This document shows positions 1 through 64,000 of a stretch of 64,000 nucleotides of DNA, in pieces (position 1 is the first letter of the stretch; each line of letters begins with the position of its first letter). The notes below the pieces were generated by a model. That model did not search any database and was not told the DNA's origin. It saw nothing but the letters and a program-made list of their open reading frames with translations. The stretch comes from Pseudomonadota bacterium (lineage in GTDB: Bacteria; Pseudomonadota; Gammaproteobacteria; JAKAQQ01), in assembly GCA_027320085.1 (NCBI GenBank), contig DAHVLZ010000009.1, forward strand, positions 96,001 to 160,000, in the 5' to 3' direction. The position numbers were made by a program, and so were the translations under genes.

Positions 1-387
1 ATCGGAGGCGAGTGCAGCCACTGCGTTCCGGAGTTCACCATCGGTCAGCGTGACCCGGAGTCCCTCTTCGTTGCGAAAGACGAGGGCAAGCCCCCCGGAT
101 CGCGCGGTTTCCACAAGTTGTCGTGCGTAGTTGAGCCGGACGCCCTCGAACCAGCGAGTCTCCGGCATGGCTCCCGCGCAGATTTGCCGGGGGCGACCAT
201 CGAAAAGGGTCCCGAAAAAATCCGCCACGGCCGGCCAGAAACGTTCCGGATGGTCGATCGACCATTGCCAGAGTGAGGCATAGTCCGACCCGACCGCTTC
301 GCCACTCTGGGCCAGGTTTTTTTGGAAGCGAGCAAGTGCACTCCGTTCCCGCTCATAAGAACCCGGGGTCCAGAGGACTTCGCTCAA
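1..387 (-). CDS. acetoacetate--CoA ligase (acetoacetyl-CoA synthetase), 5' part, runs off the window edge
   Basis: Not in ORF track. Manual translation from TTG at 387 (TTGA overlap with etfA stop): MSEVLWTPG...[17 protein letters not shown]...[15 protein letters not shown], typical AACS N-terminus. Confidence 0.85.
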
Positions 388-1358
388 CGACCAATACCCT
401 GCCGTTCGAGCTCGGCCAGAAGATCCGGGATCACCGCAAAGAGATCTCCCACCAGCCCGAAGTCCGCCACCTTGAAAATCGGCGCCTCGGGGTCCTTGTT
501 CACGGCCACGATGGTTCCAGCATCGCGGATGCCGGTCAGGTGCTGGATCGCGCCCGAGATTCCAAAAGCCATATAGAGTTCAGGTGCGATGATCTTGCCC
601 GTCTGCCCCACCTGGAGATCGTTCGGTGCATAGCCCGCATCCACTGCCGCCCGCGAGGCACCGATCGCCGCATTGAGGCGGTCGGCCAGCTTCTCGAGCA
701 GTGCGAAGTTCTCACGGCTGCCGAATGACCGTCCCCCGGAGACCACCCGCCGGGCCGACTGGAGATCCGGCCGGGCACTGGAATCGAGTTCGAGCCCCAC
801 AAACCGGGCGTCGGCCGGGATCTCGGCGGGCACGGCCATCCTCTCAACCGGTGCCGGCGCGGCATCCTTCTGGGCGACCGCGGGTTTCCACGAGGCAAGT
901 CGGGCCGTGAGCAGGACCGGGATCCCGTCCGGAACACGGACCACGGTATGGACGTTGCCGGCATAGAGGCCACGCTTGAAGCGTCTTGGTGCGAGAACTT
1001 CGAGTACATCGCTCACGGCCGGCGCCCCCACGAATCCTGCGAGATGCGGCAGGACATCCCGACCGAAACTGGTTCCCGGCATGAGAAAGTGGCTGTAATC
1101 CCCGGCGCGAGATCCGACCAGCGCAGTGACCACAGAGGCAGTGGGATGGACCAGGCGCGGGTCATCGAAGACCAGGTGTTTCCGGATACCAGTCAGGGTT
1201 CCCGCCTGTCCGAGCAGGGGATCCAGGCCGGCACCGATCCAGGCGATATCAACCGGACCGGTCCCGATCTTGCGGGCAAGAGTCAGGGTTTTCAGGGTCG
1301 GTTCGGCGACGGGCGCCTGGCTGTCCTGTGCCTCGGCAATGACCAGGGTCGCGTCCAT
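384..1358 (-). CDS. etfA: electron transfer flavoprotein alpha subunit
   Basis: [51 protein letters not shown] motifs. Confidence 0.97.
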
Positions 1359-2110
1359 CAGAGTACCCCCCGATCGTGGAGCCGGGTCACGAGTTCCGAA
1401 ACCGACTCGACACGAAGTCCGGCCTCACGCTCCGGTGGCGGGAGGTAGCTTTCCACCTCAAGGCGCGGGAGAGTGAACCCGAACCCGTCGAACGGGCGTT
1501 TTTCAAGTGGTTTCTGGCGCGCTTTCATGATATCGGGCATCTTGATGAAGCGGGGCGTGTTGAGTCGAAGGTCGGTCGTGATCACGGCAGGCAGATCGAT
1601 CTCCACTGTCTCGAGGCCGTGATCCACTTCACGGACTGCTTGTGCCCGGCCTCCGGCCAGCGTGAGCTTCGAGACAAAGGTCGCCTGCGGTCGTCCCCAG
1701 AGGGCGGCCAGCATGGGGCCCGTCTGGCCGCAATCGTCATCGATCGCCTGCTTGCCCAAGATGACGAGTCCCGGCTCGATCTCCCGGACGAGATGATGGA
1801 GGACATGGGCGACCTCGAGCGGCCCGATCTCCCGGGAGGCCTCGATATGGATCGCCCGGTCCGCCCCCATGGCCAACAGGCTCCGGATCTGGGATTCGGC
1901 TTCGTGCGGACCCACCGTCGCCACCACCACCTCGGACACCTCGCCCCGTTCGCGGATCCGGAGCGCCTCCTCAAGCGCGATTTCGTCGAATGGATTGACG
2001 GACATCTTGACGCCATCGGTCACGACCCCCGAATGGTCGGGCTTGAGACGGACCCGTACGCTGTAGTCGACGACCCGCTTCGCGGCCACCAGGATCTTGA
2101 TCGGATTCAT
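1358..2110 (-). CDS. etfB: electron transfer flavoprotein beta subunit
   Basis: KRVVDY, NPFDEIALEEA, AMGADRA, GKQAIDDD, DLRLNTPR motifs; adjacent to etfA. Confidence 0.97.
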   Translation of the reverse strand: MNPIKILVAAKRVVDYSVRVRLKPDHSGVVTDGVKMSVNPFDEIALEEALRIRERGEVSEVVVATVGPHEAESQIRSLLAMGADRAIHIEASREIGPLEVAHVLHHLVREIEPGLVILGKQAIDDDCGQTGPMLAALWGRPQATFVSKLTLAGGRAQAVREVDHGLETVEIDLPAVITTDLRLNTPRFIKMPDIMKARQKPLEKRPFDGFGFTLPRLEVESYLPPPEREAGLRVESVSELVTRLHDRGVL

Positions 2111-2119
2111 GACACTCCT

Positions 2120-3718
2120 TCAGAGGTTGGCGTAGTTCGGACCCGAGCCCCCATCGGGCGGGACCCAGGTGATCTGTTCGAAGGGATCCTTGATGTCGCA
2201 GGCCTTGCAGTGGACGCAGTTCGCGGCATTGACCTGGAGACGCGGCCCGCTCCCATCGGTCACGATCTCGTAGACACCGGCCGGACAGAAACGGGTACAG
2301 GGATTGCCAAAACGGGCCCTGCATTCACTGACACAGAGGGTAGTGTCCGCAATCCGGAGATGGACTGGCTGGTTTTCTTCATGGTGGAGCGCCGCCTGGT
2401 CGACAAAGGCGAGGCGGTCTGGGGGGGGCAGCGTGCGAGGCCTGCAGCGGGGCGCCTTGCCCTTGACGGCACCGCGCGGCCGGAGACTCTTCCAGTCATG
2501 GGCATTGGAAAGTGTCCAAGGCGCCCGTCCGCCCGTGACCGTCTCGAAAGCGGCATTGGCCAGTCCGGCCCAGAGTCCCGTCCTGAACCCCGGCCGGATG
2601 TTGCGCACCCGCCAGAGTTCACGGCCCATATCCGATTGCCGGAAGCACTGATCAAAGCCTTGGGGGCTTCCGGTCCGTGCCAGGTGCTCGGCCGCCTGGA
2701 TCCCCGAGCCCAACGCCATGTGAACCCCCTTGATCTTGGGGACGTTCAAGGTTCCCGCGGCGTCCCCCACGAGAAGCCCGCCCGGCATCTCGAGCGTGGG
2801 CAGAGCCGGATACCCGCCCTCGATGAGGCTCCGCGCCCCCGCGGACAGTATTTCGCCGCCCTCAAAGAGGCCCACGAGACTCGGGTGGTGCTTGAACTGC
2901 TGGAAGACCTCGAAGGGGGAAAAATCGGGATCGCCGTAATCGAGCCCCACAACAAAACCGACCGCCAGGCGATCCCGGTCGAGGTGATAGACGAAGCCGC
3001 CCCCATAGAGATCGGAGGGGAGCGGCCAACCCACGGTATGGAGAACGGTGCCGGGGACGGTCCGGCCGGGTGGAAGCTGCCAGAGTTCCTTGAGACCGAG
3101 CGCGTAGGTCTGCGGGCTTCTCCCCTGGTCCAGTCCAAAATGCCGGATGAGGATCTTGGAAAGACTCCCCCGGCAACCCTCGGCCAGGACGGTCACACCG
3201 GCCCGGACCTCGACTCCCGGAGAGAAGTTCGGGCCCTCCGCTCCATCCCGGGTCCGCCCGAGATCGCCCACTCGGACCCCCGCCAGGGCTCCCGCCCCGT
3301 CCCAGAGCGGCTGGACGGCGGAAAAACCGGGGAAGATCTCGACACCGAGAGCCTCCGCTGCCGCCCCCAACCGACGCACGAGCGCACCCAGTGAGACGAT
3401 CCAGTTGCCCGCATTGTGCATCTGGGGCGGCGTGGGGAGTCTATAGCTGTGTTCGTAGCCGAGATAGGCGAAACGGTCCCGCGTGACGGGTACCTGGATG
3501 TCGAGCGGGTCGTCCCGCCAGCCGGGGAGGAGCTGGTCGACAAAGCGGGGCTCGATCACAGCCCCCGAAAGGCTGTGGGCCCCGAGGCTCGCCGCCTTCT
3601 CAAGCACGGCCACTGAAAGCTCCGGCTTCTCACGCTTGAGCGTGAGCGCGCAGGCCAGTCCGGCCGGACCCGCGCCGATGATGAGCACATCGTAGCGGAG
3701 ACTGTCAGTATCGGCCAC
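2120..3718 (-). CDS. ETF-ubiquinone oxidoreductase
   Basis: GAGPAG FAD motif, HSLSGAV, PKIKGVH, C-terminal RFCPAGVYE...NCVHCKACDIKDP...GPNY 4Fe-4S domain. Confidence 0.96.
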   Translation of the reverse strand: MADTDSLRYDVLIIGAGPAGLACALTLKREKPELSVAVLEKAASLGAHSLSGAVIEPRFVDQLLPGWRDDPLDIQVPVTRDRFAYLGYEHSYRLPTPPQMHNAGNWIVSLGALVRRLGAAAEALGVEIFPGFSAVQPLWDGAGALAGVRVGDLGRTRDGAEGPNFSPGVEVRAGVTVLAEGCRGSLSKILIRHFGLDQGRSPQTYALGLKELWQLPPGRTVPGTVLHTVGWPLPSDLYGGGFVYHLDRDRLAVGFVVGLDYGDPDFSPFEVFQQFKHHPSLVGLFEGGEILSAGARSLIEGGYPALPTLEMPGGLLVGDAAGTLNVPKIKGVHMALGSGIQAAEHLARTGSPQGFDQCFRQSDMGRELWRVRNIRPGFRTGLWAGLANAAFETVTGGRAPWTLSNAHDWKSLRPRGAVKGKAPRCRPRTLPPPDRLAFVDQAALHHEENQPVHLRIADTTLCVSECRARFGNPCTRFCPAGVYEIVTDGSGPRLQVNAANCVHCKACDIKDPFEQITWVPPDGGSGPNYANL

Positions 3719-3727
3719 GGGACCGGT

Positions 3728-4495
3728 TCACTTGGGTTGCATGCGGACGGCGCCATCCAGCCGGATCGTGGTACCGTTCAACATGGGGTTTTCGACGATG
3801 GACCGGACGAGATCGGCGTATTCCGCTGGGCGACCGAGACGCGACGGGAAAGGCACCTGGGCGCCCAAGGAGGCTTGGAGTTCAGGCGTCATGCCGGCCA
3901 CCATCGGGGTCTCGAAAATACCGGGAGCGATCGTGACCACACGGATCCCGATCCGGGCAAACTCGCGCGCCAGGGGCAAGGTCATGCCGACTATCCCTCC
4001 TTTCGAGGCCGAATAGGCTGCCTGCCCGATCTGGCCCTCGAAGGCGGCCACCGAGGCGGTGAGCACAATCACCCCCCGCTCGCCCTCCCCGTTTGGGGTC
4101 TGCGACTGCATGTACTGGGCGGCCCCTTTCACCAGAAAAAAGGATCCCAAGAGATTGATGGCGATCGTTCGGGAAAAGTGCTCGCCTTTCATCGGACCTT
4201 CGCGTCCGAGCGCGCGTCCGGCCCCGATGACGCCGGCACAGGAGACGACGAGATCGAAGCCACCCAGAAACTCCTGGGCACGAAGCAAGGCCTGGTCAAC
4301 AGATCGCTCGTCACTCACGTCGGTGGGCAGGAAGCGCACGCGCCCCGCCCACTCCCGCTCCGCCCGTTCCCCCTTCTCCCGATCGACATCGAGAATCGCG
4401 ACTTTTCCTCCGTCGACCACCACCCGTTCAGAAACGGCCCGGCCCAGCCCGGAGGCTCCGCCCGTCACAACTGCCCGCAAGTCTTGAGATCGCAT
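3728..4495 (-). CDS. SDR family 3-hydroxyacyl-CoA dehydrogenase type II
   Basis: TGGASGLG, ASVAAFEGQIGQAAYSASKGG, FPSRLGRP, IRLDGAVRM. Confidence 0.93.
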   Translation of the reverse strand: MRSQDLRAVVTGGASGLGRAVSERVVVDGGKVAILDVDREKGERAEREWAGRVRFLPTDVSDERSVDQALLRAQEFLGGFDLVVSCAGVIGAGRALGREGPMKGEHFSRTIAINLLGSFFLVKGAAQYMQSQTPNGEGERGVIVLTASVAAFEGQIGQAAYSASKGGIVGMTLPLAREFARIGIRVVTIAPGIFETPMVAGMTPELQASLGAQVPFPSRLGRPAEYADLVRSIVENPMLNGTTIRLDGAVRMQPK

Positions 4496-4540
4496 CGCCC
4501 GAGGCTCCTCTCATGGAACGGTGAATGTTTTCCATTTCAA

Positions 4541-5452
4541 TTATAAGGGAGAGCTCGCCTTCACCGTGATCCGCACGATCTCGCGGAGCGCCTCGCGCCA
4601 GTGGATGGGCTCAAGCCCGGTCCGGGCGATCGTTTCCGATTTGTCGAGGACCGCCTGGAAAGGGCGTCGGGCAGGCAATGGGTATGCCTCGGTGGGAATC
4701 GGGTGGATCGGGACACGGCGCTCGAGAAGACCTGCATTCCGGGCCTCTTCCTCGATCGCACAGGCAAAATCGTACCAGCTCGCGACTCCGGCATCGCTCC
4801 AGTGCAGGATGCCGGAAAGATCGTCACGCAGCGCCACCGACCAGAGAAAGCGGGCCAGCGAGAGGGCCGAGGTGGGCGTACCCACTTGGTCGTCGATCAC
4901 CCGGAGTTCGGGCTGTTCACCCAGGAGACGCAGGATGGTGCGGAAAAAGTTGTTCCCCCAAGGGGCATAGACCCAGCCGGTCCGGACGATCAGGGCCGAC
5001 AAATCTCCGAGTGCCTGGATGGCTTTTTCTCCCTCGGCCTTGCTTTCACCATAGCGGTTGACCGGCCTTGGACAATCTTCAGGTCGCCACGGCCGACCAC
5101 GATCGCCCGGAAACACGAAATCGGTTGAGACATGAACCAACCGGATGCCTTCCGTCCGAGCGAGTCGGGCCAATTCCGCGGTCGCCTCCACATTGACCGC
5201 CCGTGCCTGTTCGAACTCACGCTCGGCACGGTCGACGGCCGTATAGGCGGCCGCATTGAGGATGAGGCCCGGGTTTGAAGTTCTCAGGGCCGATTCGATA
5301 TCCGAACGGCAGGTCAGGTCCAGATCATCCCGGGCGAAACGGATAACCTCGACCCCAGAAGGACGGAGCTCCCAGAGCGCCCGGCCGAGCTGTCCTCCGG
5401 CGCCCAGGAGGAGAACCCGGCCAGTTAAGGGGTCAACCGTGCGATTCTTCAA
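4541..5452 (-). CDS. rfbD: dTDP-4-dehydrorhamnose reductase
   Basis: [38 protein letters not shown]. Start uncertain; TTG at 5452 chosen instead of the ORF-track 5653, which lies deep inside rfbA. Confidence 0.93.
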
Positions 5453-6314
5453 GGAGGCGAAGGAGGTATTGGCCGTAGCCGTTCTTGAGAAGTGGCGTGG
5501 CGAGATGCTCAAGCTGCTTGCCATCGATGAATCCCTGCCGGAACGCCACCTCCTCGGGGCAGGCCACCTTGAGTCCCTGACGCGCTTCAAGTGTCTCGAT
5601 GAAGTTCGCGGCCTGCAGCAGAGACTCGGGGGTTCCGGTGTCAAGCCAGGCAATCCCGCGCTCGAGACGCTCGACCGAGAGTTTTCCCTCGGCCAGATAA
5701 CGGTTGTTGAGATCGGTGATCTCGAGTTCGCCCCGTGCGGAGGGGACCAGTCGGGCCGCGTGCTCTGCCACCGACCCGTCGTAAAAGTAGAGACCGGTCA
5801 CGGCATAGTGTGAGCGCGGCCGGGCTGGCTTTTCCTCGATGCCGCGCGCGTGGCCGTTCTGATCGAAATCCACCACCCCGTAACGTTCGGGGTCACTCAC
5901 ATAGTAGGCAAAGACGGTCGCACCCTGGGTTCGTTCCGCGGCTCGACCGAGGGTCTGGGTCAGGCCCTGACCGTAGAAAATGTTGTCCCCAAGGATCAGG
6001 GCGACCGGGCTTCCCTCGACAAAGGAGCGGGCAATCAGGAACGCCTGCGCAAGCCCCCCCGGATGGGGCTGCTCGGCATAGCGGATCTCAAGTCCCCACT
6101 GGGTGCCATCGCCGAGCAATGCCCGATAGCTGGGGAGGTCCCTGGGCGTCGAGATCAGGAGAATCTCCCGGATCCCGGTCAACATGAGCGTGGTCAGCGG
6201 ATAGTAGACGAGCGGCTTGTCGAACACCGGCAGGAGCTGTTTGCTCACGACATGGGTGATCGGATAGAGGCGGGTCCCGGAACCGCCTGCCAGAATGATG
6301 CCCCGGCGGATCAC
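5433..6314 (-). CDS. rfbA: glucose-1-phosphate thymidylyltransferase
   Basis: [48 protein letters not shown]. Confidence 0.98.
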
Positions 6315-6353
6315 GGGACCTGAGATGCCAGGATCCGAGAGGTGGGGTGCATA

Positions 6354-8312
6354 TCAGTTCTCCCGGTGAGATGGAATCCGGTTCACCACCAAGGGGATCA
6401 CGACCCCACGGCCGGCTTCTTCTTCCCTAGGTTCCGCCCTGTGGAAATCCCCATGGGTCAGGCGGGTGAGCTCCCCGATCAGCTCCGTTCGGGTTGCGGG
6501 CATCAGCCGGGCAGACCAGAGTTCGAGATCCCGCTTGAGGGACGTCCAGTCCGAATGGGTTTCGCCCTGGGCCAAAAACAGCTTGGGATGGTCCGTCATC
6601 AGCCGACGCTCATTTTCATAGAAAAGCTGTTCCGCAAGTTTTTCGCCCGGGCGCAAGCCGATGTAGACAATCTCCATGTCGATCCCCAGGCGGTGGCCGG
6701 ACAGCTCGATCATTTGTTCCGCAAGATCCCGGATCCGAATGGGATTCCCCATGTCCAAGACAAAAATTCCAGCACCCAGGCGCGAGGTCGCAGCTTCGAG
6801 AACCAGGTGGACGGCCTCCGAGATGGTCATGAAGTAGCGCCTGACCTCGGGATGGGTGACAGTTACCGGGCCCCCGGCCTTGATCTGTGCCCGGAAGAGG
6901 GGGACCACCGATCCCATGGAATCGAGGACGTTGCCAAAACGGACGGTCATGAATTCCGTTCTGCCCTGTCCATTTAGGGCCAAAACGATCCGCTCGGCCA
7001 GCCGCTTCGTGGCGCCCATGATGTTCGCAGGCCAGACCGCCTTGTCGGTCGAAACCAGCATAAACCGGTCCACCGAATGGCGGATGGCCATTTCAGCCAT
7101 GTTCTTGGTCCCGAATACATTGTTCCGGATTCCGGCCACCGGATTTTCCTCGACCAAAGTCACATGTTTGTAGGCCGCGGCATGGAAAACCACCTCCGGG
7201 TGAGTCTCGCGGAACACACCATCCATCGCCTCGGCCGAGGTGACATCGGTTAGACGACCCTCGATCCGGGCTCCGGCCAGCGGACTCAGCTCGGCCAAGA
7301 TCCGGTAGAGATTGTATTCCGCATGATCCACGAGGATCAGCCGATCCACGCCAAGACTCAAGAGCTGACGGCAGATCTCGGAGCCTATCGAACCGCCGGC
7401 ACCGGTGACCAGGATCCGTTTCCCACCAAAAAAGTTCTGCAAGGCCGAAGACTGCATGACAACCGGTTCGCGCCCCAGCAAATCCTCGACCGAAACCGGT
7501 CTCAACCGCTCGACGGTAATCCGCTGGTTGATGAGTTCGCTCAGGCGGGGCAGCGTCCAGCAGGTCACCTGAAGAGTCTGACAGATCTGCACGACCTGCT
7601 GCAGGAGTCTCCGGGGTGCGGAGGGCATGGCGTAGATCACGATTTGAGCCCGCACCTCCTGGATGACCCTTGACAGTTCGTTGACCGTGCCGAGAACTGG
7701 CACTCCCTGGAGGGCACGACCCTGCTTGGCCGGATCGTCATCCACGAAAGCGACCGGCACATAGGTCCGGTCATCGCGCAGGTCGCGAAGCAGAAGCTCC
7801 GCCGCGACACCCGCTCCGACCAGAACCGCCCGCTGACCCGTCCTCTGGAAGAAAAGACCCCGTCGCTCCTTCCAGATGCGATACCCCAGACGGCCCGCCC
7901 CCAGGCCGATCAGCAACAGAAGGGGCTGCAGGACCAGAAAGCCCCGTGGCAGCCGTTCCAGGTCGTCGATGAAGGTGATCGCGCCCAGTGTGAGCAGCGC
8001 GCCCAAAGCCACCGCTTCCGTCAGACGGATGAGATCAGGCAATGAGGCAAAACGCCAGATCCCCCGGTAGCACTTGAGGGCGTACAGGCTCAGGCTCTGG
8101 CACAGGAAGGTCACGCCCAGGTAAACCCACCAGCGGGACTCCAGAGACAAGTCCGCGAGATGCCTCCAGTCGACCCGGACGATCAGCGCCAGCGGGACAC
8201 TGATGAGGATCCAGAGCGAATCGTGAAAGAAAACGGAGAGGCGAAGGACGGAACGGTTCCGCCACCAGGCCCGGGGCTCGAAAGGTCGCTCGGACAGAGA
8301 GGGGCGGGTCAC
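6354..8312 (-). CDS. CapD/WbpM/PglF-like membrane-bound UDP-GlcNAc 4,6-dehydratase
   Basis: Four N-terminal TM segments, GAGxAA, EDLLGR, TGAGGSIGSE, HAAAYKHV, STDKAV, MGATK, GLRPGEKL. GTG at 8312 gives a GTGA overlap with the upstream stop. Confidence 0.93.
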   Translation of the reverse strand: MTRPSLSERPFEPRAWWRNRSVLRLSVFFHDSLWILISVPLALIVRVDWRHLADLSLESRWWVYLGVTFLCQSLSLYALKCYRGIWRFASLPDLIRLTEAVALGALLTLGAITFIDDLERLPRGFLVLQPLLLLIGLGAGRLGYRIWKERRGLFFQRTGQRAVLVGAGVAAELLLRDLRDDRTYVPVAFVDDDPAKQGRALQGVPVLGTVNELSRVIQEVRAQIVIYAMPSAPRRLLQQVVQICQTLQVTCWTLPRLSELINQRITVERLRPVSVEDLLGREPVVMQSSALQNFFGGKRILVTGAGGSIGSEICRQLLSLGVDRLILVDHAEYNLYRILAELSPLAGARIEGRLTDVTSAEAMDGVFRETHPEVVFHAAAYKHVTLVEENPVAGIRNNVFGTKNMAEMAIRHSVDRFMLVSTDKAVWPANIMGATKRLAERIVLALNGQGRTEFMTVRFGNVLDSMGSVVPLFRAQIKAGGPVTVTHPEVRRYFMTISEAVHLVLEAATSRLGAGIFVLDMGNPIRIRDLAEQMIELSGHRLGIDMEIVYIGLRPGEKLAEQLFYENERRLMTDHPKLFLAQGETHSDWTSLKRDLELWSARLMPATRTELIGELTRLTHGDFHRAEPREEEAGRGVVIPLVVNRIPSHREN

Positions 8313-8911
8313 CCGCAAAGGAGTCGCCTCACGGTCGCGACCACGACGCAACAGTCGCTTATGGGGGTCCTCTGTGCAGCGTAGCGCAAATTCATGCGGA
8401 TTTTCCTTGGCATGAGGTGCTTAATATACGTCTTTTCCGGATCCGCAGAGCGAGCCAGGATCCGGCCTTCATGCCGGAACACGATGCTCGCGGGGTCAGT
8501 CAGCCCGGGCGGAGACTCAAGGACCAACCGTTCTTCGGGTCGGTAATGTGCCACGTAGCAGGCGAGTTCCGGTCTGGGCCCCACCCAACTCATCTCGCCA
8601 CGGATGATATTGAGGAGTTGGGGCCATTCATCCATCCGGCTCCGGCGCAGCCATTTTCCCACCCACGTGATCTGGGGATCGGCCGGAACCGTCAAACCGT
8701 TCCGGAATTGTCCCGCCGGGAGGCGGGTCATGCTGCGGAATTTGAACAGCGGGAAGACACCCCCCCCCTGACCGACCCGCTCCTGGATAAAAAAGACCGG
8801 TGGCCCATCCGTAACCAGGATAGCCAGCGCAACCAACAACCCCGGCGGCAGGAGCAAGAAACCTGCGAGCGCCGCGAGCAGGCGTTCACCTGGGGAGACC
8901 TTGCGCTTCAT
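8309..8911 (-). CDS. PglC/WbaP-like initiating phosphoglycosyltransferase (bacterial sugar transferase)
   Basis: FIQERVG, FKFRSM, LRRSRMDEWPQL, GEMSWVGPRPE, PGLT. Confidence 0.93.
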   Translation of the reverse strand: MKRKVSPGERLLAALAGFLLLPPGLLVALAILVTDGPPVFFIQERVGQGGGVFPLFKFRSMTRLPAGQFRNGLTVPADPQITWVGKWLRRSRMDEWPQLLNIIRGEMSWVGPRPELACYVAHYRPEERLVLESPPGLTDPASIVFRHEGRILARSADPEKTYIKHLMPRKIRMNLRYAAQRTPISDCCVVVATVRRLLCG

Positions 8912-10065
8912 ACTCCGTGTTGACGAACGATGTCCAAAACTGCGTCAATGACGTCACTGACATCAGTATCTGACAGCCTGGGGTGCAGTGGCAAGCTCAG
9001 GATCCGGCGATAGGCCCCATCCGCCTGCGGGAAGTCTTCGGGTCGGAAACCGTAGCGGTCCCGATAAAACGGATGGAGATGAAGCGGGATGAAATGGACG
9101 GATGCCCCGATTCGACGCCGTCCCAGCTCTTCCACAAACTGGTCCCGACCGATTGACAGGCAGTCCGGCCGCAGTCGGAGCGGATACAAGTGACGGGCAT
9201 GTCGGATCCCCTCACGCGCTTTCATCGGTTCCAGAGCCGGGCATTCCCCAAAGGCCCGATCGTAGGCCAGAGACACCGCGTCCCGCCGCTTCTGGAAGGA
9301 TTCCAGCTTTTTGAGCTGAACAAGGCCCATGGCTGCCTGGGGATCGGTCAGGTTGTATTTGAAGCCAGCGGCCTCGATTTCATAAAACCACGCCCCTCCC
9401 TGGTGATAGCGCTTCCACGCATCCCGGTTCATGCCGTGGAGGGCCAAGGGTCGAGCCCGTGCAATCCGGGCCTCGTCTCCGGTCAGCATACCGCCTTCAC
9501 CCGTTGTGAGATTTTTCGTGGCATAAAAACTGAACGCAGTAAAGTGTTTCTCCGATCCGATCGGGTGCCCTCGGTATTCTGCGGCCAGCGCATGGGCCGC
9601 ATCGAAGACAAGCGCCAACCCATGCCCCTCGGCGAGATCCTGAAATCGTTCCATCTCGACGGGATGCCCCGCAAAATGCACCGGCAGGATAGCCCGGGTT
9701 CGGGGCGTGATTGCCCGCTCGACAGCCTCGGGGTCGAGATTCAGGGTATCTGCCTCCACATCGGCGAAAACCGGGCGCGCACCCACATGTTCGATGACAT
9801 TGGCTGTCGCCGCAAAAGTAAAGGGCGTCGTCACGACCTCGTCCCCAGGCTTGATGCCCAAAGCCACGAGGGCCAGATGGAGGGCTGCGGTGCAGGAAGA
9901 AACGGCCAGGGCAGCCTCGGCATCCACCGTCTTGGAGAACGTGTCCTCAAACTCCCGGACCCGGGGGCCGAGCGTGAGCCATCCGCTTCGGAGTGCCTCG
10001 GTTGCGGCCTGGATCTCCTCTTCGCCGATCGCGGGTGGGGAAAAGGGCAGGAACGCTTCTCTCAT
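8908..10065 (-). CDS. DegT/DnrJ/EryC1/StrS PLP-dependent sugar aminotransferase (PglE/ArnB-like)
   Basis: MREAFLPFSPP, SGWLTLGP, SSCTAALHLAL, DAAHA, SFYATKNLTTGEGG, GFKYNL. In the sequence as given it is in frame with the upstream GT (810 aa ORF). Confidence 0.93.
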   Translation of the reverse strand: MREAFLPFSPPAIGEEEIQAATEALRSGWLTLGPRVREFEDTFSKTVDAEAALAVSSCTAALHLALVALGIKPGDEVVTTPFTFAATANVIEHVGARPVFADVEADTLNLDPEAVERAITPRTRAILPVHFAGHPVEMERFQDLAEGHGLALVFDAAHALAAEYRGHPIGSEKHFTAFSFYATKNLTTGEGGMLTGDEARIARARPLALHGMNRDAWKRYHQGGAWFYEIEAAGFKYNLTDPQAAMGLVQLKKLESFQKRRDAVSLAYDRAFGECPALEPMKAREGIRHARHLYPLRLRPDCLSIGRDQFVEELGRRRIGASVHFIPLHLHPFYRDRYGFRPEDFPQADGAYRRILSLPLHPRLSDTDVSDVIDAVLDIVRQHGV

Positions 10066-11340
10066 CCGGCATTCTCCAGGGCCAGGGCTCGCCTGAGTAT
10101 CGCACGACCCCCCCCCCCCGACACAGCGCTCGAACCAGACGCGTCCCGCACGACCCATGGTCCGGCAACGTTCCGGCTGAGCCTCGAGTTCCAGGAGGAG
10201 CCGGGCAAGCGTGGCGGCATCTCCTGAGGGGAGCCTGATCCCTCCACTGGATTCACGGAGAACGGTCTCACTATCGCCGGATCCCAGAAAGACGACTGGG
10301 CATCCCAACCCCAGATAATCGAAGAGCTTGCTGGGGAGAGCCGTCTGGAACAGGGGCGCTTCAGGAAACAAAAGAAGTCCCAGATCAGCCTCGCGAATGA
10401 GCGAACGCGCCTCCTGCCGCGTTAGAGGACCGGTAAAGCGGACCGGCAAACGCTCCCTCTCCGCACGCGCCCGGTAACCGGCTGCGCGCTCACCACCACC
10501 CACGAGAAGAAACACAATCCCCGTGTCGTGACCGATCTTCACAGCCGCGTCAAGGAGGGTATCCAGATCACTGGCCCGCCCCATGCTTCCGGCATAGATA
10601 ATCCGGAAACGGGCATCTCCCCAAGGAGATTCCGGAAGGTGACGGTGGGAGGTGTGGGTGGGGCTTGATCCGGGATCCAGGAGGAGTGCCGCGTCGGCGT
10701 TATAGAGAAGGCCCAACTTCTCATCCGGAACACCCTGTGCTTGGAGCGCCCGCTGGATCCCCGGAGTGGCACACAGAATGAACGCGGCCCGGCGTCGCAG
10801 CGCGCGCTGAAAGGCTGAAAGTCCACGACTGAGAAGACCAGGTTTCAAAACACCGAGCGCCAATGCGGTCTCGGGATAGAGGTCCCGCTCATCCAGGACC
10901 AGGCGCGCGCGAAAACGGCCAGCCACAGCCCAGGCCACGGGAGAAACCAGGACCGGGTCGGTTCCAACCAGCACAACGTCCGGTCTCTGCTTCATCCGGA
11001 TCAGCGCAGCCAGGAAACTCAAAGCAGCAAAGCGCGTGTAATGGATCAATCGTCGCCCCAGGCTTTTCCGGTAATCCACAAGCCCCGAGACCCTGAGGAA
11101 CCGGATTCCGTCTTGCTCACTCTCACTGCACCAGCCCCGACCATCTTTCCGCAGATCCTGGCCAGTCATATAGTGGATTGCCGACGTGATGACAGTGACC
11201 GAACATCCGAGGTCACGGAGCTGGCAGGCTTCCGCCCAGGGACGCACGGCCCCGGGTTCTTCCGGACGAGGACAGTGGAAGGTGAGGAAGAGGACGTGGA
11301 GCCTTCGGTCGGAAGCGCCATCCGACAGGCTAGGGGCCAT
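10062..11340 (-). CDS. GT4 family glycosyltransferase (WbuB-like); reads through into the DegT gene with the G12 tract as sequenced
   Basis: DERDLYPE, IIYAGSMG, GGGER, PSKLFDYL. A natural-looking end RAILRRALALENAG* at 10062 (ATGA overlap) is reached only with 11 G in the tract. Confidence 0.88.
10108..10119. repeat. C12/G12 homopolymer tract
   Basis: Twelve consecutive C on + strand; longest homopolymer I found in the window. Confidence 0.95.
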
Positions 11341-12436
11341 GGCCCGTCACGGCCACGTGGACCGCCCGAATCACGAGTCCAATTTCCGCCTCTCCCAGCC
11401 CATGGTGCACAGGAAGCGCAAGGATGGTTTCCGTGAGTCGCTCCGTCACGGGGAGCGAGACCTCACCGAGATGCTCGCGGATCACCGGTTGCTGGTGAAT
11501 TCCCCGCGGGTAGTGCACAGCAGTCGCAACCCCTTGTTTCGCAAGTCGTGCGGCCAGTGCATCCCGGTCGCACCCCATCACCCGCTCGTCCACAACCACC
11601 GAGTACTGATGCCAGGAGGACTCCGAGCCTTTAGGTTCGACCGGCAACTGCAGGCCGGGCACTCCATGAAGTCCGGCGGTCAGCTGGGAGGCATTCTGCC
11701 GTCGGCGCGCCAGCATCCCCTCCAGTCGCCCCAGCTGGGCATGCCCGATGGCCGCCTCCACGTCCGTCATTCGGTAGTTCCAACCGATCATCGTATGGAT
11801 GTACTTGGCTGTCTGACCATGCGTACGGAGATAACGCATCTTCCGGTCCAGCTCCGGATCCGGACTGGTCACCATCCCCCCTTCCCCGACGAAGAGGTTT
11901 TTCGTCGGATAGAAGGAGTAGCAGACACAGGCGCCGAGAGAGCCGATGTCCCGGCCACTGAACCGGGTCCCCATGGACTGGGCAGCATCCCAGATGATCC
12001 GCAAATTGTGTTCGGCCGCAAAGGACTCGATCGCATCGACCGGACAGGACGCACCAAACAGGTGGACCGGGACGATGCCCCGTGTTTTCGAGGTAAGACG
12101 CCGGGCCGCATCTTCCAGGTCAATCAGGTAGGTCCGGGGATCGACGTCACAAAGCACCGGGACCAGCCCCGTCTGCAGGGCCATGCTCGCTGTCGCAAAA
12201 AAGCTGAACGAGGGCATGAGGATCTCGTCTCCGGGCTCGAAGACGGCTGCATAGGCGAGGTGCAAGGCGGCGGACCCGTTGGCACAGGTCACTGCATGGC
12301 GGGCGCCGACCCGTTCGGCGAAAGTCCGCTCGAAACGGTCACATTCCACCCCCTGCCGGAGTTGTCCGGAGCGGAGTACTTGTAGGGCCGCCTCGATTTC
12401 GGGCTCAGCCAGGGTGGTGTCGGCCATGGGAATCAT
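11330..12436 (-). CDS. DegT family aminotransferase (WbpE-like)
   Basis: NGSAALHLA, PVHLFG, DAAQS, SFYPTKNL, GWNYRMTD, VHYP. Confidence 0.93.
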   Translation of the reverse strand: MIPMADTTLAEPEIEAALQVLRSGQLRQGVECDRFERTFAERVGARHAVTCANGSAALHLAYAAVFEPGDEILMPSFSFFATASMALQTGLVPVLCDVDPRTYLIDLEDAARRLTSKTRGIVPVHLFGASCPVDAIESFAAEHNLRIIWDAAQSMGTRFSGRDIGSLGACVCYSFYPTKNLFVGEGGMVTSPDPELDRKMRYLRTHGQTAKYIHTMIGWNYRMTDVEAAIGHAQLGRLEGMLARRRQNASQLTAGLHGVPGLQLPVEPKGSESSWHQYSVVVDERVMGCDRDALAARLAKQGVATAVHYPRGIHQQPVIREHLGEVSLPVTERLTETILALPVHHGLGEAEIGLVIRAVHVAVTGHGP

Positions 12437-13461
12437 CGGAGACTTGCCTCTCTCAGTTCTGGTTGCGAAACACTCGATTGAGCCAATCGATCGAGCAGGA
12501 GTTGGAGTTCGGCTGCTTCCGCCACCTGGCCGTAGGCCGGGTCTCGGTTCGCCCGGACGGCCTCCAGGAAAGTCCGGGCCTGGATCTGATATGGATCCTC
12601 CGGACCGGAGGGGGGACGGAGGGGGCTTGGGCCCGCGGGGTATCCGGCCCGTTCGCGGGACATAAACAGCTGAGACGGGAAGGTGGAGTCAATTGATGCA
12701 CGGATTCCTCCGTGAGGGCCCTCGATCTCGACCCATTGCGCAAATCCAGGTGTCAGAAAATCGGCCTCGAGAATCACGGCAGGCCCTTGGGGGTAGTCGA
12801 GACGGACCACCCAGAGATCATCGGCATCGACTGAAACCCTCTGCCCACCGATTTCCCGTTCCGGCTGGCGGAGATCCCGTACCAAAAGGCGGGCATCCTG
12901 AGGCGGTCCGAAAAACCAGAATGCAAGATCCAAGGCATGGACAAACATCTCGTTCGCGACCCCGCCGCCTTCGGCATGCCGATGTTTCCACGGCTGATGG
13001 GATCCCCTCCCCCCGATCCGGAAGAGGGCCAGATGGGGAGGGCCCAAGAGGGCCTCGTTCACGAGAAGACGCCTGACCTCTGCAAAGAGGGGAACCGAGC
13101 GATACAGAAATCCCACCATGCCGACCCCCCCTTTTTTCCGGAGACGCTCGGCCAGGTGCCGGGCTTCCCTCCCGCTTGGAGCCAGTGGTTTTTCCACAAG
13201 GAAGGCCTTCCCCGCATCCAAGGCTGCTTCGGCCAGGGGAACATGCGTCGGGGTCGGGGTCGTGATCACGACCGCCCGAATGGAATCGTCCCTGAACGCC
13301 GCATCGACCGTGAGGACCGACAATCCCTCCCGGTCGGCCAATGATTGGGCACGTTCGGGATCGATATCCGCGACCACCAGCTCAATTTCCGGTTCAATCC
13401 CGCGCAAACCGGCAATGTGGCGGGGTGCCTGCTTCCCGGCACCCAGGATCGCCAACCTCAC
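12433..13461 (-). CDS. Gfo/Idh/MocA family oxidoreductase (WbpB-like)
   Basis: ILGAG, TPTPTH, LVEKPL, GGGVANEMFVHALD. Confidence 0.88.
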   Translation of the reverse strand: MRLAILGAGKQAPRHIAGLRGIEPEIELVVADIDPERAQSLADREGLSVLTVDAAFRDDSIRAVVITTPTPTHVPLAEAALDAGKAFLVEKPLAPSGREARHLAERLRKKGGVGMVGFLYRSVPLFAEVRRLLVNEALLGPPHLALFRIGGRGSHQPWKHRHAEGGGVANEMFVHALDLAFWFFGPPQDARLLVRDLRQPEREIGGQRVSVDADDLWVVRLDYPQGPAVILEADFLTPGFAQWVEIEGPHGGIRASIDSTFPSQLFMSRERAGYPAGPSPLRPPSGPEDPYQIQARTFLEAVRANRDPAYGQVAEAAELQLLLDRLAQSSVSQPELREASLR

Positions 13462-14153
13462 GGGTGCGGATCCTCCGGGATCAGTCCTCTCCAGGAGAGG
13501 GCGAGGTTGCGTTCAAGAAGGGATTCCGGCAAAGGCTCGAAACGAGCCGGTACACCGCGGGCCAACATCCGGGGTGGCACATCCCGGGTGACTACAGCCC
13601 CTGCCGCCACAAAAGCATCCTCCCCGATCCGGACACCAGGACAGAGTGTGGCCCCACCCCCCACCGTCACGCCAGTCTCGAGAATAGGGCCCTCGGGGCG
13701 GTAGCGATCCCGCTGTTTCAGCGGGTAACGGTCATTGGTCATCACCACGCCCGGACCTACGAACACCCGTTCACCGATCCGGACCCGGGTCGGGATATAG
13801 CAGTGGGATTCGATCTTGACGAAGCTCGCAATCTCGACTTCACCGTCGATGATAGTTCCTGACCCAACGAGTACATGGTGGCCGATCCGGGTCTTTTCGC
13901 GAATAAGTACATGGTGGCCGGTTTGGAAATGATCCCCAATCAGCACATCAGCGTAGAGAATGGTACCCGACCGGATTCGGGCGCCGATGCCGAGCTGCAA
14001 CGGGGCCGCATCGTCGCGGTAACAATAGCCCACCACGCACCCGGGGTCGATCCGGGCATCAGCACCCACTTCGGCCCGGGGTTCCCTGGGAAGCGGAGCG
14101 GGGACACGGTGCCGCAAAGACTGCCTCTCTGACACGGGGATGCCACGAAACAA
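13458..14153 (-). CDS. hexapeptide-repeat N-acetyltransferase (WbpD-like)
   Basis: IG repeats, VFVGPGVVMTNDRYP, GATLCPGVRIGE, AGAVVTRDVP, GVPAR. Start uncertain. Confidence 0.9.
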   Translation of the reverse strand: MFRGIPVSERQSLRHRVPAPLPREPRAEVGADARIDPGCVVGYCYRDDAAPLQLGIGARIRSGTILYADVLIGDHFQTGHHVLIREKTRIGHHVLVGSGTIIDGEVEIASFVKIESHCYIPTRVRIGERVFVGPGVVMTNDRYPLKQRDRYRPEGPILETGVTVGGGATLCPGVRIGEDAFVAAGAVVTRDVPPRMLARGVPARFEPLPESLLERNLALSWRGLIPEDPHP

Positions 14154-14160
14154 GCCCGCG

Positions 14161-14237
14161 CATTATACCCGAACCCAACCCGAGTCTTTAGCCTTCCTAA
14201 GGTACCGCCGGGGGGGAACGGCAGGAATGCTATGATG
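14161..14237. promoter_or_regulatory. candidate divergent sigma70 -10 elements
   Basis: TATAAT on minus strand at 14162-14167; TGcTATGAT (extended -10 like) on plus strand at about 14228-14237. Confidence 0.45.
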
Positions 14238-15131
14238 CCATCGAGCCGAACCAATCTTGGATCCCACATGCCGGAAACCCCTAACGCCCCAAGCAACCGA
14301 GAGCCCGGAGAGAGCTTTGACCTGGTCGATCTGTGGATCCTTTTCCGGACCCGGGTCCTTGTGTTCTGGGGCACCGTCACACTTGCTCTGGCGGTCGGGA
14401 TCGGACTTGTCCTCTCCAGTACCCCGCAGTTCCGCTACACGGCGCTCATCCGCGTAGGCAGCCAGCGGATGGGGGAACGGTTTGTCCCGGTCATGCCGAC
14501 CCCACTCGTACGAAGCTGGATCATCCATTCGGTGGCCCCTCTCTCGGCCCTCCAGCTCAGTAAAAACCTCCCTGAGGCCCAAGCCATCGAAACCCGCCTC
14601 GAGGTCTCTCCGATCGTGCGTGGATCGGGTGTACTGCTTCAGGTGAACGGCACCCAGACCCAATCGAAAACGATTCAAGCCCTTTTCGCCGCGATCGGTC
14701 AACACGTTGAGCAAAGCACCAACGCCCATCTGGTGGCACAAGAGGAAAAATCCAGCCGGATCCTCAAAGCTGAGATCCAAAGCATTAAAAGGGAGATCGG
14801 AGTCTTCCAGGCCCAACAAAAACGAGTTGGACACCGAACAGCTTCTCTCAACCGGCGTGCACAGTTCGATGAGATCGAGTTTTTAGCTCTTGAAATCAGC
14901 AATTTGGAGCGTCAGAAAATCCACTTGGAGCAACTTCTCGCCCGACCGACCGACCGCTTGACAGAGCTTTTGGGCCCGGTCAGCCGGTCCCCGGGTCCTG
15001 TCGGTCTCACCCCGATCAAGAAGGTCGGCATCTTTTTGCTCCTTGGGGCGGTTTTAGGAGCGGCTTTGGTCATACTGCTGCATCTTCGGGATCAAGCCCG
15101 GAAACGCTTGCGAAAGCAGGCCGGTTCCTAA
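14232..15131 (+). CDS. Wzz-like polysaccharide chain-length determinant
   Basis: FDLVDLW, N-terminal TM followed by PQFRYTALI, central coiled coil, Pro-rich segment then Gly-rich C-terminal TM (LLGAVLGAALV). Confidence 0.8.
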   Translation: MMPSSRTNLGSHMPETPNAPSNREPGESFDLVDLWILFRTRVLVFWGTVTLALAVGIGLVLSSTPQFRYTALIRVGSQRMGERFVPVMPTPLVRSWIIHSVAPLSALQLSKNLPEAQAIETRLEVSPIVRGSGVLLQVNGTQTQSKTIQALFAAIGQHVEQSTNAHLVAQEEKSSRILKAEIQSIKREIGVFQAQQKRVGHRTASLNRRAQFDEIEFLALEISNLERQKIHLEQLLARPTDRLTELLGPVSRSPGPVGLTPIKKVGIFLLLGAVLGAALVILLHLRDQARKRLRKQAGS

Positions 15132-15292
15132 AGCAACCGGGTTTTATACCACCAAGGATGGAAGAGAGTTCATGGGTGTTCGGCTGGGCAACGGGGGGAA
15201 AGAGGCCAGTGCCCCTTCGTGACCAAATCCCGAACTGTCTCCGGTAACCCTTCGCCCGACCCCAGGCTCTTCGAGTACCGGGTACTGACCGA

Positions 15293-16435
15293 TCAACTCT
15301 CGCCAATCACGGAAAGCGCACAATCGACGATTCGCTCCGCTGCATGCCCATCCCCAAACGGCTCTTTCCAGTCCACCTGGGCACTGAGAGCCTGGGAGGC
15401 CCCAGCCACGATACGGTCCGGATCGGTGCCGACCAGCCGGTTGGCCCCTATTTCGATCGTCTCCACCCACTCGGTATTTTCACGGAGGGTTACACAGGGA
15501 ATCCGATGGATACACGCTTCCTGCTGCACCCCGCCGGAGTCAGTCAGAACCAAGCCCGCGCGGGAAAGCAGGGCAAGAAACTCGAGGTACCCGCTTCCGG
15601 GGCGGATGTCGACCCGATCCAGGGAATGCACCCACTCCTCGAGGCCGAATTCCCGCAAGCGTTTAAGCGTTCTTGGGTGCGCGAGACAGAGCACCGTGAG
15701 GTCGAGCGCCTCGGCAACATGTGCGACCCCGGTGAAAATCCCGCGCAGGCGAACCGGATCATCCACGTTCTCTTCACGGTGAGTCGTGAGGATTGCATAA
15801 GAGTGCCCGTCATCCCGGGCCCGCCGATCTGGTTGACCGAACCGTCTGAGGGCCAGCGCCAGATGGGCCCGAGAGGCATCCACGATCGGATTCCCCGTCT
15901 CGATGATCTTGCCCCGCACGGACTCTCGCTCGAGCTGACGTCCCGCCTTGGACGAGGAGGTAAACAAGTACTCGGAGATGTGATCGATGATCCGGCGATT
16001 GTGCTCCTCCGGCATGCACCAGTCGTAGGAGCGTTCACCCGCCTCCACATGTCCCACCCGGATGCCCAGTTTGCGGGCCGCCAAGGCGCCGGCGAGGTTC
16101 GTGTTGGCATCCCCTCCAACCAGCACCAAACGAGGTTTCCGTTCGAGCAAGACCTGCTCGACCCCTTCCAGCATGGCTGCGGTCTGACCCCCATGCGTCG
16201 GTTTTTCGGACACTCCTTCCAGCCGGTAATCGGGTACAGGCAACTCCAGATCCGAGAAGAACTGGGCATCCATGTTCGGCGAGTAATGTTGCCCCGTATG
16301 GATGACGAAATGGGCTCCAGCTTTTTTCCTCAGATGGGTGATGATAGGCGCAAACATCACGATGCCCGGCCGGGTTCCCACCACCACTCCGACCTCGGGC
16401 CGAAGCACTTCTGGACGCAATACTTTTTCACTCAT
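15293..16435 (-). CDS. non-hydrolysing UDP-GlcNAc 2-epimerase family (WecB/WbpI-like)
   Basis: GTRP, HTGQHYS, HVEAG, MPEEHNR, TGNP, HREEN, TDSGGVQQEA, RENTEW. Confidence 0.93.
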   Translation of the reverse strand: MSEKVLRPEVLRPEVGVVVGTRPGIVMFAPIITHLRKKAGAHFVIHTGQHYSPNMDAQFFSDLELPVPDYRLEGVSEKPTHGGQTAAMLEGVEQVLLERKPRLVLVGGDANTNLAGALAARKLGIRVGHVEAGERSYDWCMPEEHNRRIIDHISEYLFTSSSKAGRQLERESVRGKIIETGNPIVDASRAHLALALRRFGQPDRRARDDGHSYAILTTHREENVDDPVRLRGIFTGVAHVAEALDLTVLCLAHPRTLKRLREFGLEEWVHSLDRVDIRPGSGYLEFLALLSRAGLVLTDSGGVQQEACIHRIPCVTLRENTEWVETIEIGANRLVGTDPDRIVAGASQALSAQVDWKEPFGDGHAAERIVDCALSVIGES

Positions 16436-17675
16436 GTTTCACCTCGTGGGCTTCGGATCCATCTTTCAGACATTGCTGCAACCACGGCCGGATTTCACTG
16501 GCGGCCCGTTCCCAGTTGTAGATCTCCTCGAAAGCCTGGCGGGCATGACGCCGGAAGCGGCTCAAACGGTCTGGCTCGGCGAGCAGTTCGCCGAGAACCT
16601 GGGCCACAGCCTCGGGGCTTGCCGTATCGACCAAAACACCGCAATCGGTCTCCACCACCGCACGACCGATCTCGCCGAAACGCGGCGCGAGGATGGCCAT
16701 CCCGGTCTGCATATAGGTGAAAATCTTGCGGCCATTTAAGGCACCCACCTTTTTGTACAGAGGTGACTCCGGCTGATGCAGAGCCAGACCGATCTCCGCA
16801 CCCGCGATTCGAGCAAGCATTTCCCGGTAAGACAATGGAGGCGAGATCTCGACCTGATCCGTCAATCCCAGCCCGTTCATGCGCTCCGTGAGTGCGGGGG
16901 TCCAGCCGGGCCCGACCAGAAGCAGGGTGAGGTTCGGAAAATGCGGTTTGAGCAAGACCAGTGCCTGAAGCGCAACGCCGATCCCTTTGCGTTCGAGAAG
17001 TCCACCGACGTAACAGATCACCCGGCGCCCGGTCTTCCCCTCTGGCCCAATCCTGGATTTCCAGGGACCGTCATCGGCCAGGGCGGGGAGGTTCGGCACC
17101 ACCCGGACGGAGTCGTTGAAACGCCGAAGCTGGGTCTCGAACCAGCCGCCACGAGAGTCCACGGCAAAAATCCCTCGCATCGGTCGGAGTGCCAGACCTT
17201 CGAGCCATCGCAGCAAAGGCCAGGTCACGGATCCCAAGGGACCGAAGTAACGCGACACATCCCAGGCGTAATATTCCGCACTATCGTAAAACCAGCTCGC
17301 GCGCGTGAAGCGCCAGACCAGGGGCAGTTGGAAAAGATGGGTGGCCACCAGGATGGGCGGCCGGGATGCGGATCGGGTCTCTTCCCGGATGATCCGTGAG
17401 AGGGCCCGCCAGTAGCGGGGCATGGCCAAAAGCAGACGCGCACTCTCAGTCGGTGCGCGGAGATGGACAGTTGCGAGGACTGCCTTTTGATCCGGCATAC
17501 CCAGGCTGCCCGGCAAGCGATCCCAGACCACAAAACCGGGGGCTTCCCCGATATTCTCAAACAGGCGGAAAGTATTCCATTGCCGTGGCGTGGGCGTGAC
17601 GTTGAAACAGAGGATGATCACCCGTCTCTTGTTCAAGATCGTCTCATGGTTCCCATGCCGTTCCGCGTGCGGCAT
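16428..17675 (-). CDS. GT4 family glycosyltransferase
   Basis: YVGGLLERKGI, LLVGP, KIFTYMQTG, YNWE. Start uncertain. Confidence 0.85.
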   Translation of the reverse strand: MPHAERHGNHETILNKRRVIILCFNVTPTPRQWNTFRLFENIGEAPGFVVWDRLPGSLGMPDQKAVLATVHLRAPTESARLLLAMPRYWRALSRIIREETRSASRPPILVATHLFQLPLVWRFTRASWFYDSAEYYAWDVSRYFGPLGSVTWPLLRWLEGLALRPMRGIFAVDSRGGWFETQLRRFNDSVRVVPNLPALADDGPWKSRIGPEGKTGRRVICYVGGLLERKGIGVALQALVLLKPHFPNLTLLLVGPGWTPALTERMNGLGLTDQVEISPPLSYREMLARIAGAEIGLALHQPESPLYKKVGALNGRKIFTYMQTGMAILAPRFGEIGRAVVETDCGVLVDTASPEAVAQVLGELLAEPDRLSRFRRHARQAFEEIYNWERAASEIRPWLQQCLKDGSEAHEVKHE

Positions 17676-18838
17676 TCCGCGACAGCCTCGGCGTAAACCG
17701 ACGAGATCTGGTCTGTCACCGTCGTCCATCCAAACCGGGATTGGGCCTCCCGTGAAATCGCCTCCCGATCCCAACTCCGCCCGACGATCTCCCGCATGGC
17801 GGAACCCAGTTCAGAAACCGCACCCGCCGGTACGAGAAGACCATTTTGGCCCGGTTGGATCAGTGAGATCAATGCGGGAATCGCGCTTCCGATGACCGGC
17901 GTTCCACAACACAGGCTTTCCAGGACCGTGACCGGATTCCCCTCCCCGTAGGAGGGAAGAATGAAGCAATCGGCAGCTGCGAGGTATTGCGATACGCTCT
18001 CGTGGGACTGCCATCCCCGCAGGATGAGCCGACCTTCCGAGTGACGGGCCCGCCGCTCGAGATCGGCCCAGAGGGATCCGGTTCCCGCGAGGAGCAATCG
18101 CGCTTTTTCCGGGGCCGAGGAAAAAAAGGCACGGACAATATCCGCGACGCCCTTGGCAGGCTCCAGATTGCCAAGGAAAAGGAACAGAGGCCCTTCCTGC
18201 GGCAAGTCCAGCGCATGACGGGTGGCTTCTCGCGCCATCGGCCTGAAAAGACGAGTCTCCACACCATTTGGAATGATCCGCATCCGTCCGGGATCAGCTC
18301 CAAGTCCTTCCAGGGGGGCACGAAAATAGTCGGCGACTACGATGATCCGGGTGGCGCGTTCCACAACCGTGCGTGCCGTGGAGCGGTAGGCGGCCTGGCC
18401 AAGGTCCCGGTACACGTCACCGGCATGAGCGGTCACAACGGTGGGGATGGGTGCATCGCCAACCGCGCGGATCGCGGCCAGACCGGGTGGGCTCAGCCAA
18501 TGGGCATGAATGAGATCGTAGGGGATCCCACCGGAAAACAACTCCCGTCGGGCGAGCGCGGCAAGCTCGCGGCTGCGGACCCGACGATTCCGCGGAACAT
18601 AAAGGTAGGCAGGACGTTTCACGGTCGCGGGCAGAACGCCGGTGAAGGTGGTTTGGGCCTCCAGATTCCGCGCACGCGATTCCAGCCAGCGGGAGGGAAT
18701 GCACGGCAACCAGGGGCGCGGGAACAGCACCGTAATCTCATGACGACCGGCAAGAGCCGTGACCTGGGCCCGGATGAAAATCCCCCGTCCCGGGTGTTCC
18801 GCCGTCGGGAAGGTTTCGGTCAGGACCAGGACACGCAT
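17633..18838 (-). CDS. GT4 family glycosyltransferase
   Basis: MRVLVLTETFP, DLIHAHW, IIPNGV, LGNLEPAKG, PSYGEGNPVTVLESLCCGTPV (EX7E). Confidence 0.92.
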   Translation of the reverse strand: MRVLVLTETFPTAEHPGRGIFIRAQVTALAGRHEITVLFPRPWLPCIPSRWLESRARNLEAQTTFTGVLPATVKRPAYLYVPRNRRVRSRELAALARRELFSGGIPYDLIHAHWLSPPGLAAIRAVGDAPIPTVVTAHAGDVYRDLGQAAYRSTARTVVERATRIIVVADYFRAPLEGLGADPGRMRIIPNGVETRLFRPMAREATRHALDLPQEGPLFLFLGNLEPAKGVADIVRAFFSSAPEKARLLLAGTGSLWADLERRARHSEGRLILRGWQSHESVSQYLAAADCFILPSYGEGNPVTVLESLCCGTPVIGSAIPALISLIQPGQNGLLVPAGAVSELGSAMREIVGRSWDREAISREAQSRFGWTTVTDQISSVYAEAVAECRTRNGMGTMRRS

Positions 18839-18845
18839 GGACCGG

Positions 18846-20110
18846 TCAGTCGCTGGGAGCGGGAGCGCGCGGAACCACAAGCGTCCGCCATGCGGATGCC
18901 ACCAACAAAGCCAGTAGAAACCAGAGGAAACGATCACGCTGCGTGCCGAGTGCAAGGGATTGCACGGCACTGGCGAGGGCCGCCACCCAAAGGCCCGTGT
19001 GATGGAAGTAGGACTCACGATTTGGGGATATACGCAGGCGGGAGTGGGCACGCCAACCTAGCCAGAATATGATCCCCCCAGCCACGACGAGTGCCAGGAG
19101 GGAGGGGATCCCGCTTTCATCCTGAACTGCGATCCACAGGTTGTGGGGGCCCTGTTTGGGCTTGGAGATCGGAAAGGGAAGATAAGGAGGCATATCGGCA
19201 CTGACATTAGCCGGACCCACCCCCCAAAGGGGATGGGATGCGGCCATCGCGATCCCGCCGAGTGCAAGGTTCAAGCGCTCGGATCCGACCGCCCCGATGG
19301 AATGCTCCGACCGGACGATCTGGGTGTTGATCCGTTCGAGATAGACGCCCCCGGCAGCCAGCACGATGATCGAGAAAAGTCCCAGGGTGAGCGCCAGGAG
19401 AGTTCCGCTCCGTCTTCCGGCCTGCGGAAACAGAAACCAGGCAACCAGGGCCAGAACCACGAGAAGCCCGATCAGCCCCCCGAGTGAAACGGTCCGGCCA
19501 ATTCCCCAGACAAGCACCAACGAGACGAGCAGTGCGAGGACCTTGCGGGCGGCCTTCCGTTCGGTGGCAACCCAGGCCAAGGCCAGGGCGAGACCGATGT
19601 TGAACGCGAAAGCGGTGAGGTTGGGGTCGCCGATTCCCGCACCCGCCCGAAGAATGAAGCCATGTGTGAGATCTTCCACCCAGAGCACATGGCCCAGAAA
19701 CTCAAGGCTTCCACTCACCATCATGAAAGCAAGGACGGCCAAGGCAGCAGGCAGCAGCTTCGCCAGGTTTCTTCCAAGACCCGGATCATCCACACAGATC
19801 TGGACCAGAACGAAAAACAGGATGAGACGGGCGAGGTAGGCGCCACAGAGGGCCAGGGAGATGGGTCGACCAGGCGAGACCCAGGATGAAACCAGGACCA
19901 GCCCGAAAAATACGGACAGGGACAACCAGAGAAGGCTCAGGTTTCCACCGACGGCCGGCATGCGTCCGTTCCGGCCCAGAACCCAGGCCAAGCTCATCCC
20001 CAAGGTCAAAAGCGGAACGAGAAGCGGGTGCCCTGCCACCGCCAGGGGTTTAAGGAGCTTCGCGGGCACACAAAGCGCCACAGTCAAGGCATAGACAACA
20101 AGCCGGACCC
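18846..20110 (-). CDS. O-antigen ligase/polymerase (Wzy_C) family membrane protein
   Basis: About 11-12 hydrophobic segments, GDPNLTA, SLGG, ERL, HPLWGVG, PHNLW. Start codon unclear (see findings). Confidence 0.8.
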
Positions 20111-20157
20111 ACAGGGGTCCTCGATGAAAGGGTTGATCGGGTCGGACCCGGGGGGCC

Positions 20158-21303
20158 TCACCAGCGGACACGGGGATAGATCCGCTCGCTGTCAATCCGG
20201 TTTTTATGGGGCAGAATCCGTTCCAGCATGCTGCAGAGGACCTCCTCGGTGATGGGATGCAGCCTGAGTCCCAGTTCAAGCAGACCGCTGTGCGCTGGCT
20301 GGTAGAAATGCTCTTCCGCTTCCTTGCGGGGATTTTCAAGGTGCTGGATTTCGACCCGGAGTCCCAACGACTTTCCGGCCCGCTGAACCCAGGCGGCCAG
20401 GTCATTGACCGTGAAGCATTCCGTAAACTGGTTGAGGATACGGAGCTGACCCTTCCCGGGTGGGTGGGTTGCAGCCAGCTCGACGCATTGGAGTGTGTCC
20501 AGGAGGTTGAGATAACCCCGGGTCTGTCCGCCCCGTCCATAGACGGTCAGGGGAATGCCGGCGACCGCCTGAACCAGAAATCGGTTGACAAGCGTTCCGA
20601 ACAGGTCGTCGTAATGAAAATTCGGAAGCAAGCGCTCATCCCGATCCGCCTCAGGCGTCGACAGACCGTAGACCGGTCCCTGCATGAGGTCCGTCGCCTG
20701 GAGATTCCACATCCGCACGTAGAACCAGATCAAGTCTGTATCCATGATTTTCGTGGTGTGATAGAGACTTCCGGCCTGCCGCGGGTAGAGAAAACGATCA
20801 CGACGCCCCTTGTGCTCGATTTCGATCCAGCCCTCTTCGATCTCGATGGCTGGAGTCCCGTATTCACCCATGGTCCCGAGCTTGATCAGGTGGCACGACG
20901 GGGCAGCTTCCCGTAGGGCCCAGATCACATTCAGTGTTGTGGCGAGATTGTTGCGTAACGTGAGTGACGCCTCGGCATACCCCCGCATGGAATAGGGCGC
21001 CGAAGGCTGCTCTGCATAATGGATGACCACCTCGGGCCGGGTCTCCCGAAAAACCGATTCGAGGAACGGATAATCCGCACAGTCGCCAATCCGCACCGCG
21101 ACTTCGCACCCGGTCACTTGCCGGAAGATTCCCACCCTCTGCTCAAGGTCCGGCGCATCGATCAGGGGTTCAGACCGCGTCTGCAGGGCCAGGGTGCGCC
21201 GCAGGTAGTTATCGACCACCGTCACTCCATGCCCCCGGGCTGCAAAATGCATGGCGGTCGGCCAGCCGAGATAGCCATCCCCTCCGAGAATCAGGATGCG
21301 CAT
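20158..21303 (-). CDS. sqdB: UDP-sulfoquinovose synthase family (SqdB/SQD1/Agl3-like)
   Basis: GGDGYLGWPTA, HYAEQPSAPYSM, HLIKLGTMGEYGTP, GSLYHTTK, TDLMQGPVYG, YDDLFGT, NQFTE, NPRKEAEEHFY. Confidence 0.93.
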   Translation of the reverse strand: MRILILGGDGYLGWPTAMHFAARGHGVTVVDNYLRRTLALQTRSEPLIDAPDLEQRVGIFRQVTGCEVAVRIGDCADYPFLESVFRETRPEVVIHYAEQPSAPYSMRGYAEASLTLRNNLATTLNVIWALREAAPSCHLIKLGTMGEYGTPAIEIEEGWIEIEHKGRRDRFLYPRQAGSLYHTTKIMDTDLIWFYVRMWNLQATDLMQGPVYGLSTPEADRDERLLPNFHYDDLFGTLVNRFLVQAVAGIPLTVYGRGGQTRGYLNLLDTLQCVELAATHPPGKGQLRILNQFTECFTVNDLAAWVQRAGKSLGLRVEIQHLENPRKEAEEHFYQPAHSGLLELGLRLHPITEEVLCSMLERILPHKNRIDSERIYPRVRW

Positions 21304-22427
21304 GGCTTCCCTTCCGGAGCACCCTCACGGGACAGGACAGGAATCAGCCCGATCTCCTCCAAGAGTCGGCGCAGGGCTTCGGGATCAAGCCGAGGCTCAT
21401 CTCGGGAGACATAGGGGTGATCCACACGGTGACGGATGACTTGGGGATAGTCGTAGACGATTCCCTGGTAAAGCGGGCGGAATGCCGGAAGCACCACAAA
21501 AAAGTCCCGAAGTTCACACGTTCGCATCGTTTCCGATTCGGTCATGAGTTCCTCCATGAGTTTCTCGCCGGGTCGTGGACCTGTTTGGAGCACCTCGATG
21601 GACTCGGGACGGTACCCCTGACCGGGCGCCAGTGCCTCGATCATGACCCGTGCCAAATCCTCAATCGCCACCACGGGCATTTTTGTGATGAAAACCTCGC
21701 CGCCCCGCGCCAGGGGTACGGAGCACAGCACCAGCCGGACCGCCTCATCGATGCTCATGACGAAACGGGTCATCTCGCGGCTGGTCAGTGTGAGGGGGCC
21801 ACCATGGGCAATCTGGCTGGCAAAAATTTCCGTGACCGAACCCCGGGAACCCAGGACATTGCCAAACCGGGTGGAAGCAAAGACCGCGCCCCCGCCATTG
21901 GCATTGGCGGCGGTAATGAGGCGCTCACCCATGAGCTTCGAGGTCCCCATGACGTTGGTCGGATTGACCGCCTTGTCCGAACTCGTGAAGAGCACACGGG
22001 AAACCCCCACCTCGGAGGCGGCCTGGATCACGGACTCGACCCCCAGGATATTCGTCCGCATCGCTTCAAAAGGCGCCTTCTCACACTGATAGACGTGCTT
22101 GTAGGCCGCACAGTGCAAAACCGTGTCAGCGCCGGCAAAAAGACGCCTCAGGGAAGATTGGTCCCGGACGTCGCCCAGTAGGAAACGGGCCCGCGGTTCG
22201 TCCATCCAGCGGGCCTCCATCCTGAAAATCCCATCCTCATTGTTGTCGATACCCAAAATCGTGCCACGAAAGGCTTGTGCCGGATCCAAAAGACGCCGGA
22301 CCAGCTGTCGTCCGAGCGTCCCACAACAGCCGGTGACCACAACCTTACGGGCTTGCTGCCAGTACGCAGCAATGACATCCGGACCGGTTGAGCCTGAGGT
22401 TTTCTGTTCTCCCCCTCCCCGTTTCAC
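21291..22427 (-). CDS. soluble UDP-GlcNAc 4,6-dehydratase family (FlaA1/PseB/CapE-like)
   Basis: TGCCGTLG, GDVRD, AAYKHV, SSDKAVNPTNVMGTSK, RFGNVLGSRGSV, RPGEKL. Confidence 0.9.
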   Translation of the reverse strand: MKRGGGEQKTSGSTGPDVIAAYWQQARKVVVTGCCGTLGRQLVRRLLDPAQAFRGTILGIDNNEDGIFRMEARWMDEPRARFLLGDVRDQSSLRRLFAGADTVLHCAAYKHVYQCEKAPFEAMRTNILGVESVIQAASEVGVSRVLFTSSDKAVNPTNVMGTSKLMGERLITAANANGGGAVFASTRFGNVLGSRGSVTEIFASQIAHGGPLTLTSREMTRFVMSIDEAVRLVLCSVPLARGGEVFITKMPVVAIEDLARVMIEALAPGQGYRPESIEVLQTGPRPGEKLMEELMTESETMRTCELRDFFVVLPAFRPLYQGIVYDYPQVIRHRVDHPYVSRDEPRLDPEALRRLLEEIGLIPVLSREGAPEGKPCAS

Positions 22428-22563
22428 AAAATGACTCCAATCCGAATCGATTGCGGGTCATTATGCCCCAAGTCAGCATCGCTTTTGCTGTCCCGCTAGA
22501 ATCGTCTCTGCGACCCCGAACGGAATTTTCCCCAATGATCCGGATCGTCTTCCTGCCCCCAAG

Positions 22564-24321
22564 ATGACTGGGGCAAACAATGGCCCTTCTCCGGACAGGA
22601 TCACCCCGCTCCACTTGATCGGGGTCGGCCTGCTCGGGATTACTCTCGCGGCCGGACCCATCGTCCCCGATCTCCTGAGCGCGAGCCTTTTCCTGGCGGG
22701 GCTGATCGGCTTGGCGGACGGTCTCTGGAACGGTTTTTGGACCCGCTTGGATCGCGACGAAAAAAGGATCGCCGCTGCAACCTTCCTGCTGGGGTTCGCC
22801 ACCGTCACCTGTTTTGCACTGGGCCGGGAAACCCATATCGGTTTCCAGATCCTGGGCCGCGAGCTTCGGATTCTGCTCTTCCTGCCCGTCTATCTCGTCG
22901 TGAGGCGTCTGGCTTTGTCCCAAAAGCAACTGGGAGTCATCCTGGGACTTGCCGCAGGCATCGCGTTCGCCTACAGCCTCTGGAGCCTCGAGGTGCATGC
23001 GCCGGGATACCGAGTGCGCGGGGTGACCGGGGTCGCGATTGTCTTCGGCGACTTGGCCCTTCTGGCGGGCGTTTCCGGGGCCTGGTTGCTTCTCCCCAAG
23101 GACCGCCATCTGCCCTTCCGGACCAAGCTCCTATGGGGTGGACTAGCATTCGCAAGCCTGATCTCGGGCACCCTCGCGGCCTTTGCCTCTGGCACCCGGG
23201 GGGCCTGGATTGCCATTCTTCCCTTTCTCTTCGTGGGTACCCGCGCGTACGTCCGCTGTGCCGGGGTCCGGCACAAGGGACGCTGGTATTCCGGGGTTGC
23301 TCTCGTCGCCGCCGGTCTGACGGCACTCTGCGTGATCCCACCTTCGCCCATCCAGACGCGCGTGATTCGGGCTGTGAGACAGACCTGGATCTCGGTTCGT
23401 GACGAAACGCTTCCCCTCCTGGAGCACAGTCCCACCCGACTCGGCTGTCTCAACCGGAACGCCGAACTGATACGACTCCGGCACTATACGGTGACGGCAC
23501 CGCCCCTGGACCAGGGAGATCTGAAGCTGGTCCGACTACCCGCCACCCAAGTGCCCGCCGGATGCACCGGCCATATGGCCTTTCGTGCCCATGTCCTCTA
23601 TTCGACCGACTGGCTTAGTATCTGGGTCAATACCTCATCCCGGCGTCCCGGCTTCCATGAAGTCCAAGTCTGGGCGCGGGGCCAGGGCTTGTTTCAGATC
23701 GACCGGAAAGGCCCGGTTGAAAAGATTCATGGCAGACAGTTTCGACTTTATTCGGCCATCGGAGATGCAGGCCGTTTCGCCCCGCTCACCTTCCATCTTC
23801 ATCCCGGATGGACACTGACCTTCATTCCCGTCACCACCTATCCCTGGGAGTTCAGCTACGATCCGGGGGGAAACTCGATCGGCAACCGGCTCGCACTCTG
23901 GAGAACCGCGTTTTTGACCTTCATGCGACACCCCTGGTTAGGCGCGGGAACAGGATCCTTCGAATCCGATGCAAGCCAGCGGATCCGGGATGGGCAGGTT
24001 CCCCCTGTGGTCTGGGGTTACCAGCATGCGCACAATGACTTTTTCAACCTGCTCGCCACCGAAGGTCTTTTGGGACTCGTCGCCCTCCTCTGGTTTTACT
24101 ACGCGTTGATGCGAATCGGCGGTGGACCAGAATATCGCGGCCCGCGGGAACTTCGCGTTTTCATGGTGCTCTTCGTCCTGGGATTTTCCATATTTGGTTT
24201 CACGGAAACCCTCTGGATCCACACCTTCGTCGTGAATTGGATTGTCTTCGTCTCAGCCGCCGCCTTGGCCGTCTCCCGAGGCGAGCAGCCGGTGGAGATT
24301 CACGACAAGCTGGTAAAATAA
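22564..24321 (+). CDS. O-antigen ligase family protein with a large periplasmic insertion
   Basis: AIVFGD, SGTRGAW, SIGNRLALW, HPWLGAG, HAHNDFF, GLLGL, FGFTE. Confidence 0.88.
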   Translation: MTGANNGPSPDRITPLHLIGVGLLGITLAAGPIVPDLLSASLFLAGLIGLADGLWNGFWTRLDRDEKRIAAATFLLGFATVTCFALGRETHIGFQILGRELRILLFLPVYLVVRRLALSQKQLGVILGLAAGIAFAYSLWSLEVHAPGYRVRGVTGVAIVFGDLALLAGVSGAWLLLPKDRHLPFRTKLLWGGLAFASLISGTLAAFASGTRGAWIAILPFLFVGTRAYVRCAGVRHKGRWYSGVALVAAGLTALCVIPPSPIQTRVIRAVRQTWISVRDETLPLLEHSPTRLGCLNRNAELIRLRHYTVTAPPLDQGDLKLVRLPATQVPAGCTGHMAFRAHVLYSTDWLSIWVNTSSRRPGFHEVQVWARGQGLFQIDRKGPVEKIHGRQFRLYSAIGDAGRFAPLTFHLHPGWTLTFIPVTTYPWEFSYDPGGNSIGNRLALWRTAFLTFMRHPWLGAGTGSFESDASQRIRDGQVPPVVWGYQHAHNDFFNLLATEGLLGLVALLWFYYALMRIGGGPEYRGPRELRVFMVLFVLGFSIFGFTETLWIHTFVVNWIVFVSAAALAVSRGEQPVEIHDKLVK

Positions 24322-24351
24322 CTCGGTACGCGTACCGTTCGCCTGCCGTCC

Positions 24352-25101
24352 ATGCCTACCCCCACCCTTCCGCCCCGTCGCTATTTCCAGCTCACCCCGT
24401 TCCGCATTCTCTGGATCGGCATGGCCCTGGGTGGGCTCTTGGTCGGGCTCCTCTTCCTGATCCTGCTCGGACAATCTGCACAAACGCGTGAGAAACCGGC
24501 TCCGACTGAACCCGCCTTCACGCTGACCAATCAGCTGGGTGAGCGCGTTTCCTCCACTTCGCTCAGGGGACACATCCAGGTGGTGAGCTTCATCTCCCCC
24601 TACTGTCGCGAAGAATGTCCCCTGATCGCCCATCACTACGTCGAGTATGCGAATGCCATCCGTGCGAGCGGTTGGGCCGATCGGGTCATCCTCGTCTCCT
24701 TCAACCTGGATCCGAAATCGGCCGGTCCCTCGACCCTGGCCCGCTTCCAGCGGGTCTTCGGCTGGAACCCCAAAAATCCGCTCTGGGAGTTTCTGACTGG
24801 GCCACCTCCCCTCCTCGACCAGGTGGTCAAGGGCGGATTCCACGTCTGGTTTGGCGAAGTCTCGACCCCCCCTCATCCGGGAGCGGTCCCCGAACTCCGT
24901 TGGCACAACCCGCTCAATCCCCACGGCATCCACCCCAACCCGAGCCATGAGGATCCGCTCCAAATCTATGGGTCAGGTGGTCACTTGCGGCGGATCTTCC
25001 AGAGCGGGTCCTTGGTCTCGACTGCCCGCCTCCTCCACGCCCTCTACCCGCTGATCCCGCACCCCCCGGCCCAGCAGGCAACCACGGGACGGGCTCCCTG
25101 A
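24352..25101 (+). CDS. SCO/SenC family copper-binding thioredoxin-fold protein
   Basis: N-terminal TM, FTLTNQLG, YCREECP (CxxxC), SFNLDP, WEFLTG, distal His. Confidence 0.85.
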   Translation: MPTPTLPPRRYFQLTPFRILWIGMALGGLLVGLLFLILLGQSAQTREKPAPTEPAFTLTNQLGERVSSTSLRGHIQVVSFISPYCREECPLIAHHYVEYANAIRASGWADRVILVSFNLDPKSAGPSTLARFQRVFGWNPKNPLWEFLTGPPPLLDQVVKGGFHVWFGEVSTPPHPGAVPELRWHNPLNPHGIHPNPSHEDPLQIYGSGGHLRRIFQSGSLVSTARLLHALYPLIPHPPAQQATTGRAP

Positions 25102-25111
25102 AGGCATCTCG

Positions 25112-25546
25112 TCAGCTTTTGCCACCGATGTAGTCGCGCAGATCCCCGATGAGCGCCTCCTGCTCGGCCAGGAGTCCCTTCACGATGTCCCCGATGCTCA
25201 CAAGCCCGGCGAGCTGTCCGGCCTCCAGGATCGGCAGGTGGCGGATCCGGTGTTCGGTCATGAGCCGCATGCAGTCGGCAATCGAGGTTTCCGGCGCGGC
25301 CGTGACCGGATTTGAGCTCATCAGGGCGCGCACCCGGGTTGTTTTTGAGGTGAGTCCCTGGAGGACGACCTTGCGGGCATAATCCCGCTCCGAGAAGATC
25401 CCGACCAGCTGGCCGGACTCCACGACAGCCAAGGCTCCGATATCGTGGTGCGCGAGCGACTCAAGCGCCTGGTACACACTGTCTTCCGGACCCACCGAAA
25501 ACACCTGGGTCCCCTTCTTCTGCAGCAGATGACGAACCTGCATCAT
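25112..25546 (-). CDS. CBS domain pair protein
   Basis: IGALAVV, LVGIFSERDYARKV, RIRHLP, VSIGDIVK; SD-like GGAGGGG before ATG 25546. Confidence 0.92.
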   Translation of the reverse strand: MMQVRHLLQKKGTQVFSVGPEDSVYQALESLAHHDIGALAVVESGQLVGIFSERDYARKVVLQGLTSKTTRVRALMSSNPVTAAPETSIADCMRLMTEHRIRHLPILEAGQLAGLVSIGDIVKGLLAEQEALIGDLRDYIGGKS

Positions 25547-25621
25547 GGCCTTCCCCTCCGGCCGGGTTTCCATCGATTATAGGCAGAACCGGGACCAGGA
25601 ACACCGCATATAATGACGGGC

Positions 25622-26530
25622 ATGCGCATCGGATCCACTGCGGATGGCCGCAGCCAATCGCCCCGCGTCGATGTCGTCGGGAACGGCCCGGGGGCAAAGG
25701 CTCCACCTGGCCGCTCCGTTCCCTTTACCAAGATGCAGGGACTGGGCAACGATTTTGTCGTAATCGACCACCCTCTATTCAGGCCGGAATCCTCGAATAT
25801 CCGCACCATTGCCGACCGTCGGCTCGGAGTGGGCTGTGACCAGGTCCTTCTGCTTGAGCCTCTGGGCGAGGCTCGTTTCCGCTACCGGGTCTTCAATGCG
25901 GACGGTAGTGAGGCCGAACAGTGTGGGAATGGTCTTCGCTGTCTTGCGCGCTATGGCTACGATCTTGGAATCCCCGAGGAAACCATTCTCGAATTCGAGG
26001 GCCCGGGAGGAACGCATCACACCCAGTGTATGGCGCCTGACCGGATCCGGGTGGACATGGGGGCACCCCGGTTCGAGCCGGCCGAGATTCCCTTCGTGGC
26101 TTCGTCCCGCGCCCTGAGCTACCCGATCGATGTCAGCGGAATGGAGTTCATGGTCGGTGCCGTCTCCATGGGTAATCCCCACCTCCTGCTCCGTGTCCAG
26201 CGTCTTTCCACCACACCGGTCAATAAGCTGGGGCCGGCCCTGGAACACCATCCCCGGTGCCCGCAACGGACCAACGTTGGATTTATCGAGATCGTGGACC
26301 GCGGGACCCTTCGTCTCCGTGTACATGAGCGGGGTGCCGGGGAAACGCTCGCCTGCGGCAGTGGTGCCTGCGCAGCCGTCGCCTGGAGTCGTCTCATGGG
26401 CTGGGTCGATCCTGTGGTTTCCGTGCATCTTTCGGGCGGCATCCTCGAAATTGAATGGGAAGGCGAAAACCATCCCCTGTACATGACGGGCCCGGCCACA
26501 CGGGTTTTTTCCGGAGTCCTTTCCCTGTGA
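25622..26530 (+). CDS. dapF: diaminopimelate epimerase
   Basis: FTKMQGLGNDF, GVGCDQ, NADGSEAEQCGNG, MGNPH, ERGAGETLACGSG. Start uncertain. Confidence 0.96.
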   Translation: MRIGSTADGRSQSPRVDVVGNGPGAKAPPGRSVPFTKMQGLGNDFVVIDHPLFRPESSNIRTIADRRLGVGCDQVLLLEPLGEARFRYRVFNADGSEAEQCGNGLRCLARYGYDLGIPEETILEFEGPGGTHHTQCMAPDRIRVDMGAPRFEPAEIPFVASSRALSYPIDVSGMEFMVGAVSMGNPHLLLRVQRLSTTPVNKLGPALEHHPRCPQRTNVGFIEIVDRGTLRLRVHERGAGETLACGSGACAAVAWSRLMGWVDPVVSVHLSGGILEIEWEGENHPLYMTGPATRVFSGVLSL

Positions 26531-27222
26531 ACGAAAAATCCCCCCTTCCGCCTGAATCCACCCTTGGCCTCAATGCGCAAATGGTCCTTGATTTCCTCGT
26601 CGACCATCCGGAGTTTTTCCAGGAACATTCAGCCTTGTTCAGCCAGTTTAGGATCCCGCACGCACTGCCCGAAGGGACGGTCTCGCTAATTGAACGACAG
26701 GTGGAGATCTTGCGCCGGCAGAACCAGCGCTTGGAACGCCGGCTCAACGATTTTCTCGAGGCGGGGCGCCACAATGACCAGCTCTTCGACCGCCTGCACA
26801 AAGTCGCCCTCCATTTCTTGGCTCGGAAAAACGCAGCAACCGATCCCGCCCTGATGACCCACCTCCGGGAGATCCTGGCCGTTGATGCCGTGACCGGAAC
26901 CCTCTGGGTCACCCCACCTCGCCCCATCGCCGGATTTCACGTTTCTGCTGAAAAACCCGGGAAGCTTTTCCCTGAGGATTGGGACACGGAACACCCCTAC
27001 TGCGGACGGCTGGGCGAATCCATGGCCGTTTCCCTGTTTGGGGAAAACCACCCGGAGCTCCACTCGATCGCACTCATTGCGCTCGGCCCACCGCATCACG
27101 AGATCGGCTTCCTGGCCATGGGACTCGCCGACCCCGACCATTTCCGCCCAGGTCTGGCCACCACCTACCTTTATCGTTTGGGGGAGCTCCTCTCGACCGC
27201 ACTCGGCCTTTCAACCTCATGA
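26527..27222 (+). CDS. DUF484 (YigA-like) protein
   Basis: FLVDHPEFF, VSLIERQV..LR, PYCG; conserved position between dapF and xerC; GTGA overlap. Confidence 0.88.
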   Translation: MNEKSPLPPESTLGLNAQMVLDFLVDHPEFFQEHSALFSQFRIPHALPEGTVSLIERQVEILRRQNQRLERRLNDFLEAGRHNDQLFDRLHKVALHFLARKNAATDPALMTHLREILAVDAVTGTLWVTPPRPIAGFHVSAEKPGKLFPEDWDTEHPYCGRLGESMAVSLFGENHPELHSIALIALGPPHHEIGFLAMGLADPDHFRPGLATTYLYRLGELLSTALGLSTS

Positions 27223-28142
27223 ATCCGGACCTCGAATCCACAATCGACGCTTTCCTCAATGAACTCGGACAGACCGGCCGGCTCTCGGCTGCCACGATTG
27301 AGACCTACCGGCAGAGTCTCGACAGCTTGGCTGGTTTCCTGACCGGAGAAGGGATCGGACGGTGGGAGGCACTCGAGCCGGATACCCTGCGCCGTTGGTT
27401 GGCGGCCCGGACCCGGTCCGGGACCTCGCCCCGCACACTGGCCCGTGATCTTTCCGCGGTGCGGAGCCTGTACCGGGACCTCATCCGAAAGGGGTTGACC
27501 ACCCATAATCCGGCACTTCTGGTTCGACCGCCCAAAAACCGGCGTCGTCTGCCTGTCATTCTGGATGTGGACCGGATGGGCCGCCTCTTCACCCAAGCCC
27601 CGAGGACAATCGGCGACCACCTCGATCGGGCCGTACTCGAGCTCCTCTATTCCTCCGCCCTCCGTCTCTCGGAACTCGTGGGACTGGACGTGACAGACCT
27701 CAATGCAGAATCGGGACTGGTTCGGGTTCGTGGAAAAGGCAACCGGGAGCGAGTCGTTCCGGTCGGTGCCCCGGCACTTCAGGCCCTGGCGGCCTGGCTC
27801 CGCGTGCGCCCGGCCCGGAACCCAGAGGAGAGAGCGCTCTTTGTGAGCACACGGGGATCCCGGATCGCCCCCCGGACCATCCAGGCACGGCTCGCCCGAT
27901 ACGGGATCCGGGAAGGCATCGGTGCCCGGCTTCACCCGCATCTCTTCCGGCACTCCTGCGCTAGTCACCTCCTGGAATCGAGCGGCAACCTCCGGGGAGT
28001 CCAGGAATTCCTGGGCCACCAGCATCTCGCAACCACCCAGATCTACACCCATCTCGATTTCCAGCACCTAGCCCGGATCTACGATGAAACTCATCCCCGT
28101 GCCCGGCGCCAAAAAACAGCACCCAGAAGGGAAAAACGATGA
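27219..28142 (+). CDS. xerC: tyrosine recombinase XerC
   Basis: [46 protein letters not shown]; dapF-yigA-xerC synteny. Confidence 0.95.
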
Positions 28143-28702
28143 GCGATCGGGGAGGACTGCCGGCTTTCGAGGGCACCACAATCCTGTGCGTGCGTCGAAA
28201 TGACCGGGTCGCCATGGCAGGGGACGGGCAGGTTACCTTCGGACAGACGATCCTCAAGGCCAATGCCCGGAAGATCCGTCGCCTCTACCACGACCGGGTG
28301 CTGGCGGGCTTTGCCGGAGGCACGGCAGATGCCTTCACGCTGGCTGAGCGTTTCGAGGAAAAGTTGGAAAAGCACAGCGGACAGCTCGCGCGTGCTGCTG
28401 TGGAACTGGCTCGTGACTGGCGCAGTGACCGGATCCTGCGCAGACTCGAGGCCATGCTGGCCGTGGCGGATCGGGAACGGGCCTTTCTCATTTCTGGAAA
28501 CGGCGATGTCCTCGAACCGGAGGATGGTCTCATTGCCATCGGATCCGGCGGACCCTACGCGCAGGCCGCAGCCCAAGCACTCCTCCGGCACACGGACCTG
28601 GATGCCCCGACCCTGTGCCGAGAGGCGATCGGCATTGCCGCTGGTATCTGCATTTATACCAACCAGGAAATTCTGGTCGAAGAACTTCCCCACCCTGCTT
28701 GA
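28139..28702 (+). CDS. hslV: ATP-dependent protease subunit HslV
   Basis: [31 protein letters not shown]. Confidence 0.98.
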
Positions 28703-28737
28703 TCCACCGACGACTGTCCTGACGGAGCGTTGACCCG

Positions 28738-30090
28738 ATGGCCCTGACCCCGATGACCCCGCGTGAAATTGTCGCGGAACTGGACCACTACATCATTGGA
28801 CAGGATGAAGCCAAGCGGGCGGTTGCCATTGCCCTGCGCAATCGCTGGCGCCGCGCCCAACTCACCCCGGAGCTGCGGGCGGAAGTCACCCCCAAGAACA
28901 TTCTCATGATCGGACCCACAGGAGTCGGTAAGACCGAGATAGCACGCCGGCTGGCCCGCCTGGCCCATGCCCCGTTTCTCAAAGTCGAAGCCACGAAGTT
29001 CACCGAGGTGGGCTATGTGGGCCGCGATGTGGATTCGATCATCAGGGATCTTGCCGAGATGGCAGTCAAGATGGAACGCGAAGCAGCGGTACACGAGGTC
29101 GCCCTCCAAGCTGAAACGGCGGCCGAAAACCGCATTCTCGATGCACTCTCCGGCCAAGGACCTAGCACCTACGGATTCGCTCCACCCCAAGGGGGACCCC
29201 GTTCCGGGGCCTCCCGTGCCACATTGCGCGATGCCCTGCGCTCGGGTGCACTCGACGAGGAGGAGATCGAAATCGAACTGACCGCCAACCCCGCGGGGCT
29301 CGAGATCATGACGCCTCCGGGACTCGAGGAAATGAGCGGCCAGCTCAATCAGATGTTCCGCCAGCTGGCAGGATCGGGTCAGAGCCGACGCCAGCGTCTG
29401 CGCGTCGGAGAGGCCAAAAAACGCCTGGTCGAGGAGGAATCGCTCAAGCTCATCAATGAAGATGATTTACGTACCCGGGCAATCACGGCCGTGGAACAGG
29501 ATGGGATCGTCTTCATTGACGAGTTTGACAAGATCACTCGCCGATCGGGCGAGACGGTGGGCGGGGCAGATGTTTCTCGGGAGGGGGTCCAGCGCGATCT
29601 GCTCCCCCTGATCGAGGGCTCAACCGTGAGCACCCGTTATGGGCTGGTTCACACCGACCATATCCTCTTCATTGCCTCGGGGGCCTTTCACATAAGCAAG
29701 CCCGCAGACCTGATCCCCGAACTCCAGGGACGGTTGCCGATCCGAGTCGAGCTCCAAGCCCTTTCAAGTGAGGACTTTGTTCGTATCCTCACCGAGCCCG
29801 AGAATTCCCTGACCCGCCAATACTCTGCCCTCATGGCCACCGAAGGCGTGACGCTGCGCTTCGAGCCCGATGGTGTACAACGAATCGCGGAGATTGCCCA
29901 CGAGGTAAACACCCGAACGGAAAACATTGGAGCCCGGAGACTGCATACCGTGCTCGAGCGCCTGCTCGAGGTCGCTTCCTTCCAGGCTCCCGACGTCCAG
30001 GGTCGCGAAATCGTGATTGACCGGGCCTACGTCGAGACCCGCCTTGCCGGAATTGCCGGCAACGAAGACTTAAGCCGATACATTCTCTGA
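28738..30090 (+). CDS. hslU: ATP-dependent protease ATPase HslU
   Basis: [48 protein letters not shown]. Confidence 0.98.
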
Positions 30091-30250
30091 AAAGATCATG
30101 AACCCGGGAGCCGGTCGATCACGGCGTCCCCATCGGGTGGGTCATGAGGTTCGCGATCCGGGCTTTTGTCGCAGGTCACATCGCTTTGCAACCCTGGGGC
30201 GCACCGGTCATCTGGTGGGTGTGTTCCTCAAGCGGCTGTTTGCCGGTCTT

Positions 30251-32119
<1,869 letters not shown>

Positions 32120-32164
32120 TCACCTCCAGGATGCGGAGTGAGGAACACGCCCGGGCCCACGCCC

Positions 32165-32244
32165 GCAAGCCTTCCCTCCGCCGGTTCTGACCGGATCAGG
32201 TTCCAAGGGTCTCTCTCAGCCCACCCAGGGCACCCCCAGCTTGC
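32165..32244 (-). ncRNA. TPP riboswitch
   Basis: Minus strand GCAAGCTGGGGGTGC...GCTGAGA..GACCC..GAACCTGATCCGG..AGAACCGGCGGAGGGAAGGCTTGC directly upstream of thiC; TGcTATACT extended -10 at about 32277-32285. Confidence 0.96.
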
Positions 32245-32295
32245 CCGGTCGACACAACTCGGCCGACCAGAATCTCAGTATAGCAAGCCGACGCA

Positions 32296-33219
32296 TCAGT
32301 CGACGAGCTGGTCAAAGCGCTCGTAATCAATTTGCCAACGTCCATCGGCTCGCCGCTCCGTGACGTCGGCGAACCAGCGGTTCCAACGCAGGTCGCCCAT
32401 CCGGTAGAGGTGCTGGGCATGGACAGCCTGGCCGAAGGTCCGGTCATGCCCGGTAAAGTTGACCAGGATAAAGGCGTCGTCATCCCCGGGATGGAAAGAC
32501 TCCGGATCAACGAAAGCAGCCAGTGGACTGTCAGGACGGATCTCGTGCATGACGAGCCAGGTCAGGGCAAACAGCGGTGTCTGCGACCTCACGAGCGGCA
32601 GCTCATGGATGCGGCGGAGTGCCCGTCCTTCCTGGCTTTTCTCGGATCGAATGAGGTAAACGCCCAGGGTCCCTCCCGTGATGAGATTATGGCGACTGTT
32701 GGCCAGACGAAACACCAAGGTCGGTGTCCCCTGGAATGGAGTAATGAGTGCATGGCGACTGAAACGGATCCGGGAAGAGGGTCGCGAAACCCGGGCAAAC
32801 ATCACACCGGTCACGAGCGCGAGCCCCATGAGGCCAATCATGGGTTCGAGAGCGGTCAGAATTTCGCTATAGCGGTCAGCCGGATACCAGAAACCCGAAC
32901 CCAGGGTCGTGAGTGTCTCGGTGCTGAAGAAAAACGCGTCCCAGAACGAGCCTTGGGCGAGATTGGCGATCCCGCCCCGATCCAGCCAGAACAACAGGCC
33001 GAACGCACAGTTGACAAGAATGTAGACACCGAACACAAACAGGAGGAACCAGCTCCAGCGGGTGGTCAATAGCCAGTAATAAAAGTCCCGGAGCCAAGTC
33101 CTCGGCTGACCCAAAACCACAACAGAAGAACGGGTCCCGAAGGGAACATCCCCGGAACCGTCATCGTCACTTTTCTTCCCCGTGGGTTGTCGGCTTCGCT
33201 TCAGTTTTTCTGTGGTCAT
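32296..33219 (-). CDS. inward-rectifier (KirBac-like) ion channel with atypical filter
   Basis: DFYYWLL slide helix, two TMs, AFFFSTETLTTLGSG, FARVSRP, PTLVFRLAN.R, WLVMHEI..DSPL, FADV. Confidence 0.9.
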   Translation of the reverse strand: MTTEKLKRSRQPTGKKSDDDGSGDVPFGTRSSVVVLGQPRTWLRDFYYWLLTTRWSWFLLFVFGVYILVNCAFGLLFWLDRGGIANLAQGSFWDAFFFSTETLTTLGSGFWYPADRYSEILTALEPMIGLMGLALVTGVMFARVSRPSSRIRFSRHALITPFQGTPTLVFRLANSRHNLITGGTLGVYLIRSEKSQEGRALRRIHELPLVRSQTPLFALTWLVMHEIRPDSPLAAFVDPESFHPGDDDAFILVNFTGHDRTFGQAVHAQHLYRMGDLRWNRWFADVTERRADGRWQIDYERFDQLVD

Positions 33220-33309
33220 GCTGGTGGACCGTATCCGCCAACGCGTCCGCCCGGGGAAAGTCCTATGCTACCATTTAGCGTTGCACAGTCACGCCAGTGC
33301 AGTCTCTCC

Positions 33310-33987
33310 ATGCTCGATTTCAACGTAACCGCGCCCCGCCATCAGATGGTGGAACAACAGATCCGGGCCGGCGGGGTGCTGGACCCAGCCGTTCTCGCGG
33401 TTTTCGACGAGATTCCCCGTCATACCTTTGTCTCCGACACATTCCAAAAACTGGCCTACGCCGATTGCGAGATTCCCCTGGATCATGGCGAAATGATGCT
33501 GACCCCCGCCTTCCAGGCCCGATTGGCTTCTGCCCTAAATCTGGCCGGGACGGAACGGATCCTCGAAATCGGCACCGGTTCAGGGTACCTGACCGCCTGT
33601 CTCGCCTGCCTCAGCCGGGAAATCACCACCGTTGACCTCCATCCGGATTTCATTCAAGCCGCCAAGCAGCGCCACCAGGCACTCGCGCTTCCCCATCCGG
33701 TCCGATACCTGGCAGCCGATGGTCATACCCTCCCTGCGGAACTCAAGGACGAACGCTTTGACGCCATTGCCTTGACCGGATCCCTGTACCGACCGGAGCC
33801 CAGTTTTTACGAGGCACTCGAAGCGGATGGACGCCTGTTCATGGTTCTCGGCTCGGACCTTGTGCAAAGCGCACACCTGATCCGACGCTTGGGCGACAGT
33901 TCCTCCTTCGAGGAGACCCGCCTGTTCGAAACCCGCATTCCTCCGCTGAAAAACGTCCCCAAACCTCCGGAGTTCAGGTTTTCCTGA
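33310..33987 (+). CDS. pcm: protein-L-isoaspartate O-methyltransferase
   Basis: RHQMVEQQIR, PRHTFV, AYAD, LEIGTGSGY, LFET; upstream of tolC. Confidence 0.9.
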   Translation: MLDFNVTAPRHQMVEQQIRAGGVLDPAVLAVFDEIPRHTFVSDTFQKLAYADCEIPLDHGEMMLTPAFQARLASALNLAGTERILEIGTGSGYLTACLACLSREITTVDLHPDFIQAAKQRHQALALPHPVRYLAADGHTLPAELKDERFDAIALTGSLYRPEPSFYEALEADGRLFMVLGSDLVQSAHLIRRLGDSSSFEETRLFETRIPPLKNVPKPPEFRFS

Positions 33988-34067
33988 CGCGGGCGGTCTC
34001 TCGTGCCCCAACTTTCCCGACTTGATGTATACTGATATACTCCAGTAAAACGCCTGAGGTTCATCCG

Positions 34068-35468
34068 ATGCGATCGCGCTTTGCCCTGCTCGTCCTCTTT
34101 CCGGTTGTCGTGCTCATGCTCGGCCTGAGCCCAGCCGGACGGACCATGGATCTCTGGACGATCTACCAGTTGGCTCTGCACAACGACCCCCAGTACCAGC
34201 AGGCCCTCGCCACCGCCAAGGCGAGCGAGGAGGCACGTCCACAGGCTCTGGCCGCTCTCCTGCCGCAGGTGAGCCTATCCGCCTCCCTGACCCAGGTCAA
34301 CACGGACTCGACCCGGGTTTCGAGTTTTTCTATTCCCGGCAACAAGTTCGCTTACTTCACCGGGTTGAGTTCCTCAAACACTCCCACCCGGGCTTACACC
34401 GCGCAACTCACCGAAACCCTGTTCAACTGGGCCGACTGGCAGTCACTGGATGAGGCGGATCTGACCGGGGCTCAAGCCTTGGCCACCCTCAACGCCACCA
34501 TCCAAAGCATCCTCCTCACCGTGAGCCAGGATTACTTCAATGTGCTTTACGCCGCAGACGTCCTCGCGGCACAACGGGCTGCGGAAAAAGCCTTCGCCAG
34601 CCAGCTCGCCCTGGCGGAAGAACAGTACAAGGTGGGACTGCAACCGGTGACAGCGGCAGAACAGGCACGGGCATCCTATGATCAGGCCGCAGCCCAAGTC
34701 ATTGCCGACGAACTCAGCCTGACGACTGCCAAACAGGCACTCGAGGCCCTGATCGGCGTGCCCGTCGTCCATTTGCGTCCACTCGTCCACGAGCTGCCAC
34801 TCGCCCGACCCGAACCAGACAATCTCAACCACTGGATCAACAAGGCCCTTGCCCAGAACCCGAGCCTGATCGCAGCACGTCTCGCCGCCAAGGCCGGCCA
34901 CGCCAATGTCCGCGTCCAGCGGGCCCAAGCCTATCCCTCGCTCGATCTCGTGCTGAGCCACGGACGCAGTTTTACGACCGGCACGGCATCGCAGGCCTCA
35001 CCCACGGCTTCTCTCTCGGCACCCGCTATTTCCGGGACCAACACCAACGTGCTCGGGATCGATCTCAGCTGGCCCATCTATTCGGGCGGACTCATTGCCT
35101 CCCGGGCCCGGCAGGCGCGTTACCTGTATGAGGCAGACCTCGCCCAGAGCGCCACAACCCAGCGAACGACGGTTTCCAGTACACGGACCGATTTCCTGTC
35201 CGTGATCTCTGAGATGGCACAGGTCGGGGCGCTCAAACAGAGCGTGCGCTCGAGCCGGATCGCTCTCCGGGCGACCGAAGCGGGCTATAAGGTCGGCACC
35301 CAGACCATGGTCGACGTGCTGACAGCCCGCCAGACCCTGCTCACGGCCGAGGAAAGCTACGCCCAGAGCCGCTACAACTACCTGATCGCGGTTTTGACCC
35401 TGGACCAGGATGCCGGCACGCTCACGCCCGCGGTCATCCAGTCAATCAACCACTTCCTCCTGCATTGA
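34068..35468 (+). CDS. tolC: TolC family outer membrane channel
   Basis: Signal peptide, DLWTIYQLAL.NDP, ALLPQV, YFNVL, PIYSGG, GYKVGTQTMVDVL, SRYNYL. Confidence 0.93.
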   Translation: MRSRFALLVLFPVVVLMLGLSPAGRTMDLWTIYQLALHNDPQYQQALATAKASEEARPQALAALLPQVSLSASLTQVNTDSTRVSSFSIPGNKFAYFTGLSSSNTPTRAYTAQLTETLFNWADWQSLDEADLTGAQALATLNATIQSILLTVSQDYFNVLYAADVLAAQRAAEKAFASQLALAEEQYKVGLQPVTAAEQARASYDQAAAQVIADELSLTTAKQALEALIGVPVVHLRPLVHELPLARPEPDNLNHWINKALAQNPSLIAARLAAKAGHANVRVQRAQAYPSLDLVLSHGRSFTTGTASQASPTASLSAPAISGTNTNVLGIDLSWPIYSGGLIASRARQARYLYEADLAQSATTQRTTVSSTRTDFLSVISEMAQVGALKQSVRSSRIALRATEAGYKVGTQTMVDVLTARQTLLTAEESYAQSRYNYLIAVLTLDQDAGTLTPAVIQSINHFLLH

Positions 35469-36764
35469 GCTCCGCAAGCCCGTTTCCGCCCCGGCGGACC
35501 GGGCCTGCCGCCACCAGTCCAAAAGAACCGCCACGAGGTTATCCCGACCGTTTTTGGCCTCCGTGAGGGTCTGCAGCGCGCGCTCGGCCCGGTCAGCGCG
35601 TTCGACCGGTTGGGTCAAGAGGGTCAGGACCTCCCTTGCCAATTCTTCCGGATCGTGGATGATGGCCATGGCGTGCGCTTCGACGAGTCGATCGACTGCT
35701 TCATGGACGTTCTCATGGGAGGGCCCCATGATCACCGGGCAACCCTGTTCGATAGCCTCGATCAGGTTGTGACCGCCGAGCGGCACGAGGCTTCCCCCGA
35801 TGAAGGCGGCATCACCCGCAGCGTAGAACGCCGTCAGTTCCCCAATGGTATCCAAGACCAAGATCCCACCCGGCTCCGGCACCTGACGGAGGCTGTGACG
35901 GGCCAAGGGGAGTCTCCAGATTTCGTTTTCGGCCTGAACCGCCTCCGCCCGCTCCGGGTGGCGAGGGGCTAGAACCGCGATTGCTTGCGGTAGGTGGATC
36001 CGGACCAAATGCTGCGCTTCGAGCATCATGCGCTCTTCTCCTTCCCGAACACTGCCGGCGATCCAGGCCGGATGCCCACCCAAGGTCCCGAGACGCAGAA
36101 CCTGCCCCTTTTCGGCCGCCTCGGCCGATGGTCGCCCCCTCAGCTTCAGGTTGCCGCTCAGGCTGACCCGGCCGGAATCCACACCCAGCGCAACGAAGCG
36201 CCGGGCATGGACCGCATCCTGGGCCCAGATCCGATCCAGCCTGCGCAAGGCCGGGCCAAAAAGCGGCAGAAAGCGCTGATATCGCCCCAGCGACCGCTCG
36301 GAAATCCGACCGTTGACGATGGCCATATGGATCCCCCGGCTATGCGCCCGGTGGATGAGGGTGGGCCAGATTTCCGTCTCGATGATGATGCCGACCGCAG
36401 GCTGGAGACGATCCAGGAAGCGATCGACCCAGGCCCCGCGGTCCCACGGCAGAAAATGGACCGGAGTCGAGTTTCCAAGCGCTTTTGCGGCCTGCTCCCT
36501 CGCGGTCGCCGTAAACGTGGTCAAAACCACGGGCAGGTCCGGCTCCTGCTCGTGCAGGCCCCGGACCAGATTAAGGGCTACTTGGAGCTCGCCCAGCGAG
36601 GAGGCATGGATCCAGAAAGTAGGGCCAGACCGGGGGGGAATGCGCCCCCATCGCTCGGTCCAGGCGGGAGAGCGCCCGGTTTGTTGCCGGCCCTTGCGAG
36701 CCAGCCACCCCAGGGCAAACGGGGAGGCAACGGTCATGCAGAACCCGTAGAGGCGCTCCCACAT
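35442..36764 (-). CDS. waaA: 3-deoxy-D-manno-octulosonate transferase
   Basis: WIHASSLGE, ETEIWP, NGRIS, GNLK, PRHPER, DTIGEL, GGHNLIE. Confidence 0.95.
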   Translation of the reverse strand: MWERLYGFCMTVASPFALGWLARKGRQQTGRSPAWTERWGRIPPRSGPTFWIHASSLGELQVALNLVRGLHEQEPDLPVVLTTFTATAREQAAKALGNSTPVHFLPWDRGAWVDRFLDRLQPAVGIIIETEIWPTLIHRAHSRGIHMAIVNGRISERSLGRYQRFLPLFGPALRRLDRIWAQDAVHARRFVALGVDSGRVSLSGNLKLRGRPSAEAAEKGQVLRLGTLGGHPAWIAGSVREGEERMMLEAQHLVRIHLPQAIAVLAPRHPERAEAVQAENEIWRLPLARHSLRQVPEPGGILVLDTIGELTAFYAAGDAAFIGGSLVPLGGHNLIEAIEQGCPVIMGPSHENVHEAVDRLVEAHAMAIIHDPEELAREVLTLLTQPVERADRAERALQTLTEAKNGRDNLVAVLLDWWRQARSAGAETGLRSSMQEEVVD

Positions 36765-38198
36765 TCATTCCTCCCGCATCCGTGGTTTCCGGATCGAGTC
36801 GATGATGCGGGTGGTCGAGTGACCCTCCAGATAGGGCAAGACCTTCACAGAACCGCCCGCCTGCTCGACACAGGTCGCCCCGGCAATGGATTCCGGTTTC
36901 CAGTCTCCCCCTTTGACCAGGATGTCCGGGAGGAGCTGGCAGATCAGCCGTTCCGGTGTCTCCTCGTCGAACGACACGACCCAGTCCACCGAGCCGAGAG
37001 CCGCGAGGACCGCCATACGCTGTTCCAGGGGGATGATAGGACGCCCTGGCCCCTTGAGGGTTCGGACCGAGCGATCGGAGTTGACCGCGACGACGAGCGC
37101 ATCACCAAGGGCACGGGCCTCAGCCAGGTACCGCACATGGCCGGCATGAATGAGATCAAAGCAGCCGTTGGTCATAACCACCCGAAGCCCACGGGACCGG
37201 AAGTCGCGGACGAGACGGACCAAAGTCTCCGGGTCAACCACACCCGAGAAGGCCGGATGGACACCGGAGACCCCGAAGAGTTCGGCTGGCGTGACCTGGG
37301 CCGCACCGAGCTTGGCCACAACGATTCCAGCGGCCCGGTTCGCGAGCCGTGCCGCCTCCTCCAGTCCGGCTCCGGTGGCGAGGACCGCCCCCAGCGTAGC
37401 CGCGACCGTATCTCCGGCCCCGGTGACGTCCGCCACTTCGTGTGCCTCCGCAGGCAGAGACAGCACTTTGCCACTGGCCTCGATCAAAATCATGCCCCCT
37501 TCGCCCAGCGTGATGAGCAGGCCATCAAGCGCAAGATCGGCCCGCAGGCGCTGCCCGCGAGACTCGAGGTCGGATCTTTGCGGACAGGGCCCGGCCACTG
37601 CCTCGAACTCCGCCCGGTTCGGAGTCAATAGGGTGGCCCCGCGATATTTCGCGAAATCCCGCCCCTTGGGGTCCACGATGACCGTTTTGCCCTGCTTTTT
37701 GGCCTTCTGGATCAGATCGGCGGTCCGGTTCAAGGTCCCCTTGCCATAATCCGACACGATCAACAGCTGGCAGCGTCCGAACGCATCCGACAATTTCGAA
37801 CCCAAGGCATCATCCCAACTCTGCCGTGGCGCCTCCTCGAAGTCGAGCCGGACCAACTGTTGGTGCCGTGACAGGACTCGCAATTTGCTGATGGTTCGAA
37901 AGCCGGACTCGACAATGAGGTCCTGACGGACCCCCGACTCCTCAAGCAAACCAACAAGCCGATGGCCCTCTTCGTCGTCACCGATGACGCCGATGAGATC
38001 AGCACCACAGCCCAGGCGGGCCAGGTTGACCGCCACGTTGGCCGCGCCGCCCGGCCGTTCGTGGCGATCCGAAATCCGGACGATCGGAACCGGGGCTTCG
38101 GGAGAAATCCGTTCGGTCTCGCCGGCCCAGTAGCGGTCCAGCATGACGTCGCCCACGACGAGCACGCATGTCTTCGAAAAATCGATCCCCATGGGCAT
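36765..38198 (-). CDS. hldE: bifunctional heptose-7-phosphate kinase / heptose-1-phosphate adenylyltransferase
   Basis: [48 protein letters not shown]. Start uncertain. Confidence 0.97.
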
Positions 38199-38262
38199 CC
38201 GGGAATGTGCCAAAATGCCCGGGAATCATACCACGTGCCCATTATTCAACTCACGCTGACCG

Positions 38263-39189
38263 TTGAAGGAAGCCCACACTCCGCCGGCTCTGTGGAAACC
38301 GCGGCACTGGCCCCTCTGGGCAGCTGCGGCTCTGGTGTATTCGGCAGGTCAGCTGCCCTACGCCTGTGAACCGGTTGCGGGTTCCTGCTTTGGACTGCTT
38401 TACGCCGTCCTGCAGCCACGACGGCGGGCGATCACCAGAGACAACCTGAAACGATGTTTCCCGGAGAAAACCCCTCGTGAGATCCGCCGACTCGCCCGAG
38501 CTCATTTCCGGGCACTCGGCATGGGATTTATCGAGACGGCCATGGGCTGGTGGCGATCCGATGAGCGGCTTCCACCCGTAACAATCGAGGGACTCGAGCA
38601 TCTCGAGGGGGCCTTGGCCCGCGGCCGAGGTGCATTCCTGCTCACAGGTCATTTCACCGCACTCGAGATCGGAGCCCGATTCATCAGCCGGAAAATCCCG
38701 GTTGGTGCGCTCTACCGCCCGGGTAACAACCCCGTTCTGGATCGTCTCATGCGGCAGGGAAGACAGCGGCGGACGCAGATCGCGATCCCACGGGATAATG
38801 TTCGGATGCTGCTCCACGCGCTGGCCAATAATATTCCGGTCTGGTACGCCACGGACCAGGGCTACACGGGCAAAGGGAGCGCCCAAGTCCCTTTTTTCGG
38901 GAACCTCGCACCGACACACGTAGGATTGAGCCGGCTGGCCCAGGCCAGCCGGGCGCCGGTTGTCCCGTTCTTTGTCCGGAGACTGCCGGGACGGGAGGGG
39001 TTCCGGGTCATGATCGAACCGCCCTTGACCGATTTTCCCGGCCGCGATCCCGTAGAAGATGCCAAACACGTGCACGAGCTTCTCGAGCACTACATCCGGA
39101 TGATGCCAGAGCAGTATCTCTGGAGTCATGACCGCTTCAAGGACCATCCGCGCGGGAAAACCGTCCGGACGCCCAGCCCAAGCAAATAA
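38263..39189 (+). CDS. lpxL: lipid A late acyltransferase (LpxL/LpxP family)
   Basis: PRHWPLW, NLKRCFPE, HFTALE, YRP, DQ, PEQYLW.H.RFK. Confidence 0.9.
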   Translation: MKEAHTPPALWKPRHWPLWAAAALVYSAGQLPYACEPVAGSCFGLLYAVLQPRRRAITRDNLKRCFPEKTPREIRRLARAHFRALGMGFIETAMGWWRSDERLPPVTIEGLEHLEGALARGRGAFLLTGHFTALEIGARFISRKIPVGALYRPGNNPVLDRLMRQGRQRRTQIAIPRDNVRMLLHALANNIPVWYATDQGYTGKGSAQVPFFGNLAPTHVGLSRLAQASRAPVVPFFVRRLPGREGFRVMIEPPLTDFPGRDPVEDAKHVHELLEHYIRMMPEQYLWSHDRFKDHPRGKTVRTPSPSK

Positions 39190-39228
39190 CGCAAGTTACT
39201 TGCATTTAAACCGGCTGGCGGTTACCCT
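39188..39228 (+). promoter_or_regulatory. palindromic operator overlapping a sigma70 promoter (candidate Fur-family box)
   Basis: GCAAGT-T-ACTTGC perfect palindrome at 39191-39203 overlapping TTGCAT (39200-39205)-17 nt-TACCCT (39223-39228). Confidence 0.6.
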
Positions 39229-39234
39229 GTGCCC

Positions 39235-39678
39235 ATGGCGCGTCCCTCCCAGATCCGGCCCCAGCTCGATGCTCTCCTGCGCAGCCACCGCGAGCCGCAT
39301 GCTTGGACACTCGAAGAACTCCGGCAGGCCCTGGCCCGGCTCGGGATCCACTCCAATTTCTCGTCCATTTTCCGCTCCGCCCGTCAAGCCGTCGACCAGG
39401 GGCGGTGGCAATCAGTCATGCTCGGAGACGGCAAGACCCGGTTCGAGTGGTCCGGGCATCACCATGACCACCTTTTCTGTCAATCCTGTGGGAGCCTCGA
39501 AGCGGTACCCTGCAAACTCGCCCAGTCCCTGCATCACCGGATGGAGCAGCAGACGGGGTACCGGATCCATAACCATTCGATGGTCTGGGAAGGAACCTGT
39601 CCGCGCTGCATCCGGAAACGTTCCCGCCACGGCCCCGGTAAGCCCGCCCTCCCCAGCCAAAAGCCCGATTTATGCTGA
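39235..39678 (+). CDS. Fur family metalloregulator
   Basis: wHTH-like N-terminus, HHHDHLFCQSCG and CPRC motifs. Confidence 0.88.
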   Translation: MARPSQIRPQLDALLRSHREPHAWTLEELRQALARLGIHSNFSSIFRSARQAVDQGRWQSVMLGDGKTRFEWSGHHHDHLFCQSCGSLEAVPCKLAQSLHHRMEQQTGYRIHNHSMVWEGTCPRCIRKRSRHGPGKPALPSQKPDLC

Positions 39679-40535
39679 ATCTCTGGAACCCTGGGCATCT
39701 GGCCATGGGGCTTGCCTTGCTCACAGCCTTCGCCCTCGGCATCGTTCACGGTCTCACCCCGGATGAGCATACCTGGCCCATCACCTTCAGCTATGCCATT
39801 GGCGGCTATTCCAGCCGGCGCGGACTGCGCATGGGACTCTTGTTCTCACTGGCCTTTACCCTGCAACGCGCCCTCGCCAGCGAGCTGGCTTTTCTGGGTG
39901 TGGTTTCCTTCATGGATGCAAGAACCAACTCCTGGGTCTGGCTCGCGGTCGGGACGGTCATGTGGTGGGGAGGATGGCGCATCGTCCGAACGAGGAGTCC
40001 CCACTCGCCGGCCGGTCAGGCGGGCGAGCCCGAACTCCGTGAGCCCAAGCCCTGGATGCCACTCGTTCATGGTTTTATCGCCGGCTGGGGGTTTGGTGCC
40101 TTCGCACTCATCATCTATACCGTGCTCGCTCCCGCCATGCCATCGGCAGCCTGGGGATGGGTGCCGGGTGCCCTGTTTGGCCTCGGGACCACTCTCATTC
40201 AGGCCCTAGCAGGTGCCGGCTTTGGAGGGTGGGCCGCAAGCCGCGGGCTCTCGACCGAAGACCTGCGCAAAGCCGCCCTGCGCACTGCAGGACGCACCCT
40301 CAAGTGGGGCGGAGCCGCCTTCGTTGCCGCCGCGATCTTGACCCTCCTGGTCCCGGCCACAGGGCAGTTGGCCGTCTCGACCGGAATCCGGATCCATAAC
40401 CTGGCCCACCTGGGGCTTGCTTTCCTCTTGGTGATCTTGATCGTGCTGGGCGTCGGCATGGGATCTTTCACCCTTGAGATCCGCAGGCTGCGCCCCCCCG
40501 TTCACCCTCGAATCACCCCAAGAGGTCTCCAATGA
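39672..40535 (+). CDS. putative NiCoT/UreH-like metal permease
   Basis: About 7-8 TMs; HGLTPDEH in TM1 and a second LVHG motif resemble NiCoT/UreH signatures; coupled to Fur gene. Confidence 0.6.
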   Translation: MLNLWNPGHLAMGLALLTAFALGIVHGLTPDEHTWPITFSYAIGGYSSRRGLRMGLLFSLAFTLQRALASELAFLGVVSFMDARTNSWVWLAVGTVMWWGGWRIVRTRSPHSPAGQAGEPELREPKPWMPLVHGFIAGWGFGAFALIIYTVLAPAMPSAAWGWVPGALFGLGTTLIQALAGAGFGGWAASRGLSTEDLRKAALRTAGRTLKWGGAAFVAAAILTLLVPATGQLAVSTGIRIHNLAHLGLAFLLVILIVLGVGMGSFTLEIRRLRPPVHPRITPRGLQ

Positions 40536-41389
40536 ACCCGGAAAGAACCCCGAGATCCCGGCTCCACTCCGTCTTCCGAACGCTGGCCTTGGGCTTGCTG
40601 GGACTGGGAGCGCTGGCCGGATCGGTCCGTGCCGACGGACGACTTCTCGAGCGGGCCCCCGCGTCCAACCCGTGCGTCGGACGTTATGCCTTGCTGGCCG
40701 TGCTCGATCGGCCGACCGTGGCGGACAGCAGTTGCGTCGTCCGACCGGGCCACGTGGTCATCGAGGCCGGTTACGCCCACGCGACCCTCTACCCCTCCGG
40801 TAGCGGACATGGCTGGGATGCCCCTCAGATGGAAGTCCGGTTCGGACTGCCTCACGAGAACGAACTGGTTGTCCTGCCACCCAACCGGGTAGCCGCCCCC
40901 GGTGCCGATGGCTACACGGGCTCGGTCGTCGGGCTCAAGCATGAGTTCGATGTCTCAACGACCTGGCAGTTCGCCGCGGAAAGCCTGGTGACCCTCCCTT
41001 CCGGGGATCCCAATCAGGGGAGCGCGGGGACCGGTGTCGCAATCAACGGCGTCGCGAGTTACAGCCCCTCCTCGACCGTCGGGCTGTCTCTCATGGCCGG
41101 TTTTACGTCGGAAACCGAGCCCTCAAACCTCGGGGGCGGCCGCTACACGAGCTTCAATCCCGATGGCGTCGTGACCTGGGAATTCCTGCCGCCTTGGCAG
41201 CTTTACTTCGAGGTGTACGGGGCCACTCATACCGGCGTGGGACAAGGGAGCGGTTACGATGCCGATGGAGGGGTCCAGATCCTGCTCAGCCGCAACATGG
41301 AGATCGATTTCGAGGCGGGCACCCGGCTCTCGGGGAACCTGGGTGGTTACTCCCACTATGTCGGTGCCGGACTCGGTCTCGAGTTCTGA
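40532..41389 (+). CDS. putative outer-membrane beta-barrel channel (Phenol_MetA_deg/transporter-like)
   Basis: Signal peptide, DRP motif, alternating beta strands, C-terminal GLGLEF. Confidence 0.7.
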   Translation: MNPERTPRSRLHSVFRTLALGLLGLGALAGSVRADGRLLERAPASNPCVGRYALLAVLDRPTVADSSCVVRPGHVVIEAGYAHATLYPSGSGHGWDAPQMEVRFGLPHENELVVLPPNRVAAPGADGYTGSVVGLKHEFDVSTTWQFAAESLVTLPSGDPNQGSAGTGVAINGVASYSPSSTVGLSLMAGFTSETEPSNLGGGRYTSFNPDGVVTWEFLPPWQLYFEVYGATHTGVGQGSGYDADGGVQILLSRNMEIDFEAGTRLSGNLGGYSHYVGAGLGLEF

Positions 41390-41423
41390 GCCGCCCGCTC
41401 GGCATCGAACCTGCCCTCGGGCC

Positions 41424-41451
41424 TTGACAGCGGCCGATCCGAGATTAGAAT
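41424..41451 (+). promoter_or_regulatory. sigma70 promoter
   Basis: TTGACA (41424-41429), 16 nt spacer, TAGAAT (41446-41451). Confidence 0.8.
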
Positions 41452-41457
41452 TCCCGC

Positions 41458-41785
41458 TGTCCCGGCCACTAGGGAGACCCATGGGCAGTAGCCGCCCTCA
41501 TCACCTCCGGAGTGGCTCGGTGCGATCCCGCAAGCGGTTCTTCTGACCGTGGGCGGTGCGCTCGCACCAGCCACGGCAAACGAAACCGCGCCATCAGGCC
41601 AGGGTTGGACCAACCCCCACGAGGGTGGTACACGCGGCTTCACCATCCGGAAATTCCCGAAAACCCATCCCGCCTGCCACTCTCGGGTGCCGGGGTACCG
41701 GGGGTGGGTAGGTGCGCTGCCCGGAGACGTGCCATGACGGCCATGATTCACAGACGGGTGCCGCTGCGGACCCGGAGGAAAGGCG
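41458..41785 (+). promoter_or_regulatory. long structured 5' leader with uORF (candidate attenuator)
   Basis: SD-led 21 aa uORF 41481-41546, hairpins at 41547-41576, 41602-41616 and 41663-41709, alternative pairings. Confidence 0.6.
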
Positions 41786-43156
41786 GTGAAAACTCCCCTC
41801 CGGACTGAGCCGGGGTCCGTGACGGACACGGTCGCTCTGCCCGAGGACGTTTCCCTCAGGCTCGCCGACCGGCTCCATGTCCATGCACTGAGACATGGCC
41901 AGGCCACCCTGTGGAACCGCCTGCTTCTGGGACTCACCCTGATCGGACCCGGGATTCTCGTCATGCTGGGTGACAATGATGCGGGCGGGGTGGTGACCTA
42001 CATGCAAACCGGTGCCCGCTACGGAATCGGTCTCTTCGTCCCCCTCATGATCCTCCTGGGATTCGTGGCCTACCTGGTCCAGGAAATGACCATCCGTCTG
42101 GGTGCCGTAACCCGGCGCGGGCACGCTGAGCTCATCTGGAAGCGCTACGGCCCCTTCTGGGGCGCCTTCTCCCTTTTTGATCTCGTGGCTGCGAACGTTC
42201 TCACCCTCATGACGGAGTTCATCGGCATCCGGGTCGCCAGTGCGGTGTTCGGCTGGCCCTACGCCCTGACCATTCCGTTGGGCGCCTTGTTCGTGGTGCT
42301 CTGCCTCGTGTATCTGCGTTACTGGACCTGGGAGCGGATCAGCCTGCTCATCGCGGCCTTCAACCTGGTTTTCATCCCGATCACCCTCCTCTCGCACCCG
42401 GACTGGTCGGCCATCGGACGCAGCCTGGTGGGTGGGGGTTGGATCCTGACGGGCGGATTGCTGGCCCCCGCCTTCCTGATCCTGCTCTCAGCCAACATCG
42501 GAACCACCATCGCACCCTGGCAACTGTTTTTCCAGCAGTCTTGCGTGGTCGACAAGGGACTCTTGGAGAAGGACATCAATGCCGGACGGCGTGATCTCAT
42601 GATCGGCGTGATCGGCATGGTGCTCGTGGCCATGGCGCTCATCATCCTGAGCGGGCAGTACATCCACGGTCAGGCCGGGGCCGACCGTTTCAGCATCGGC
42701 ACCATGATCCATCTCCTGGAGATCCGGCTCGGGCCCTGGATCGCGAGCCTGTTTGCCCTGGGACTTCTCGAGGCCGGCCTCATCGCCTCGATCGTGATCA
42801 CGGCGAGCACCTCGTGGGCGTTCGGCGAAGCCTTTGATATCCCTCGCTCACTCAATGCCCGGCCCCGGCAGGCCTGGGGGTTCTATGCGCCCGGAATTGT
42901 GAGCGTGCTCATCGCAGCTGGCGTGGTGATGATCCATGCCATTCCGCTCGGTTTCCTCAATCTCACAGTCCAGGTGGTCGCCACGATCTTCATGCCGGCT
43001 GCCCTCCTGTTCCTGCTCATGCTGCTCAATGACCGGGAACTCATGGGGGATGAGGTCAATGGACCCGTCCGCAACACCCTGTCCATCGGCCTCATGGCCC
43101 TGCTCATCCTGTGCAACGCACTCTACGGTCTCGCCTCCTTCCACGTCCTTTTCTAG
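41786..43156 (+). CDS. Nramp-related divalent metal transporter, NRMT (Mg2+)-type
   Basis: GPGILVMLGDNDAGG (DAGG instead of DPGN), QEMTIRLG, GTTIAPWQLFFQQS (instead of MPH), LNDRELMG. Confidence 0.88.
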   Translation: MKTPLRTEPGSVTDTVALPEDVSLRLADRLHVHALRHGQATLWNRLLLGLTLIGPGILVMLGDNDAGGVVTYMQTGARYGIGLFVPLMILLGFVAYLVQEMTIRLGAVTRRGHAELIWKRYGPFWGAFSLFDLVAANVLTLMTEFIGIRVASAVFGWPYALTIPLGALFVVLCLVYLRYWTWERISLLIAAFNLVFIPITLLSHPDWSAIGRSLVGGGWILTGGLLAPAFLILLSANIGTTIAPWQLFFQQSCVVDKGLLEKDINAGRRDLMIGVIGMVLVAMALIILSGQYIHGQAGADRFSIGTMIHLLEIRLGPWIASLFALGLLEAGLIASIVITASTSWAFGEAFDIPRSLNARPRQAWGFYAPGIVSVLIAAGVVMIHAIPLGFLNLTVQVVATIFMPAALLFLLMLLNDRELMGDEVNGPVRNTLSIGLMALLILCNALYGLASFHVLF

Positions 43157-43170
43157 GCCAGGTGCCCGTC

Positions 43171-43365
43171 ATGAAAGAACTCGACGAATATGACCCCCAG
43201 CAAATTCGCACTCTCCTCGAGCAGGAGCACTGGCTGGATCCTCTGCCGCCGGTCCGACGGGTTCCGCTGGCGGGTTGGCAGCGGGCGGTCTTCTGGGGGC
43301 TCCGGATCTACATCGTGATCATGATCGTGGTCGTCGCCTGGGGGTTTTCACGCTCTTTCGGTTGA
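43171..43365 (+). CDS. small single-TM protein downstream of the NRMT gene
   Basis: MKELDEYDP...PLPPVRRVPL...FWGLRIYIVIMIVVVAWGF; 14 nt after transporter stop. Confidence 0.75.
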   Translation: MKELDEYDPQQIRTLLEQEHWLDPLPPVRRVPLAGWQRAVFWGLRIYIVIMIVVVAWGFSRSFG

Positions 43366-43993
43366 GCCGCGACGTCGTTCGAAATCTGGCCGGTCCGGCC
43401 GTTCTCCGATCCGCCCGGGGGGCGTCACCCCGGTAGAGCCAGGCGAGCTCGGCAGACCACTCCAAGGCGGCGAGATGATGCCAGGCCTCTTCCAGGCTTG
43501 CAGCCGCCGAGTAGACCCCATGGCCCCGCACGATCGCCAGGGGGTACTCCCGCAAGGACTCAGACACCGCCCGGGCCGCATCCTCAAAGGGGGTTTCGCG
43601 GGAACTGTCCACGATCGGTACGCGGGGGAAGCTGAGGCGGCCTTCAAAATCAAGGGGCTCGAATGAACTTTCCCCGAGCAGGCTCATAGCTACGCTGTAA
43701 AGACCATGACCATGAAGCACGGCACCATGGGTTTCCTGCTTGCGATAGGTTGCACAATGGAGGGGGGCATCCCAGGATGCGCCGGCTGGAATTTCCGAAT
43801 CAAGATCCAAAAGAACCAGTTCTGCCTCGGTCAATTCCTCTGCCCAAGCGCCATGCGGGGTGATCCAGACCTGCTTCCCAAGACGGAGAGAGGCGTTCCC
43901 ACTATGGGGATCATTGAGGCCGTACTCCCGCATACGGCGGTAAATCCGTACGAGATCACCGGGTGTCGTGGTGGCAGGGCGTTGGGCCGACAT
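43319..43993 (-). CDS. class II aldolase/adducin family protein
   Basis: SGNAS, ITP, LH...Y, AVLHGH, RGHG. Confidence 0.88.
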   Translation of the reverse strand: MSAQRPATTTPGDLVRIYRRMREYGLNDPHSGNASLRLGKQVWITPHGAWAEELTEAELVLLDLDSEIPAGASWDAPLHCATYRKQETHGAVLHGHGLYSVAMSLLGESSFEPLDFEGRLSFPRVPIVDSSRETPFEDAARAVSESLREYPLAIVRGHGVYSAAASLEEAWHHLAALEWSAELAWLYRGDAPRADRRTAGPARFRTTSRLNRKSVKTPRRRPRS

Positions 43994-43994
43994 C

Positions 43995-44807
43995 TCATAT
44001 CCCCCGTTCGAACCTAATCTGGTGAACCCGGCTGTCGATGCGACCATCGGACCAGAGACGGTAGCTCCGCCAGCCCCCCCAACCGGTCTCGATCATGAAG
44101 TCCGAGCAACCCAGCACGAACTGCATCGCGCTGGAGGGAGTTCCATAGTAGCGGATCCCACCCACGACTGTCTCGAAGGCGGCATGGATATGCCCGAACA
44201 CAACCGCCCGTACCGGCGATCCGTTGAGCTGGGTCACCCAGTTCCGGTCACCCGACGAAAGACCAATCCTATCGAGCCAGGCGGTCCCCGTCTCCACGGG
44301 TGGATGGTGAAGCGCCACCAGCGTCGGGACCGGGGGTTCGTGGGCGAGTGCTTCCACCAGCGCGGCACGGTCACCTACGTCGAGGCGACCCTCCACGTGA
44401 CCTGGCCAGACCGTATTCAGGAGCAGAATGCGCCACGGACCGAGCTGGATGCGCCGGGGCATGAGGGATTCACCGAAGAACTCACGCATGATCCGCTCGT
44501 CATCGTGGTTGCCAGCCAAAACGTACCAGGGAATGGCGGTCCTGGCCATCAGACGCGCGAGTCGACGGTAACTATCCGGGGTACCCTCATGGGCCAAATC
44601 CCCCGTCAGGAGGAGACAGTCTGGCCTCTCCTCTTCCACCAGGGCCGAGCAGATCCGGGCCAGTCGGGCCTCGGGCTGGACTCCGGATTTGAGCCACCCA
44701 TCTGGGTCGGCCAGAAGGTGCGGGTCGGAAATTTGGATGAGGCGGAAACACCTCTCAGCCGAGCAGTCCCGGCCCCGGGTCACACCCAGATCTTGCCTCT
44801 CGGACAC
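43995..44807 (-). CDS. cpdA: 3',5'-cyclic-AMP phosphodiesterase (metallophosphoesterase)
   Basis: QISDPHL, TGDL, GNHD, LHHPP, FGHIH, TPS..QF; GAGGAG SD before GTG 44807. Confidence 0.85.
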   Translation of the reverse strand: MSERQDLGVTRGRDCSAERCFRLIQISDPHLLADPDGWLKSGVQPEARLARICSALVEEERPDCLLLTGDLAHEGTPDSYRRLARLMARTAIPWYVLAGNHDDERIMREFFGESLMPRRIQLGPWRILLLNTVWPGHVEGRLDVGDRAALVEALAHEPPVPTLVALHHPPVETGTAWLDRIGLSSGDRNWVTQLNGSPVRAVVFGHIHAAFETVVGGIRYYGTPSSAMQFVLGCSDFMIETGWGGWRSYRLWSDGRIDSRVHQIRFERGI

Positions 44808-44918
44808 CGGGCAACTCCTCGCAGTGAATCCTGGGGGGGATTCTACCCAGCCGAGTCTAGCCACGGCAAAAGCTTCGCCCAATCGGTTTATGCTAGGACG
44901 GCCGACCGGAGATTCCAC

Positions 44919-46973
44919 ATGCCCAATGACCTCGCCCCCTCCGCAGACGAGATCGCCGTCCACTGGCGCGAAGAACCCCGGATCGATCCTCCTCCGGCCT
45001 TTGCGCCTGAGGCACAGGTCCGCGACCGAACGTTGCGCGACGAGATGGATCCCTCCCACGGACCGGAGGTGTTTCGGGCCTACGCCGACCTGCTCACCTG
45101 GGACCGGCCTTTTGAACGGGTACTGGACGCCACCCGACCGCCCTTCTACCGGTGGTTCACCGGGGGCCACCTCAACGCCTGTGTCAACGCCATCGACAGG
45201 CACCTGCCCGGTGCAGCCAACCGAATCGCCTACCATTTCGTGCCGGAGGACGAATCAGCACCGGTCGAGCACATCACCTATGGCGAGTTGTCCCGTCGCG
45301 TCAACCGCCTGGCCCACCTCCTCCGGGACCGCTTCGCCCTCGCGGCAGGCGATCGGGTCACCCTTTATCTTCCCATGGTCCCCGAACTGCCGGTAGCCAT
45401 GCTTGCCTGTGCCCGGCTCGGAGTCATCCACTCCGTCGTCTTCAGTGGTTTTTCCGGCAAGGCCGCAGGCGACCGGATCGTGGACTCGAACAGTCGTCTG
45501 CTGATCACCATGGACGGCTACTCGCGGGGTGGTCAATGGGTCGATCTCAAGGCCAAAGCTGACCAGGCCGTCGCGGAAAGTCATGCCCAGAACCATCACC
45601 TGGAAGGTCTCCTCGTCTTTGAACGAACCCCTTGCCACTACCGCAGTGAAAGCCCGATCCGCACACCGGGTGAGTTTGTCCTTACTTCCCTGCTTGAGCA
45701 GTCGTCCGGAGATTCCTGCACACCGGTTTCGCGAGAATCCAATGAGGGACTGTTTATCATGTACTCGAGCGGCACGACGGGGCGCCCCAAGGGTTGTTTT
45801 CACGGAACGGGCGGGTACCTCAGCTGGGTCGCCGCCACGACGCGTTACGTTCTGGATCTTAATCCGCGAGACGTTTACTGGTGCATGGCCGACATCGGCT
45901 GGATCACCGGCCACTCCTATATCGTCTATGGCCCACTCATGCTCGGGGCAACCTCCGTCCTCTACGAGGGTCTTCCCCACTGGCCGGACGCTGCACGACC
46001 CTGGAGAATCTCGGAACGGCTTGGGGTCACGATACTGCATACCTCGCCCACCGCGATTCGAGCCCTGCGCCGGCTGGATCCGGATCTGCCGCAGCGCTAC
46101 GCCACATCCTTCCGACTCCTCTGCACCGTGGGCGAACCCATCGAACCGGAAACTTGGCATTGGTATCACGAAACCGTCGGTCACCGTCGGGCTGTGGTCG
46201 TCGATACCTACTGGCAGACCGAGACAGGCGGTCACTTGCTCGCGACCCTGCCCGGTGTCGATGCCATGAAACCCGGGAGCGCCGGCCCCCCGGTGCCGGG
46301 AATCGCCGCCTCGATCTATGATGAGACCGGCCGAAAGCTCCCCCCGGGTTCAGGCCGAGCTGGCCTTTTGGGCATCGAGCATCCCTGGCCTGGTCTCATG
46401 CTCGGGATCTGGAATGATCCCGACCGTTTCCGCAAGACCTATTTTGATCCGCTCCGGAAGGGAACGGAAGCTGATCGCTGGATCTATTGCACGCATGATG
46501 CTGCCACCTGGAGCGCAGATGGGTATTTTCGGATTCTTGGACGCACCGACGACGTCATCAACGTGGCGGGACACCGGCTGGGCAGCAAGGAGATGGAGTC
46601 AGCAGCGCTCAGCGTGACGGGAGTGGCCGAGGCGGCGGTCGTCCCTTACCCCGACCCCGTGAAAGGCGCGGTCCCCCTGCTTTTCATTTCCGCACAAAAA
46701 AGCTGCAAAAACGCCCGTGACCTGGTTCCCGCCGTTACGCGGGCCGTGATCGAAGCCATCGGCCCGATCGCTCGTCCGCACGCCGTGATCCTCGTGACCG
46801 ACCTGCCCAAAACCCGATCCGGAAAAATCATGCGTCGGATCCTCCGGGCGGTCGCCCGGGGAGAGGATGCTGGGGACGTCACCACGCTGGCCAACCCCGA
46901 ATCCGTGGACCCAGTCCGGCAAGCCATCGGAGAAAGTCTCGCGACCAACCCAACCGTTGGAGAGAGATCCTAG
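44919..46973 (+). CDS. acs: acetyl-CoA synthetase
   Basis: WFTGGHLN, MLACARLG, YSSGTTGRPKG, ADIGWITGHSY, VGEPI, DTYWQTETG, LPKTRSGKIMRR. Confidence 0.95.
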   Translation: MPNDLAPSADEIAVHWREEPRIDPPPAFAPEAQVRDRTLRDEMDPSHGPEVFRAYADLLTWDRPFERVLDATRPPFYRWFTGGHLNACVNAIDRHLPGAANRIAYHFVPEDESAPVEHITYGELSRRVNRLAHLLRDRFALAAGDRVTLYLPMVPELPVAMLACARLGVIHSVVFSGFSGKAAGDRIVDSNSRLLITMDGYSRGGQWVDLKAKADQAVAESHAQNHHLEGLLVFERTPCHYRSESPIRTPGEFVLTSLLEQSSGDSCTPVSRESNEGLFIMYSSGTTGRPKGCFHGTGGYLSWVAATTRYVLDLNPRDVYWCMADIGWITGHSYIVYGPLMLGATSVLYEGLPHWPDAARPWRISERLGVTILHTSPTAIRALRRLDPDLPQRYATSFRLLCTVGEPIEPETWHWYHETVGHRRAVVVDTYWQTETGGHLLATLPGVDAMKPGSAGPPVPGIAASIYDETGRKLPPGSGRAGLLGIEHPWPGLMLGIWNDPDRFRKTYFDPLRKGTEADRWIYCTHDAATWSADGYFRILGRTDDVINVAGHRLGSKEMESAALSVTGVAEAAVVPYPDPVKGAVPLLFISAQKSCKNARDLVPAVTRAVIEAIGPIARPHAVILVTDLPKTRSGKIMRRILRAVARGEDAGDVTTLANPESVDPVRQAIGESLATNPTVGERS

Positions 46974-47188
46974 TCAGGCCCGCCTCGCGCCTTCATTCCT
47001 GCCCGACCTTAACGCACCCTAGGGATTGTAGATCCCGATCCGGGCTTCAACGTAGCGGCGGCAAGCCACGACCTCCCGTTCAGGCGACCGGTGCACAAAA
47101 CCCCTACATCCCAGAGATTTGATCGGCGGCCGACATCTCCGGCGCAACAACCATGACTGGTGGGGTCGTGACCACCAGCGGGTGGAAT

Positions 47189-47863
47189 CTAGCGACGGGG
47201 GGGAGGCTGGGGGGGCGCAGCCGGCGGCAAGGGTGCCGGGGCAGGGGCAGGCCGGGGAAAGAAGGGCGGCCTTGTTCCGATGACGGGCGGCGTGTTCGTC
47301 CCGGGGCAGGTGATTTCATAGCCACAGATACCGAACCCGGCACTCGGTGGGGACAAGTCCGGGGCGGGCTCAGGGGATTGGGCGACAGGAGGCGGCCCAA
47401 GCCCCACTGGGTAAAATCCCAAGGGCGGGTAGAATGCACCCCGTTGTCCGGCGTAGCCCGAAGGGGCAACTTCCGCGCGTCCATTTCCGGGATAAGGTGA
47501 CTGGGGGACGGTTGGGGAGGACCCAGCCTCCTGCTGTTCAAGCATTCGCAAACCTTGTTCCATGGAACGGGCAGCACGCAGACTGGAACGGTAGTCGCGA
47601 CGCGCCTTGCGTGCTGAAACGGGAACCAGTTCAAGGGTCTTCTGCCTGAGGTGGGTCACCCCGGGCTGGTTGCGGGAAGGTGGAGTTCCCGAAAAATGGG
47701 CCACCCCGTGGGGACCCGTCCACTCGTAGATTCTCACCGGAACTGCCTGCCTGGACTCGGCCCTCAGGGGGCCGGTCCAGAAACCGGCCAGTATCGCCAG
47801 CACAAGCACCGCCCACCGGCTGGTCTGCCGAAACCCGGCACTGCGGGCAGGGATCCCATTCAT
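47189..47863 (-). CDS. DUF4124-like exported protein with Pro-rich tail
   Basis: Signal peptide, IYEWTGPHGVAHFSGTPP, low-complexity Pro-rich C-terminus. Confidence 0.78.
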   Translation of the reverse strand: MNGIPARSAGFRQTSRWAVLVLAILAGFWTGPLRAESRQAVPVRIYEWTGPHGVAHFSGTPPSRNQPGVTHLRQKTLELVPVSARKARRDYRSSLRAARSMEQGLRMLEQQEAGSSPTVPQSPYPGNGRAEVAPSGYAGQRGAFYPPLGFYPVGLGPPPVAQSPEPAPDLSPPSAGFGICGYEITCPGTNTPPVIGTRPPFFPRPAPAPAPLPPAAPPQPPPRR

Positions 47864-47896
47864 GATCCGGATTCTACGCCTCCCCACGAAAACCGC

Positions 47897-49090
47897 CTAT
47901 CCCCGCTGTTTTGCGGTCCCCGTCTTGATGGCAGGCGGAATGCGGGCGCCCTGGGCGAGGTGGCGATGCAGGATCGCCACTCGTTCAACCTGTCCCTTTG
48001 CGGCGTAGCGCTCGTAGAATCCGTCTGTCCGGAAATCCGGCACCAGGTTGCGCCATGGCGACAGACGCACCTCCCACCGTTCGATCCGGCCCTCCTCCGG
48101 GTCCCGATCGCTTTCGGCCAGATCGGCTGCCACCCGGATCAGTGCCTTGAGGGTCACAGGACGGGTCACCATGTACCGGCTGTTGCTGCCCCAGGCCGTA
48201 CCAAAGACTTTCTGTGCGGCCTTGAAAAAATCGCGGATCACCCGGTAGTCGCGTTCCGCCTCGCGGGCCGTGGCACCCCCCTTCTCGATGGCCGGCCAGC
48301 GGGCACGGACCCAACGATGCAGTTCATTGAACAGTTCTGCCTGGAGAATCCATTTCTCCTGCTGGCTACGCCCCCCCAACCGGTTGATGCGATAGCGGAG
48401 CGGGCTGTCCGTTGCGCTGTAGAGAGCATCGACGATGCGGGCGGCAAACTTCCGGTCCGGTTCCGCCCACGACACTTTTTCATACAGGTCAATGAGATGG
48501 CTCTTGTTGATCCGGGTCGGCGTGGAGTTGATGATGACGAACATCTCGGTTGCAAAATCTTCGCTGTGCCCATCGAACAGGATGCAGGGGATGTGGAGTG
48601 AGGCTGCCTCCTCTGGTTTTTTTTTGAGGTAGAAGTGCAATGCCGCCAGTCGATGCTGGCCATCGATGATCAGGAACCGGTCGCGGGGCTCACTCAAATT
48701 GCCGACATGGCGGACGCCTGACAGCGGAGTGAATTCCAGGGACTCTTTCGTGAAAAGCAGGATCGTACCGGGAATCGGCGGTTGGGAAATCGCGGTCTCG
48801 TAAAAATTCTGAAGGGCGCGCACCTTGGCCCGGGACAGCTCCCGCTGGAAAGCCCCGTCACTCCGTTCCACCCGTGCGATGAACCGAACGATGTCATCTT
48901 CCGTATCCGTATCTTCCGGACGGATCTGCCCACCTTCCCCATAGAAGCGGGAGATGAACCGGACCCGGTTCAGGAGATCCTGCGCGGTGTAGTTGATGAA
49001 GTAGAAATGGCTGTCTTTCTGTCGAATTTGTGTCGCAAGCACGGGGCACCTCCGTTCGGGTTCAGGCGGGGTCCGTCGGTTGCGGACCAT
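47897..49090 (-). CDS. DGQHR domain protein (DndB/ParB-like fold)
   Basis: FQRELS, IPGTILL, FLIIDGQHRLAAL, EMFVIINSTPTRINKS. Confidence 0.88.
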   Translation of the reverse strand: MVRNRRTPPEPERRCPVLATQIRQKDSHFYFINYTAQDLLNRVRFISRFYGEGGQIRPEDTDTEDDIVRFIARVERSDGAFQRELSRAKVRALQNFYETAISQPPIPGTILLFTKESLEFTPLSGVRHVGNLSEPRDRFLIIDGQHRLAALHFYLKKKPEEAASLHIPCILFDGHSEDFATEMFVIINSTPTRINKSHLIDLYEKVSWAEPDRKFAARIVDALYSATDSPLRYRINRLGGRSQQEKWILQAELFNELHRWVRARWPAIEKGGATAREAERDYRVIRDFFKAAQKVFGTAWGSNSRYMVTRPVTLKALIRVAADLAESDRDPEEGRIERWEVRLSPWRNLVPDFRTDGFYERYAAKGQVERVAILHRHLAQGARIPPAIKTGTAKQRG

Positions 49091-49098
49091 CTAGGATT

Positions 49099-50046
49099 CT
49101 ACACAGATTCGCCGGGCCCGGAATGGTGCCGGGCGACCGATTCAACCGGGACCTTCCGGACCCAGGATTCCGGCTGGAGGGTAATGTGACGGATTCCGTA
49201 GCGACTTTCCAGGTGGCGGGCCAGGCGCTCCAGCACGATTGACCAGTCACCCAGGGTTTCTACCATCACGTGAGCGGACAACGCAACCTGTTCAGAAGAA
49301 AGGGCCCAGATATGGAGATCGTGAACGGAAAGCACACCTTCCAGCTGGGACAGGCTTTCCCCGATCCGGATGGCGTCCAGCCCGGGGGGCACACCTTCGA
49401 GAAGGACATGGAGAGCCTGCCGGAACAACCGGACCCCCACGACGAGAATGAGGGCCGCAATGAACAGCGACAGGATTGGATCGATCGGCATCCAACCGGT
49501 CGTAACGATCACGGCACCCGCCGCGATGGCTGCGAGGGAGCCCAAAAGGTCGCCCATGGCATGCCAGAAGGTCATGCGAACATTGAGCGAATCGCGGTGG
49601 GCATGGAGGATCCGGGCTACGCCCAAGTTCAAGATCAAACCACCCGCTCCGATGACCAGCACGGTCCACCCGTTCACCGGTACCGGTTCCGGCCGAAGCA
49701 GGCGCCGGATAGACAGGGTCGCCAGGGCACCGAACAGGGTCAGCATGAGGATGGCGTTGATGGCGGCGGCAATGACTTCCGCCCGACCCCAGCCATAGGT
49801 CTGGTGCTCAGAGGGAGGCCTCCGAGAGAGGCTGGCCCCCGCCATGGCAATGACCAGGGCCAAGGTGTCGACCAGCATATGACCCGAATCACCGAGGAGG
49901 GCGAGAGAGTGAGCCCAGCGAGCAGCGGCAAACTCGATGAGCGCGTAGAGGGCCGTGAGACCCAGGCAGAAAGCCAGCCGCCGGCGCGAGTCGCTCCCCC
50001 CCTCAGCGAATGGATGGTGATGCCAGGAAGGCTCAGCGAGCGGCAA
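49099..50046 (-). CDS. cation diffusion facilitator (ZitB/CzcD-like)
   Basis: SLALLGDSGHMLVD, TYGWGRAE, HAMGD, DPILS, VHDLHIW, HITLQPE. Start uncertain. Confidence 0.93.
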   Translation of the reverse strand: MPLAEPSWHHHPFAEGGSDSRRRLAFCLGLTALYALIEFAAARWAHSLALLGDSGHMLVDTLALVIAMAGASLSRRPPSEHQTYGWGRAEVIAAAINAILMLTLFGALATLSIRRLLRPEPVPVNGWTVLVIGAGGLILNLGVARILHAHRDSLNVRMTFWHAMGDLLGSLAAIAAGAVIVTTGWMPIDPILSLFIAALILVVGVRLFRQALHVLLEGVPPGLDAIRIGESLSQLEGVLSVHDLHIWALSSEQVALSAHVMVETLGDWSIVLERLARHLESRYGIRHITLQPESWVRKVPVESVARHHSGPGESV

Positions 50047-51310
50047 AAGGAGGCAACCTCTTCCTGAGCCATCGCCGGGGAAGCTCACGGACATAGTCCG
50101 GGATTCCACCTGCGTAAGGGAGTGGGGCTTCTCCCTGGATCAGGGGCAGGAGATGGTGCCGGGCCGCTGGTGTCAGGCCGTATCCCCCAGCCCCGATGAA
50201 CTCCGGAGGAAGCGGCCGTTCCCGGTTGGCCACCTGGTCTAGGGCAATCTCTCCAATCCGGAAACGGGGGCGCGAACCGGCTCCGCGCAGGAGGGTCAAC
50301 ATGACGCCATCCGAACCGGTCAGAGCCTTGCGAACCGCCGCCCGACCCACCGCCAGAGCCGCCTCCCAATCGGTCCGGGAAGCCAGGTGCCGGGCAGCAC
50401 GTTGCAGGTAGTCGGATACGGCCCAGTGGTACTTGTATCCGAGACGCGTTCCAACCAGCTGGGCCAGCATCGGCGCCACCCCGCCGAGCTGTGCATGGCC
50501 AAAGGCATCCTTTCCCCCACTCTCGCTGATAAACCGCCCCTCCCGGTCGCGAATCCCCTCGGAGGCGACAATGACGCAGAACCCGCGGGATTCGACCGTT
50601 TCACGTACCCGGGCCAGGAAGTCCTCGGCATCGAACGGTCGCTCCGGAAACAGGATGAGGTGGGGAGGATCTCCAGCCCGCTTCTGCGCGAGGGCCGAGG
50701 CAGCGGCGATCCAGCCGCTGTGCCGACCCATGACCTCGAGGATGAAAACCCGGGTGGAGGTCCGAGACATGGAAGCGACGTCCAGCGCGGCCTCAAATGT
50801 GGAAACCGCGATGTACTTGGCAACCGAACCGTATCCAGGCGAAAAATCCGTTCCGTAGAGGTCGTTGTCGATCGTCTTGGGCAATCCCAAAACCCGGACT
50901 GGGTGACCCCGGCCTTTGCAATATTCGGCGATCTTGCGAGCCGTATCCTGTGAATCACCGCCCCCGTTGTAGAAGAAATAACCGACCTGGTGGGCGACGA
51001 AAACGGCGAAAAGCCTCTCATATTGGCCGGGATTCTTCTCGGGAGTACCCAGTTTGAAACGGCACGAGCCGAAGGCACCGGCCGGAGTATAGGGGAGTCG
51101 CGCAAGCAGGGATTCAGGAATTCTTTTCACATCAACGAGATTCTCCTCGAGAACGCCCACGATCCCATCCGATCCGACGTAAACGTCGCCAACGGATCCT
51201 CTTTTTCTCCGCGCCTCATCAATCAATGCCCAAGCCGTTGCATTGATGACCGACGTCACCCCTCCGGACTGGGCATACAAGATGTTTGCTGGCAAGGATT
51301 TTTTCTTCAT
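50033..51310 (-). CDS. phosphofructokinase, probably pyrophosphate-dependent
   Basis: AQSGGVTSVIN, GGGDS and PKTIDND (Asp/Lys pair associated with PPi use), EVMGRHSGW. Confidence 0.9.
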   Translation of the reverse strand: MKKKSLPANILYAQSGGVTSVINATAWALIDEARRKRGSVGDVYVGSDGIVGVLEENLVDVKRIPESLLARLPYTPAGAFGSCRFKLGTPEKNPGQYERLFAVFVAHQVGYFFYNGGGDSQDTARKIAEYCKGRGHPVRVLGLPKTIDNDLYGTDFSPGYGSVAKYIAVSTFEAALDVASMSRTSTRVFILEVMGRHSGWIAAASALAQKRAGDPPHLILFPERPFDAEDFLARVRETVESRGFCVIVASEGIRDREGRFISESGGKDAFGHAQLGGVAPMLAQLVGTRLGYKYHWAVSDYLQRAARHLASRTDWEAALAVGRAAVRKALTGSDGVMLTLLRGAGSRPRFRIGEIALDQVANRERPLPPEFIGAGGYGLTPAARHHLLPLIQGEAPLPYAGGIPDYVRELPRRWLRKRLPPFAAR

Positions 51311-51451
51311 GACGCTCCTATCCCCGAGCTGCGGAAGATTGGTACCCGAATCACGATCAAGATGCCTCCGGTTGACGCCGCGCACCGCACGCGGTAGTTT
51401 AGCGCGGCAACTTGAAACCGGCCAACCTCCTCCCTTGATCCGGGTCTATCC

Positions 51452-52285
51452 ATGCAGTCACCCGTCCAAATCGTCTTGATCGGCGCCCCCGGTTCCGGGA
51501 AGGGAACCCAGGCTCGTCTCTTGTCCCAGCACTACGGGATTCCCCAGATCTCAACTGGCGAACTGCTTCGCCAGGCAGTTCAAAGCAGACTGCCCTTGGG
51601 GCTCGAGGCCCAGGCGGCCATGGATCAGGGCTTGCTCGTCTCCGACACCATTGTGATGGGTATCATCCGCGACCGGCTGGCTCAACCCGATACCCGGTCC
51701 GGATTCCTGCTTGACGGCTTTCCGAGGAATCTGGAACAGGCCCAGGCATTGGAGAAGCTTCTCGAGACCCTAAACCGGCCTCTCACGGTCACCATCCTGT
51801 TCCGGGTGGATTCCGAGTACCTGATCCAGCGCCTGTCCGGACGTCTGACTTGCCCCCAGTGTGGAGCGGTTTACAACCGCTACACCTCCCCCCCCCGTTT
51901 CGACGACCAATGCGACAACTGCGGCACACTCTTGCGTCACCGCAGTGATGATAACGAAGAGACCATCATCAACCGGCTCCGCGTCTACGAGGCACAAACC
52001 GAACCGCTCGTCAGTTTCTACCGGACGCGCGGATTCCTCGCCGAAATTAACGCGGACGGAGCAATTCCGGCCATCTTCCGGCAGATCAAACGGGCCATCA
52101 ACGAACGCCGGCAACGGAGAGCAACCCCCCGCACCCGGAAAGGCACCACACCGACCCGTCAATCCAAGCCGCCTGCCGTTGCCCGAGCCGCCAACCGGAC
52201 CTCTGCCACGAGGAAATCGACGTCGCGGAATATCCCGGCCGCAAAGAAAAGTCCCTCCAAGGCCAAAAAAACGAGACGCCGCTGA
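51452..52285 (+). CDS. adk: adenylate kinase with Zn-type LID and basic C-terminal tail
   Basis: GAPGSGKGTQA, STGELLR, LDGFPR, CPQC...CDNC, RSDD, QTEPL. Confidence 0.96.
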   Translation: MQSPVQIVLIGAPGSGKGTQARLLSQHYGIPQISTGELLRQAVQSRLPLGLEAQAAMDQGLLVSDTIVMGIIRDRLAQPDTRSGFLLDGFPRNLEQAQALEKLLETLNRPLTVTILFRVDSEYLIQRLSGRLTCPQCGAVYNRYTSPPRFDDQCDNCGTLLRHRSDDNEETIINRLRVYEAQTEPLVSFYRTRGFLAEINADGAIPAIFRQIKRAINERRQRRATPRTRKGTTPTRQSKPPAVARAANRTSATRKSTSRNIPAAKKSPSKAKKTRRR

Positions 52286-52301
52286 CGGGAAGCAAGTTCC
52301 C

Positions 52302-53189
52302 TCAGCCATCAGGGCGGGAGGGTGCCTTGCCCCTGAGTTCGAGGACCCGCCGGTAAGCCACAGAACGGGGGAGGTTCAAGAGGGTTGATGCCACCGTGGC
52401 CGCACGCGATGGAGAAAGCGAATCCAGAAGTAACCGGAGCACGCGATCCAGCCGCACATCAGGCAGCTCAGTGGTTTCATCGTCCATCACCCCCGCCGCT
52501 GCCTCCACCACCACAACGATCTCGCCTCGGACCGCCCCGTTCTGCAAGGCGAGGAACGTTTTGAGTTCGGACAGCGAGGCCCGGTGGAGCGCTTCATGCT
52601 GCTTGGTCATCTCACGTGCAAGGAGTGCTTTCCGGTCTGGGCCGAAGATTTCGGCCAGCTCGTCAACAAGACGCACGAGACGCACAGGAGAATCGAAGAA
52701 AACCAGAGGGATGCCGATTTTGGCAAGTGCACGGAGGCGGGCCACACGGGCAGAGCCCCGTGGCGGAAGAAAGCCTTCAAAATGGAACCGGGAGGCTGGG
52801 AATCCCGCCACCGACAGGGCAGCCAGGGCGGCAGACGGCCCCGGTACCGGTGTGACTCGAAAGCCGGCCTCGTGTGCGGCCGCAACGAGCCAGCAACCCG
52901 GATCGCTCAAGAGCGGTGTTCCTGCATCCGAAACCAAAGCCAGCCTCTCGCCCCGTTTCAGGCACTCGATCAAAAAGGGAATGCGCTCCCTTTCGTTGTG
53001 AGCATGACAGGAGACAAGCGGCACATGGAGATCGAAATGGGCCATAAGCTTGCGGGTGCGTCGGGTATCCTCGGCCACAATCCGGTTCGAGGCCCGGAGA
53101 GCCTCGAGGCCACGTGGACTGAGATCATCCAGATGGCCAATCGGGGTCGCCACAACGGCCAACTCTCCAGGTTCAGTCCCTTGAGACAA
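52302..53189 (-). CDS. rsmI: 16S rRNA C1402 2'-O-methyltransferase
   Basis: VVATPIG, AEDTR, VSDAGTPLLSDPG, PGPSA, FEGFLP, REMTK, RGE. Start uncertain. Confidence 0.95.
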   Translation of the reverse strand: MSQGTEPGELAVVATPIGHLDDLSPRGLEALRASNRIVAEDTRRTRKLMAHFDLHVPLVSCHAHNERERIPFLIECLKRGERLALVSDAGTPLLSDPGCWLVAAAHEAGFRVTPVPGPSAALAALSVAGFPASRFHFEGFLPPRGSARVARLRALAKIGIPLVFFDSPVRLVRLVDELAEIFGPDRKALLAREMTKQHEALHRASLSELKTFLALQNGAVRGEIVVVVEAAAGVMDDETTELPDVRLDRVLRLLLDSLSPSRAATVASTLLNLPRSVAYRRVLELRGKAPSRPDG

Positions 53190-53249
53190 TCGGTGAAGAA
53201 ACTGCGACAATGGAACACCAGCCTGTGTACCGGGGGTGATTTTACGCCA

Positions 53250-55112
53250 ATGTCCTCGCGATCCCGCATTCTGGTTCCCCTCATTGGCATACTGGCCATC
53301 ACGGGTTGCGCGACTCTCCCCTCCCCACCGCCAGCGGCCCAATCCCTACGAACGGCGGCGCGCCTCGCGGAAACAAATCATCACTGGCAGGAGGCGGTAC
53401 GGGAGCGAATGGCACTCGTCCGCCTCGAACCGACCAGTCGTGCCGGGGGCCGGTCTTTGATCCGGGCCACCGAGGATGCCTTGACGGCCGGTCGGATCCG
53501 CGAGGCTCACCGTCTTCTACGAGGATCCGCGGCCCGGCGTGTCGGCCCATCCTTCCTCTTCGCAGCCCTGGACTCCCGGCTCCATGATCTGCTGGCCAAA
53601 AAACGATCCACTCGGGCTCAAGCCCTGATGTTGTCGGCACCCCGCCCCCCCTCGAACCTGGCCCCGACCTTTCTCGCACTGAGAGGACAGGTCTGGTTCG
53701 CGAATGGAGCAGTACAACGGGGTACCCGGGTATTCGACGCCCGTGCCCGCCTGCTGTCCCGGGCTCACGACCGACTCACCAACCAGCGACTGCTTTGGAA
53801 AGCACTGGCCCGGGCCGCTCTCCAGAGTACCCATCCGCTGGCTCTTCCCCCGAAGGCCCATCCGATCGCCCGAGGCTGGATCGAGCTTGCCGACCTATAC
53901 CGCTCGGCATGGCAAAACCCAGCCCTTTTCCCACAGGCTCTGGCTCAATGGCGCAAGCGTCATCCCCACCATCCGGCCGAAACCAGCGTGCTCCCCGATC
54001 TCCTTCATCTGCTCACGCGGATCAGCGCCTACCCCTCAAGGCTCGCAGTCCTCCTCCCGCTCACGCACCGCTACGCCAGCGCCGGCCGGGCCATCGAGGT
54101 CGGGATTCTGGCCTCCCGCTTTGCTGCCAACCCGAACGCAACCCCACCCCGCATATTCTTTGACAACACCGGGAGTCGCCGTTCCGGACTACGGAAAGCC
54201 TACCAAAAGGCCCTGTCCCAAAGAGCCGATTGGATCATCGGTCCACTGCTTGCCCCCCAAGTTGCGGAACTGGCGCGGCTGCAACCATCAATTCCGGTCC
54301 TCGCCCTGAACAACCTGCCACCGGCAACCGCCCGTCCTGCTACCTTTCATGAGTTCTCACTCTCTCCAGGGGATGAAATCCGACAGATCGCGAGACGGCT
54401 GGCCCAAAGGAAAGAATTGTTCGGCGCCATGCTCGTCCCGCACGGGACCTGGGGTCGATCCTTGGTTTCGGACCTGAAAACGGCTCTGCGACCGTCTGGC
54501 GGCAGGCTTCTGTCCGTCGTGCGATATACCCCCGACCGTCGGAGCTACGCTCACGATATCCGTAGCCTCCTCAGAGTGAATGCCAGTGTGATCCGCGAAC
54601 AGGCTTTGGCCGACACGCTGGGGATGCCCCTTGAATTTGTGCCCGAACCGAGATCCGACCTCCGTTTCATTCTCGTCGCGGCATCACCTCTGGAGGCCCG
54701 AGAGATCCTTCCGGAACTCAAGTACTTCGGCGTAAACCGCGTACCCGTTTATGGACTGTCCCGGGACGACGTCCCGAAGAGCAGGCATCCCGATCTTGAC
54801 GGACTGCATATTCTGGCAATGCCTTGGTTGCTGGATCCAGCCCCCACTTGGCACGGCGTCCGCCAAACCATTGCGCGGCTCTGGCCCAACCGGGAGCGCC
54901 GGGAGGCTCGGCTCGTGGCCTTCGGTTTTGATGCCTACCGTTTGGTTCCTTGGCTCAGAAACTTACATGGACCCCTGAGGACCCCTCTCTGGGGCGCGAC
55001 CGGACTTTTGAGTACTAGTCGTCATGGCCACATTCGACGACGCCTGCTCTGGGCACGCTTTGAAAACGGCCGCGCGGTTCCCGATCCAGCCAAAACGAGA
55101 TTACACCCCTGA
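53250..55112 (+). CDS. lpoA: penicillin-binding protein activator LpoA
   Basis: Lipobox AITGC, WRKRHPHHPA, AVLLPL, IIGPLL, VLALN, R.VAFGFDAY, GATG; divergent from rsmI. Confidence 0.88.
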   Translation: MSSRSRILVPLIGILAITGCATLPSPPPAAQSLRTAARLAETNHHWQEAVRERMALVRLEPTSRAGGRSLIRATEDALTAGRIREAHRLLRGSAARRVGPSFLFAALDSRLHDLLAKKRSTRAQALMLSAPRPPSNLAPTFLALRGQVWFANGAVQRGTRVFDARARLLSRAHDRLTNQRLLWKALARAALQSTHPLALPPKAHPIARGWIELADLYRSAWQNPALFPQALAQWRKRHPHHPAETSVLPDLLHLLTRISAYPSRLAVLLPLTHRYASAGRAIEVGILASRFAANPNATPPRIFFDNTGSRRSGLRKAYQKALSQRADWIIGPLLAPQVAELARLQPSIPVLALNNLPPATARPATFHEFSLSPGDEIRQIARRLAQRKELFGAMLVPHGTWGRSLVSDLKTALRPSGGRLLSVVRYTPDRRSYAHDIRSLLRVNASVIREQALADTLGMPLEFVPEPRSDLRFILVAASPLEAREILPELKYFGVNRVPVYGLSRDDVPKSRHPDLDGLHILAMPWLLDPAPTWHGVRQTIARLWPNRERREARLVAFGFDAYRLVPWLRNLHGPLRTPLWGATGLLSTSRHGHIRRRLLWARFENGRAVPDPAKTRLHP

Positions 55113-55182
55113 GGGGGCAATCCACCCTGTCCGCGGTCGGGCAGCACCCCACCCGCCACCACCTCCCTAACCGGATGGGACC

Positions 55183-56724
55183 ATGAGATCAAATCTGCTC
55201 TCCAGAAAGCTCGCCTTCATCGTCACAGTGACTTACTTTGCCGCAGGGTTTCTCTGGATTACCCTCTCGGACCTGGTCGTGGCGACCCTTCATTTGCCTG
55301 AAACGGAACGCACCCTGGTTGAAATCCTGAAGGGTGACCTTTTTATTGTGCTGTCGTCAGTCGCGGTCTACTTTCTCCTCCACCGGCTGACCCGTATCTC
55401 CAATGAGACCTCCATCCAAAAGCACCTGGCCCGCGAGGATCCTCTCACCCACCTTCTCAACCGTTCCGGCTGGGTCGAGGCAAGCATAACGGCCTTGCGG
55501 CAGCAAGTGCGCGGCGAGGCGACGGTTGTGCTCATCGACGTGAGCCAGCTCCGTTACATCAACGGTGCTTTTGGTACAGCAGCCGGGAATTTTGTCCTCC
55601 GCTACCTGGCCGACCATATCCGACACCATCTCGGCCCCCACGATATCCTGGGACGAGATGATGCCAGCCGGTTTGCACTCTTCCTACCGGGCAATCCAGA
55701 ACACTCCATCGAGCGCCTGTTTGAAGACCTTGCCCAAGTTTGCCAGCATCCCGTTCATCTCGGCCTACACCGTTTTCGTTTCTCCTTCGCGATGGGAATC
55801 AGCCAATCGCCCCGAGACGCAACTTCCATCGCCGAGCTACTCACGCGCGCTGCGATTGCACTCGACCAAGCCAAGTTGTCACCTGACCGCCATCTCGCGT
55901 ACTACGATCAAACCGACGCCAAAAACACCCTGGCGGCCTTACGGCTTGAAACCGATCTGGGACTTGCCCTCGAACGCCACGAGTTCATCATGCATTTTCA
56001 ACCCGTTCTCAGCCTACCCGGACTCAGGCTTTTGTCGGTTGAAGGCCTGGTGCGCTGGCAGCATCCGACACTGGGACTGATTCCACCCGACACGTTCATC
56101 CAGACGGCGGAAAGGATCGGCTTGATCCACGAGCTTGGCCGTTTTGTGCTGGCCGAATCGATCCGGAACCTCATGCGCCTGCCCATCCCGGAGACGGTCC
56201 GTCCGTCCCTGGCCATCAACCTGTCCGCCCTTCAGTTCGCCCATCGGGACCTCCTGCAATCGATTCGGGACACGCTGGAGGAAACCGGTTTCCCTCCCGA
56301 GCGGCTCGGCGTGGAGATCACGGAATCGACTTTCATGAACGACCCGGAACAGGGGAGAAAAATCCTGTACCAACTCCGCGACATGGGAATTTCTACTGCC
56401 CTTGATGATTTTGGGACCGGCTATTCCTCCCTGGCCTACCTGCAGGAGCTGCCTGTCCAAACACTCAAGATCGATCGCTCCCTGATTAAGCCACTCCCGA
56501 TCCAGGAACCGTCGCGACGCATCGTGCGTGCCCTTATTGATCTCGCCCACAGTCTCGAGCTCCGGGTTATCGCGGAAGGCATTGAACGCCGCGAGGAGTT
56601 GGAACATCTGGAAAATGCCGGCTGCGACGCCGTGCAGGGTTTCCTGTTTTCAAAGCCCCTGCCGGCTTCAGCCTTATCGGAATGGATCTTGAACCAGACT
56701 GGGAATCCGGAGGGGTCAGCCTAG
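55183..56724 (+). CDS. membrane-anchored GGDEF-EAL protein, probable c-di-GMP phosphodiesterase
   Basis: Two TMs, DPLT..NR, degenerate GGDEF (RDDASRF), EGLVRW, INLS, EITES, DDFGTGYSSL, KIDRS, AEGIE, QGFL. Confidence 0.92.
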   Translation: MRSNLLSRKLAFIVTVTYFAAGFLWITLSDLVVATLHLPETERTLVEILKGDLFIVLSSVAVYFLLHRLTRISNETSIQKHLAREDPLTHLLNRSGWVEASITALRQQVRGEATVVLIDVSQLRYINGAFGTAAGNFVLRYLADHIRHHLGPHDILGRDDASRFALFLPGNPEHSIERLFEDLAQVCQHPVHLGLHRFRFSFAMGISQSPRDATSIAELLTRAAIALDQAKLSPDRHLAYYDQTDAKNTLAALRLETDLGLALERHEFIMHFQPVLSLPGLRLLSVEGLVRWQHPTLGLIPPDTFIQTAERIGLIHELGRFVLAESIRNLMRLPIPETVRPSLAINLSALQFAHRDLLQSIRDTLEETGFPPERLGVEITESTFMNDPEQGRKILYQLRDMGISTALDDFGTGYSSLAYLQELPVQTLKIDRSLIKPLPIQEPSRRIVRALIDLAHSLELRVIAEGIERREELEHLENAGCDAVQGFLFSKPLPASALSEWILNQTGNPEGSA

Positions 56725-58139
56725 ACCTTGACCGGTTCGACGGGCTGAGGACGAGCCGGGCCGAAACCCGGCGACGAGAGGCTTTCAAGGCTCCACTCAC
56801 CGAGATCCACAAGGTCCGGCAGCAACGACCGGGCATCACCGATGACCACCAGAAAACAGTCCTCGGGAGCGGGAAAGACTTCGCGCAGGATCACCCCCGC
56901 CCGGGCTGGAGAGATCTGATCCAAGGCTTCGGCATACCCGGCCCAATCAGCCAGGGACAAATGATGGAATCGTCGGAGAGCCAGCCGGAACGACCACTGA
57001 TTCGTGGTTTCATAACGAAAAGCCTCTTGACCTTTGAGGTAAAGACGCCCCGCCTTGAGGTCGGCTTCCAGCAAACCCACCTCCCGCGCTCGCCTGAGCA
57101 CATCGAACGCAGCGTCCAGAGCCCGGCGGGTCCGCTCAGTCGGCGTATAAGACGTGAGGTAACTCACCCCGCGGAAGCTGGGAAGGGTATACCCTGCGTG
57201 AGCCCCGTAGGTCAAACCCTCTTCGATCCTAAGACGTCGATTGAGGAGGGAGTTGAACCGGCCACCCAGAACCGACTGCACAAGCTCAAGTCCGACGCGC
57301 TCCGGGTAGCGACGGTCAACACCCAGCCCACCCATCCAAAAATAACACTGGGTGGCACCCGGTCGGTCGATGAACAAACCCCGCATACCGATCGGGGGTT
57401 CGACTGGAACCTGAAGATCCGAACTGCCGGGGTTTTGCACTTTGCGCGAGGAAAAGATTCGGGTCAGGGAGGCTCGGATCTCGTCCGGATCGAAATCCCC
57501 GGCCACGCTCACCACCGCTCTGCGATCCCGCAAATGCTGGAACCAGAACCGTCGGAGGGAACCCGGCTCAAGCCGGCCCAAACTGATCTCGTCCCCTCCG
57601 ACCGGATGTCCATAGGGGCTCCCGCTGCCGTAAATCCAGCTGTCCGCGTAGACCGAAAGCAAGGAACGGGGATCACCATCCTTGGCGACCCGGATCGCGG
57701 CAATGGACCGTTTCTGCAGCTTGTGCAGCTCGGATGCAGTAAACCGGGAGGATTCAAACACGTCCTCCACGAGATCCCAAACCTTAGGGAAAACCCGGCG
57801 CGGTGCCGAAAGGGTTATTCCCAAGCACTCCCGACCCGCCCAGGTCTCGAAATCTGCCCCCAAAACCTCGAAACGGGCGGCAAGCGTGATGGCATCACTG
57901 GTTTTCGTTCCTTTGACGAGCAGTTCGGACGTGGTCTGAGCCTGGCCGAAATAATCCGGTGCATCAAGTAACGCTCCACCCTCCCAGAGAAAGGTGACCG
58001 TGATGAGCGGTACCTCCGGACGGGGGCAAAGGACAAGCTCGATCCCAGGTTCGAGGACTTCTTCGAGAATCCCGTCAAGTGACCTCCAGTCGCGGAGCCC
58101 GGACGGAAGGGTACCCGACTTGACCCCGATCCTGTTCAT
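56721..58139 (-). CDS. M16 peptidase family, non-catalytic subunit
   Basis: No HxxEH; VAGD, LGGRFNSLL..LR...GLTY (R/Y pair). Confidence 0.87.
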   Translation of the reverse strand: MNRIGVKSGTLPSGLRDWRSLDGILEEVLEPGIELVLCPRPEVPLITVTFLWEGGALLDAPDYFGQAQTTSELLVKGTKTSDAITLAARFEVLGADFETWAGRECLGITLSAPRRVFPKVWDLVEDVFESSRFTASELHKLQKRSIAAIRVAKDGDPRSLLSVYADSWIYGSGSPYGHPVGGDEISLGRLEPGSLRRFWFQHLRDRRAVVSVAGDFDPDEIRASLTRIFSSRKVQNPGSSDLQVPVEPPIGMRGLFIDRPGATQCYFWMGGLGVDRRYPERVGLELVQSVLGGRFNSLLNRRLRIEEGLTYGAHAGYTLPSFRGVSYLTSYTPTERTRRALDAAFDVLRRAREVGLLEADLKAGRLYLKGQEAFRYETTNQWSFRLALRRFHHLSLADWAGYAEALDQISPARAGVILREVFPAPEDCFLVVIGDARSLLPDLVDLGEWSLESLSSPGFGPARPQPVEPVKV

Positions 58140-59449
58140 GTCCCGTCAGGATGAAGGCACCCCACCGTCCATCCACCCTGTCCGAATGCGTCTCGTGCTG
58201 CATCGCGGATTTCATCGGCACCCACAGCCTCGAGTCGCCCCGGATAAGTCTGGATCCGGGAAAGATCACGGTGCAGGGTCCAGGCGCGCCCCAAAAGTTC
58301 GGCCCGCCCCGTGACCGACTCAAGCTGATGATAATAGGAAGCCAGTCTCTGGTTGATCGCCCGGATCCGTTCCTCGTCGGTGGGGCCGGCATCAGCCAAC
58401 TGGGCGAGTGCCTGGCGGATCGTGCGTTCGACCGTCTGCGGTCGTCTGCCCGGAGCCAGCGCGACCAGCAGAATCCGGCATCCGGGCACCCGATGACCGA
58501 TCCGGTAAGCCTCGAGAGCAATGGCTTCGGCCTTGCGTTCAACCAGTAACGCGTGAAGGCGGGAGGCCACTCCTTCAACCAGGACCGTCCAAAGCAATTC
58601 ATGAGCCAAGGCTGAGGGAGCCGTCACCGCTGGAGTGGGGAACGATAGCGCCAAATAGGAAGACTGAACAGCAGCTGAACGCTCGATCCGACGCTCCCCA
58701 GCCGAATGCGGTCCCACGGGTACTGGTTCGCTCGCCCCAGCCACACGGTCCGGGGCCTGGTCGAGCCCCTGATCGACACACAGCCGGTTCCAGTGCTCCG
58801 GCTCGATGCCTCCGACTCCAACGATCGTGGGTCGGGCATACCGGTAGTGGCGGTTATAGAACCGGCTGAGAGAAGACTCATCGATGCGCGCAATATCTTC
58901 GGCCCATCCGATAACAGGGTGGGCGTAGGCCGTTCCCGCACAGGCCACCGCCTGCACCTCTTCGAGGAAACAGGCCACCGGGTCATTCTCCACACTGGCT
59001 TCCCGCTCGGACAAGATCACTCCCCGTTCACGGTCGACCCGTTCAGCATCAATGAGCAGGGTACGCATGCGATCCATTTCAAGCGCGAACGCGGTGGCGG
59101 TCGCTGTAGCCGGAAAATGCTCGTGATAAACCGTCATCTCCTCGGTGGTATAAGCATTGTTACTTCCCCCGGCCGCCTCCAGAACGCGATCGAAATCCCC
59201 GTCAGGGAAACGGGCACTACCATTGAACATCATGTGTTCCAAAAAATGGGCCAGTCCGGTCGGAGCAGCAGGTTCATCGGCACTGCCGACTTGGTAGAAC
59301 ATGTAAAGCGCTGCCCGTGGGTTGCCCGGATCCGGCCAGAGCAAGGTCTCGGGACCTGCGGGCCAACTGACCGGCGCCCAAGGACAGGACAAGTCTCCCG
59401 CGGCAGCCCGGATTAGTGGGTCATCGGATGTATTCGCACGGTTGGGCAT
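58136..59449 (-). CDS. M16 peptidase family, catalytic subunit
   Basis: VGSADE, GLAHFLEHMMF, NAYT, ERGVILSE, HPVIG. Confidence 0.92.
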   Translation of the reverse strand: MPNRANTSDDPLIRAAAGDLSCPWAPVSWPAGPETLLWPDPGNPRAALYMFYQVGSADEPAAPTGLAHFLEHMMFNGSARFPDGDFDRVLEAAGGSNNAYTTEEMTVYHEHFPATATATAFALEMDRMRTLLIDAERVDRERGVILSEREASVENDPVACFLEEVQAVACAGTAYAHPVIGWAEDIARIDESSLSRFYNRHYRYARPTIVGVGGIEPEHWNRLCVDQGLDQAPDRVAGASEPVPVGPHSAGERRIERSAAVQSSYLALSFPTPAVTAPSALAHELLWTVLVEGVASRLHALLVERKAEAIALEAYRIGHRVPGCRILLVALAPGRRPQTVERTIRQALAQLADAGPTDEERIRAINQRLASYYHQLESVTGRAELLGRAWTLHRDLSRIQTYPGRLEAVGADEIRDAARDAFGQGGWTVGCLHPDGT

Positions 59450-59670
59450 GGGATTTTGCGGACTCGGGCTCCACCGGGAGGCTTACGCCCGACGGGATCC
59501 TCATGGAAGGGCGCATTATCGGCCCCCTCAGGAAAAAAATGCAACTGGATGGGGCAACCCGGCAAGACTCTCCCGGTCCTCTCCCTGAACCTTGAGTGAC
59601 GGGTCGTTGACGAGGTTTGTCGTTCCCTATACCGTCGTACGGTCTTCCCCGCCATCCGAAAATACAGGCC

Positions 59671-60309
59671 ATGACCGAGGCACGACTCACCTTTTATACC
59701 AACCCCCAGTCACGAGGACGAATCATCCGCTGGATGCTTGAGGAGACGGGGGCCCCCTACGAGTCCGTGGTACTCGATTACGGAACTTCCATGAAAACGC
59801 CGGACTACCTCGCCATAAACCCCATGGGTAAGGTTCCGGCGATCCAGCATGGTCAGGTGGTCGTGACCGAGACGGCGGCTATTTGCACCTACCTGGCGGA
59901 TGCTTTTCCCGCCGCCGGACTGGCACCGGCTCCAGGCAATCCCCTGCGGGGACCCTACTACCGCTGGCTCTTCTTCGGCGCAGGACCCCTCGAAGCTGCA
60001 ATATCCAACCACGCGCTGGGCTTTATAGTCCCGGCAGAGCGTGAACGCATGATGGGATATGGAAACTACGACCGGACGCTCGATGTCCTGGAAGGGGCCC
60101 TCTCGGGGGGGAGCTACCTTCTCGGATCCCATTTCACGGCAGCTGACGTGTACCTCGGATCGCATATCGGATTCGGCCTTCAGTTCGGCACCCTGGAAAG
60201 TCGTCCTGCCTTCGAAAGCTACTGGGCCCGCCTGAGCGTCCGGCCCGCCCTCGTACGTGCCCGTCAGATGGACGATGCCCTGATCCCGGAAAAGCCACAG
60301 CCCCGCTGA
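59671..60309 (+). CDS. glutathione S-transferase family protein
   Basis: PQSRGRIIRWMLEE, INPMGKVP, ETAAICTYLAD, FTAADV. Confidence 0.93.
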   Translation: MTEARLTFYTNPQSRGRIIRWMLEETGAPYESVVLDYGTSMKTPDYLAINPMGKVPAIQHGQVVVTETAAICTYLADAFPAAGLAPAPGNPLRGPYYRWLFFGAGPLEAAISNHALGFIVPAERERMMGYGNYDRTLDVLEGALSGGSYLLGSHFTAADVYLGSHIGFGLQFGTLESRPAFESYWARLSVRPALVRARQMDDALIPEKPQPR

Positions 60310-60329
60310 CCCGTCTACCACCCGCCTGA

Positions 60330-60358
60330 TTGTCACAAAAATGCCATATTTCTGGTAT
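60330..60358 (+). promoter_or_regulatory. Pho box (PhoB site)
   Basis: TTGTCAC, ATGCCAT, CTGGTAT at 11 bp periodicity (60330, 60341, 60352) upstream of pstS. Confidence 0.7.
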
Positions 60359-60411
60359 AGGCTGCACTGAGATCAGTCTCACAATCCTTTCACTGACCCG
60401 GGAGCCTTGCC

Positions 60412-61494
60412 ATGTCGAAACTCCGGATTCACTCTCTCGTCCGTTCCCCTACCCTCGCTGCCTTGGCCCTTGCTGGCCTTTGTGCCTTGTGGCCGGCCCC
60501 GAGCCAGGCCCGGACGATCCACCTGATCGAAACCGGTTCCACCCTGCTTTATCCCCTCTTCAACCTTTGGGTTCCCACCTATACCGCAACCCATCCTGGG
60601 ATCCGGATCACCACCGAGGCGACCGGAAGCGGAACCGGGATCGCACAGGCCACGGCCAATCTCGTGCAGCTCGGCGCCTCGGATGCCTACCTGAGTCCTG
60701 CGCTACAGCACCTGCATCCCGGGTTGCTCAACATTCCGCTCGCCATTTCGAGCCAGATGATCAACTACAATCTGCCGGGACTCAACAACCGTCCGTTGCA
60801 CCTGTCAGGCCCTGTCTTGGCCGCTATCTACGCGGGCCAAATCCGTTATTGGAATGCCCCCGCCATTCGTGCCCTCAATCCAGACTTGCCGCTTCCCCAC
60901 CACCTGATCCTGCCGATCCACCGCAGCGACGGCAGCGGTGACACCTTTATCTTCACCCAGTACCTGAGTTTCTCCACTCCCGCCTGGATGAAGTCCACGG
61001 GGTACGGAACCACCGTGAGCTGGCCATCGGTCCGGGGAGAGATCGGAGCCACCGGAAACCCCGGAATGGTGCAGGCTCTGGCCACCAATCCGTATGCCAT
61101 TGCCTATATCGGGGTCAGCTATCGTTCGGCGATCCTCAAAGAGCACTTGGGGCAGGCCTGGCTCAAAAACCGCGCCGGGCAATTCGTTTTCCTCACCCAC
61201 GCGAATGTTGAAGCAGCAGTCGCCTCTCGTGCCCCCCATACGCCACCCAACCAGAGCATCAGCCTGGTCTTTGCGCCGGGAGCGAATGCCTACCCGATCA
61301 TCAACTATGAGTACGTCATCGTCAAAAATCACCAGGCTTCCCGTCACGTGGCACGGGCCGTCCGTGAGTTCCTCGACTGGGCCATCGCTCCGTCGGGCGG
61401 AAACGCACCCACATTCCTGAACCGGGTTGGGTTCGCACCGCTGCCGAAATTGGCCGTCCTCCAGAGCCAGCGACAGATCGCGGAAATCCATTAA
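60412..61494 (+). CDS. pstS: phosphate ABC transporter substrate-binding protein
   Basis: GSTLLYP, TGSGTG, GASD, RSDGSGDT, YPIINYEY. Confidence 0.95.
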   Translation: MSKLRIHSLVRSPTLAALALAGLCALWPAPSQARTIHLIETGSTLLYPLFNLWVPTYTATHPGIRITTEATGSGTGIAQATANLVQLGASDAYLSPALQHLHPGLLNIPLAISSQMINYNLPGLNNRPLHLSGPVLAAIYAGQIRYWNAPAIRALNPDLPLPHHLILPIHRSDGSGDTFIFTQYLSFSTPAWMKSTGYGTTVSWPSVRGEIGATGNPGMVQALATNPYAIAYIGVSYRSAILKEHLGQAWLKNRAGQFVFLTHANVEAAVASRAPHTPPNQSISLVFAPGANAYPIINYEYVIVKNHQASRHVARAVREFLDWAIAPSGGNAPTFLNRVGFAPLPKLAVLQSQRQIAEIH

Positions 61495-61507
61495 ACTGGC
61501 CTCTCAC

Positions 61508-61533
61508 AACGGGGGGGCAGAAGCCCCCCCGTT
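61508..61533 (+). other. intercistronic hairpin after pstS (mRNA stabiliser or partial terminator)
   Basis: AACGGGGGGGC-AGAA-GCCCCCCCGTT perfect 11 bp stem; only a short T run follows. Confidence 0.7.
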
Positions 61534-61546
61534 TCCGGACCTGAGG

Positions 61547-62512
61547 ATGAGGCAGTCCATGTGGTTTCGACGTCTGCTGGCCTTTTTCGCCCTGTTGGTC
61601 CCCTTGGTGCTGCTCGCTATTGCGGCTTTCCTGGTTTTCTACGCGTGGCCCGCCATCCATTACAACGGGCTGGATTTTCTCTGGCGGGATACCTGGAATA
61701 TCGGCAACCAGTACGCAAATCCCGTCCAGCGCCATGGCGAGACCGTCATGCCTGGAGCCCAGTTCGGCATTCTGTTTCTGGTGGCAGGAACCCTGGGCAG
61801 TGCCCTGATCGCTCTTCTCTTCGCTTTCCCCCTCGGTCTGGGTGCCGCCCTTTTCCTCAGTGAGGCGGTACCCCATCGCTTCGGCCATTTCGTCTCGTTC
61901 TTCGTCGAACTTCTGGCCGGGATACCATCCGTCGTCTTCGGACTTTGGGGCATCGTTTTCCTGATCCCTTTCCTGAGTCACCATGTCTTTCCCATCCTGG
62001 CCCGGATTTTCCACTTCATTCCGTTCCTGGCCCGGCCCATCGGTTCGGGTTATGGACTGCTCACCTCGAGTCTCGTGCTGTGCCTGATGATCGTCCCCTT
62101 CATCACGGCCACTCTGCGCGATGCGCTGCGCAGCCAGAGCACGGAGATGCGTGAAGCAGGGATCAGTCTCGGTGCCACCCGCTTCGAGGTGGCCACCCGG
62201 ATTCTCCTCCCGGGGCAGAAAACGGCCCTAGCGGGTGCCACCATGCTGGCTTTCGGTCGAGCCCTCGGCGAAACCATGGCCGTGCTCATGGTGAGCGGAA
62301 ATGCACTGAACTACCTGCCCCACAACGTCTACAGTCCGATCTCCACCATGGCAGCGTTTATTGTGGCCCAGTTGGACAGCGCGCTAGCCGACCCGACCGG
62401 CATGGCGGTGCGTTCGCTCGCAGAAATCGCCGTTCTTCTGCTGGTCATCTCCCTCATCACCAATGGGATAGCCCGGTTCCTGATTGGCATGCTCAAGGAA
62501 CACACACTATGA
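61547..62512 (+). CDS. pstC: phosphate ABC transporter permease PstC
   Basis: GTL, ELLAGIPSVVFGLWG, LGATRFE, GRALGETMAV. Confidence 0.95.
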   Translation: MRQSMWFRRLLAFFALLVPLVLLAIAAFLVFYAWPAIHYNGLDFLWRDTWNIGNQYANPVQRHGETVMPGAQFGILFLVAGTLGSALIALLFAFPLGLGAALFLSEAVPHRFGHFVSFFVELLAGIPSVVFGLWGIVFLIPFLSHHVFPILARIFHFIPFLARPIGSGYGLLTSSLVLCLMIVPFITATLRDALRSQSTEMREAGISLGATRFEVATRILLPGQKTALAGATMLAFGRALGETMAVLMVSGNALNYLPHNVYSPISTMAAFIVAQLDSALADPTGMAVRSLAEIAVLLLVISLITNGIARFLIGMLKEHTL

Positions 62513-63393
62513 GCCAGGCCACAAGGGACCTCCCCCCCCGACCCTCATCCGGCTGGATCCGGTACCGACGCATCAAAAGCGCGATCGGCTGGTTTCTGGC
62601 CGGTACCGCCCTGGTCGCACTGTCGGTGGCCATGGTCCAGATCCTGCTCTACGTCTTCCTGAAAGGTTTCCACAGCCTGTCACCAAAAATTCTGGTCGAA
62701 AATACCGTGGGAGTCGGGGGGGGGCTCAAAAACGCGATCCTGGGTACGGCACTCCTGTCCGGTTCGGCCATGATCCTGTCCGCGCTGGTTGGAGTCGCGG
62801 CGGGTCTCTATCTCAGCGAGTTCGGCGAGGGCCGGCTCGGAACCCTGACCCGGTTTTTGAGCGATGTTCTGGTGGGCGTGCCCTCGATCGTGCTCGGATT
62901 CGTAGGTTATGTCACCCTCACCGTCTGGCTGCGCTGGCGGTTTTCCTTGGCCGCTGGTGCAATTACGCTCGCGGTGCTCATGTTGCCCTATATCGTCCGA
63001 AGTACCGAACTGGCGCTGCGTCGAGTCGCATCGGGCATCCGGGAGTCCGCCTACGCCTTGGGATGCCGTGACCACCAAGTTGTGTTCAAGGTCCTGCTCA
63101 AGGCTGCCGCACCAGGCATCGGGACTGGTATTCTCCTGGCGCTCGCAATTTCGGCCGGTGAAACCGCCCCACTGCTCTATACCGCAGGCTGGTCCAACTA
63201 CAGCTGGTCCGGGCACCTGATCCATGAACCCGTGGCCTACCTCACCTACGTTATCTGGAGCTTCATCGGCGAACCCTTCCATTCGGCCCATGCTCTGGCC
63301 TACGTCGCTGCTTTTCTGATCACCTTCATGATCCTTCTGATCAACCTCCTGGCCCGCTTCCTGATCGCCTCTTCGCCCCATTCCAACCGCTGA
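62509..63393 (+). CDS. pstA: phosphate ABC transporter permease PstA
   Basis: GGLKNAILGT, YLSEF, GVPSIVLG, RESAYALG, AGETAPLL. Confidence 0.95.
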   Translation: MSQATRDLPPRPSSGWIRYRRIKSAIGWFLAGTALVALSVAMVQILLYVFLKGFHSLSPKILVENTVGVGGGLKNAILGTALLSGSAMILSALVGVAAGLYLSEFGEGRLGTLTRFLSDVLVGVPSIVLGFVGYVTLTVWLRWRFSLAAGAITLAVLMLPYIVRSTELALRRVASGIRESAYALGCRDHQVVFKVLLKAAAPGIGTGILLALAISAGETAPLLYTAGWSNYSWSGHLIHEPVAYLTYVIWSFIGEPFHSAHALAYVAAFLITFMILLINLLARFLIASSPHSNR

Positions 63394-63432
63394 GGCCGGG
63401 TATAATGGGCGTTCTCCAGAGGGGGGATCGCC

Positions 63433-64000
63433 GTGTCTACGAACACCATGATTTTCAGTTCCGAGTCGGTTTCCGAGGGTCACCCCGACAAAGTCGCAGA
63501 CCAGATCTCGGACGCGATTCTCGATACCCTGATTGCCCAGGATCCCCGCAGCCGGGTGGCTTGTGAAACCCTTGTAAAGACCGGGGTGGCCATTATCGCT
63601 GGAGAAATTTCGACCCAAGCCTGGGTCGATCTCGATGAGCTGGTCCGCCAGGTCATCACCGGAATCGGCTACACCAGTTCCGAAGTCGGGTTCGATGGGG
63701 CCACCTGCGGCGTTATTTCCCTGATCGGGAAACAGTCCGGCGATATCGCCCAAGGTGTGGACCGGGAGACACCCGAAGCCCAAGGGGCAGGTGACCAGGG
63801 CATCATGTTCGGTTATGCCACGGACGAAACGGACGTCTTCATGCCCGCCCCGATCACTTTTGCACACCGTCTCATGCGCCGGCAGTCCGAACTCAGGCGG
63901 TCAGGAGCACTGCCTTGGCTGAGACCCGACGCCAAAAGCCAAGTCAGCCTTTACTACGCGGATGGCGTCCCCCAGTATTGCACCGCAATTGTGGTCTCCA
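63433..64000 (+). CDS. metK: S-adenosylmethionine synthetase, 5' part, runs off the window edge
   Basis: Not in ORF track. Manual translation: [51 protein letters not shown]; TATAAT at 63401-63406. Confidence 0.97.

Follow-up and report, generated by a model that had tools for sequence, protein, structure and literature searches.

A recurrent CapD–SqdB gene pair that probably places an undescribed carbon-bonded sulfonate sugar on bacterial cell surfaces

We analysed a 64,000-nucleotide stretch of DNA (hereafter, the window) from an uncultured mine-drainage bacterium, which holds a surface-sugar gene cluster. ORF, Pfam and NCBIfam searches recovered in place every gene named in an earlier sequence-only reading, all of them on the minus strand. 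The features were annotated as follows.

4541..6314, minus: rmlA (5433-6314; TIGR01207, 482.6 bits) and rmlD (4541..~5452, start refined; TIGR01214, 284.4 bits), both above cut-offs
6354..8351, minus: WbpM/PglF-type membrane UDP-GlcNAc 4,6-dehydratase (PF02719, 354.6 bits, plus CoA_binding_3)
8309..8911, minus: small PglC/WbpL-type initiating phosphoglycosyl transferase (PF02397, 142.1 bits)
8908..11340, minus: fusion of an N-terminal GT4 and a C-terminal PseC/ArnB-like C4 aminotransferase (PF13579, PF13692, PF01041)
11330..12436, minus: DegT-family sugar aminotransferase (PF01041, 384.4 bits)
12433..13461, minus: Gfo/Idh/MocA oxidoreductase, candidate sugar 3-dehydrogenase (PF01408, 70.1 bits)
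13458..14153, minus: left-handed beta-helix N-acetyltransferase, QdtC/WlbB-like (PF00132, 75.9 bits)
14232..15131, plus: Wzz-like chain-length regulator, opposite to the operon (hydrophobic helix at the N- and C-terminus, long polar middle)
15293..16435, minus: WecB-type non-hydrolysing UDP-HexNAc 2-epimerase (TIGR00236, 323.5 bits, above the 210.15 cut-off; PF02350, 316.3 bits)
16428..~17636, minus: second GT4 glycosyltransferase (PF00534, 44.3 bits)
17633..18838, minus: GT4 glycosyltransferase, TuaC-like (PF13692, 94.6 bits; PF00534, 89.5 bits; ATG at 18838)
18846..~20087, minus: Wzy_C-family membrane protein, polymerase or ligase type (PF04932, 44.1 bits)
20158..21303, minus: Pro-101-branch SDR of the SqdB/SQD1 family, probably a C6-sulfonating UDP-sugar synthase (NF041015; SQD1 1qrr)
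21291..22427, minus: CapD/Pen-like soluble UDP-HexNAc dehydratase (Polysacc_synt_2), operon gene no. 1 (PF02719, 280.9 bits)
22564..24321, plus: second Wzy_C-family protein, resembling WaaL or an oligosaccharyltransferase and transcribed away from the operon (PF04932, 49.5 bits)

The long overlaps of the Wzy, GT4 and rmlD ORFs with upstream genes were an artefact of ORFs extended too far upstream. The start of the first Wzy_C gene was refined from 20540 to 20087 (TTG); alignments to relatives begin at residues 145-149 of the original, longer ORF. A minus-strand ORF at 14163-14834 is probably spurious, having a low-complexity translation. The real gene is the plus-strand Wzz-like ORF, which matched PF02706 weakly (E 0.001, 19.8 bits, below the cut-off); a terminator-like site lies at 15121-15140. 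An antisense ORF at 22345-23109 is doubtful, since 551-583 of the 585 residues of the second Wzy_C protein align in relatives. Within the GT4-aminotransferase fusion, PF13579 and PF13692 matched residues 38-385 and PF01041 matched residues 437-801 (409.5 bits), while the PseC (371.3 bits) and ArnB (369.7 bits) models scored below their cut-offs; the identical fusion order was seen in loci L050 and L047. The TuaC model gave 158.6 bits on the GT4 at 17633-18838, below its cut-off. In each of the family's three genera this gene follows SqdB and Wzy, with copies 43-80% identical in loci L022-L028, and the second GT4 has copies 49-81% identical in L022-L025. We read the region as a Wzy-type surface-glycan cluster for O-antigen or a protein glycan.

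The SqdB ORF encodes 381 aa. The UDP-sulfoquinovose synthase model NF041015 matched it over its full length (E 2.3e-130, 435 bits, below the curated cut-off of 575), and its residues 2-381 aligned with residues 3-382 of Arabidopsis SQD1 (E 5.4e-119), an enzyme that makes the sulfur sugar of plant lipids, at ~50% identity. It retains the G-x-x-G-x-x-G, T144-M-G-E-Y and Y181-H-x-x-K motifs. T-M-G-E-Y and Y-H-x-x-K were invariant among 25 aligned members, and M146, E148, Y149 and H183 (SQD1 numbering) were invariant across phyla. SQD1 has an arginine at position 101, by the motif register a putative sugar-pocket residue. Pro100 occupies this position in the window SqdB, and proline was found there in all 83 members examined (79 related loci, three family loci and the window), whereas Agl3 and five same-class relatives have Arg, as does SQD1. 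An R101A mutation is reported to inactivate Agl3 (PMC4388408). Loss of this arginine could mean that sulfite addition itself is altered in the Pro-101 branch. In the tree, Pro-type and Arg-type sequences do not resolve into separate clades: at least 10 changes are needed for Pro, and well-supported branches force 6 of these. A GT4 accompanies the Arg-type enzyme in locus L030 and in fusion P0319. Our literature search found no assay of any Pro-101 branch member.

The start of SqdB overlaps the end of the CapD-like gene by 13 nt (21291-21303), and the dehydratase TGA lies within SqdB codons 4-5. The dehydratase scored 238.7 bits with PseB and 200.1 bits with FnlA, both below cut-offs. Its best solved relative was 6bwc (Pen, a UDP-GlcNAc 5,6-dehydratase; 225 bits), followed by FnlA 4j2o (186) and FlaA1 2gn4 (177), and S-D-K and M-x3-K were invariant in 23 partner sequences. 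The sequence-only reading had assigned no role to this gene.

We surveyed 79 related loci from many phyla, calling genes CapD-like at an identity of at least 40%. In 49 loci such a gene was no more than 400 bp from SqdB; 40 of these have it upstream on the same strand, 6 in divergent orientation and 3 downstream. A further 11 loci have it within 10 kb, a total of 60; it was absent from 10 loci despite flanks of at least 1.5 kb, and nine loci had flanks too short to judge. Unbiased clustering of neighbours across the 79 loci ranked the CapD family first (61), then DegT (23) and WecB (12). Among the 35 measurable same-strand pairs, 12 overlap and 13 are spaced 0-30 nt apart, and pairwise identities of SqdB and its partner were correlated (r=0.57, 253 pairs). 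Across 10 genomes of the family, both genes were present in seven and absent from two, with one mismatch in which SqdB sits at a contig edge. The overlapping CapD/Pen-like dehydratase, rather than the trio of DegT aminotransferase, oxidoreductase and acetyltransferase, has the strongest support as the partner of SqdB. No paper on a CapD-SqdB pairing was found in our literature search.

Genes for sulfur supply were also found. The bacterium's own genome has a CysH above its cut-offs and a Sat-CysC fusion, and sulfate-activation or sulfite-forming genes lie near SqdB in seven of the 79 loci, with CysH-like genes in L035, L052, L082 and L083 and Sat/CysC-like genes in L069, L085, L109 and L083. 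The APS-kinase genes among them could serve O-sulfation instead. CysH was found in four of the eight SqdB-bearing family genomes and not in G001, G003, G005 or G008. A search for a sulfite-reductase domain with PF01077 and PF03460 returned none.

We propose that the two genes are a mobile cassette, in which a CapD/Pen-like UDP-HexNAc dehydratase is translationally coupled to an SQD1-family enzyme, and that its product is a C6-sulfonated UDP-sugar, probably with a HexNAc scaffold, that goes into a Wzy-type surface glycan. We regard this as evenly balanced between right and wrong. The SQD1-family enzyme retains what is needed for oxidation at C4, 5,6-elimination and addition at C6; we infer that sulfite is what it attaches to the C6 of a UDP-sugar. 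Because Arg101 is replaced and the partner is a UDP-HexNAc dehydratase, the sugar is more likely UDP-GlcNAc-derived (6-sulfo-QuiNAc type) than plain UDP-glucose; to our knowledge, all studied members of the partner's family act on UDP-GlcNAc. The idea of a HexNAc-based sulfosugar, which the sequence-only reading had raised, appears plausible in light of the regular UDP-GlcNAc-type partner and the changed pocket residue. The partner may act first, handing SqdB a 5,6-ene or 4-keto intermediate in the way that Pen supplies Pal, or alternatively may rework the sulfonated product. Against this reading, SqdB should not need a separate dehydratase, since E148 and Y149, proposed for dehydration in Agl3, are kept. 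The genome's Sat-CysC and CysH can supply the sulfite, and the TuaC-like GT4 is the likely transferase for the cassette sugar. More broadly, the CapD-SqdB pair, recurrent in many bacterial phyla, probably equips the cell surface with a carbon-bonded sulfonate sugar that is so far undescribed.

The sequence-only reading had instead suggested that SqdB may replace WbpA, giving a C6-sulfonate analogue. In such a route the sulfonated UDP-HexNAc would be oxidised, aminated and acetylated at C3 by the trio and 2-epimerised by WecB, and the product would be a 6-sulfonate analogue of 2,3-diacetamido-mannuronate. As it had claimed, the cluster has no UDP-GlcNAc 6-dehydrogenase, and no nucleotide-sugar dehydrogenase was found anywhere in the window, but the genome carries a TviB/WbpA-like gene (C29:45965-47179; NF011729, 497 bits, cut-off 592) and a Ugd-like gene on contig C8. 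The TviB/WbpA-like gene occurs in nine of the 10 family genomes, including two (G002 and G007) in which SqdB and the trio oxidoreductase were not found; it thus looks like a housekeeping gene, and it does not clearly feed or refute the replacement. Such a gene stands directly beside SqdB in L052 and L057. The trio accompanied the SqdB branch in 11 of the 79 loci, six of them also with WecB, and no WbpA/TviB-like gene lay within the examined flanks of these 11. Their acetyltransferases are orthologue-level (53-68% identical), and the Acidobacteria locus L050 holds all the genes in one block (WecB-CapD-SqdB-acetyltransferase-oxidoreductase-x-DegT). However, the trio was absent from 68 loci, and many of the 11 come from related Alphaproteobacteria and hence are not independent. 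In the window, the trio belongs to another transcription unit than SqdB, since the plus-strand Wzz-like gene lies between them. Nor does the trio stand close to solved WbpB or WbpD: the oxidoreductase had no WbpB/WlbA match at E<=1e-10 among solved structures (best relative 6nor, 83.7 bits) and scored only 51.4 bits with the archaeal UDP-GlcNAc 3-dehydrogenase model, and the acetyltransferase was nearer QdtC (3fs8, 106.8 bits) than WlbB (3mqg, 66.4 bits). The DegT protein matched WbpE (3nyu, 201.5 bits) and QdtB (194.2 bits). Such a trio can also work on UDP-GlcNAc without any C6 acid, as in archaeal and lipid A pathways. Replacement of WbpA is therefore quite improbable in our judgement.

SqdB might also make plain UDP-sulfoquinovose, which a GT4 would put into O-antigen, with the CapD-like gene separately making a 6-deoxy-HexNAc for the same repeat unit. 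The identity to SQD1 and the kept catalytic residues are consistent with this, Pro and Arg types differ systematically at only two alignment positions, and Sulfolobus Agl3 provides a precedent for sulfoquinovose as part of a glycan (PMC4388408). In some alphaproteobacterial loci the CapD-like gene adjoins DegT, in the manner of a usual 4,6-dehydratase that supplies an aminotransferase, so the SqdB-CapD pair could serve two separate sugars. We consider this unlikely but credible, as it leaves unexplained both the CapD-like gene in 60 loci across phyla, often overlapping SqdB, and the uniform loss of Arg101, and a membrane-type UDP-GlcNAc 4,6-dehydratase is already encoded at 6354-8351. The missing arginine would also fit a branch that has lost sulfite addition and acts on the partner's product as a 4-keto reductase or epimerase, by Pal-like 5,6-ene processing, or with another nucleophile. 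QuiNAc/FucNAc-type pathways usually combine a dehydratase with a second SDR, and an SqdB-like protein is fused to a C4-type DegT aminotransferase in 22 of 120 listed long relatives (all three with a readable pocket motif, P0337, P0346 and P0358, have Pro), which hints at a 4-keto sugar handed on by some members. Such an enzyme is nevertheless improbable, since the SQD1-specific residues, needless for a simple reductase, are invariant across phyla, and sulfur genes lie nearby in the seven loci mentioned above. Finally, SqdB could supply UDP-sulfoquinovose for SQDG, with a neighbouring GT4 as SqdX. SqdX itself belongs to GT4, of which the neighbourhood has two genes, but the 96%-complete assembly yielded no GT8 of the SqdD type, and an SqdX-like GT4 that adjoins an Arg-type SqdB in a same-class genome, used as query, had no close homologue (the best matches reached 32% across 112 residues and 30% across 176). 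SqdB lies between the dehydratase and Wzy inside a glycan operon, no recognisable sulfolipid transferase was seen beside Pro-101 branch SqdB, and all 79 related loci placed SqdB amid polysaccharide genes, every annotated neighbour family with a Pfam match being of this kind. A sulfolipid role is highly improbable, in agreement with the sequence-only reading, which had seen no recognisable sqdC or sqdD. The two-gene cassette for a sulfonated HexNAc remains our preferred reading.

Compared with SQD1, SqdB and Agl3 (EC 3.13.1.1), the window SqdB shares the extended-SDR family, the ~50% identity to SQD1 and the catalytic motifs, and, like Agl3, it seems to act in a glycan rather than a lipid pathway. 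It differs in having Pro for Arg101, in scoring below the family cut-off, and in its coupling partner, which is a Polysacc_synt_2 dehydratase and not SqdX/SQD2, SqdD or Agl16; its substrate and product are predicted. Pen and Pal of Bacillus thuringiensis form a two-enzyme route via UDP-6-deoxy-GlcNAc-5,6-ene, as described in a review (PMC8987622). The layout here is parallel, with a PF02719 dehydratase closest to Pen followed by a second SDR for an ene or keto intermediate. However, the second enzyme is SQD1-like, not Pal-like (Pal was not matched among SqdB's solved relatives), the partner carries M-x3-K in place of the Y-x3-K of Pen, and no pseudaminic-acid genes follow. WbpA/B/E/D/I form the route to UDP-2,3-diacetamido-2,3-dideoxy-mannuronate in Pseudomonas and Bordetella. 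The cluster lacks the 6-dehydrogenase of that route and its acetyltransferase is nearer QdtC than WlbB, but it does contain a Gfo/Idh/MocA protein, a DegT protein that scores 201 bits against WbpE, a beta-helix acetyltransferase and an epimerase of the WecB type. PglF/PglE/PglC-type modules make 4-amino-4,6-dideoxy-HexNAc priming sugars. Although a second acetyltransferase is not evident and the aminotransferase is fused to a GT4, the membrane PF02719 dehydratase, the PseC/ArnB-like aminotransferase and the small Bac_transf enzyme lie adjacent at 6354-11340, as in such a module.

The SQD1/SqdB/Agl3-family gene of the window (hereafter SqdB) stands second in a minus-strand gene train that runs from 22427 down to 4541, as assembled from ORF calls, Pfam and NCBIfam. 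All genes named in the sequence-only reading were present. The host assembly (2.14 Mb, 47 contigs) is 96% complete. Its DNA turned up in four sequencing runs, which belong to a single study and carry the label mine drainage metagenome; no RNA run was listed.

Genes of the train and neighbouring features
21291-22427, minus strand: soluble Polysacc_synt_2 dehydratase, first in the train
20158-21303, minus strand: SQD1/SqdB-family protein, second in the train
After SqdB, minus strand: Wzy_C protein, then two GT4 transferases
After the GT4s, minus strand: WecB-type 2-epimerase (TIGR00236 over cut-off)
After WecB, minus strand: beta-helix acetyltransferase, then Gfo/Idh/MocA oxidoreductase, then DegT aminotransferase (the trio)
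8908-11340, minus strand: GT4-DegT fusion of 810 residues, after the DegT aminotransferase
After the fusion, minus strand: small PglC-type initiating transferase, then WbpM/PglF-type membrane dehydratase
Last in the train, minus strand: rmlA and rmlD
22564-24321, divergent from the train: second Wzy_C gene
14232-15131, plus strand: Wzz-like chain-length regulator with a two-helix, long-polar-middle layout and a weak Wzz match

The regulator-like ORF at 14232-15131 opposes the operon direction and splits the train, leaving SqdB in one unit and the trio in the other. A promoter and terminator scan found fewer promoter-like sites than in shuffled sequences and left the transcription units undefined. 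Several apparent long gene overlaps were due to over-extended ORFs; in reality the dehydratase stop overlaps the beginning of SqdB by 13 nt, and purine-rich sequence lies immediately upstream. Two minus-strand ORFs were rejected: 14163-14834, which has a low-complexity translation and is probably an antisense shadow of 14232-15131, and 22345-23109, an antisense shadow of a real gene.

Pfam identified the initiating transferase (Bac_transf) and two Wzy_C proteins in the cluster. No Wzx was found there, and the genome's only strong Wzx-type flippase (10094-12525 of contig C31; locus L134) adjoins the UDP-galactopyranose mutase gene (Glf), which suggests a second glycan locus on that contig. The protein at 8908-11340 joins a GT4 to a PseC/ArnB-like aminotransferase, and this order is kept in an Acidobacteria locus (L050, 14845-17349), in which the two halves are 40% and 49% identical.

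The dehydratase and SqdB form a pair that recurs widely. We scanned one genome per species for relatives of SqdB and examined the best 79 loci of 276 relatives, which came from Desulfobulbia, Bacteroidales, Cyclobacteriaceae, Phycisphaerae, Acidobacteriota, Gemmatimonadaceae, Anaerolineales, Rubrobacteraceae, Magnetobacteriaceae, Saccharibacteria, and Alpha- and Gammaproteobacteria. Cultured carriers of the cassette include Microbulbifer agarilyticus (L086), Parahaliea aestuarii (L092), Cocleimonas flava DSM 24830 (L109), Tamilnaduibacter salinus DSM 28688 (L111) and Desulfoferrobacter suflitae (L038). With a partner called at ≥40% identity, a CapD-like gene lay within 400 bp of SqdB in 49 of these best 79 loci (upstream on the same strand in 40, divergent in 6, downstream in 3) and within 10 kb in 11 more; 10 loci lacked it although their flanks extended for 1.5 kb or more, and in 9 the flanks were too short to judge. 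Among 35 measurable same-strand pairs, 12 overlapped and 13 were 0-30 nt apart. Unbiased clustering of all 1146 neighbouring ORFs placed the CapD family in 61 of the 79 loci, followed by DegT (23), WecB (12) and the oxidoreductase (11), and all other recurrent neighbour families with a Pfam match were polysaccharide genes. Within the window's own family (10 genomes, three genera), the order dehydratase-SqdB-(Wzy)-TuaC-like GT4 was kept even at 43-60% protein identity. Pairwise identities of SqdB and partner were correlated (r = 0.57, 253 pairs; 0.54 without the window's family), a correlation to which relatedness alone contributes.

The loci classed as lacking a partner were likewise glycan loci. 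When the genomes of the 10 were searched, two carried a copy as similar as a partner (48% identity) on a different contig, and in locus L095 an adjacent copy fell just below the 40% threshold, at 39-40%. The group of L105, L106 and L108 had generic partner relatives only (37-45% identity); L108 reads NeuB-NeuC-NeuA-SqdB-PF02719 dehydratase-SDR-GT. Sulfotransferases stood next to SqdB locus genes in L106 and L074.

Gene fusions provide weak evidence for the pair. Among 120 listed long relatives, the only true fusion of PF02719 (320 bits) to SqdB was P0282, a single sequence with an irregular junction that is possibly a frameshift. Three proteins carried as PF02719 fusions in precomputed lists (P0274, P0278 and P0315) were rejected, their second SDR being GalE/UXS-like. 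Fusions of an SqdB-like protein to a DegT aminotransferase made up 22 of the same 120; in four that were compared, the DegT part shared 50-53% identity with the corresponding half of the window's GT4-DegT fusion, and the three with a readable pocket motif had Pro at the Arg101 position of SQD1. Six of the 120 were fused to a class-V aminotransferase of the cysteine desulfurase type, and four such proteins from a representative search (P0226, P0230, P0239 and P0251) had Cys or Ser there. The two kinds of aminotransferase fusion were noted among proteins P0337-P0363, P0375-P0383 and P0226-P0251. Many SqdB-family proteins of 700-850 residues (P0124, P0135, P0194, P0234, P0259 and others) contained an intein with a LAGLIDADG endonuclease inside the SDR domain.

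The partner belongs to PF02719 (280.9 bits) and missed the equivalog cut-offs of both PseB (238.7 against 407.75) and FnlA (200.1 against 730). Its best solved relative was 6bwc (225 bits; FnlA 186, FlaA1 177), which is Pen of Bacillus thuringiensis, a UDP-GlcNAc 5,6-dehydratase (PMC8987622). The S-D-K acid/base pair was invariant in 23 partner sequences. PseB and Pen have a Y-x3-K dyad, whereas the partner has M160-x3-K164, also invariant in the 23, which matches the T-D-K...M-x3-K pattern listed for PglF (PMC8987622). The same review adds that UDP-sulfoquinovose synthase, too, acts as a 5,6-dehydratase when sulfite is lacking (PMC8987622). By analogy with Pen and Pal, the Pen-like partner might hand an ene or keto sugar to the SQD1-like enzyme.

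SqdB itself is a full-length relative of UDP-sulfoquinovose synthase. It matched NF041015 over its whole length (E 2.3e-130) with 435 bits, short of the curated cut-off of 575, which is passed by only 1 of 14 control genomes, so that the model is narrow. Residues 2-381 aligned with residues 3-382 of Arabidopsis SQD1 (1qrr; E 5.4e-119) in an extended SDR fold. Catalytic Thr145, Tyr182 and Lys186, the [ST]MG motif listed for this family (PMC8987622) and His183 were all kept, reading T144-M-G-E-Y and Y181-H-x-x-K in the window protein. Glu148 and Tyr149, proposed for dehydration by the authors of the Agl3 study (PMC4388408), were also retained, so SqdB may not need help with dehydration. The departure lies in the pocket: SQD1 reads E-Q-R101-S-A-P and the window protein E-Q-P-S-A-P. 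Agl3 resembles SQD1 in having Arg, and the exchange R101A abolishes its activity (PMC4388408); window SqdB, with Pro100, differs from both in lacking this Arg.

Pro occupied this position in all 83 sequences of the branch (the 79 best loci of 276 relatives plus the window protein and three additional loci from its family), and Arg in five more distant homologues of the same class (35-43% identity). A set of 106 full-length sequences, comprising 87 cluster representatives and 19 of the fetched loci, had 80 Pro, 22 Arg and 4 other residues. The tree rejected a clean division of the family: a minimum of 10 changes is required for Pro, of which well-supported branches force 6, and one Arg clade, containing the representative closest to plant SQD1, is nested next to Pro-type sequences. 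The window protein falls in a well-supported set of 11 with members from Acidobacteriota, Actinomycetota, Bacteroidota and Alphaproteobacteria, a mixture that points to horizontal transfer. The Pro and Arg sets were separated by positions 18 and 100 only, and separation at 100 is circular because the sets were defined by it.

The transferase-linked enzymes are the Arg-type ones: in locus L030 a GT4 overlaps an Arg-type SqdB, and protein P0319 fuses the two. Some Arg-type enzymes may also serve glycans, as indicated by two loci from same-class genomes, in which an Arg-type SqdB lies beside APS kinase and Ugd (L033, 7903-11203) or beside a WecA-type transferase, ManC and phosphomannomutase (L032, 7047-12194). 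The structural role given to Arg101, like the details of Pen and Pal, comes from a review and a motif register, in which we take the Arg101 position to equal Gly102 of WbpP. In a WbpP study, Gly102, five residues after a conserved His, is among the sugar-nucleotide-contacting active-site residues, and a bulkier residue there did not lower use of acetylated substrate (bioRxiv 10.1101/2020.05.26.111013). The Arg101 position would mark the sugar pocket, and by itself would not predict an N-acetyl substrate.

The reading we prefer, with about an even chance of being right, is that a mobile two-gene cassette provides a surface glycan with a UDP-sugar sulfonated at C6, which is probably built on HexNAc. 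Plain sulfoquinovose, for which the preserved catalytic residues would equally serve, is an unlikely product; on the other side stands the partner's kinship with an enzyme of UDP-GlcNAc. A sulfolipid we hardly credit. SQD1, SqdB and Agl3 work with a sulfoquinovosyl transferase (SqdX/SQD2, SqdD or Agl16), whereas window SqdB stands without a recognised one: the 96%-complete genome has no SqdD-type GT8 and no close homologue of the SqdX-like GT4 of L030, and the Agl16 model gave the window's GT4b 43 bits only. A non-sulfonating activity of the SqdB-like enzyme is improbable, more so than plain sulfoquinovose; the altered pocket would suit it. As for sulfur supply, the genome encodes CysH over curated cut-offs and a 610-residue ATP-sulfurylase whose C-terminal part matches APS-kinase genes, a Sat-CysC fusion (sites noted for the two: 2125-2853 of contig C14 and 78822-79466 of contig C1). 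Neither sulfite-reductase domain family had a match in the 96%-complete assembly, so sulfite may not be made for assimilation here. Among the best 79 of 276 loci, CysH-like genes occurred in L035, L052, L082 and L083 and Sat/CysC-like genes in L069, L085, L109 and L083, seven loci together, which speaks against a non-sulfonating enzyme. In L035, from the same family, the counterpart of the window's CysH (an orthologue with 61% identity) shares the contig with SqdB and is found some 2 kb past WecB. The idea that CysH is a dedicated sulfite source co-varying with SqdB was only half borne out: CysH occurred in 4 of 8 SqdB-bearing family genomes and in neither of the 2 without SqdB.

The sequence-only reading proposed that SqdB may replace WbpA in a diacetamido-uronate-type pathway. 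Its observation was confirmed, with no nucleotide-sugar dehydrogenase, and hence no UDP-GlcNAc 6-dehydrogenase, found in the window by a dehydrogenase-family search; its interpretation was supported in part only, and we regard the replacement of WbpA as a long shot. Counterparts of WbpE, WbpD and WbpI exist in the window at family level only: the DegT aminotransferase scored 201.5 bits to WbpE, the acetyltransferase was nearest to QdtC (106.8 bits), with WlbB next at 66.4 bits, and the 2-epimerase passed TIGR00236. The oxidoreductase, of the Gfo/Idh/MocA family, had no WbpB or WlbA among its solved relatives at E ≤ 1e-10. C3 amination and acetylation would be a fair reading of the trio. The genome has two full-length nucleotide-sugar dehydrogenases, an Ugd-like one on contig C8 and a TviB/WbpA-like one on C29 (497 bits, cut-off 592). 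The latter is of the kind that the sequence-only reading named as a possible refutation, and it may feed the trio. Whether or not the trio is present, 9 of 10 family genomes retain it, including G002 and G007 (86% and 80% complete), in which SqdB, the CapD-like partner and the oxidoreductase were not found; in this it looks more like a housekeeping gene of the whole family than a trio companion. It lies at 45965-47179 of C29 (L008, 12936-14222), where it overlaps gspN at the end of a type II secretion operon; an SDR gene, kdsB and lpxK come after it. In two sister-genus genomes, the oxidoreductase homologues (G004:C36:77520-78524 and G006:C98:3894-4892) each have one in-frame TGA.

The full trio was found in 11 of the best 79 loci of 276 (L047, L048, L050, L055, L060, L066, L076, L079, L084, L091 and L096), six of them also with WecB and none with a TviB-like gene in the fetched flanks, but it was missing from the other 68; L052 and L057 had a TviB-like gene directly beside SqdB. 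In L050, a single block contains nearly all genes of the window's set, the GT4-DegT fusion among them, which keeps the WbpA-replacement idea alive and is no proof of it. A specific form of the cassette reading, which we likewise regard as a long shot, is that the cassette makes UDP-6-sulfo-N-acetylquinovosamine, which the trio and 2-epimerase convert to a 2,3-diacetamido-2,3,6-trideoxy-6-sulfo-hexose, both here and in the clusters of Acidobacteria and Alphaproteobacteria that are syntenic with this one.

Known sugars with a carbon-bonded sulfonate occur in the lipids of photosynthetic membranes and in a few archaeal N-glycans. In a literature search that largely left subscription journals uncovered, neither sulfoquinovose nor a sulfoquinovosamine was reported from a bacterial polysaccharide, and no published description of the dehydratase/SqdB gene pair turned up; the terms polysaccharide, glycoprotein and lipopolysaccharide were all absent from a 2026 review of sulfoquinovose cycling. 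If the cassette reading is true, organosulfonate would have an overlooked source in many non-photosynthetic bacteria from at least 10 phyla, and one pocket residue would mark a second activity within the SQD1 family, possibly specific for HexNAc. Bacterial surface glycans would then gain a strongly acidic group able to hold its charge in acid habitats. The sulfo-hexose, if made, would be the sulfonate counterpart of diacetamido-mannuronate and would let the O-antigen of this mine-drainage bacterium remain charged at very low pH.

Follow-up and report, generated by a model that had tools for sequence, protein, structure and literature searches.

We propose, tentatively and with a probability of roughly 45%, that the leader in front of an NRMT-type transporter gene is a uORF-dependent cis-regulatory switch read by the ribosome, analogous to the mgtL/mgtA and corL/corA leaders and unrelated to them in sequence. 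The proposal is built on a short ORF (uORF1) and on two folds of the RNA around it, state 1 and state 2, which in the folding models are a conserved pair of mutually exclusive stem-loops overlapping this ORF (Table 1). A first-pass annotation of the window (the whole 64,000-nt stretch analyzed) had suggested either a ribosome-dependent attenuator or a new riboswitch class. The former is the best supported in kind, given the conserved uORF and the competing helices; no positive evidence emerged for the latter in the sense of a direct-binding RNA.

Table 1. Features of the transporter leader, in window coordinates.
Feature	Position	Strand	Details
Leader before NRMT-type transporter gene	~328 nt	+	Promoter at 41424-41451, transporter GTG start at 41786
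Sigma-70-type promoter, TTGACA-16 nt-TAGAAT	41424-41451	+	11/12 matches to consensus
5' hairpin (state 1), predicted	41465-41516	+	Pairs 41465-41470/41511-41516; SD GGAG 41473-41476/CUCC 41505-41508; 41483-41486/41494-41497
Shine-Dalgarno (SD) of uORF1, AGGGAG	41471-41476	+	4 nt ahead of ATG; invariant in 5/5 genomes
uORF1, 21 codons + TGA	41481-41546	+	Start, length and stop position identical in 5/5 genomes, two genera
Arm A, uORF1 codons 11-15	41512-41525	+	Partner is 41465-41470 (state 1) or arm C (state 2)
Inner hairpin of state 2, predicted	41527-41558	+	uORF1 end and stop codon paired with arm B; 11 pairs, none variable within genus
Post-stop hairpin, predicted	41547-41576	+	Arm B 41547-41559 with arm C 41564-41576, directly after uORF1 stop
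Arm C in state 2 helix with arm A, predicted	41562-41574	+	13 bp, one bulge; RNAalifold consensus of 4 same-genus leaders
C-rich, G-poor spacer	41607-41684	+	C 33, G 16 in 78 nt; candidate Rho loading region, weakly indicated
uORF2	41734-41808	+	GGAG at 41723-41726; overlaps transporter GTG start at 41786
Hairpin over transporter SD, predicted	41772-41803	+	41772-41778 paired with 41797-41803
NRMT-type SLC11/Nramp transporter, 456 aa	41786-43156	+	Pfam Nramp, 2.3e-60

The promoter is the sole site found in 41000-43600, where shuffled sequences average 0.4, and both of its hexamers are kept in an alignment of four same-genus sequences and the genome from a second genus (G005). The near-consensus promoter of the first-pass annotation is thus confirmed, and transcription would begin near 41458. 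The AGGGAG sequence and the uORF behind it were likewise found as first described, and conservation in the leaders of homologs, which had been suggested as a check, was seen in all five genomes of the two genera: each keeps uORF1 with its stop position, together with the promoter. In G007 a contig end truncates the leader, and G009 (73% complete) yielded no ortholog. The transporters of the two genera are 80% identical, and outside the kept parts their leaders can no longer be aligned.

The uORF1 peptide is basic and contains one proline, with neither Asp nor Glu in the same-genus sequences. Twelve of its 21 residues are common to both genera. Nucleotide substitutions between the genera are spread evenly over the three codon positions (6, 6, and 8 by manual count), so only the conservation of SD, start, and stop argues for translation of uORF1. 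The most constant part of the region is a 33-nt core (41466-41498) that is identical in both genera, its 7-nt apical loop included, while neighboring loops vary. A search of 185,579 species genomes for the exact sequence of its 21-nt core returned four records and no others, presumably the same-family genomes already found. No Pfam family matched the uORF1 or uORF2 peptides or four further long overlapping ORFs (three antisense, one sense), and a hidden gene in the leader is unlikely because the congeners differ by indels that are not multiples of three. Contigs of three metatranscriptome runs were compared with 41200-42400; none covered the leader, and the sole match was a diverged fragment within the gene.

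We modeled the folds in the genome under study (G000, 96% complete), in its congener G002, and in G005. The 5' hairpin of state 1 is predicted to sequester the SD and AUG of uORF1 in all three alike. Its energy is ordinary (94 of 1000 and 90 of 1000 shuffles were as good), and 12 of its 14 pairs lack any variation inside the genus. Invariance extends to 22 of the 25 state 1 pairs, which are therefore uninformative for or against this state. Directly behind the uORF1 stop codon, the hairpin that the first-pass annotation had placed there is recovered at -20.9 kcal/mol, and only 10 of 1000 shuffles fold equally well. The matching place in G005 is taken by a 9-bp hairpin whose sequence differs (-19.2 kcal/mol, 15 of 1000 shuffles). 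The A:C duplex of state 2 reaches -25.7 kcal/mol (7 of 1000 shuffles) and includes one compensatory change within the genus, pair 41525-41562 being A-U in three sequences and G-C in G002. An equivalent 12-bp A:C helix with other letters is predicted in G005 (-20.6 kcal/mol), where it is not rare at 73 of 1000 shuffles. These comparisons draw on two independent lineages only.

The conserved portion of the leader is a hairpin switch of 120-135 nt without a multi-helix junction. In a transcript of 135 nt, states 1 and 2 differ by 0.3-6.3 kcal/mol. During modeled transcript growth, the minimum-energy fold is the 5' hairpin and then, at 120 nt, state 2; at 135 nt G000 and G005 have returned to state 1, and both states are level in G002. 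Masking ribosome-sized stretches switches the winning fold in the model, with the same pattern in all three genomes.

Mutually exclusive helices around the uORF had been described in the first-pass annotation, and their exclusivity stands, but through a different pair of helices than those it named. Its helix between 41488-41499 and 41621-41631 is strong in G000 only (-18.1 kcal/mol, 2 of 1000 shuffles) and drops to -10.1, -9.1, and -7.2 in three congeners, in which the partner segment is altered without compensation. For the same segment paired with 41551-41557, the energy is unremarkable (-16.4, 51 of 1000 shuffles), and by eye roughly 4 bp of this pairing survive in the second genus. Two congeners, again as read by eye from the alignment, have a disrupted stem at 41602-41616. 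Two pairings from the single-sequence fold, 41684-41722 with the uORF1 region and 41461-41466 with 41809-41814, were also rejected, their partners being altered in the congeners, by eye, without compensation.

In the mechanism that we envisage, the strong promoter would fire and the first 120-135 nt of the transcript would adopt either of the two folds. State 1 would shut the SD and AUG of uORF1 in the 5' hairpin and let the B:C hairpin form behind the stop, and in state 2 arm A would quit the 5' hairpin to pair with arm C, opening the uORF1 ribosome-binding site. According to the folding model, a ribosome held at the uORF1 start region or its first codons would force state 2, one deeper in uORF1 would cover arm A so that B pairs with C, and with no ribosome the 5' hairpin would reclose. 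As the position of the ribosome would decide the fold, the level of uORF1 translation would set it, as in mgtL/mgtA and corL/corA. The signal may be cytoplasmic Mg2+, or a factor that alters translation of the invariant first uORF1 codons. As output, the fold would gate transcription or translation into the transporter, most likely through Rho at the C-rich spacer, and ribosomes on uORF2 would open the buried transporter SD.

On the output side, the genome has a rho gene, and the C/G ratio of the spacer (2.06) is matched by 1.5% of 78-nt stretches in the window; in relatives the ratio is 1.43-2.06, and a C-rich stretch is marked in only two of the five leaders. No intrinsic terminator, a GC hairpin with a U run, was found in the leader; the only terminator-like sites (41082 and 41186) precede the promoter. 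A classical trp-type attenuator was therefore rejected, there being no such terminator downstream of uORF1. The second uORF over the transporter start, reported in the first-pass annotation, is present, and the genus shows almost no variation around its start. In three of the four genomes of this genus it runs for 18 codons and terminates (GTGA or ATGA) on the transporter start codon; its length ranges from 18 to 24 codons and its peptide is not conserved. The predicted hairpin over the transporter SD has seven pairs, two of which changed on both sides in a compensatory manner, and this SD is mostly paired in all modeled states. Forcing state 1, forcing state 2, or covering uORF1 had no consistent modeled effect on the accessibility of the uORF2 and transporter ribosome sites. 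The analysis linked the switch to neither a terminator nor a Rho site, nor to a ribosome-binding site under its control.

The transporter itself is, by its sequence, a member of the NRMT clade of SLC11, in agreement with the first-pass annotation. Its best solved relative is 7QIA (EleNRMT; 8.9e-45), with MntH chains at 1e-9, and in the alignment its metal-site motifs DAGG and TTIAPW are identical to those of 7QIA. The NRMT metal site is described as having Asn replaced by Gly in helix 1, and Ala by Thr and Met by Ala in helix 6, with the Asp retained (PMC8806188). Neither CorA nor MgtE was found in G000, which also shows no MgtA above the cut-off and has a canonical MntH paralog with DPGN/MPH. 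The transporter thus looks like the only recognizable Mg2+ importer of the genome. One NrmT without an M-box is described as behaving as a Mn2+ transporter (PMC4072509). The link of the leader to Mg2+ would come from the gene family and the gene content of the genome rather than from the RNA.

The leader could instead be constitutive, its hairpins stabilizing the mRNA and its uORFs loading ribosomes and opening the buried transporter SD by translational coupling, with nothing sensed. The pairing of that SD in every modeled state agrees with such a design, as do a uORF2 that adjoins or overlaps the start codon, the failure to find a terminator, and the lack of a consistent modeled downstream difference between states 1 and 2. 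It leaves unexplained, however, why both exclusive uORF1 folds are kept across genera despite changed arm letters and why the 33-nt core is invariant, loop included, beside varying loops, and we consider it unlikely. Somewhat less likely still is a direct RNA sensor, in which the 5' hairpin or the fold balance would itself respond to Mg2+ or another ligand and uORF1 would be an expression platform only. A core whose invariance between genera exceeds the needs of base pairing, inter-genus substitutions without codon periodicity, and the use of a metal-binding riboswitch by homologous genes would all suit a sensor of this kind. Against these stand the simple architecture of the switch and the comparison of 41300-41950 with 4227 Rfam models, in which no family matched at E<=10; the models include yybP-ykoY and the enterobacterial mgtA leader, and the scan upholds the first-pass view that the leader matches neither M-box nor yybP-ykoY. 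Searching with a covariance model built on the 5' hairpin revealed no extra copy either: among 151 genomes of the class, G000 alone gave a score (97 bits; others E>0.04), and in 88 loci nothing fell below E 1.

The same invariant core might be recognized in trans by a protein or a small RNA, which would control either uORF1 or the promoter-proximal RNA. Its loop and spacer letters do not vary, and the more distant locus L035 has an 11-nt identity at the start of a mini-ORF. That match is marginal, however (13 of 300 shuffles), the palindrome CCCATGGG, read by eye, is not retained there, and the site has no known partner, so that we give this explanation little credence. Scarcely any is left for uORF1 as a small protein with its own function: its start, length, and stop are conserved, yet 9 of the 21 residues differ between genera, mostly in the C-terminal half, and the product, strongly basic and without a hydrophobic stretch or Pfam match, is encoded within competing helices.

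A more specific version of the ribosome-read switch is possible but doubtful. It would be a new sequence type of ribosome-read Mg2+ sensor, in which pausing or abortion on the first uORF1 codons flips the 5' hairpin into the A:C helix and so sets expression of the sole Mg2+ importer, in a lineage that lost M-box, CorA, and MgtE and whose sister genus evolved another, unrelated leader. If the ribosome-read switch is real, an acid-mine-drainage family would control its sole recognizable Mg2+ importer by a leader-ORF switch unlike mgtL, corL, and M-box in sequence, a further hint of ribosome-based Mg2+ sensing well outside enterobacteria. One orthologous gene would then have three leader solutions (M-box, uORF switch, and the unrelated sister-genus leader), a compact case of regulatory turnover. 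The reach of such a finding is limited to five genome bins of uncultured organisms.

The M-box (ykoK, RF00380) is found at the corresponding place in front of NRMT homologs (also PMC4072509), but there a three-helix, ligand-binding aptamer is coupled to a terminator, whereas the leader here would be a uORF switch. Among 71 homologous metagenome loci, ten carry an upstream M-box; it was found in none of ten family genomes and nowhere in the window at the gathering cut-off (44 bits); three positive controls (L037, L070, and L053) scored 118-128 bits. Rfam 15 gave no match across the window at gathering cut-offs, nor at E<=1 in five loci of relatives (L004, L005, L007, L008, and L009). In the sister genus (L007-L009), a GTG-initiated ORF has "SRP...R[ST]GS" in common with uORF1 by eye. 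Homology of the two leaders was rejected, as unbiased DNA and peptide local alignments stayed within shuffles, and one differing gapped match of the uORF1 peptide to L007, reached by 2 of 200 shuffles, was discounted.

Acidic, proline-containing "DSP" mini-ORFs precede NRMT homologs in 14 of 79 metagenome loci. They resemble uORF1 as SD-bearing mini-ORFs in an NRMT leader followed by a hairpin, and in their first residues by eye, but their Asp-Ser-Pro core is missing from uORF1. Assignment of uORF1 to this group was rejected as unsupported: its profile score of 3.5 bits ranked 17 of 465 when random short ORFs of the window were scored alongside, with the two most similar "DSP" types it obtained 4.8 bits (rank 10 of 410), in both cases no better than random ORFs, and no DNA similarity between the uORF1 leader and the "DSP" leaders was detected.

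The closest parallels in design are the mgtL/mgtA and corL/corA leaders of Salmonella and E. coli, for which uORF translation efficiency is described as inverse to expression, with the participation of Rho (PMC11552253). Shared features are the length of the leader and its place ahead of the gene for a Mg2+ importer (here putative), an SD-preceded short ORF within alternative stem-loops (here in silico), and the lack of an intrinsic terminator in a genome with a rho gene. The systems differ in sequence, Rfam model, and transporter family. MgtL/CorL-type peptides are acidic and proline-rich, with N-terminal codons that destabilize the ribosome; uORF1, with its basic peptide and single proline, lacks such codons. 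A literature search returned no paper combining "NrmT" with "leader peptide". Closer to the gene, uORF2 and the hairpin at 41772-41803 recall mgtQ-mgtB of Salmonella, in which translation of a small ORF is described as releasing the ribosome-binding site from an inhibitory stem-loop (PMC8092293). mgtQ has 8 codons, of which the acidic ones matter, whereas uORF2 is longer and its peptide unconserved; by analogy, an mgtQ-like role of uORF2 and this hairpin in freeing the transporter SD is likely.

The leader upstream of the Nramp-family transporter gene contains a conserved switch of narrow distribution. The closest solved structure to this transporter is 7QIA (8.9e-45), which is EleNRMT, a Mg2+ transporter of Eggerthella lenta; MntH chains match at only ~1e-9. 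The site residues given as defining NRMTs (Gly in place of Asn, Thr in place of Ala and Ala in place of Met, with the Asp retained; PMC8806188) occur here as DAGG and TTIAPW, identical to 7QIA, which bears out the NRMT-type assignment in the first-pass annotation. The genome holding the window (G000, 96% complete) encodes two further Nramp paralogues, one a canonical DPGN/MPH MntH and the second with an unusual DVGS / IMPW site. We found no CorA or MgtE match in this genome, and the MgtA model (cut-off 610 bits) gave 48 bits at best. Of the four known classes of Mg2+ importer, this transporter is thus the genome's only recognisable representative. CorA was also not found in any of the 10 genomes of the GTDB family. 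We infer a Mg2+ signal from the family to which the gene belongs, from the M-box seen in homologues and from the absence of other importers. A riboswitch-less NrmT described by Shin et al. acted as a Mn2+ transporter (PMC4072509).

The near-consensus promoter proposed from the sequence was confirmed; it is of sigma-70 type and the sole such site in 41000-43600 (shuffle mean 0.4). The Shine-Dalgarno sequence (SD), the 21-codon upstream ORF (uORF1), the post-stop hairpin and a second ORF (uORF2) are likewise present. GGAGG precedes the transporter GTG, which is ATG at the same position in one congener. The leader was said to match neither M-box nor yybP-ykoY, and an Rfam scan agrees, with no family matching the region even at E<=10. 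Rfam matches the window only once, at a TPP riboswitch (57.2 bits, cut-off 54.3). Beyond the transporter, the match of a 1001-codon ORF to acetyl-CoA synthetase starts only at residue 342, and the ORF overlaps a convergent aldolase gene, so its true start is probably much further in.

Features of the leader, its surroundings and related loci (bare coordinates refer to the window)
Feature	Position	Strand	Remarks
Promoter, TTGACA-16 nt-TAGAAT	41424-41451	+	11/12 positions match
Leader	~41458 to GTG at 41786		~328 nt from transcript start
5' hairpin (state 1, predicted)	41465-41516
uORF1 SD, AGGGAG	41471-41476	+
uORF1	41481-41546	+	21 codons
Arm A	41512-41525		uORF1 codons 11-15
Post-stop hairpin	41547-41576	+	begins one base past uORF1 stop
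Arm B	41547-41559
Arm C	41564-41576		41562-41574 in state 2
C-rich stretch	41607-41684		78 nt; C/G ratio 2.06, top 1.5% of window
uORF2	41734-41808	+
Nramp-family transporter	from 41786	+	456 residues, GTG start; Pfam Nramp 2.3e-60
TPP riboswitch	32155-32247	-
Aldolase gene	43319-44047
1001-codon ORF	43968-46973	+
Further Nramp paralogues	G000:C30:20599-21732; G000:C1:261909-263075
Sister-genus leader	L007:345-660; L008:2855-3170 (minus strand); L009:1125-1450
Asp-Ser-Pro mini-ORFs (examples)	L059:902-946; L064:1030-1101; L098:791-865; L041:1231-1290
L035 mini-ORF	L035:1195-1227		10 codons

The family comprises three genera, and eight of the nine other genomes carry orthologues of the transporter (67-98% identity). 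Upstream DNA was obtained for seven of these eight; the remaining copy (G007) ends at a contig end. The promoter, SD and uORF1, with the same 21-codon length and stop position, are common to the three congeners and to a genome of the second genus (G005), and a 33-nt stretch is identical between the two genera. Their leaders cease to align past roughly leader base 60-120. Since G005 and the congeners are unalignable 5' of the -35 hexamer, the leader travels with the transporter. A search of 185,579 species genomes for exact matches to the 21-nt core gave just four records, each of them a "Proteobacteria bacterium" bin. When 151 genomes of the class and 88 loci were searched with a covariance model built on the 5' hairpin, no further copy turned up. 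Conservation of SD, start, length and stop suggests that uORF1 is translated; inter-genus substitutions by codon position number 6, 6 and 8, without codon periodicity.

For both genera, folding predicts two alternatives. State 1 combines the 5' hairpin (GCCAC/GUGGC, SD GGAG/CUCC and GGGC/GCCC paired), which would bury the SD and AUG of uORF1, with the post-stop hairpin of arms B and C, its base lengthened by the last uORF1 codons pairing with 41582-41589. In the predicted state 2, arm A pairs with arm C over 13 bp with one bulge, enclosing a hairpin formed by the uORF1 end, the stop codon and arm B. RNAalifold chooses state 2 for the four same-genus leaders. All 13 A:C pairs form throughout the genus, and at 41525-41562 three sequences have A-U where the congener G002 has G-C. 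The A:C duplex reaches -25.7 kcal/mol in G000 (7/1000 shuffles) and -20.6 kcal/mol in G005, where 73/1000 shuffles do as well and the evidence is thus weaker. For state 1, 22 of 25 pairs are the same in every sequence of the genus and are therefore uninformative there. Few shuffles match the post-stop hairpin in either genus (10/1000 and 15/1000), even though its letters differ completely between the two. The energy of the 5' hairpin is ordinary (94/1000 and 90/1000), and its support comes from stems invariant across genera around an internal loop (codons 6-8) that differs in each lineage.

When the growing transcript was folded, the 5' hairpin formed first, followed by state 2 at 120 nt and state 1 again at 135 nt in G000 (-64.8 for state 1 vs -58.5 for state 2) and G005 (-57.1 vs -53.8); in G002, state 2 remains the minimum at 135 nt by 0.3 kcal/mol (-60.6 vs -60.9). 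Blocking the uORF1 start region gave state 2 in the model, and blocking codons 6-7 gave B:C. In silico, the conserved uORF sits within two conserved competing folds whose balance depends on ribosome position. The earlier idea of mutually exclusive helices stands, but the particular helices named do not: 41488-41499 pairs strongly with 41621-41631 in G000 alone (-18.1 kcal/mol; -10.1, -9.1 and -7.2 in congeners), and pairing of the uORF1 segment with 41551-41557 is unremarkable (51/1000 shuffles).

The 145 nt past the switch are variable within the genus, including indels that are not multiples of three, and the C/G ratio of the C-rich stretch is 1.43-2.06 in relatives. A nearly invariant 30-nt island contains the GGAG and ATG of uORF2, which in three of four same-genus genomes has 18 codons and a GTGA or ATGA end on the transporter start codon; a 1-nt difference gives it 24 codons in G000. 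The transporter SD is mostly paired across all modelled states, and pairs with CCUCCGG 20 nt downstream, with both sides changed in two of seven pairs. Forcing state 1 or 2 brought no consistent change in modelled access to downstream ribosome sites. No intrinsic terminator was found in the leader; a rho gene is present, and the C-rich stretch is a weak candidate Rho signal.

A metagenome scan yielded 79 loci, only three of them closer than 57% identity. An M-box precedes 10 of the 71 loci having at least 300 nt upstream (three confirmed by Rfam at 118-128 bits, the rest picked up by a profile derived from these) and none of the 10 family genomes has one. In the three genomes of the third, sister genus, the orthologous transporter is preceded by a different conserved leader of ~310 nt. 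This leader carries a promoter of its own (TTGCAA-17 nt-TACAAT), a long hairpin and a GTG-ORF of 27-28 codons without SD, in which the three indels are all 3 nt; Rfam gave no match.

Mini-ORFs with an Asp-Ser-Pro codon pattern were found in 16 of the 79 loci. Leaving aside two that look unrelated, there are 15 such mini-ORFs (14-29 codons, four sequence types) in 14 loci upstream of NRMT homologues, with an M-box further upstream in L064, L089, L076 and L098. By eye, uORF1 resembles them. Scored on their profiles alongside the window's random short ORFs, it comes an ordinary 17th out of 465 and 10th out of 410; as the leaders share no DNA similarity either, uORF1 is not to be classed with them. 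In the closest metagenomic relative (L035, 66% identity), a mini-ORF within an SD-sequestering hairpin has the same first 11 nt as uORF1, a marginal DNA match (13/300 shuffles). Past this mini-ORF lies a strong hairpin, and the 3' arm of that hairpin repeats the first letters of the mini-ORF. L036 (65% identity) has a uORF of ~64 codons at ~1227-1421, behind AAGGAGG and with an ATGA end on the transporter start codon.

Sequence-based membership tests placed the leader element in no known family, and a search for literature joining "NrmT" with "leader peptide" found no paper. The leader is probably a new form of leader-ORF Mg2+ control, with putative sensing and output, and would work like the enterobacterial leader-ORF switches. 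In corL/corA and mgtL/mgtA, as described in PMC11552253, expression drops, by way of Rho, when the uORF is translated efficiently. By analogy, we favor a mechanism in which uORF1 translation would set Rho-dependent attenuation, and uORF2 coupling may serve translation of the transporter. The combination of uORF2 and a paired transporter SD is reminiscent of mgtQ-mgtB, where, according to PMC8092293, small-ORF translation frees a sequestered ribosome-binding site.
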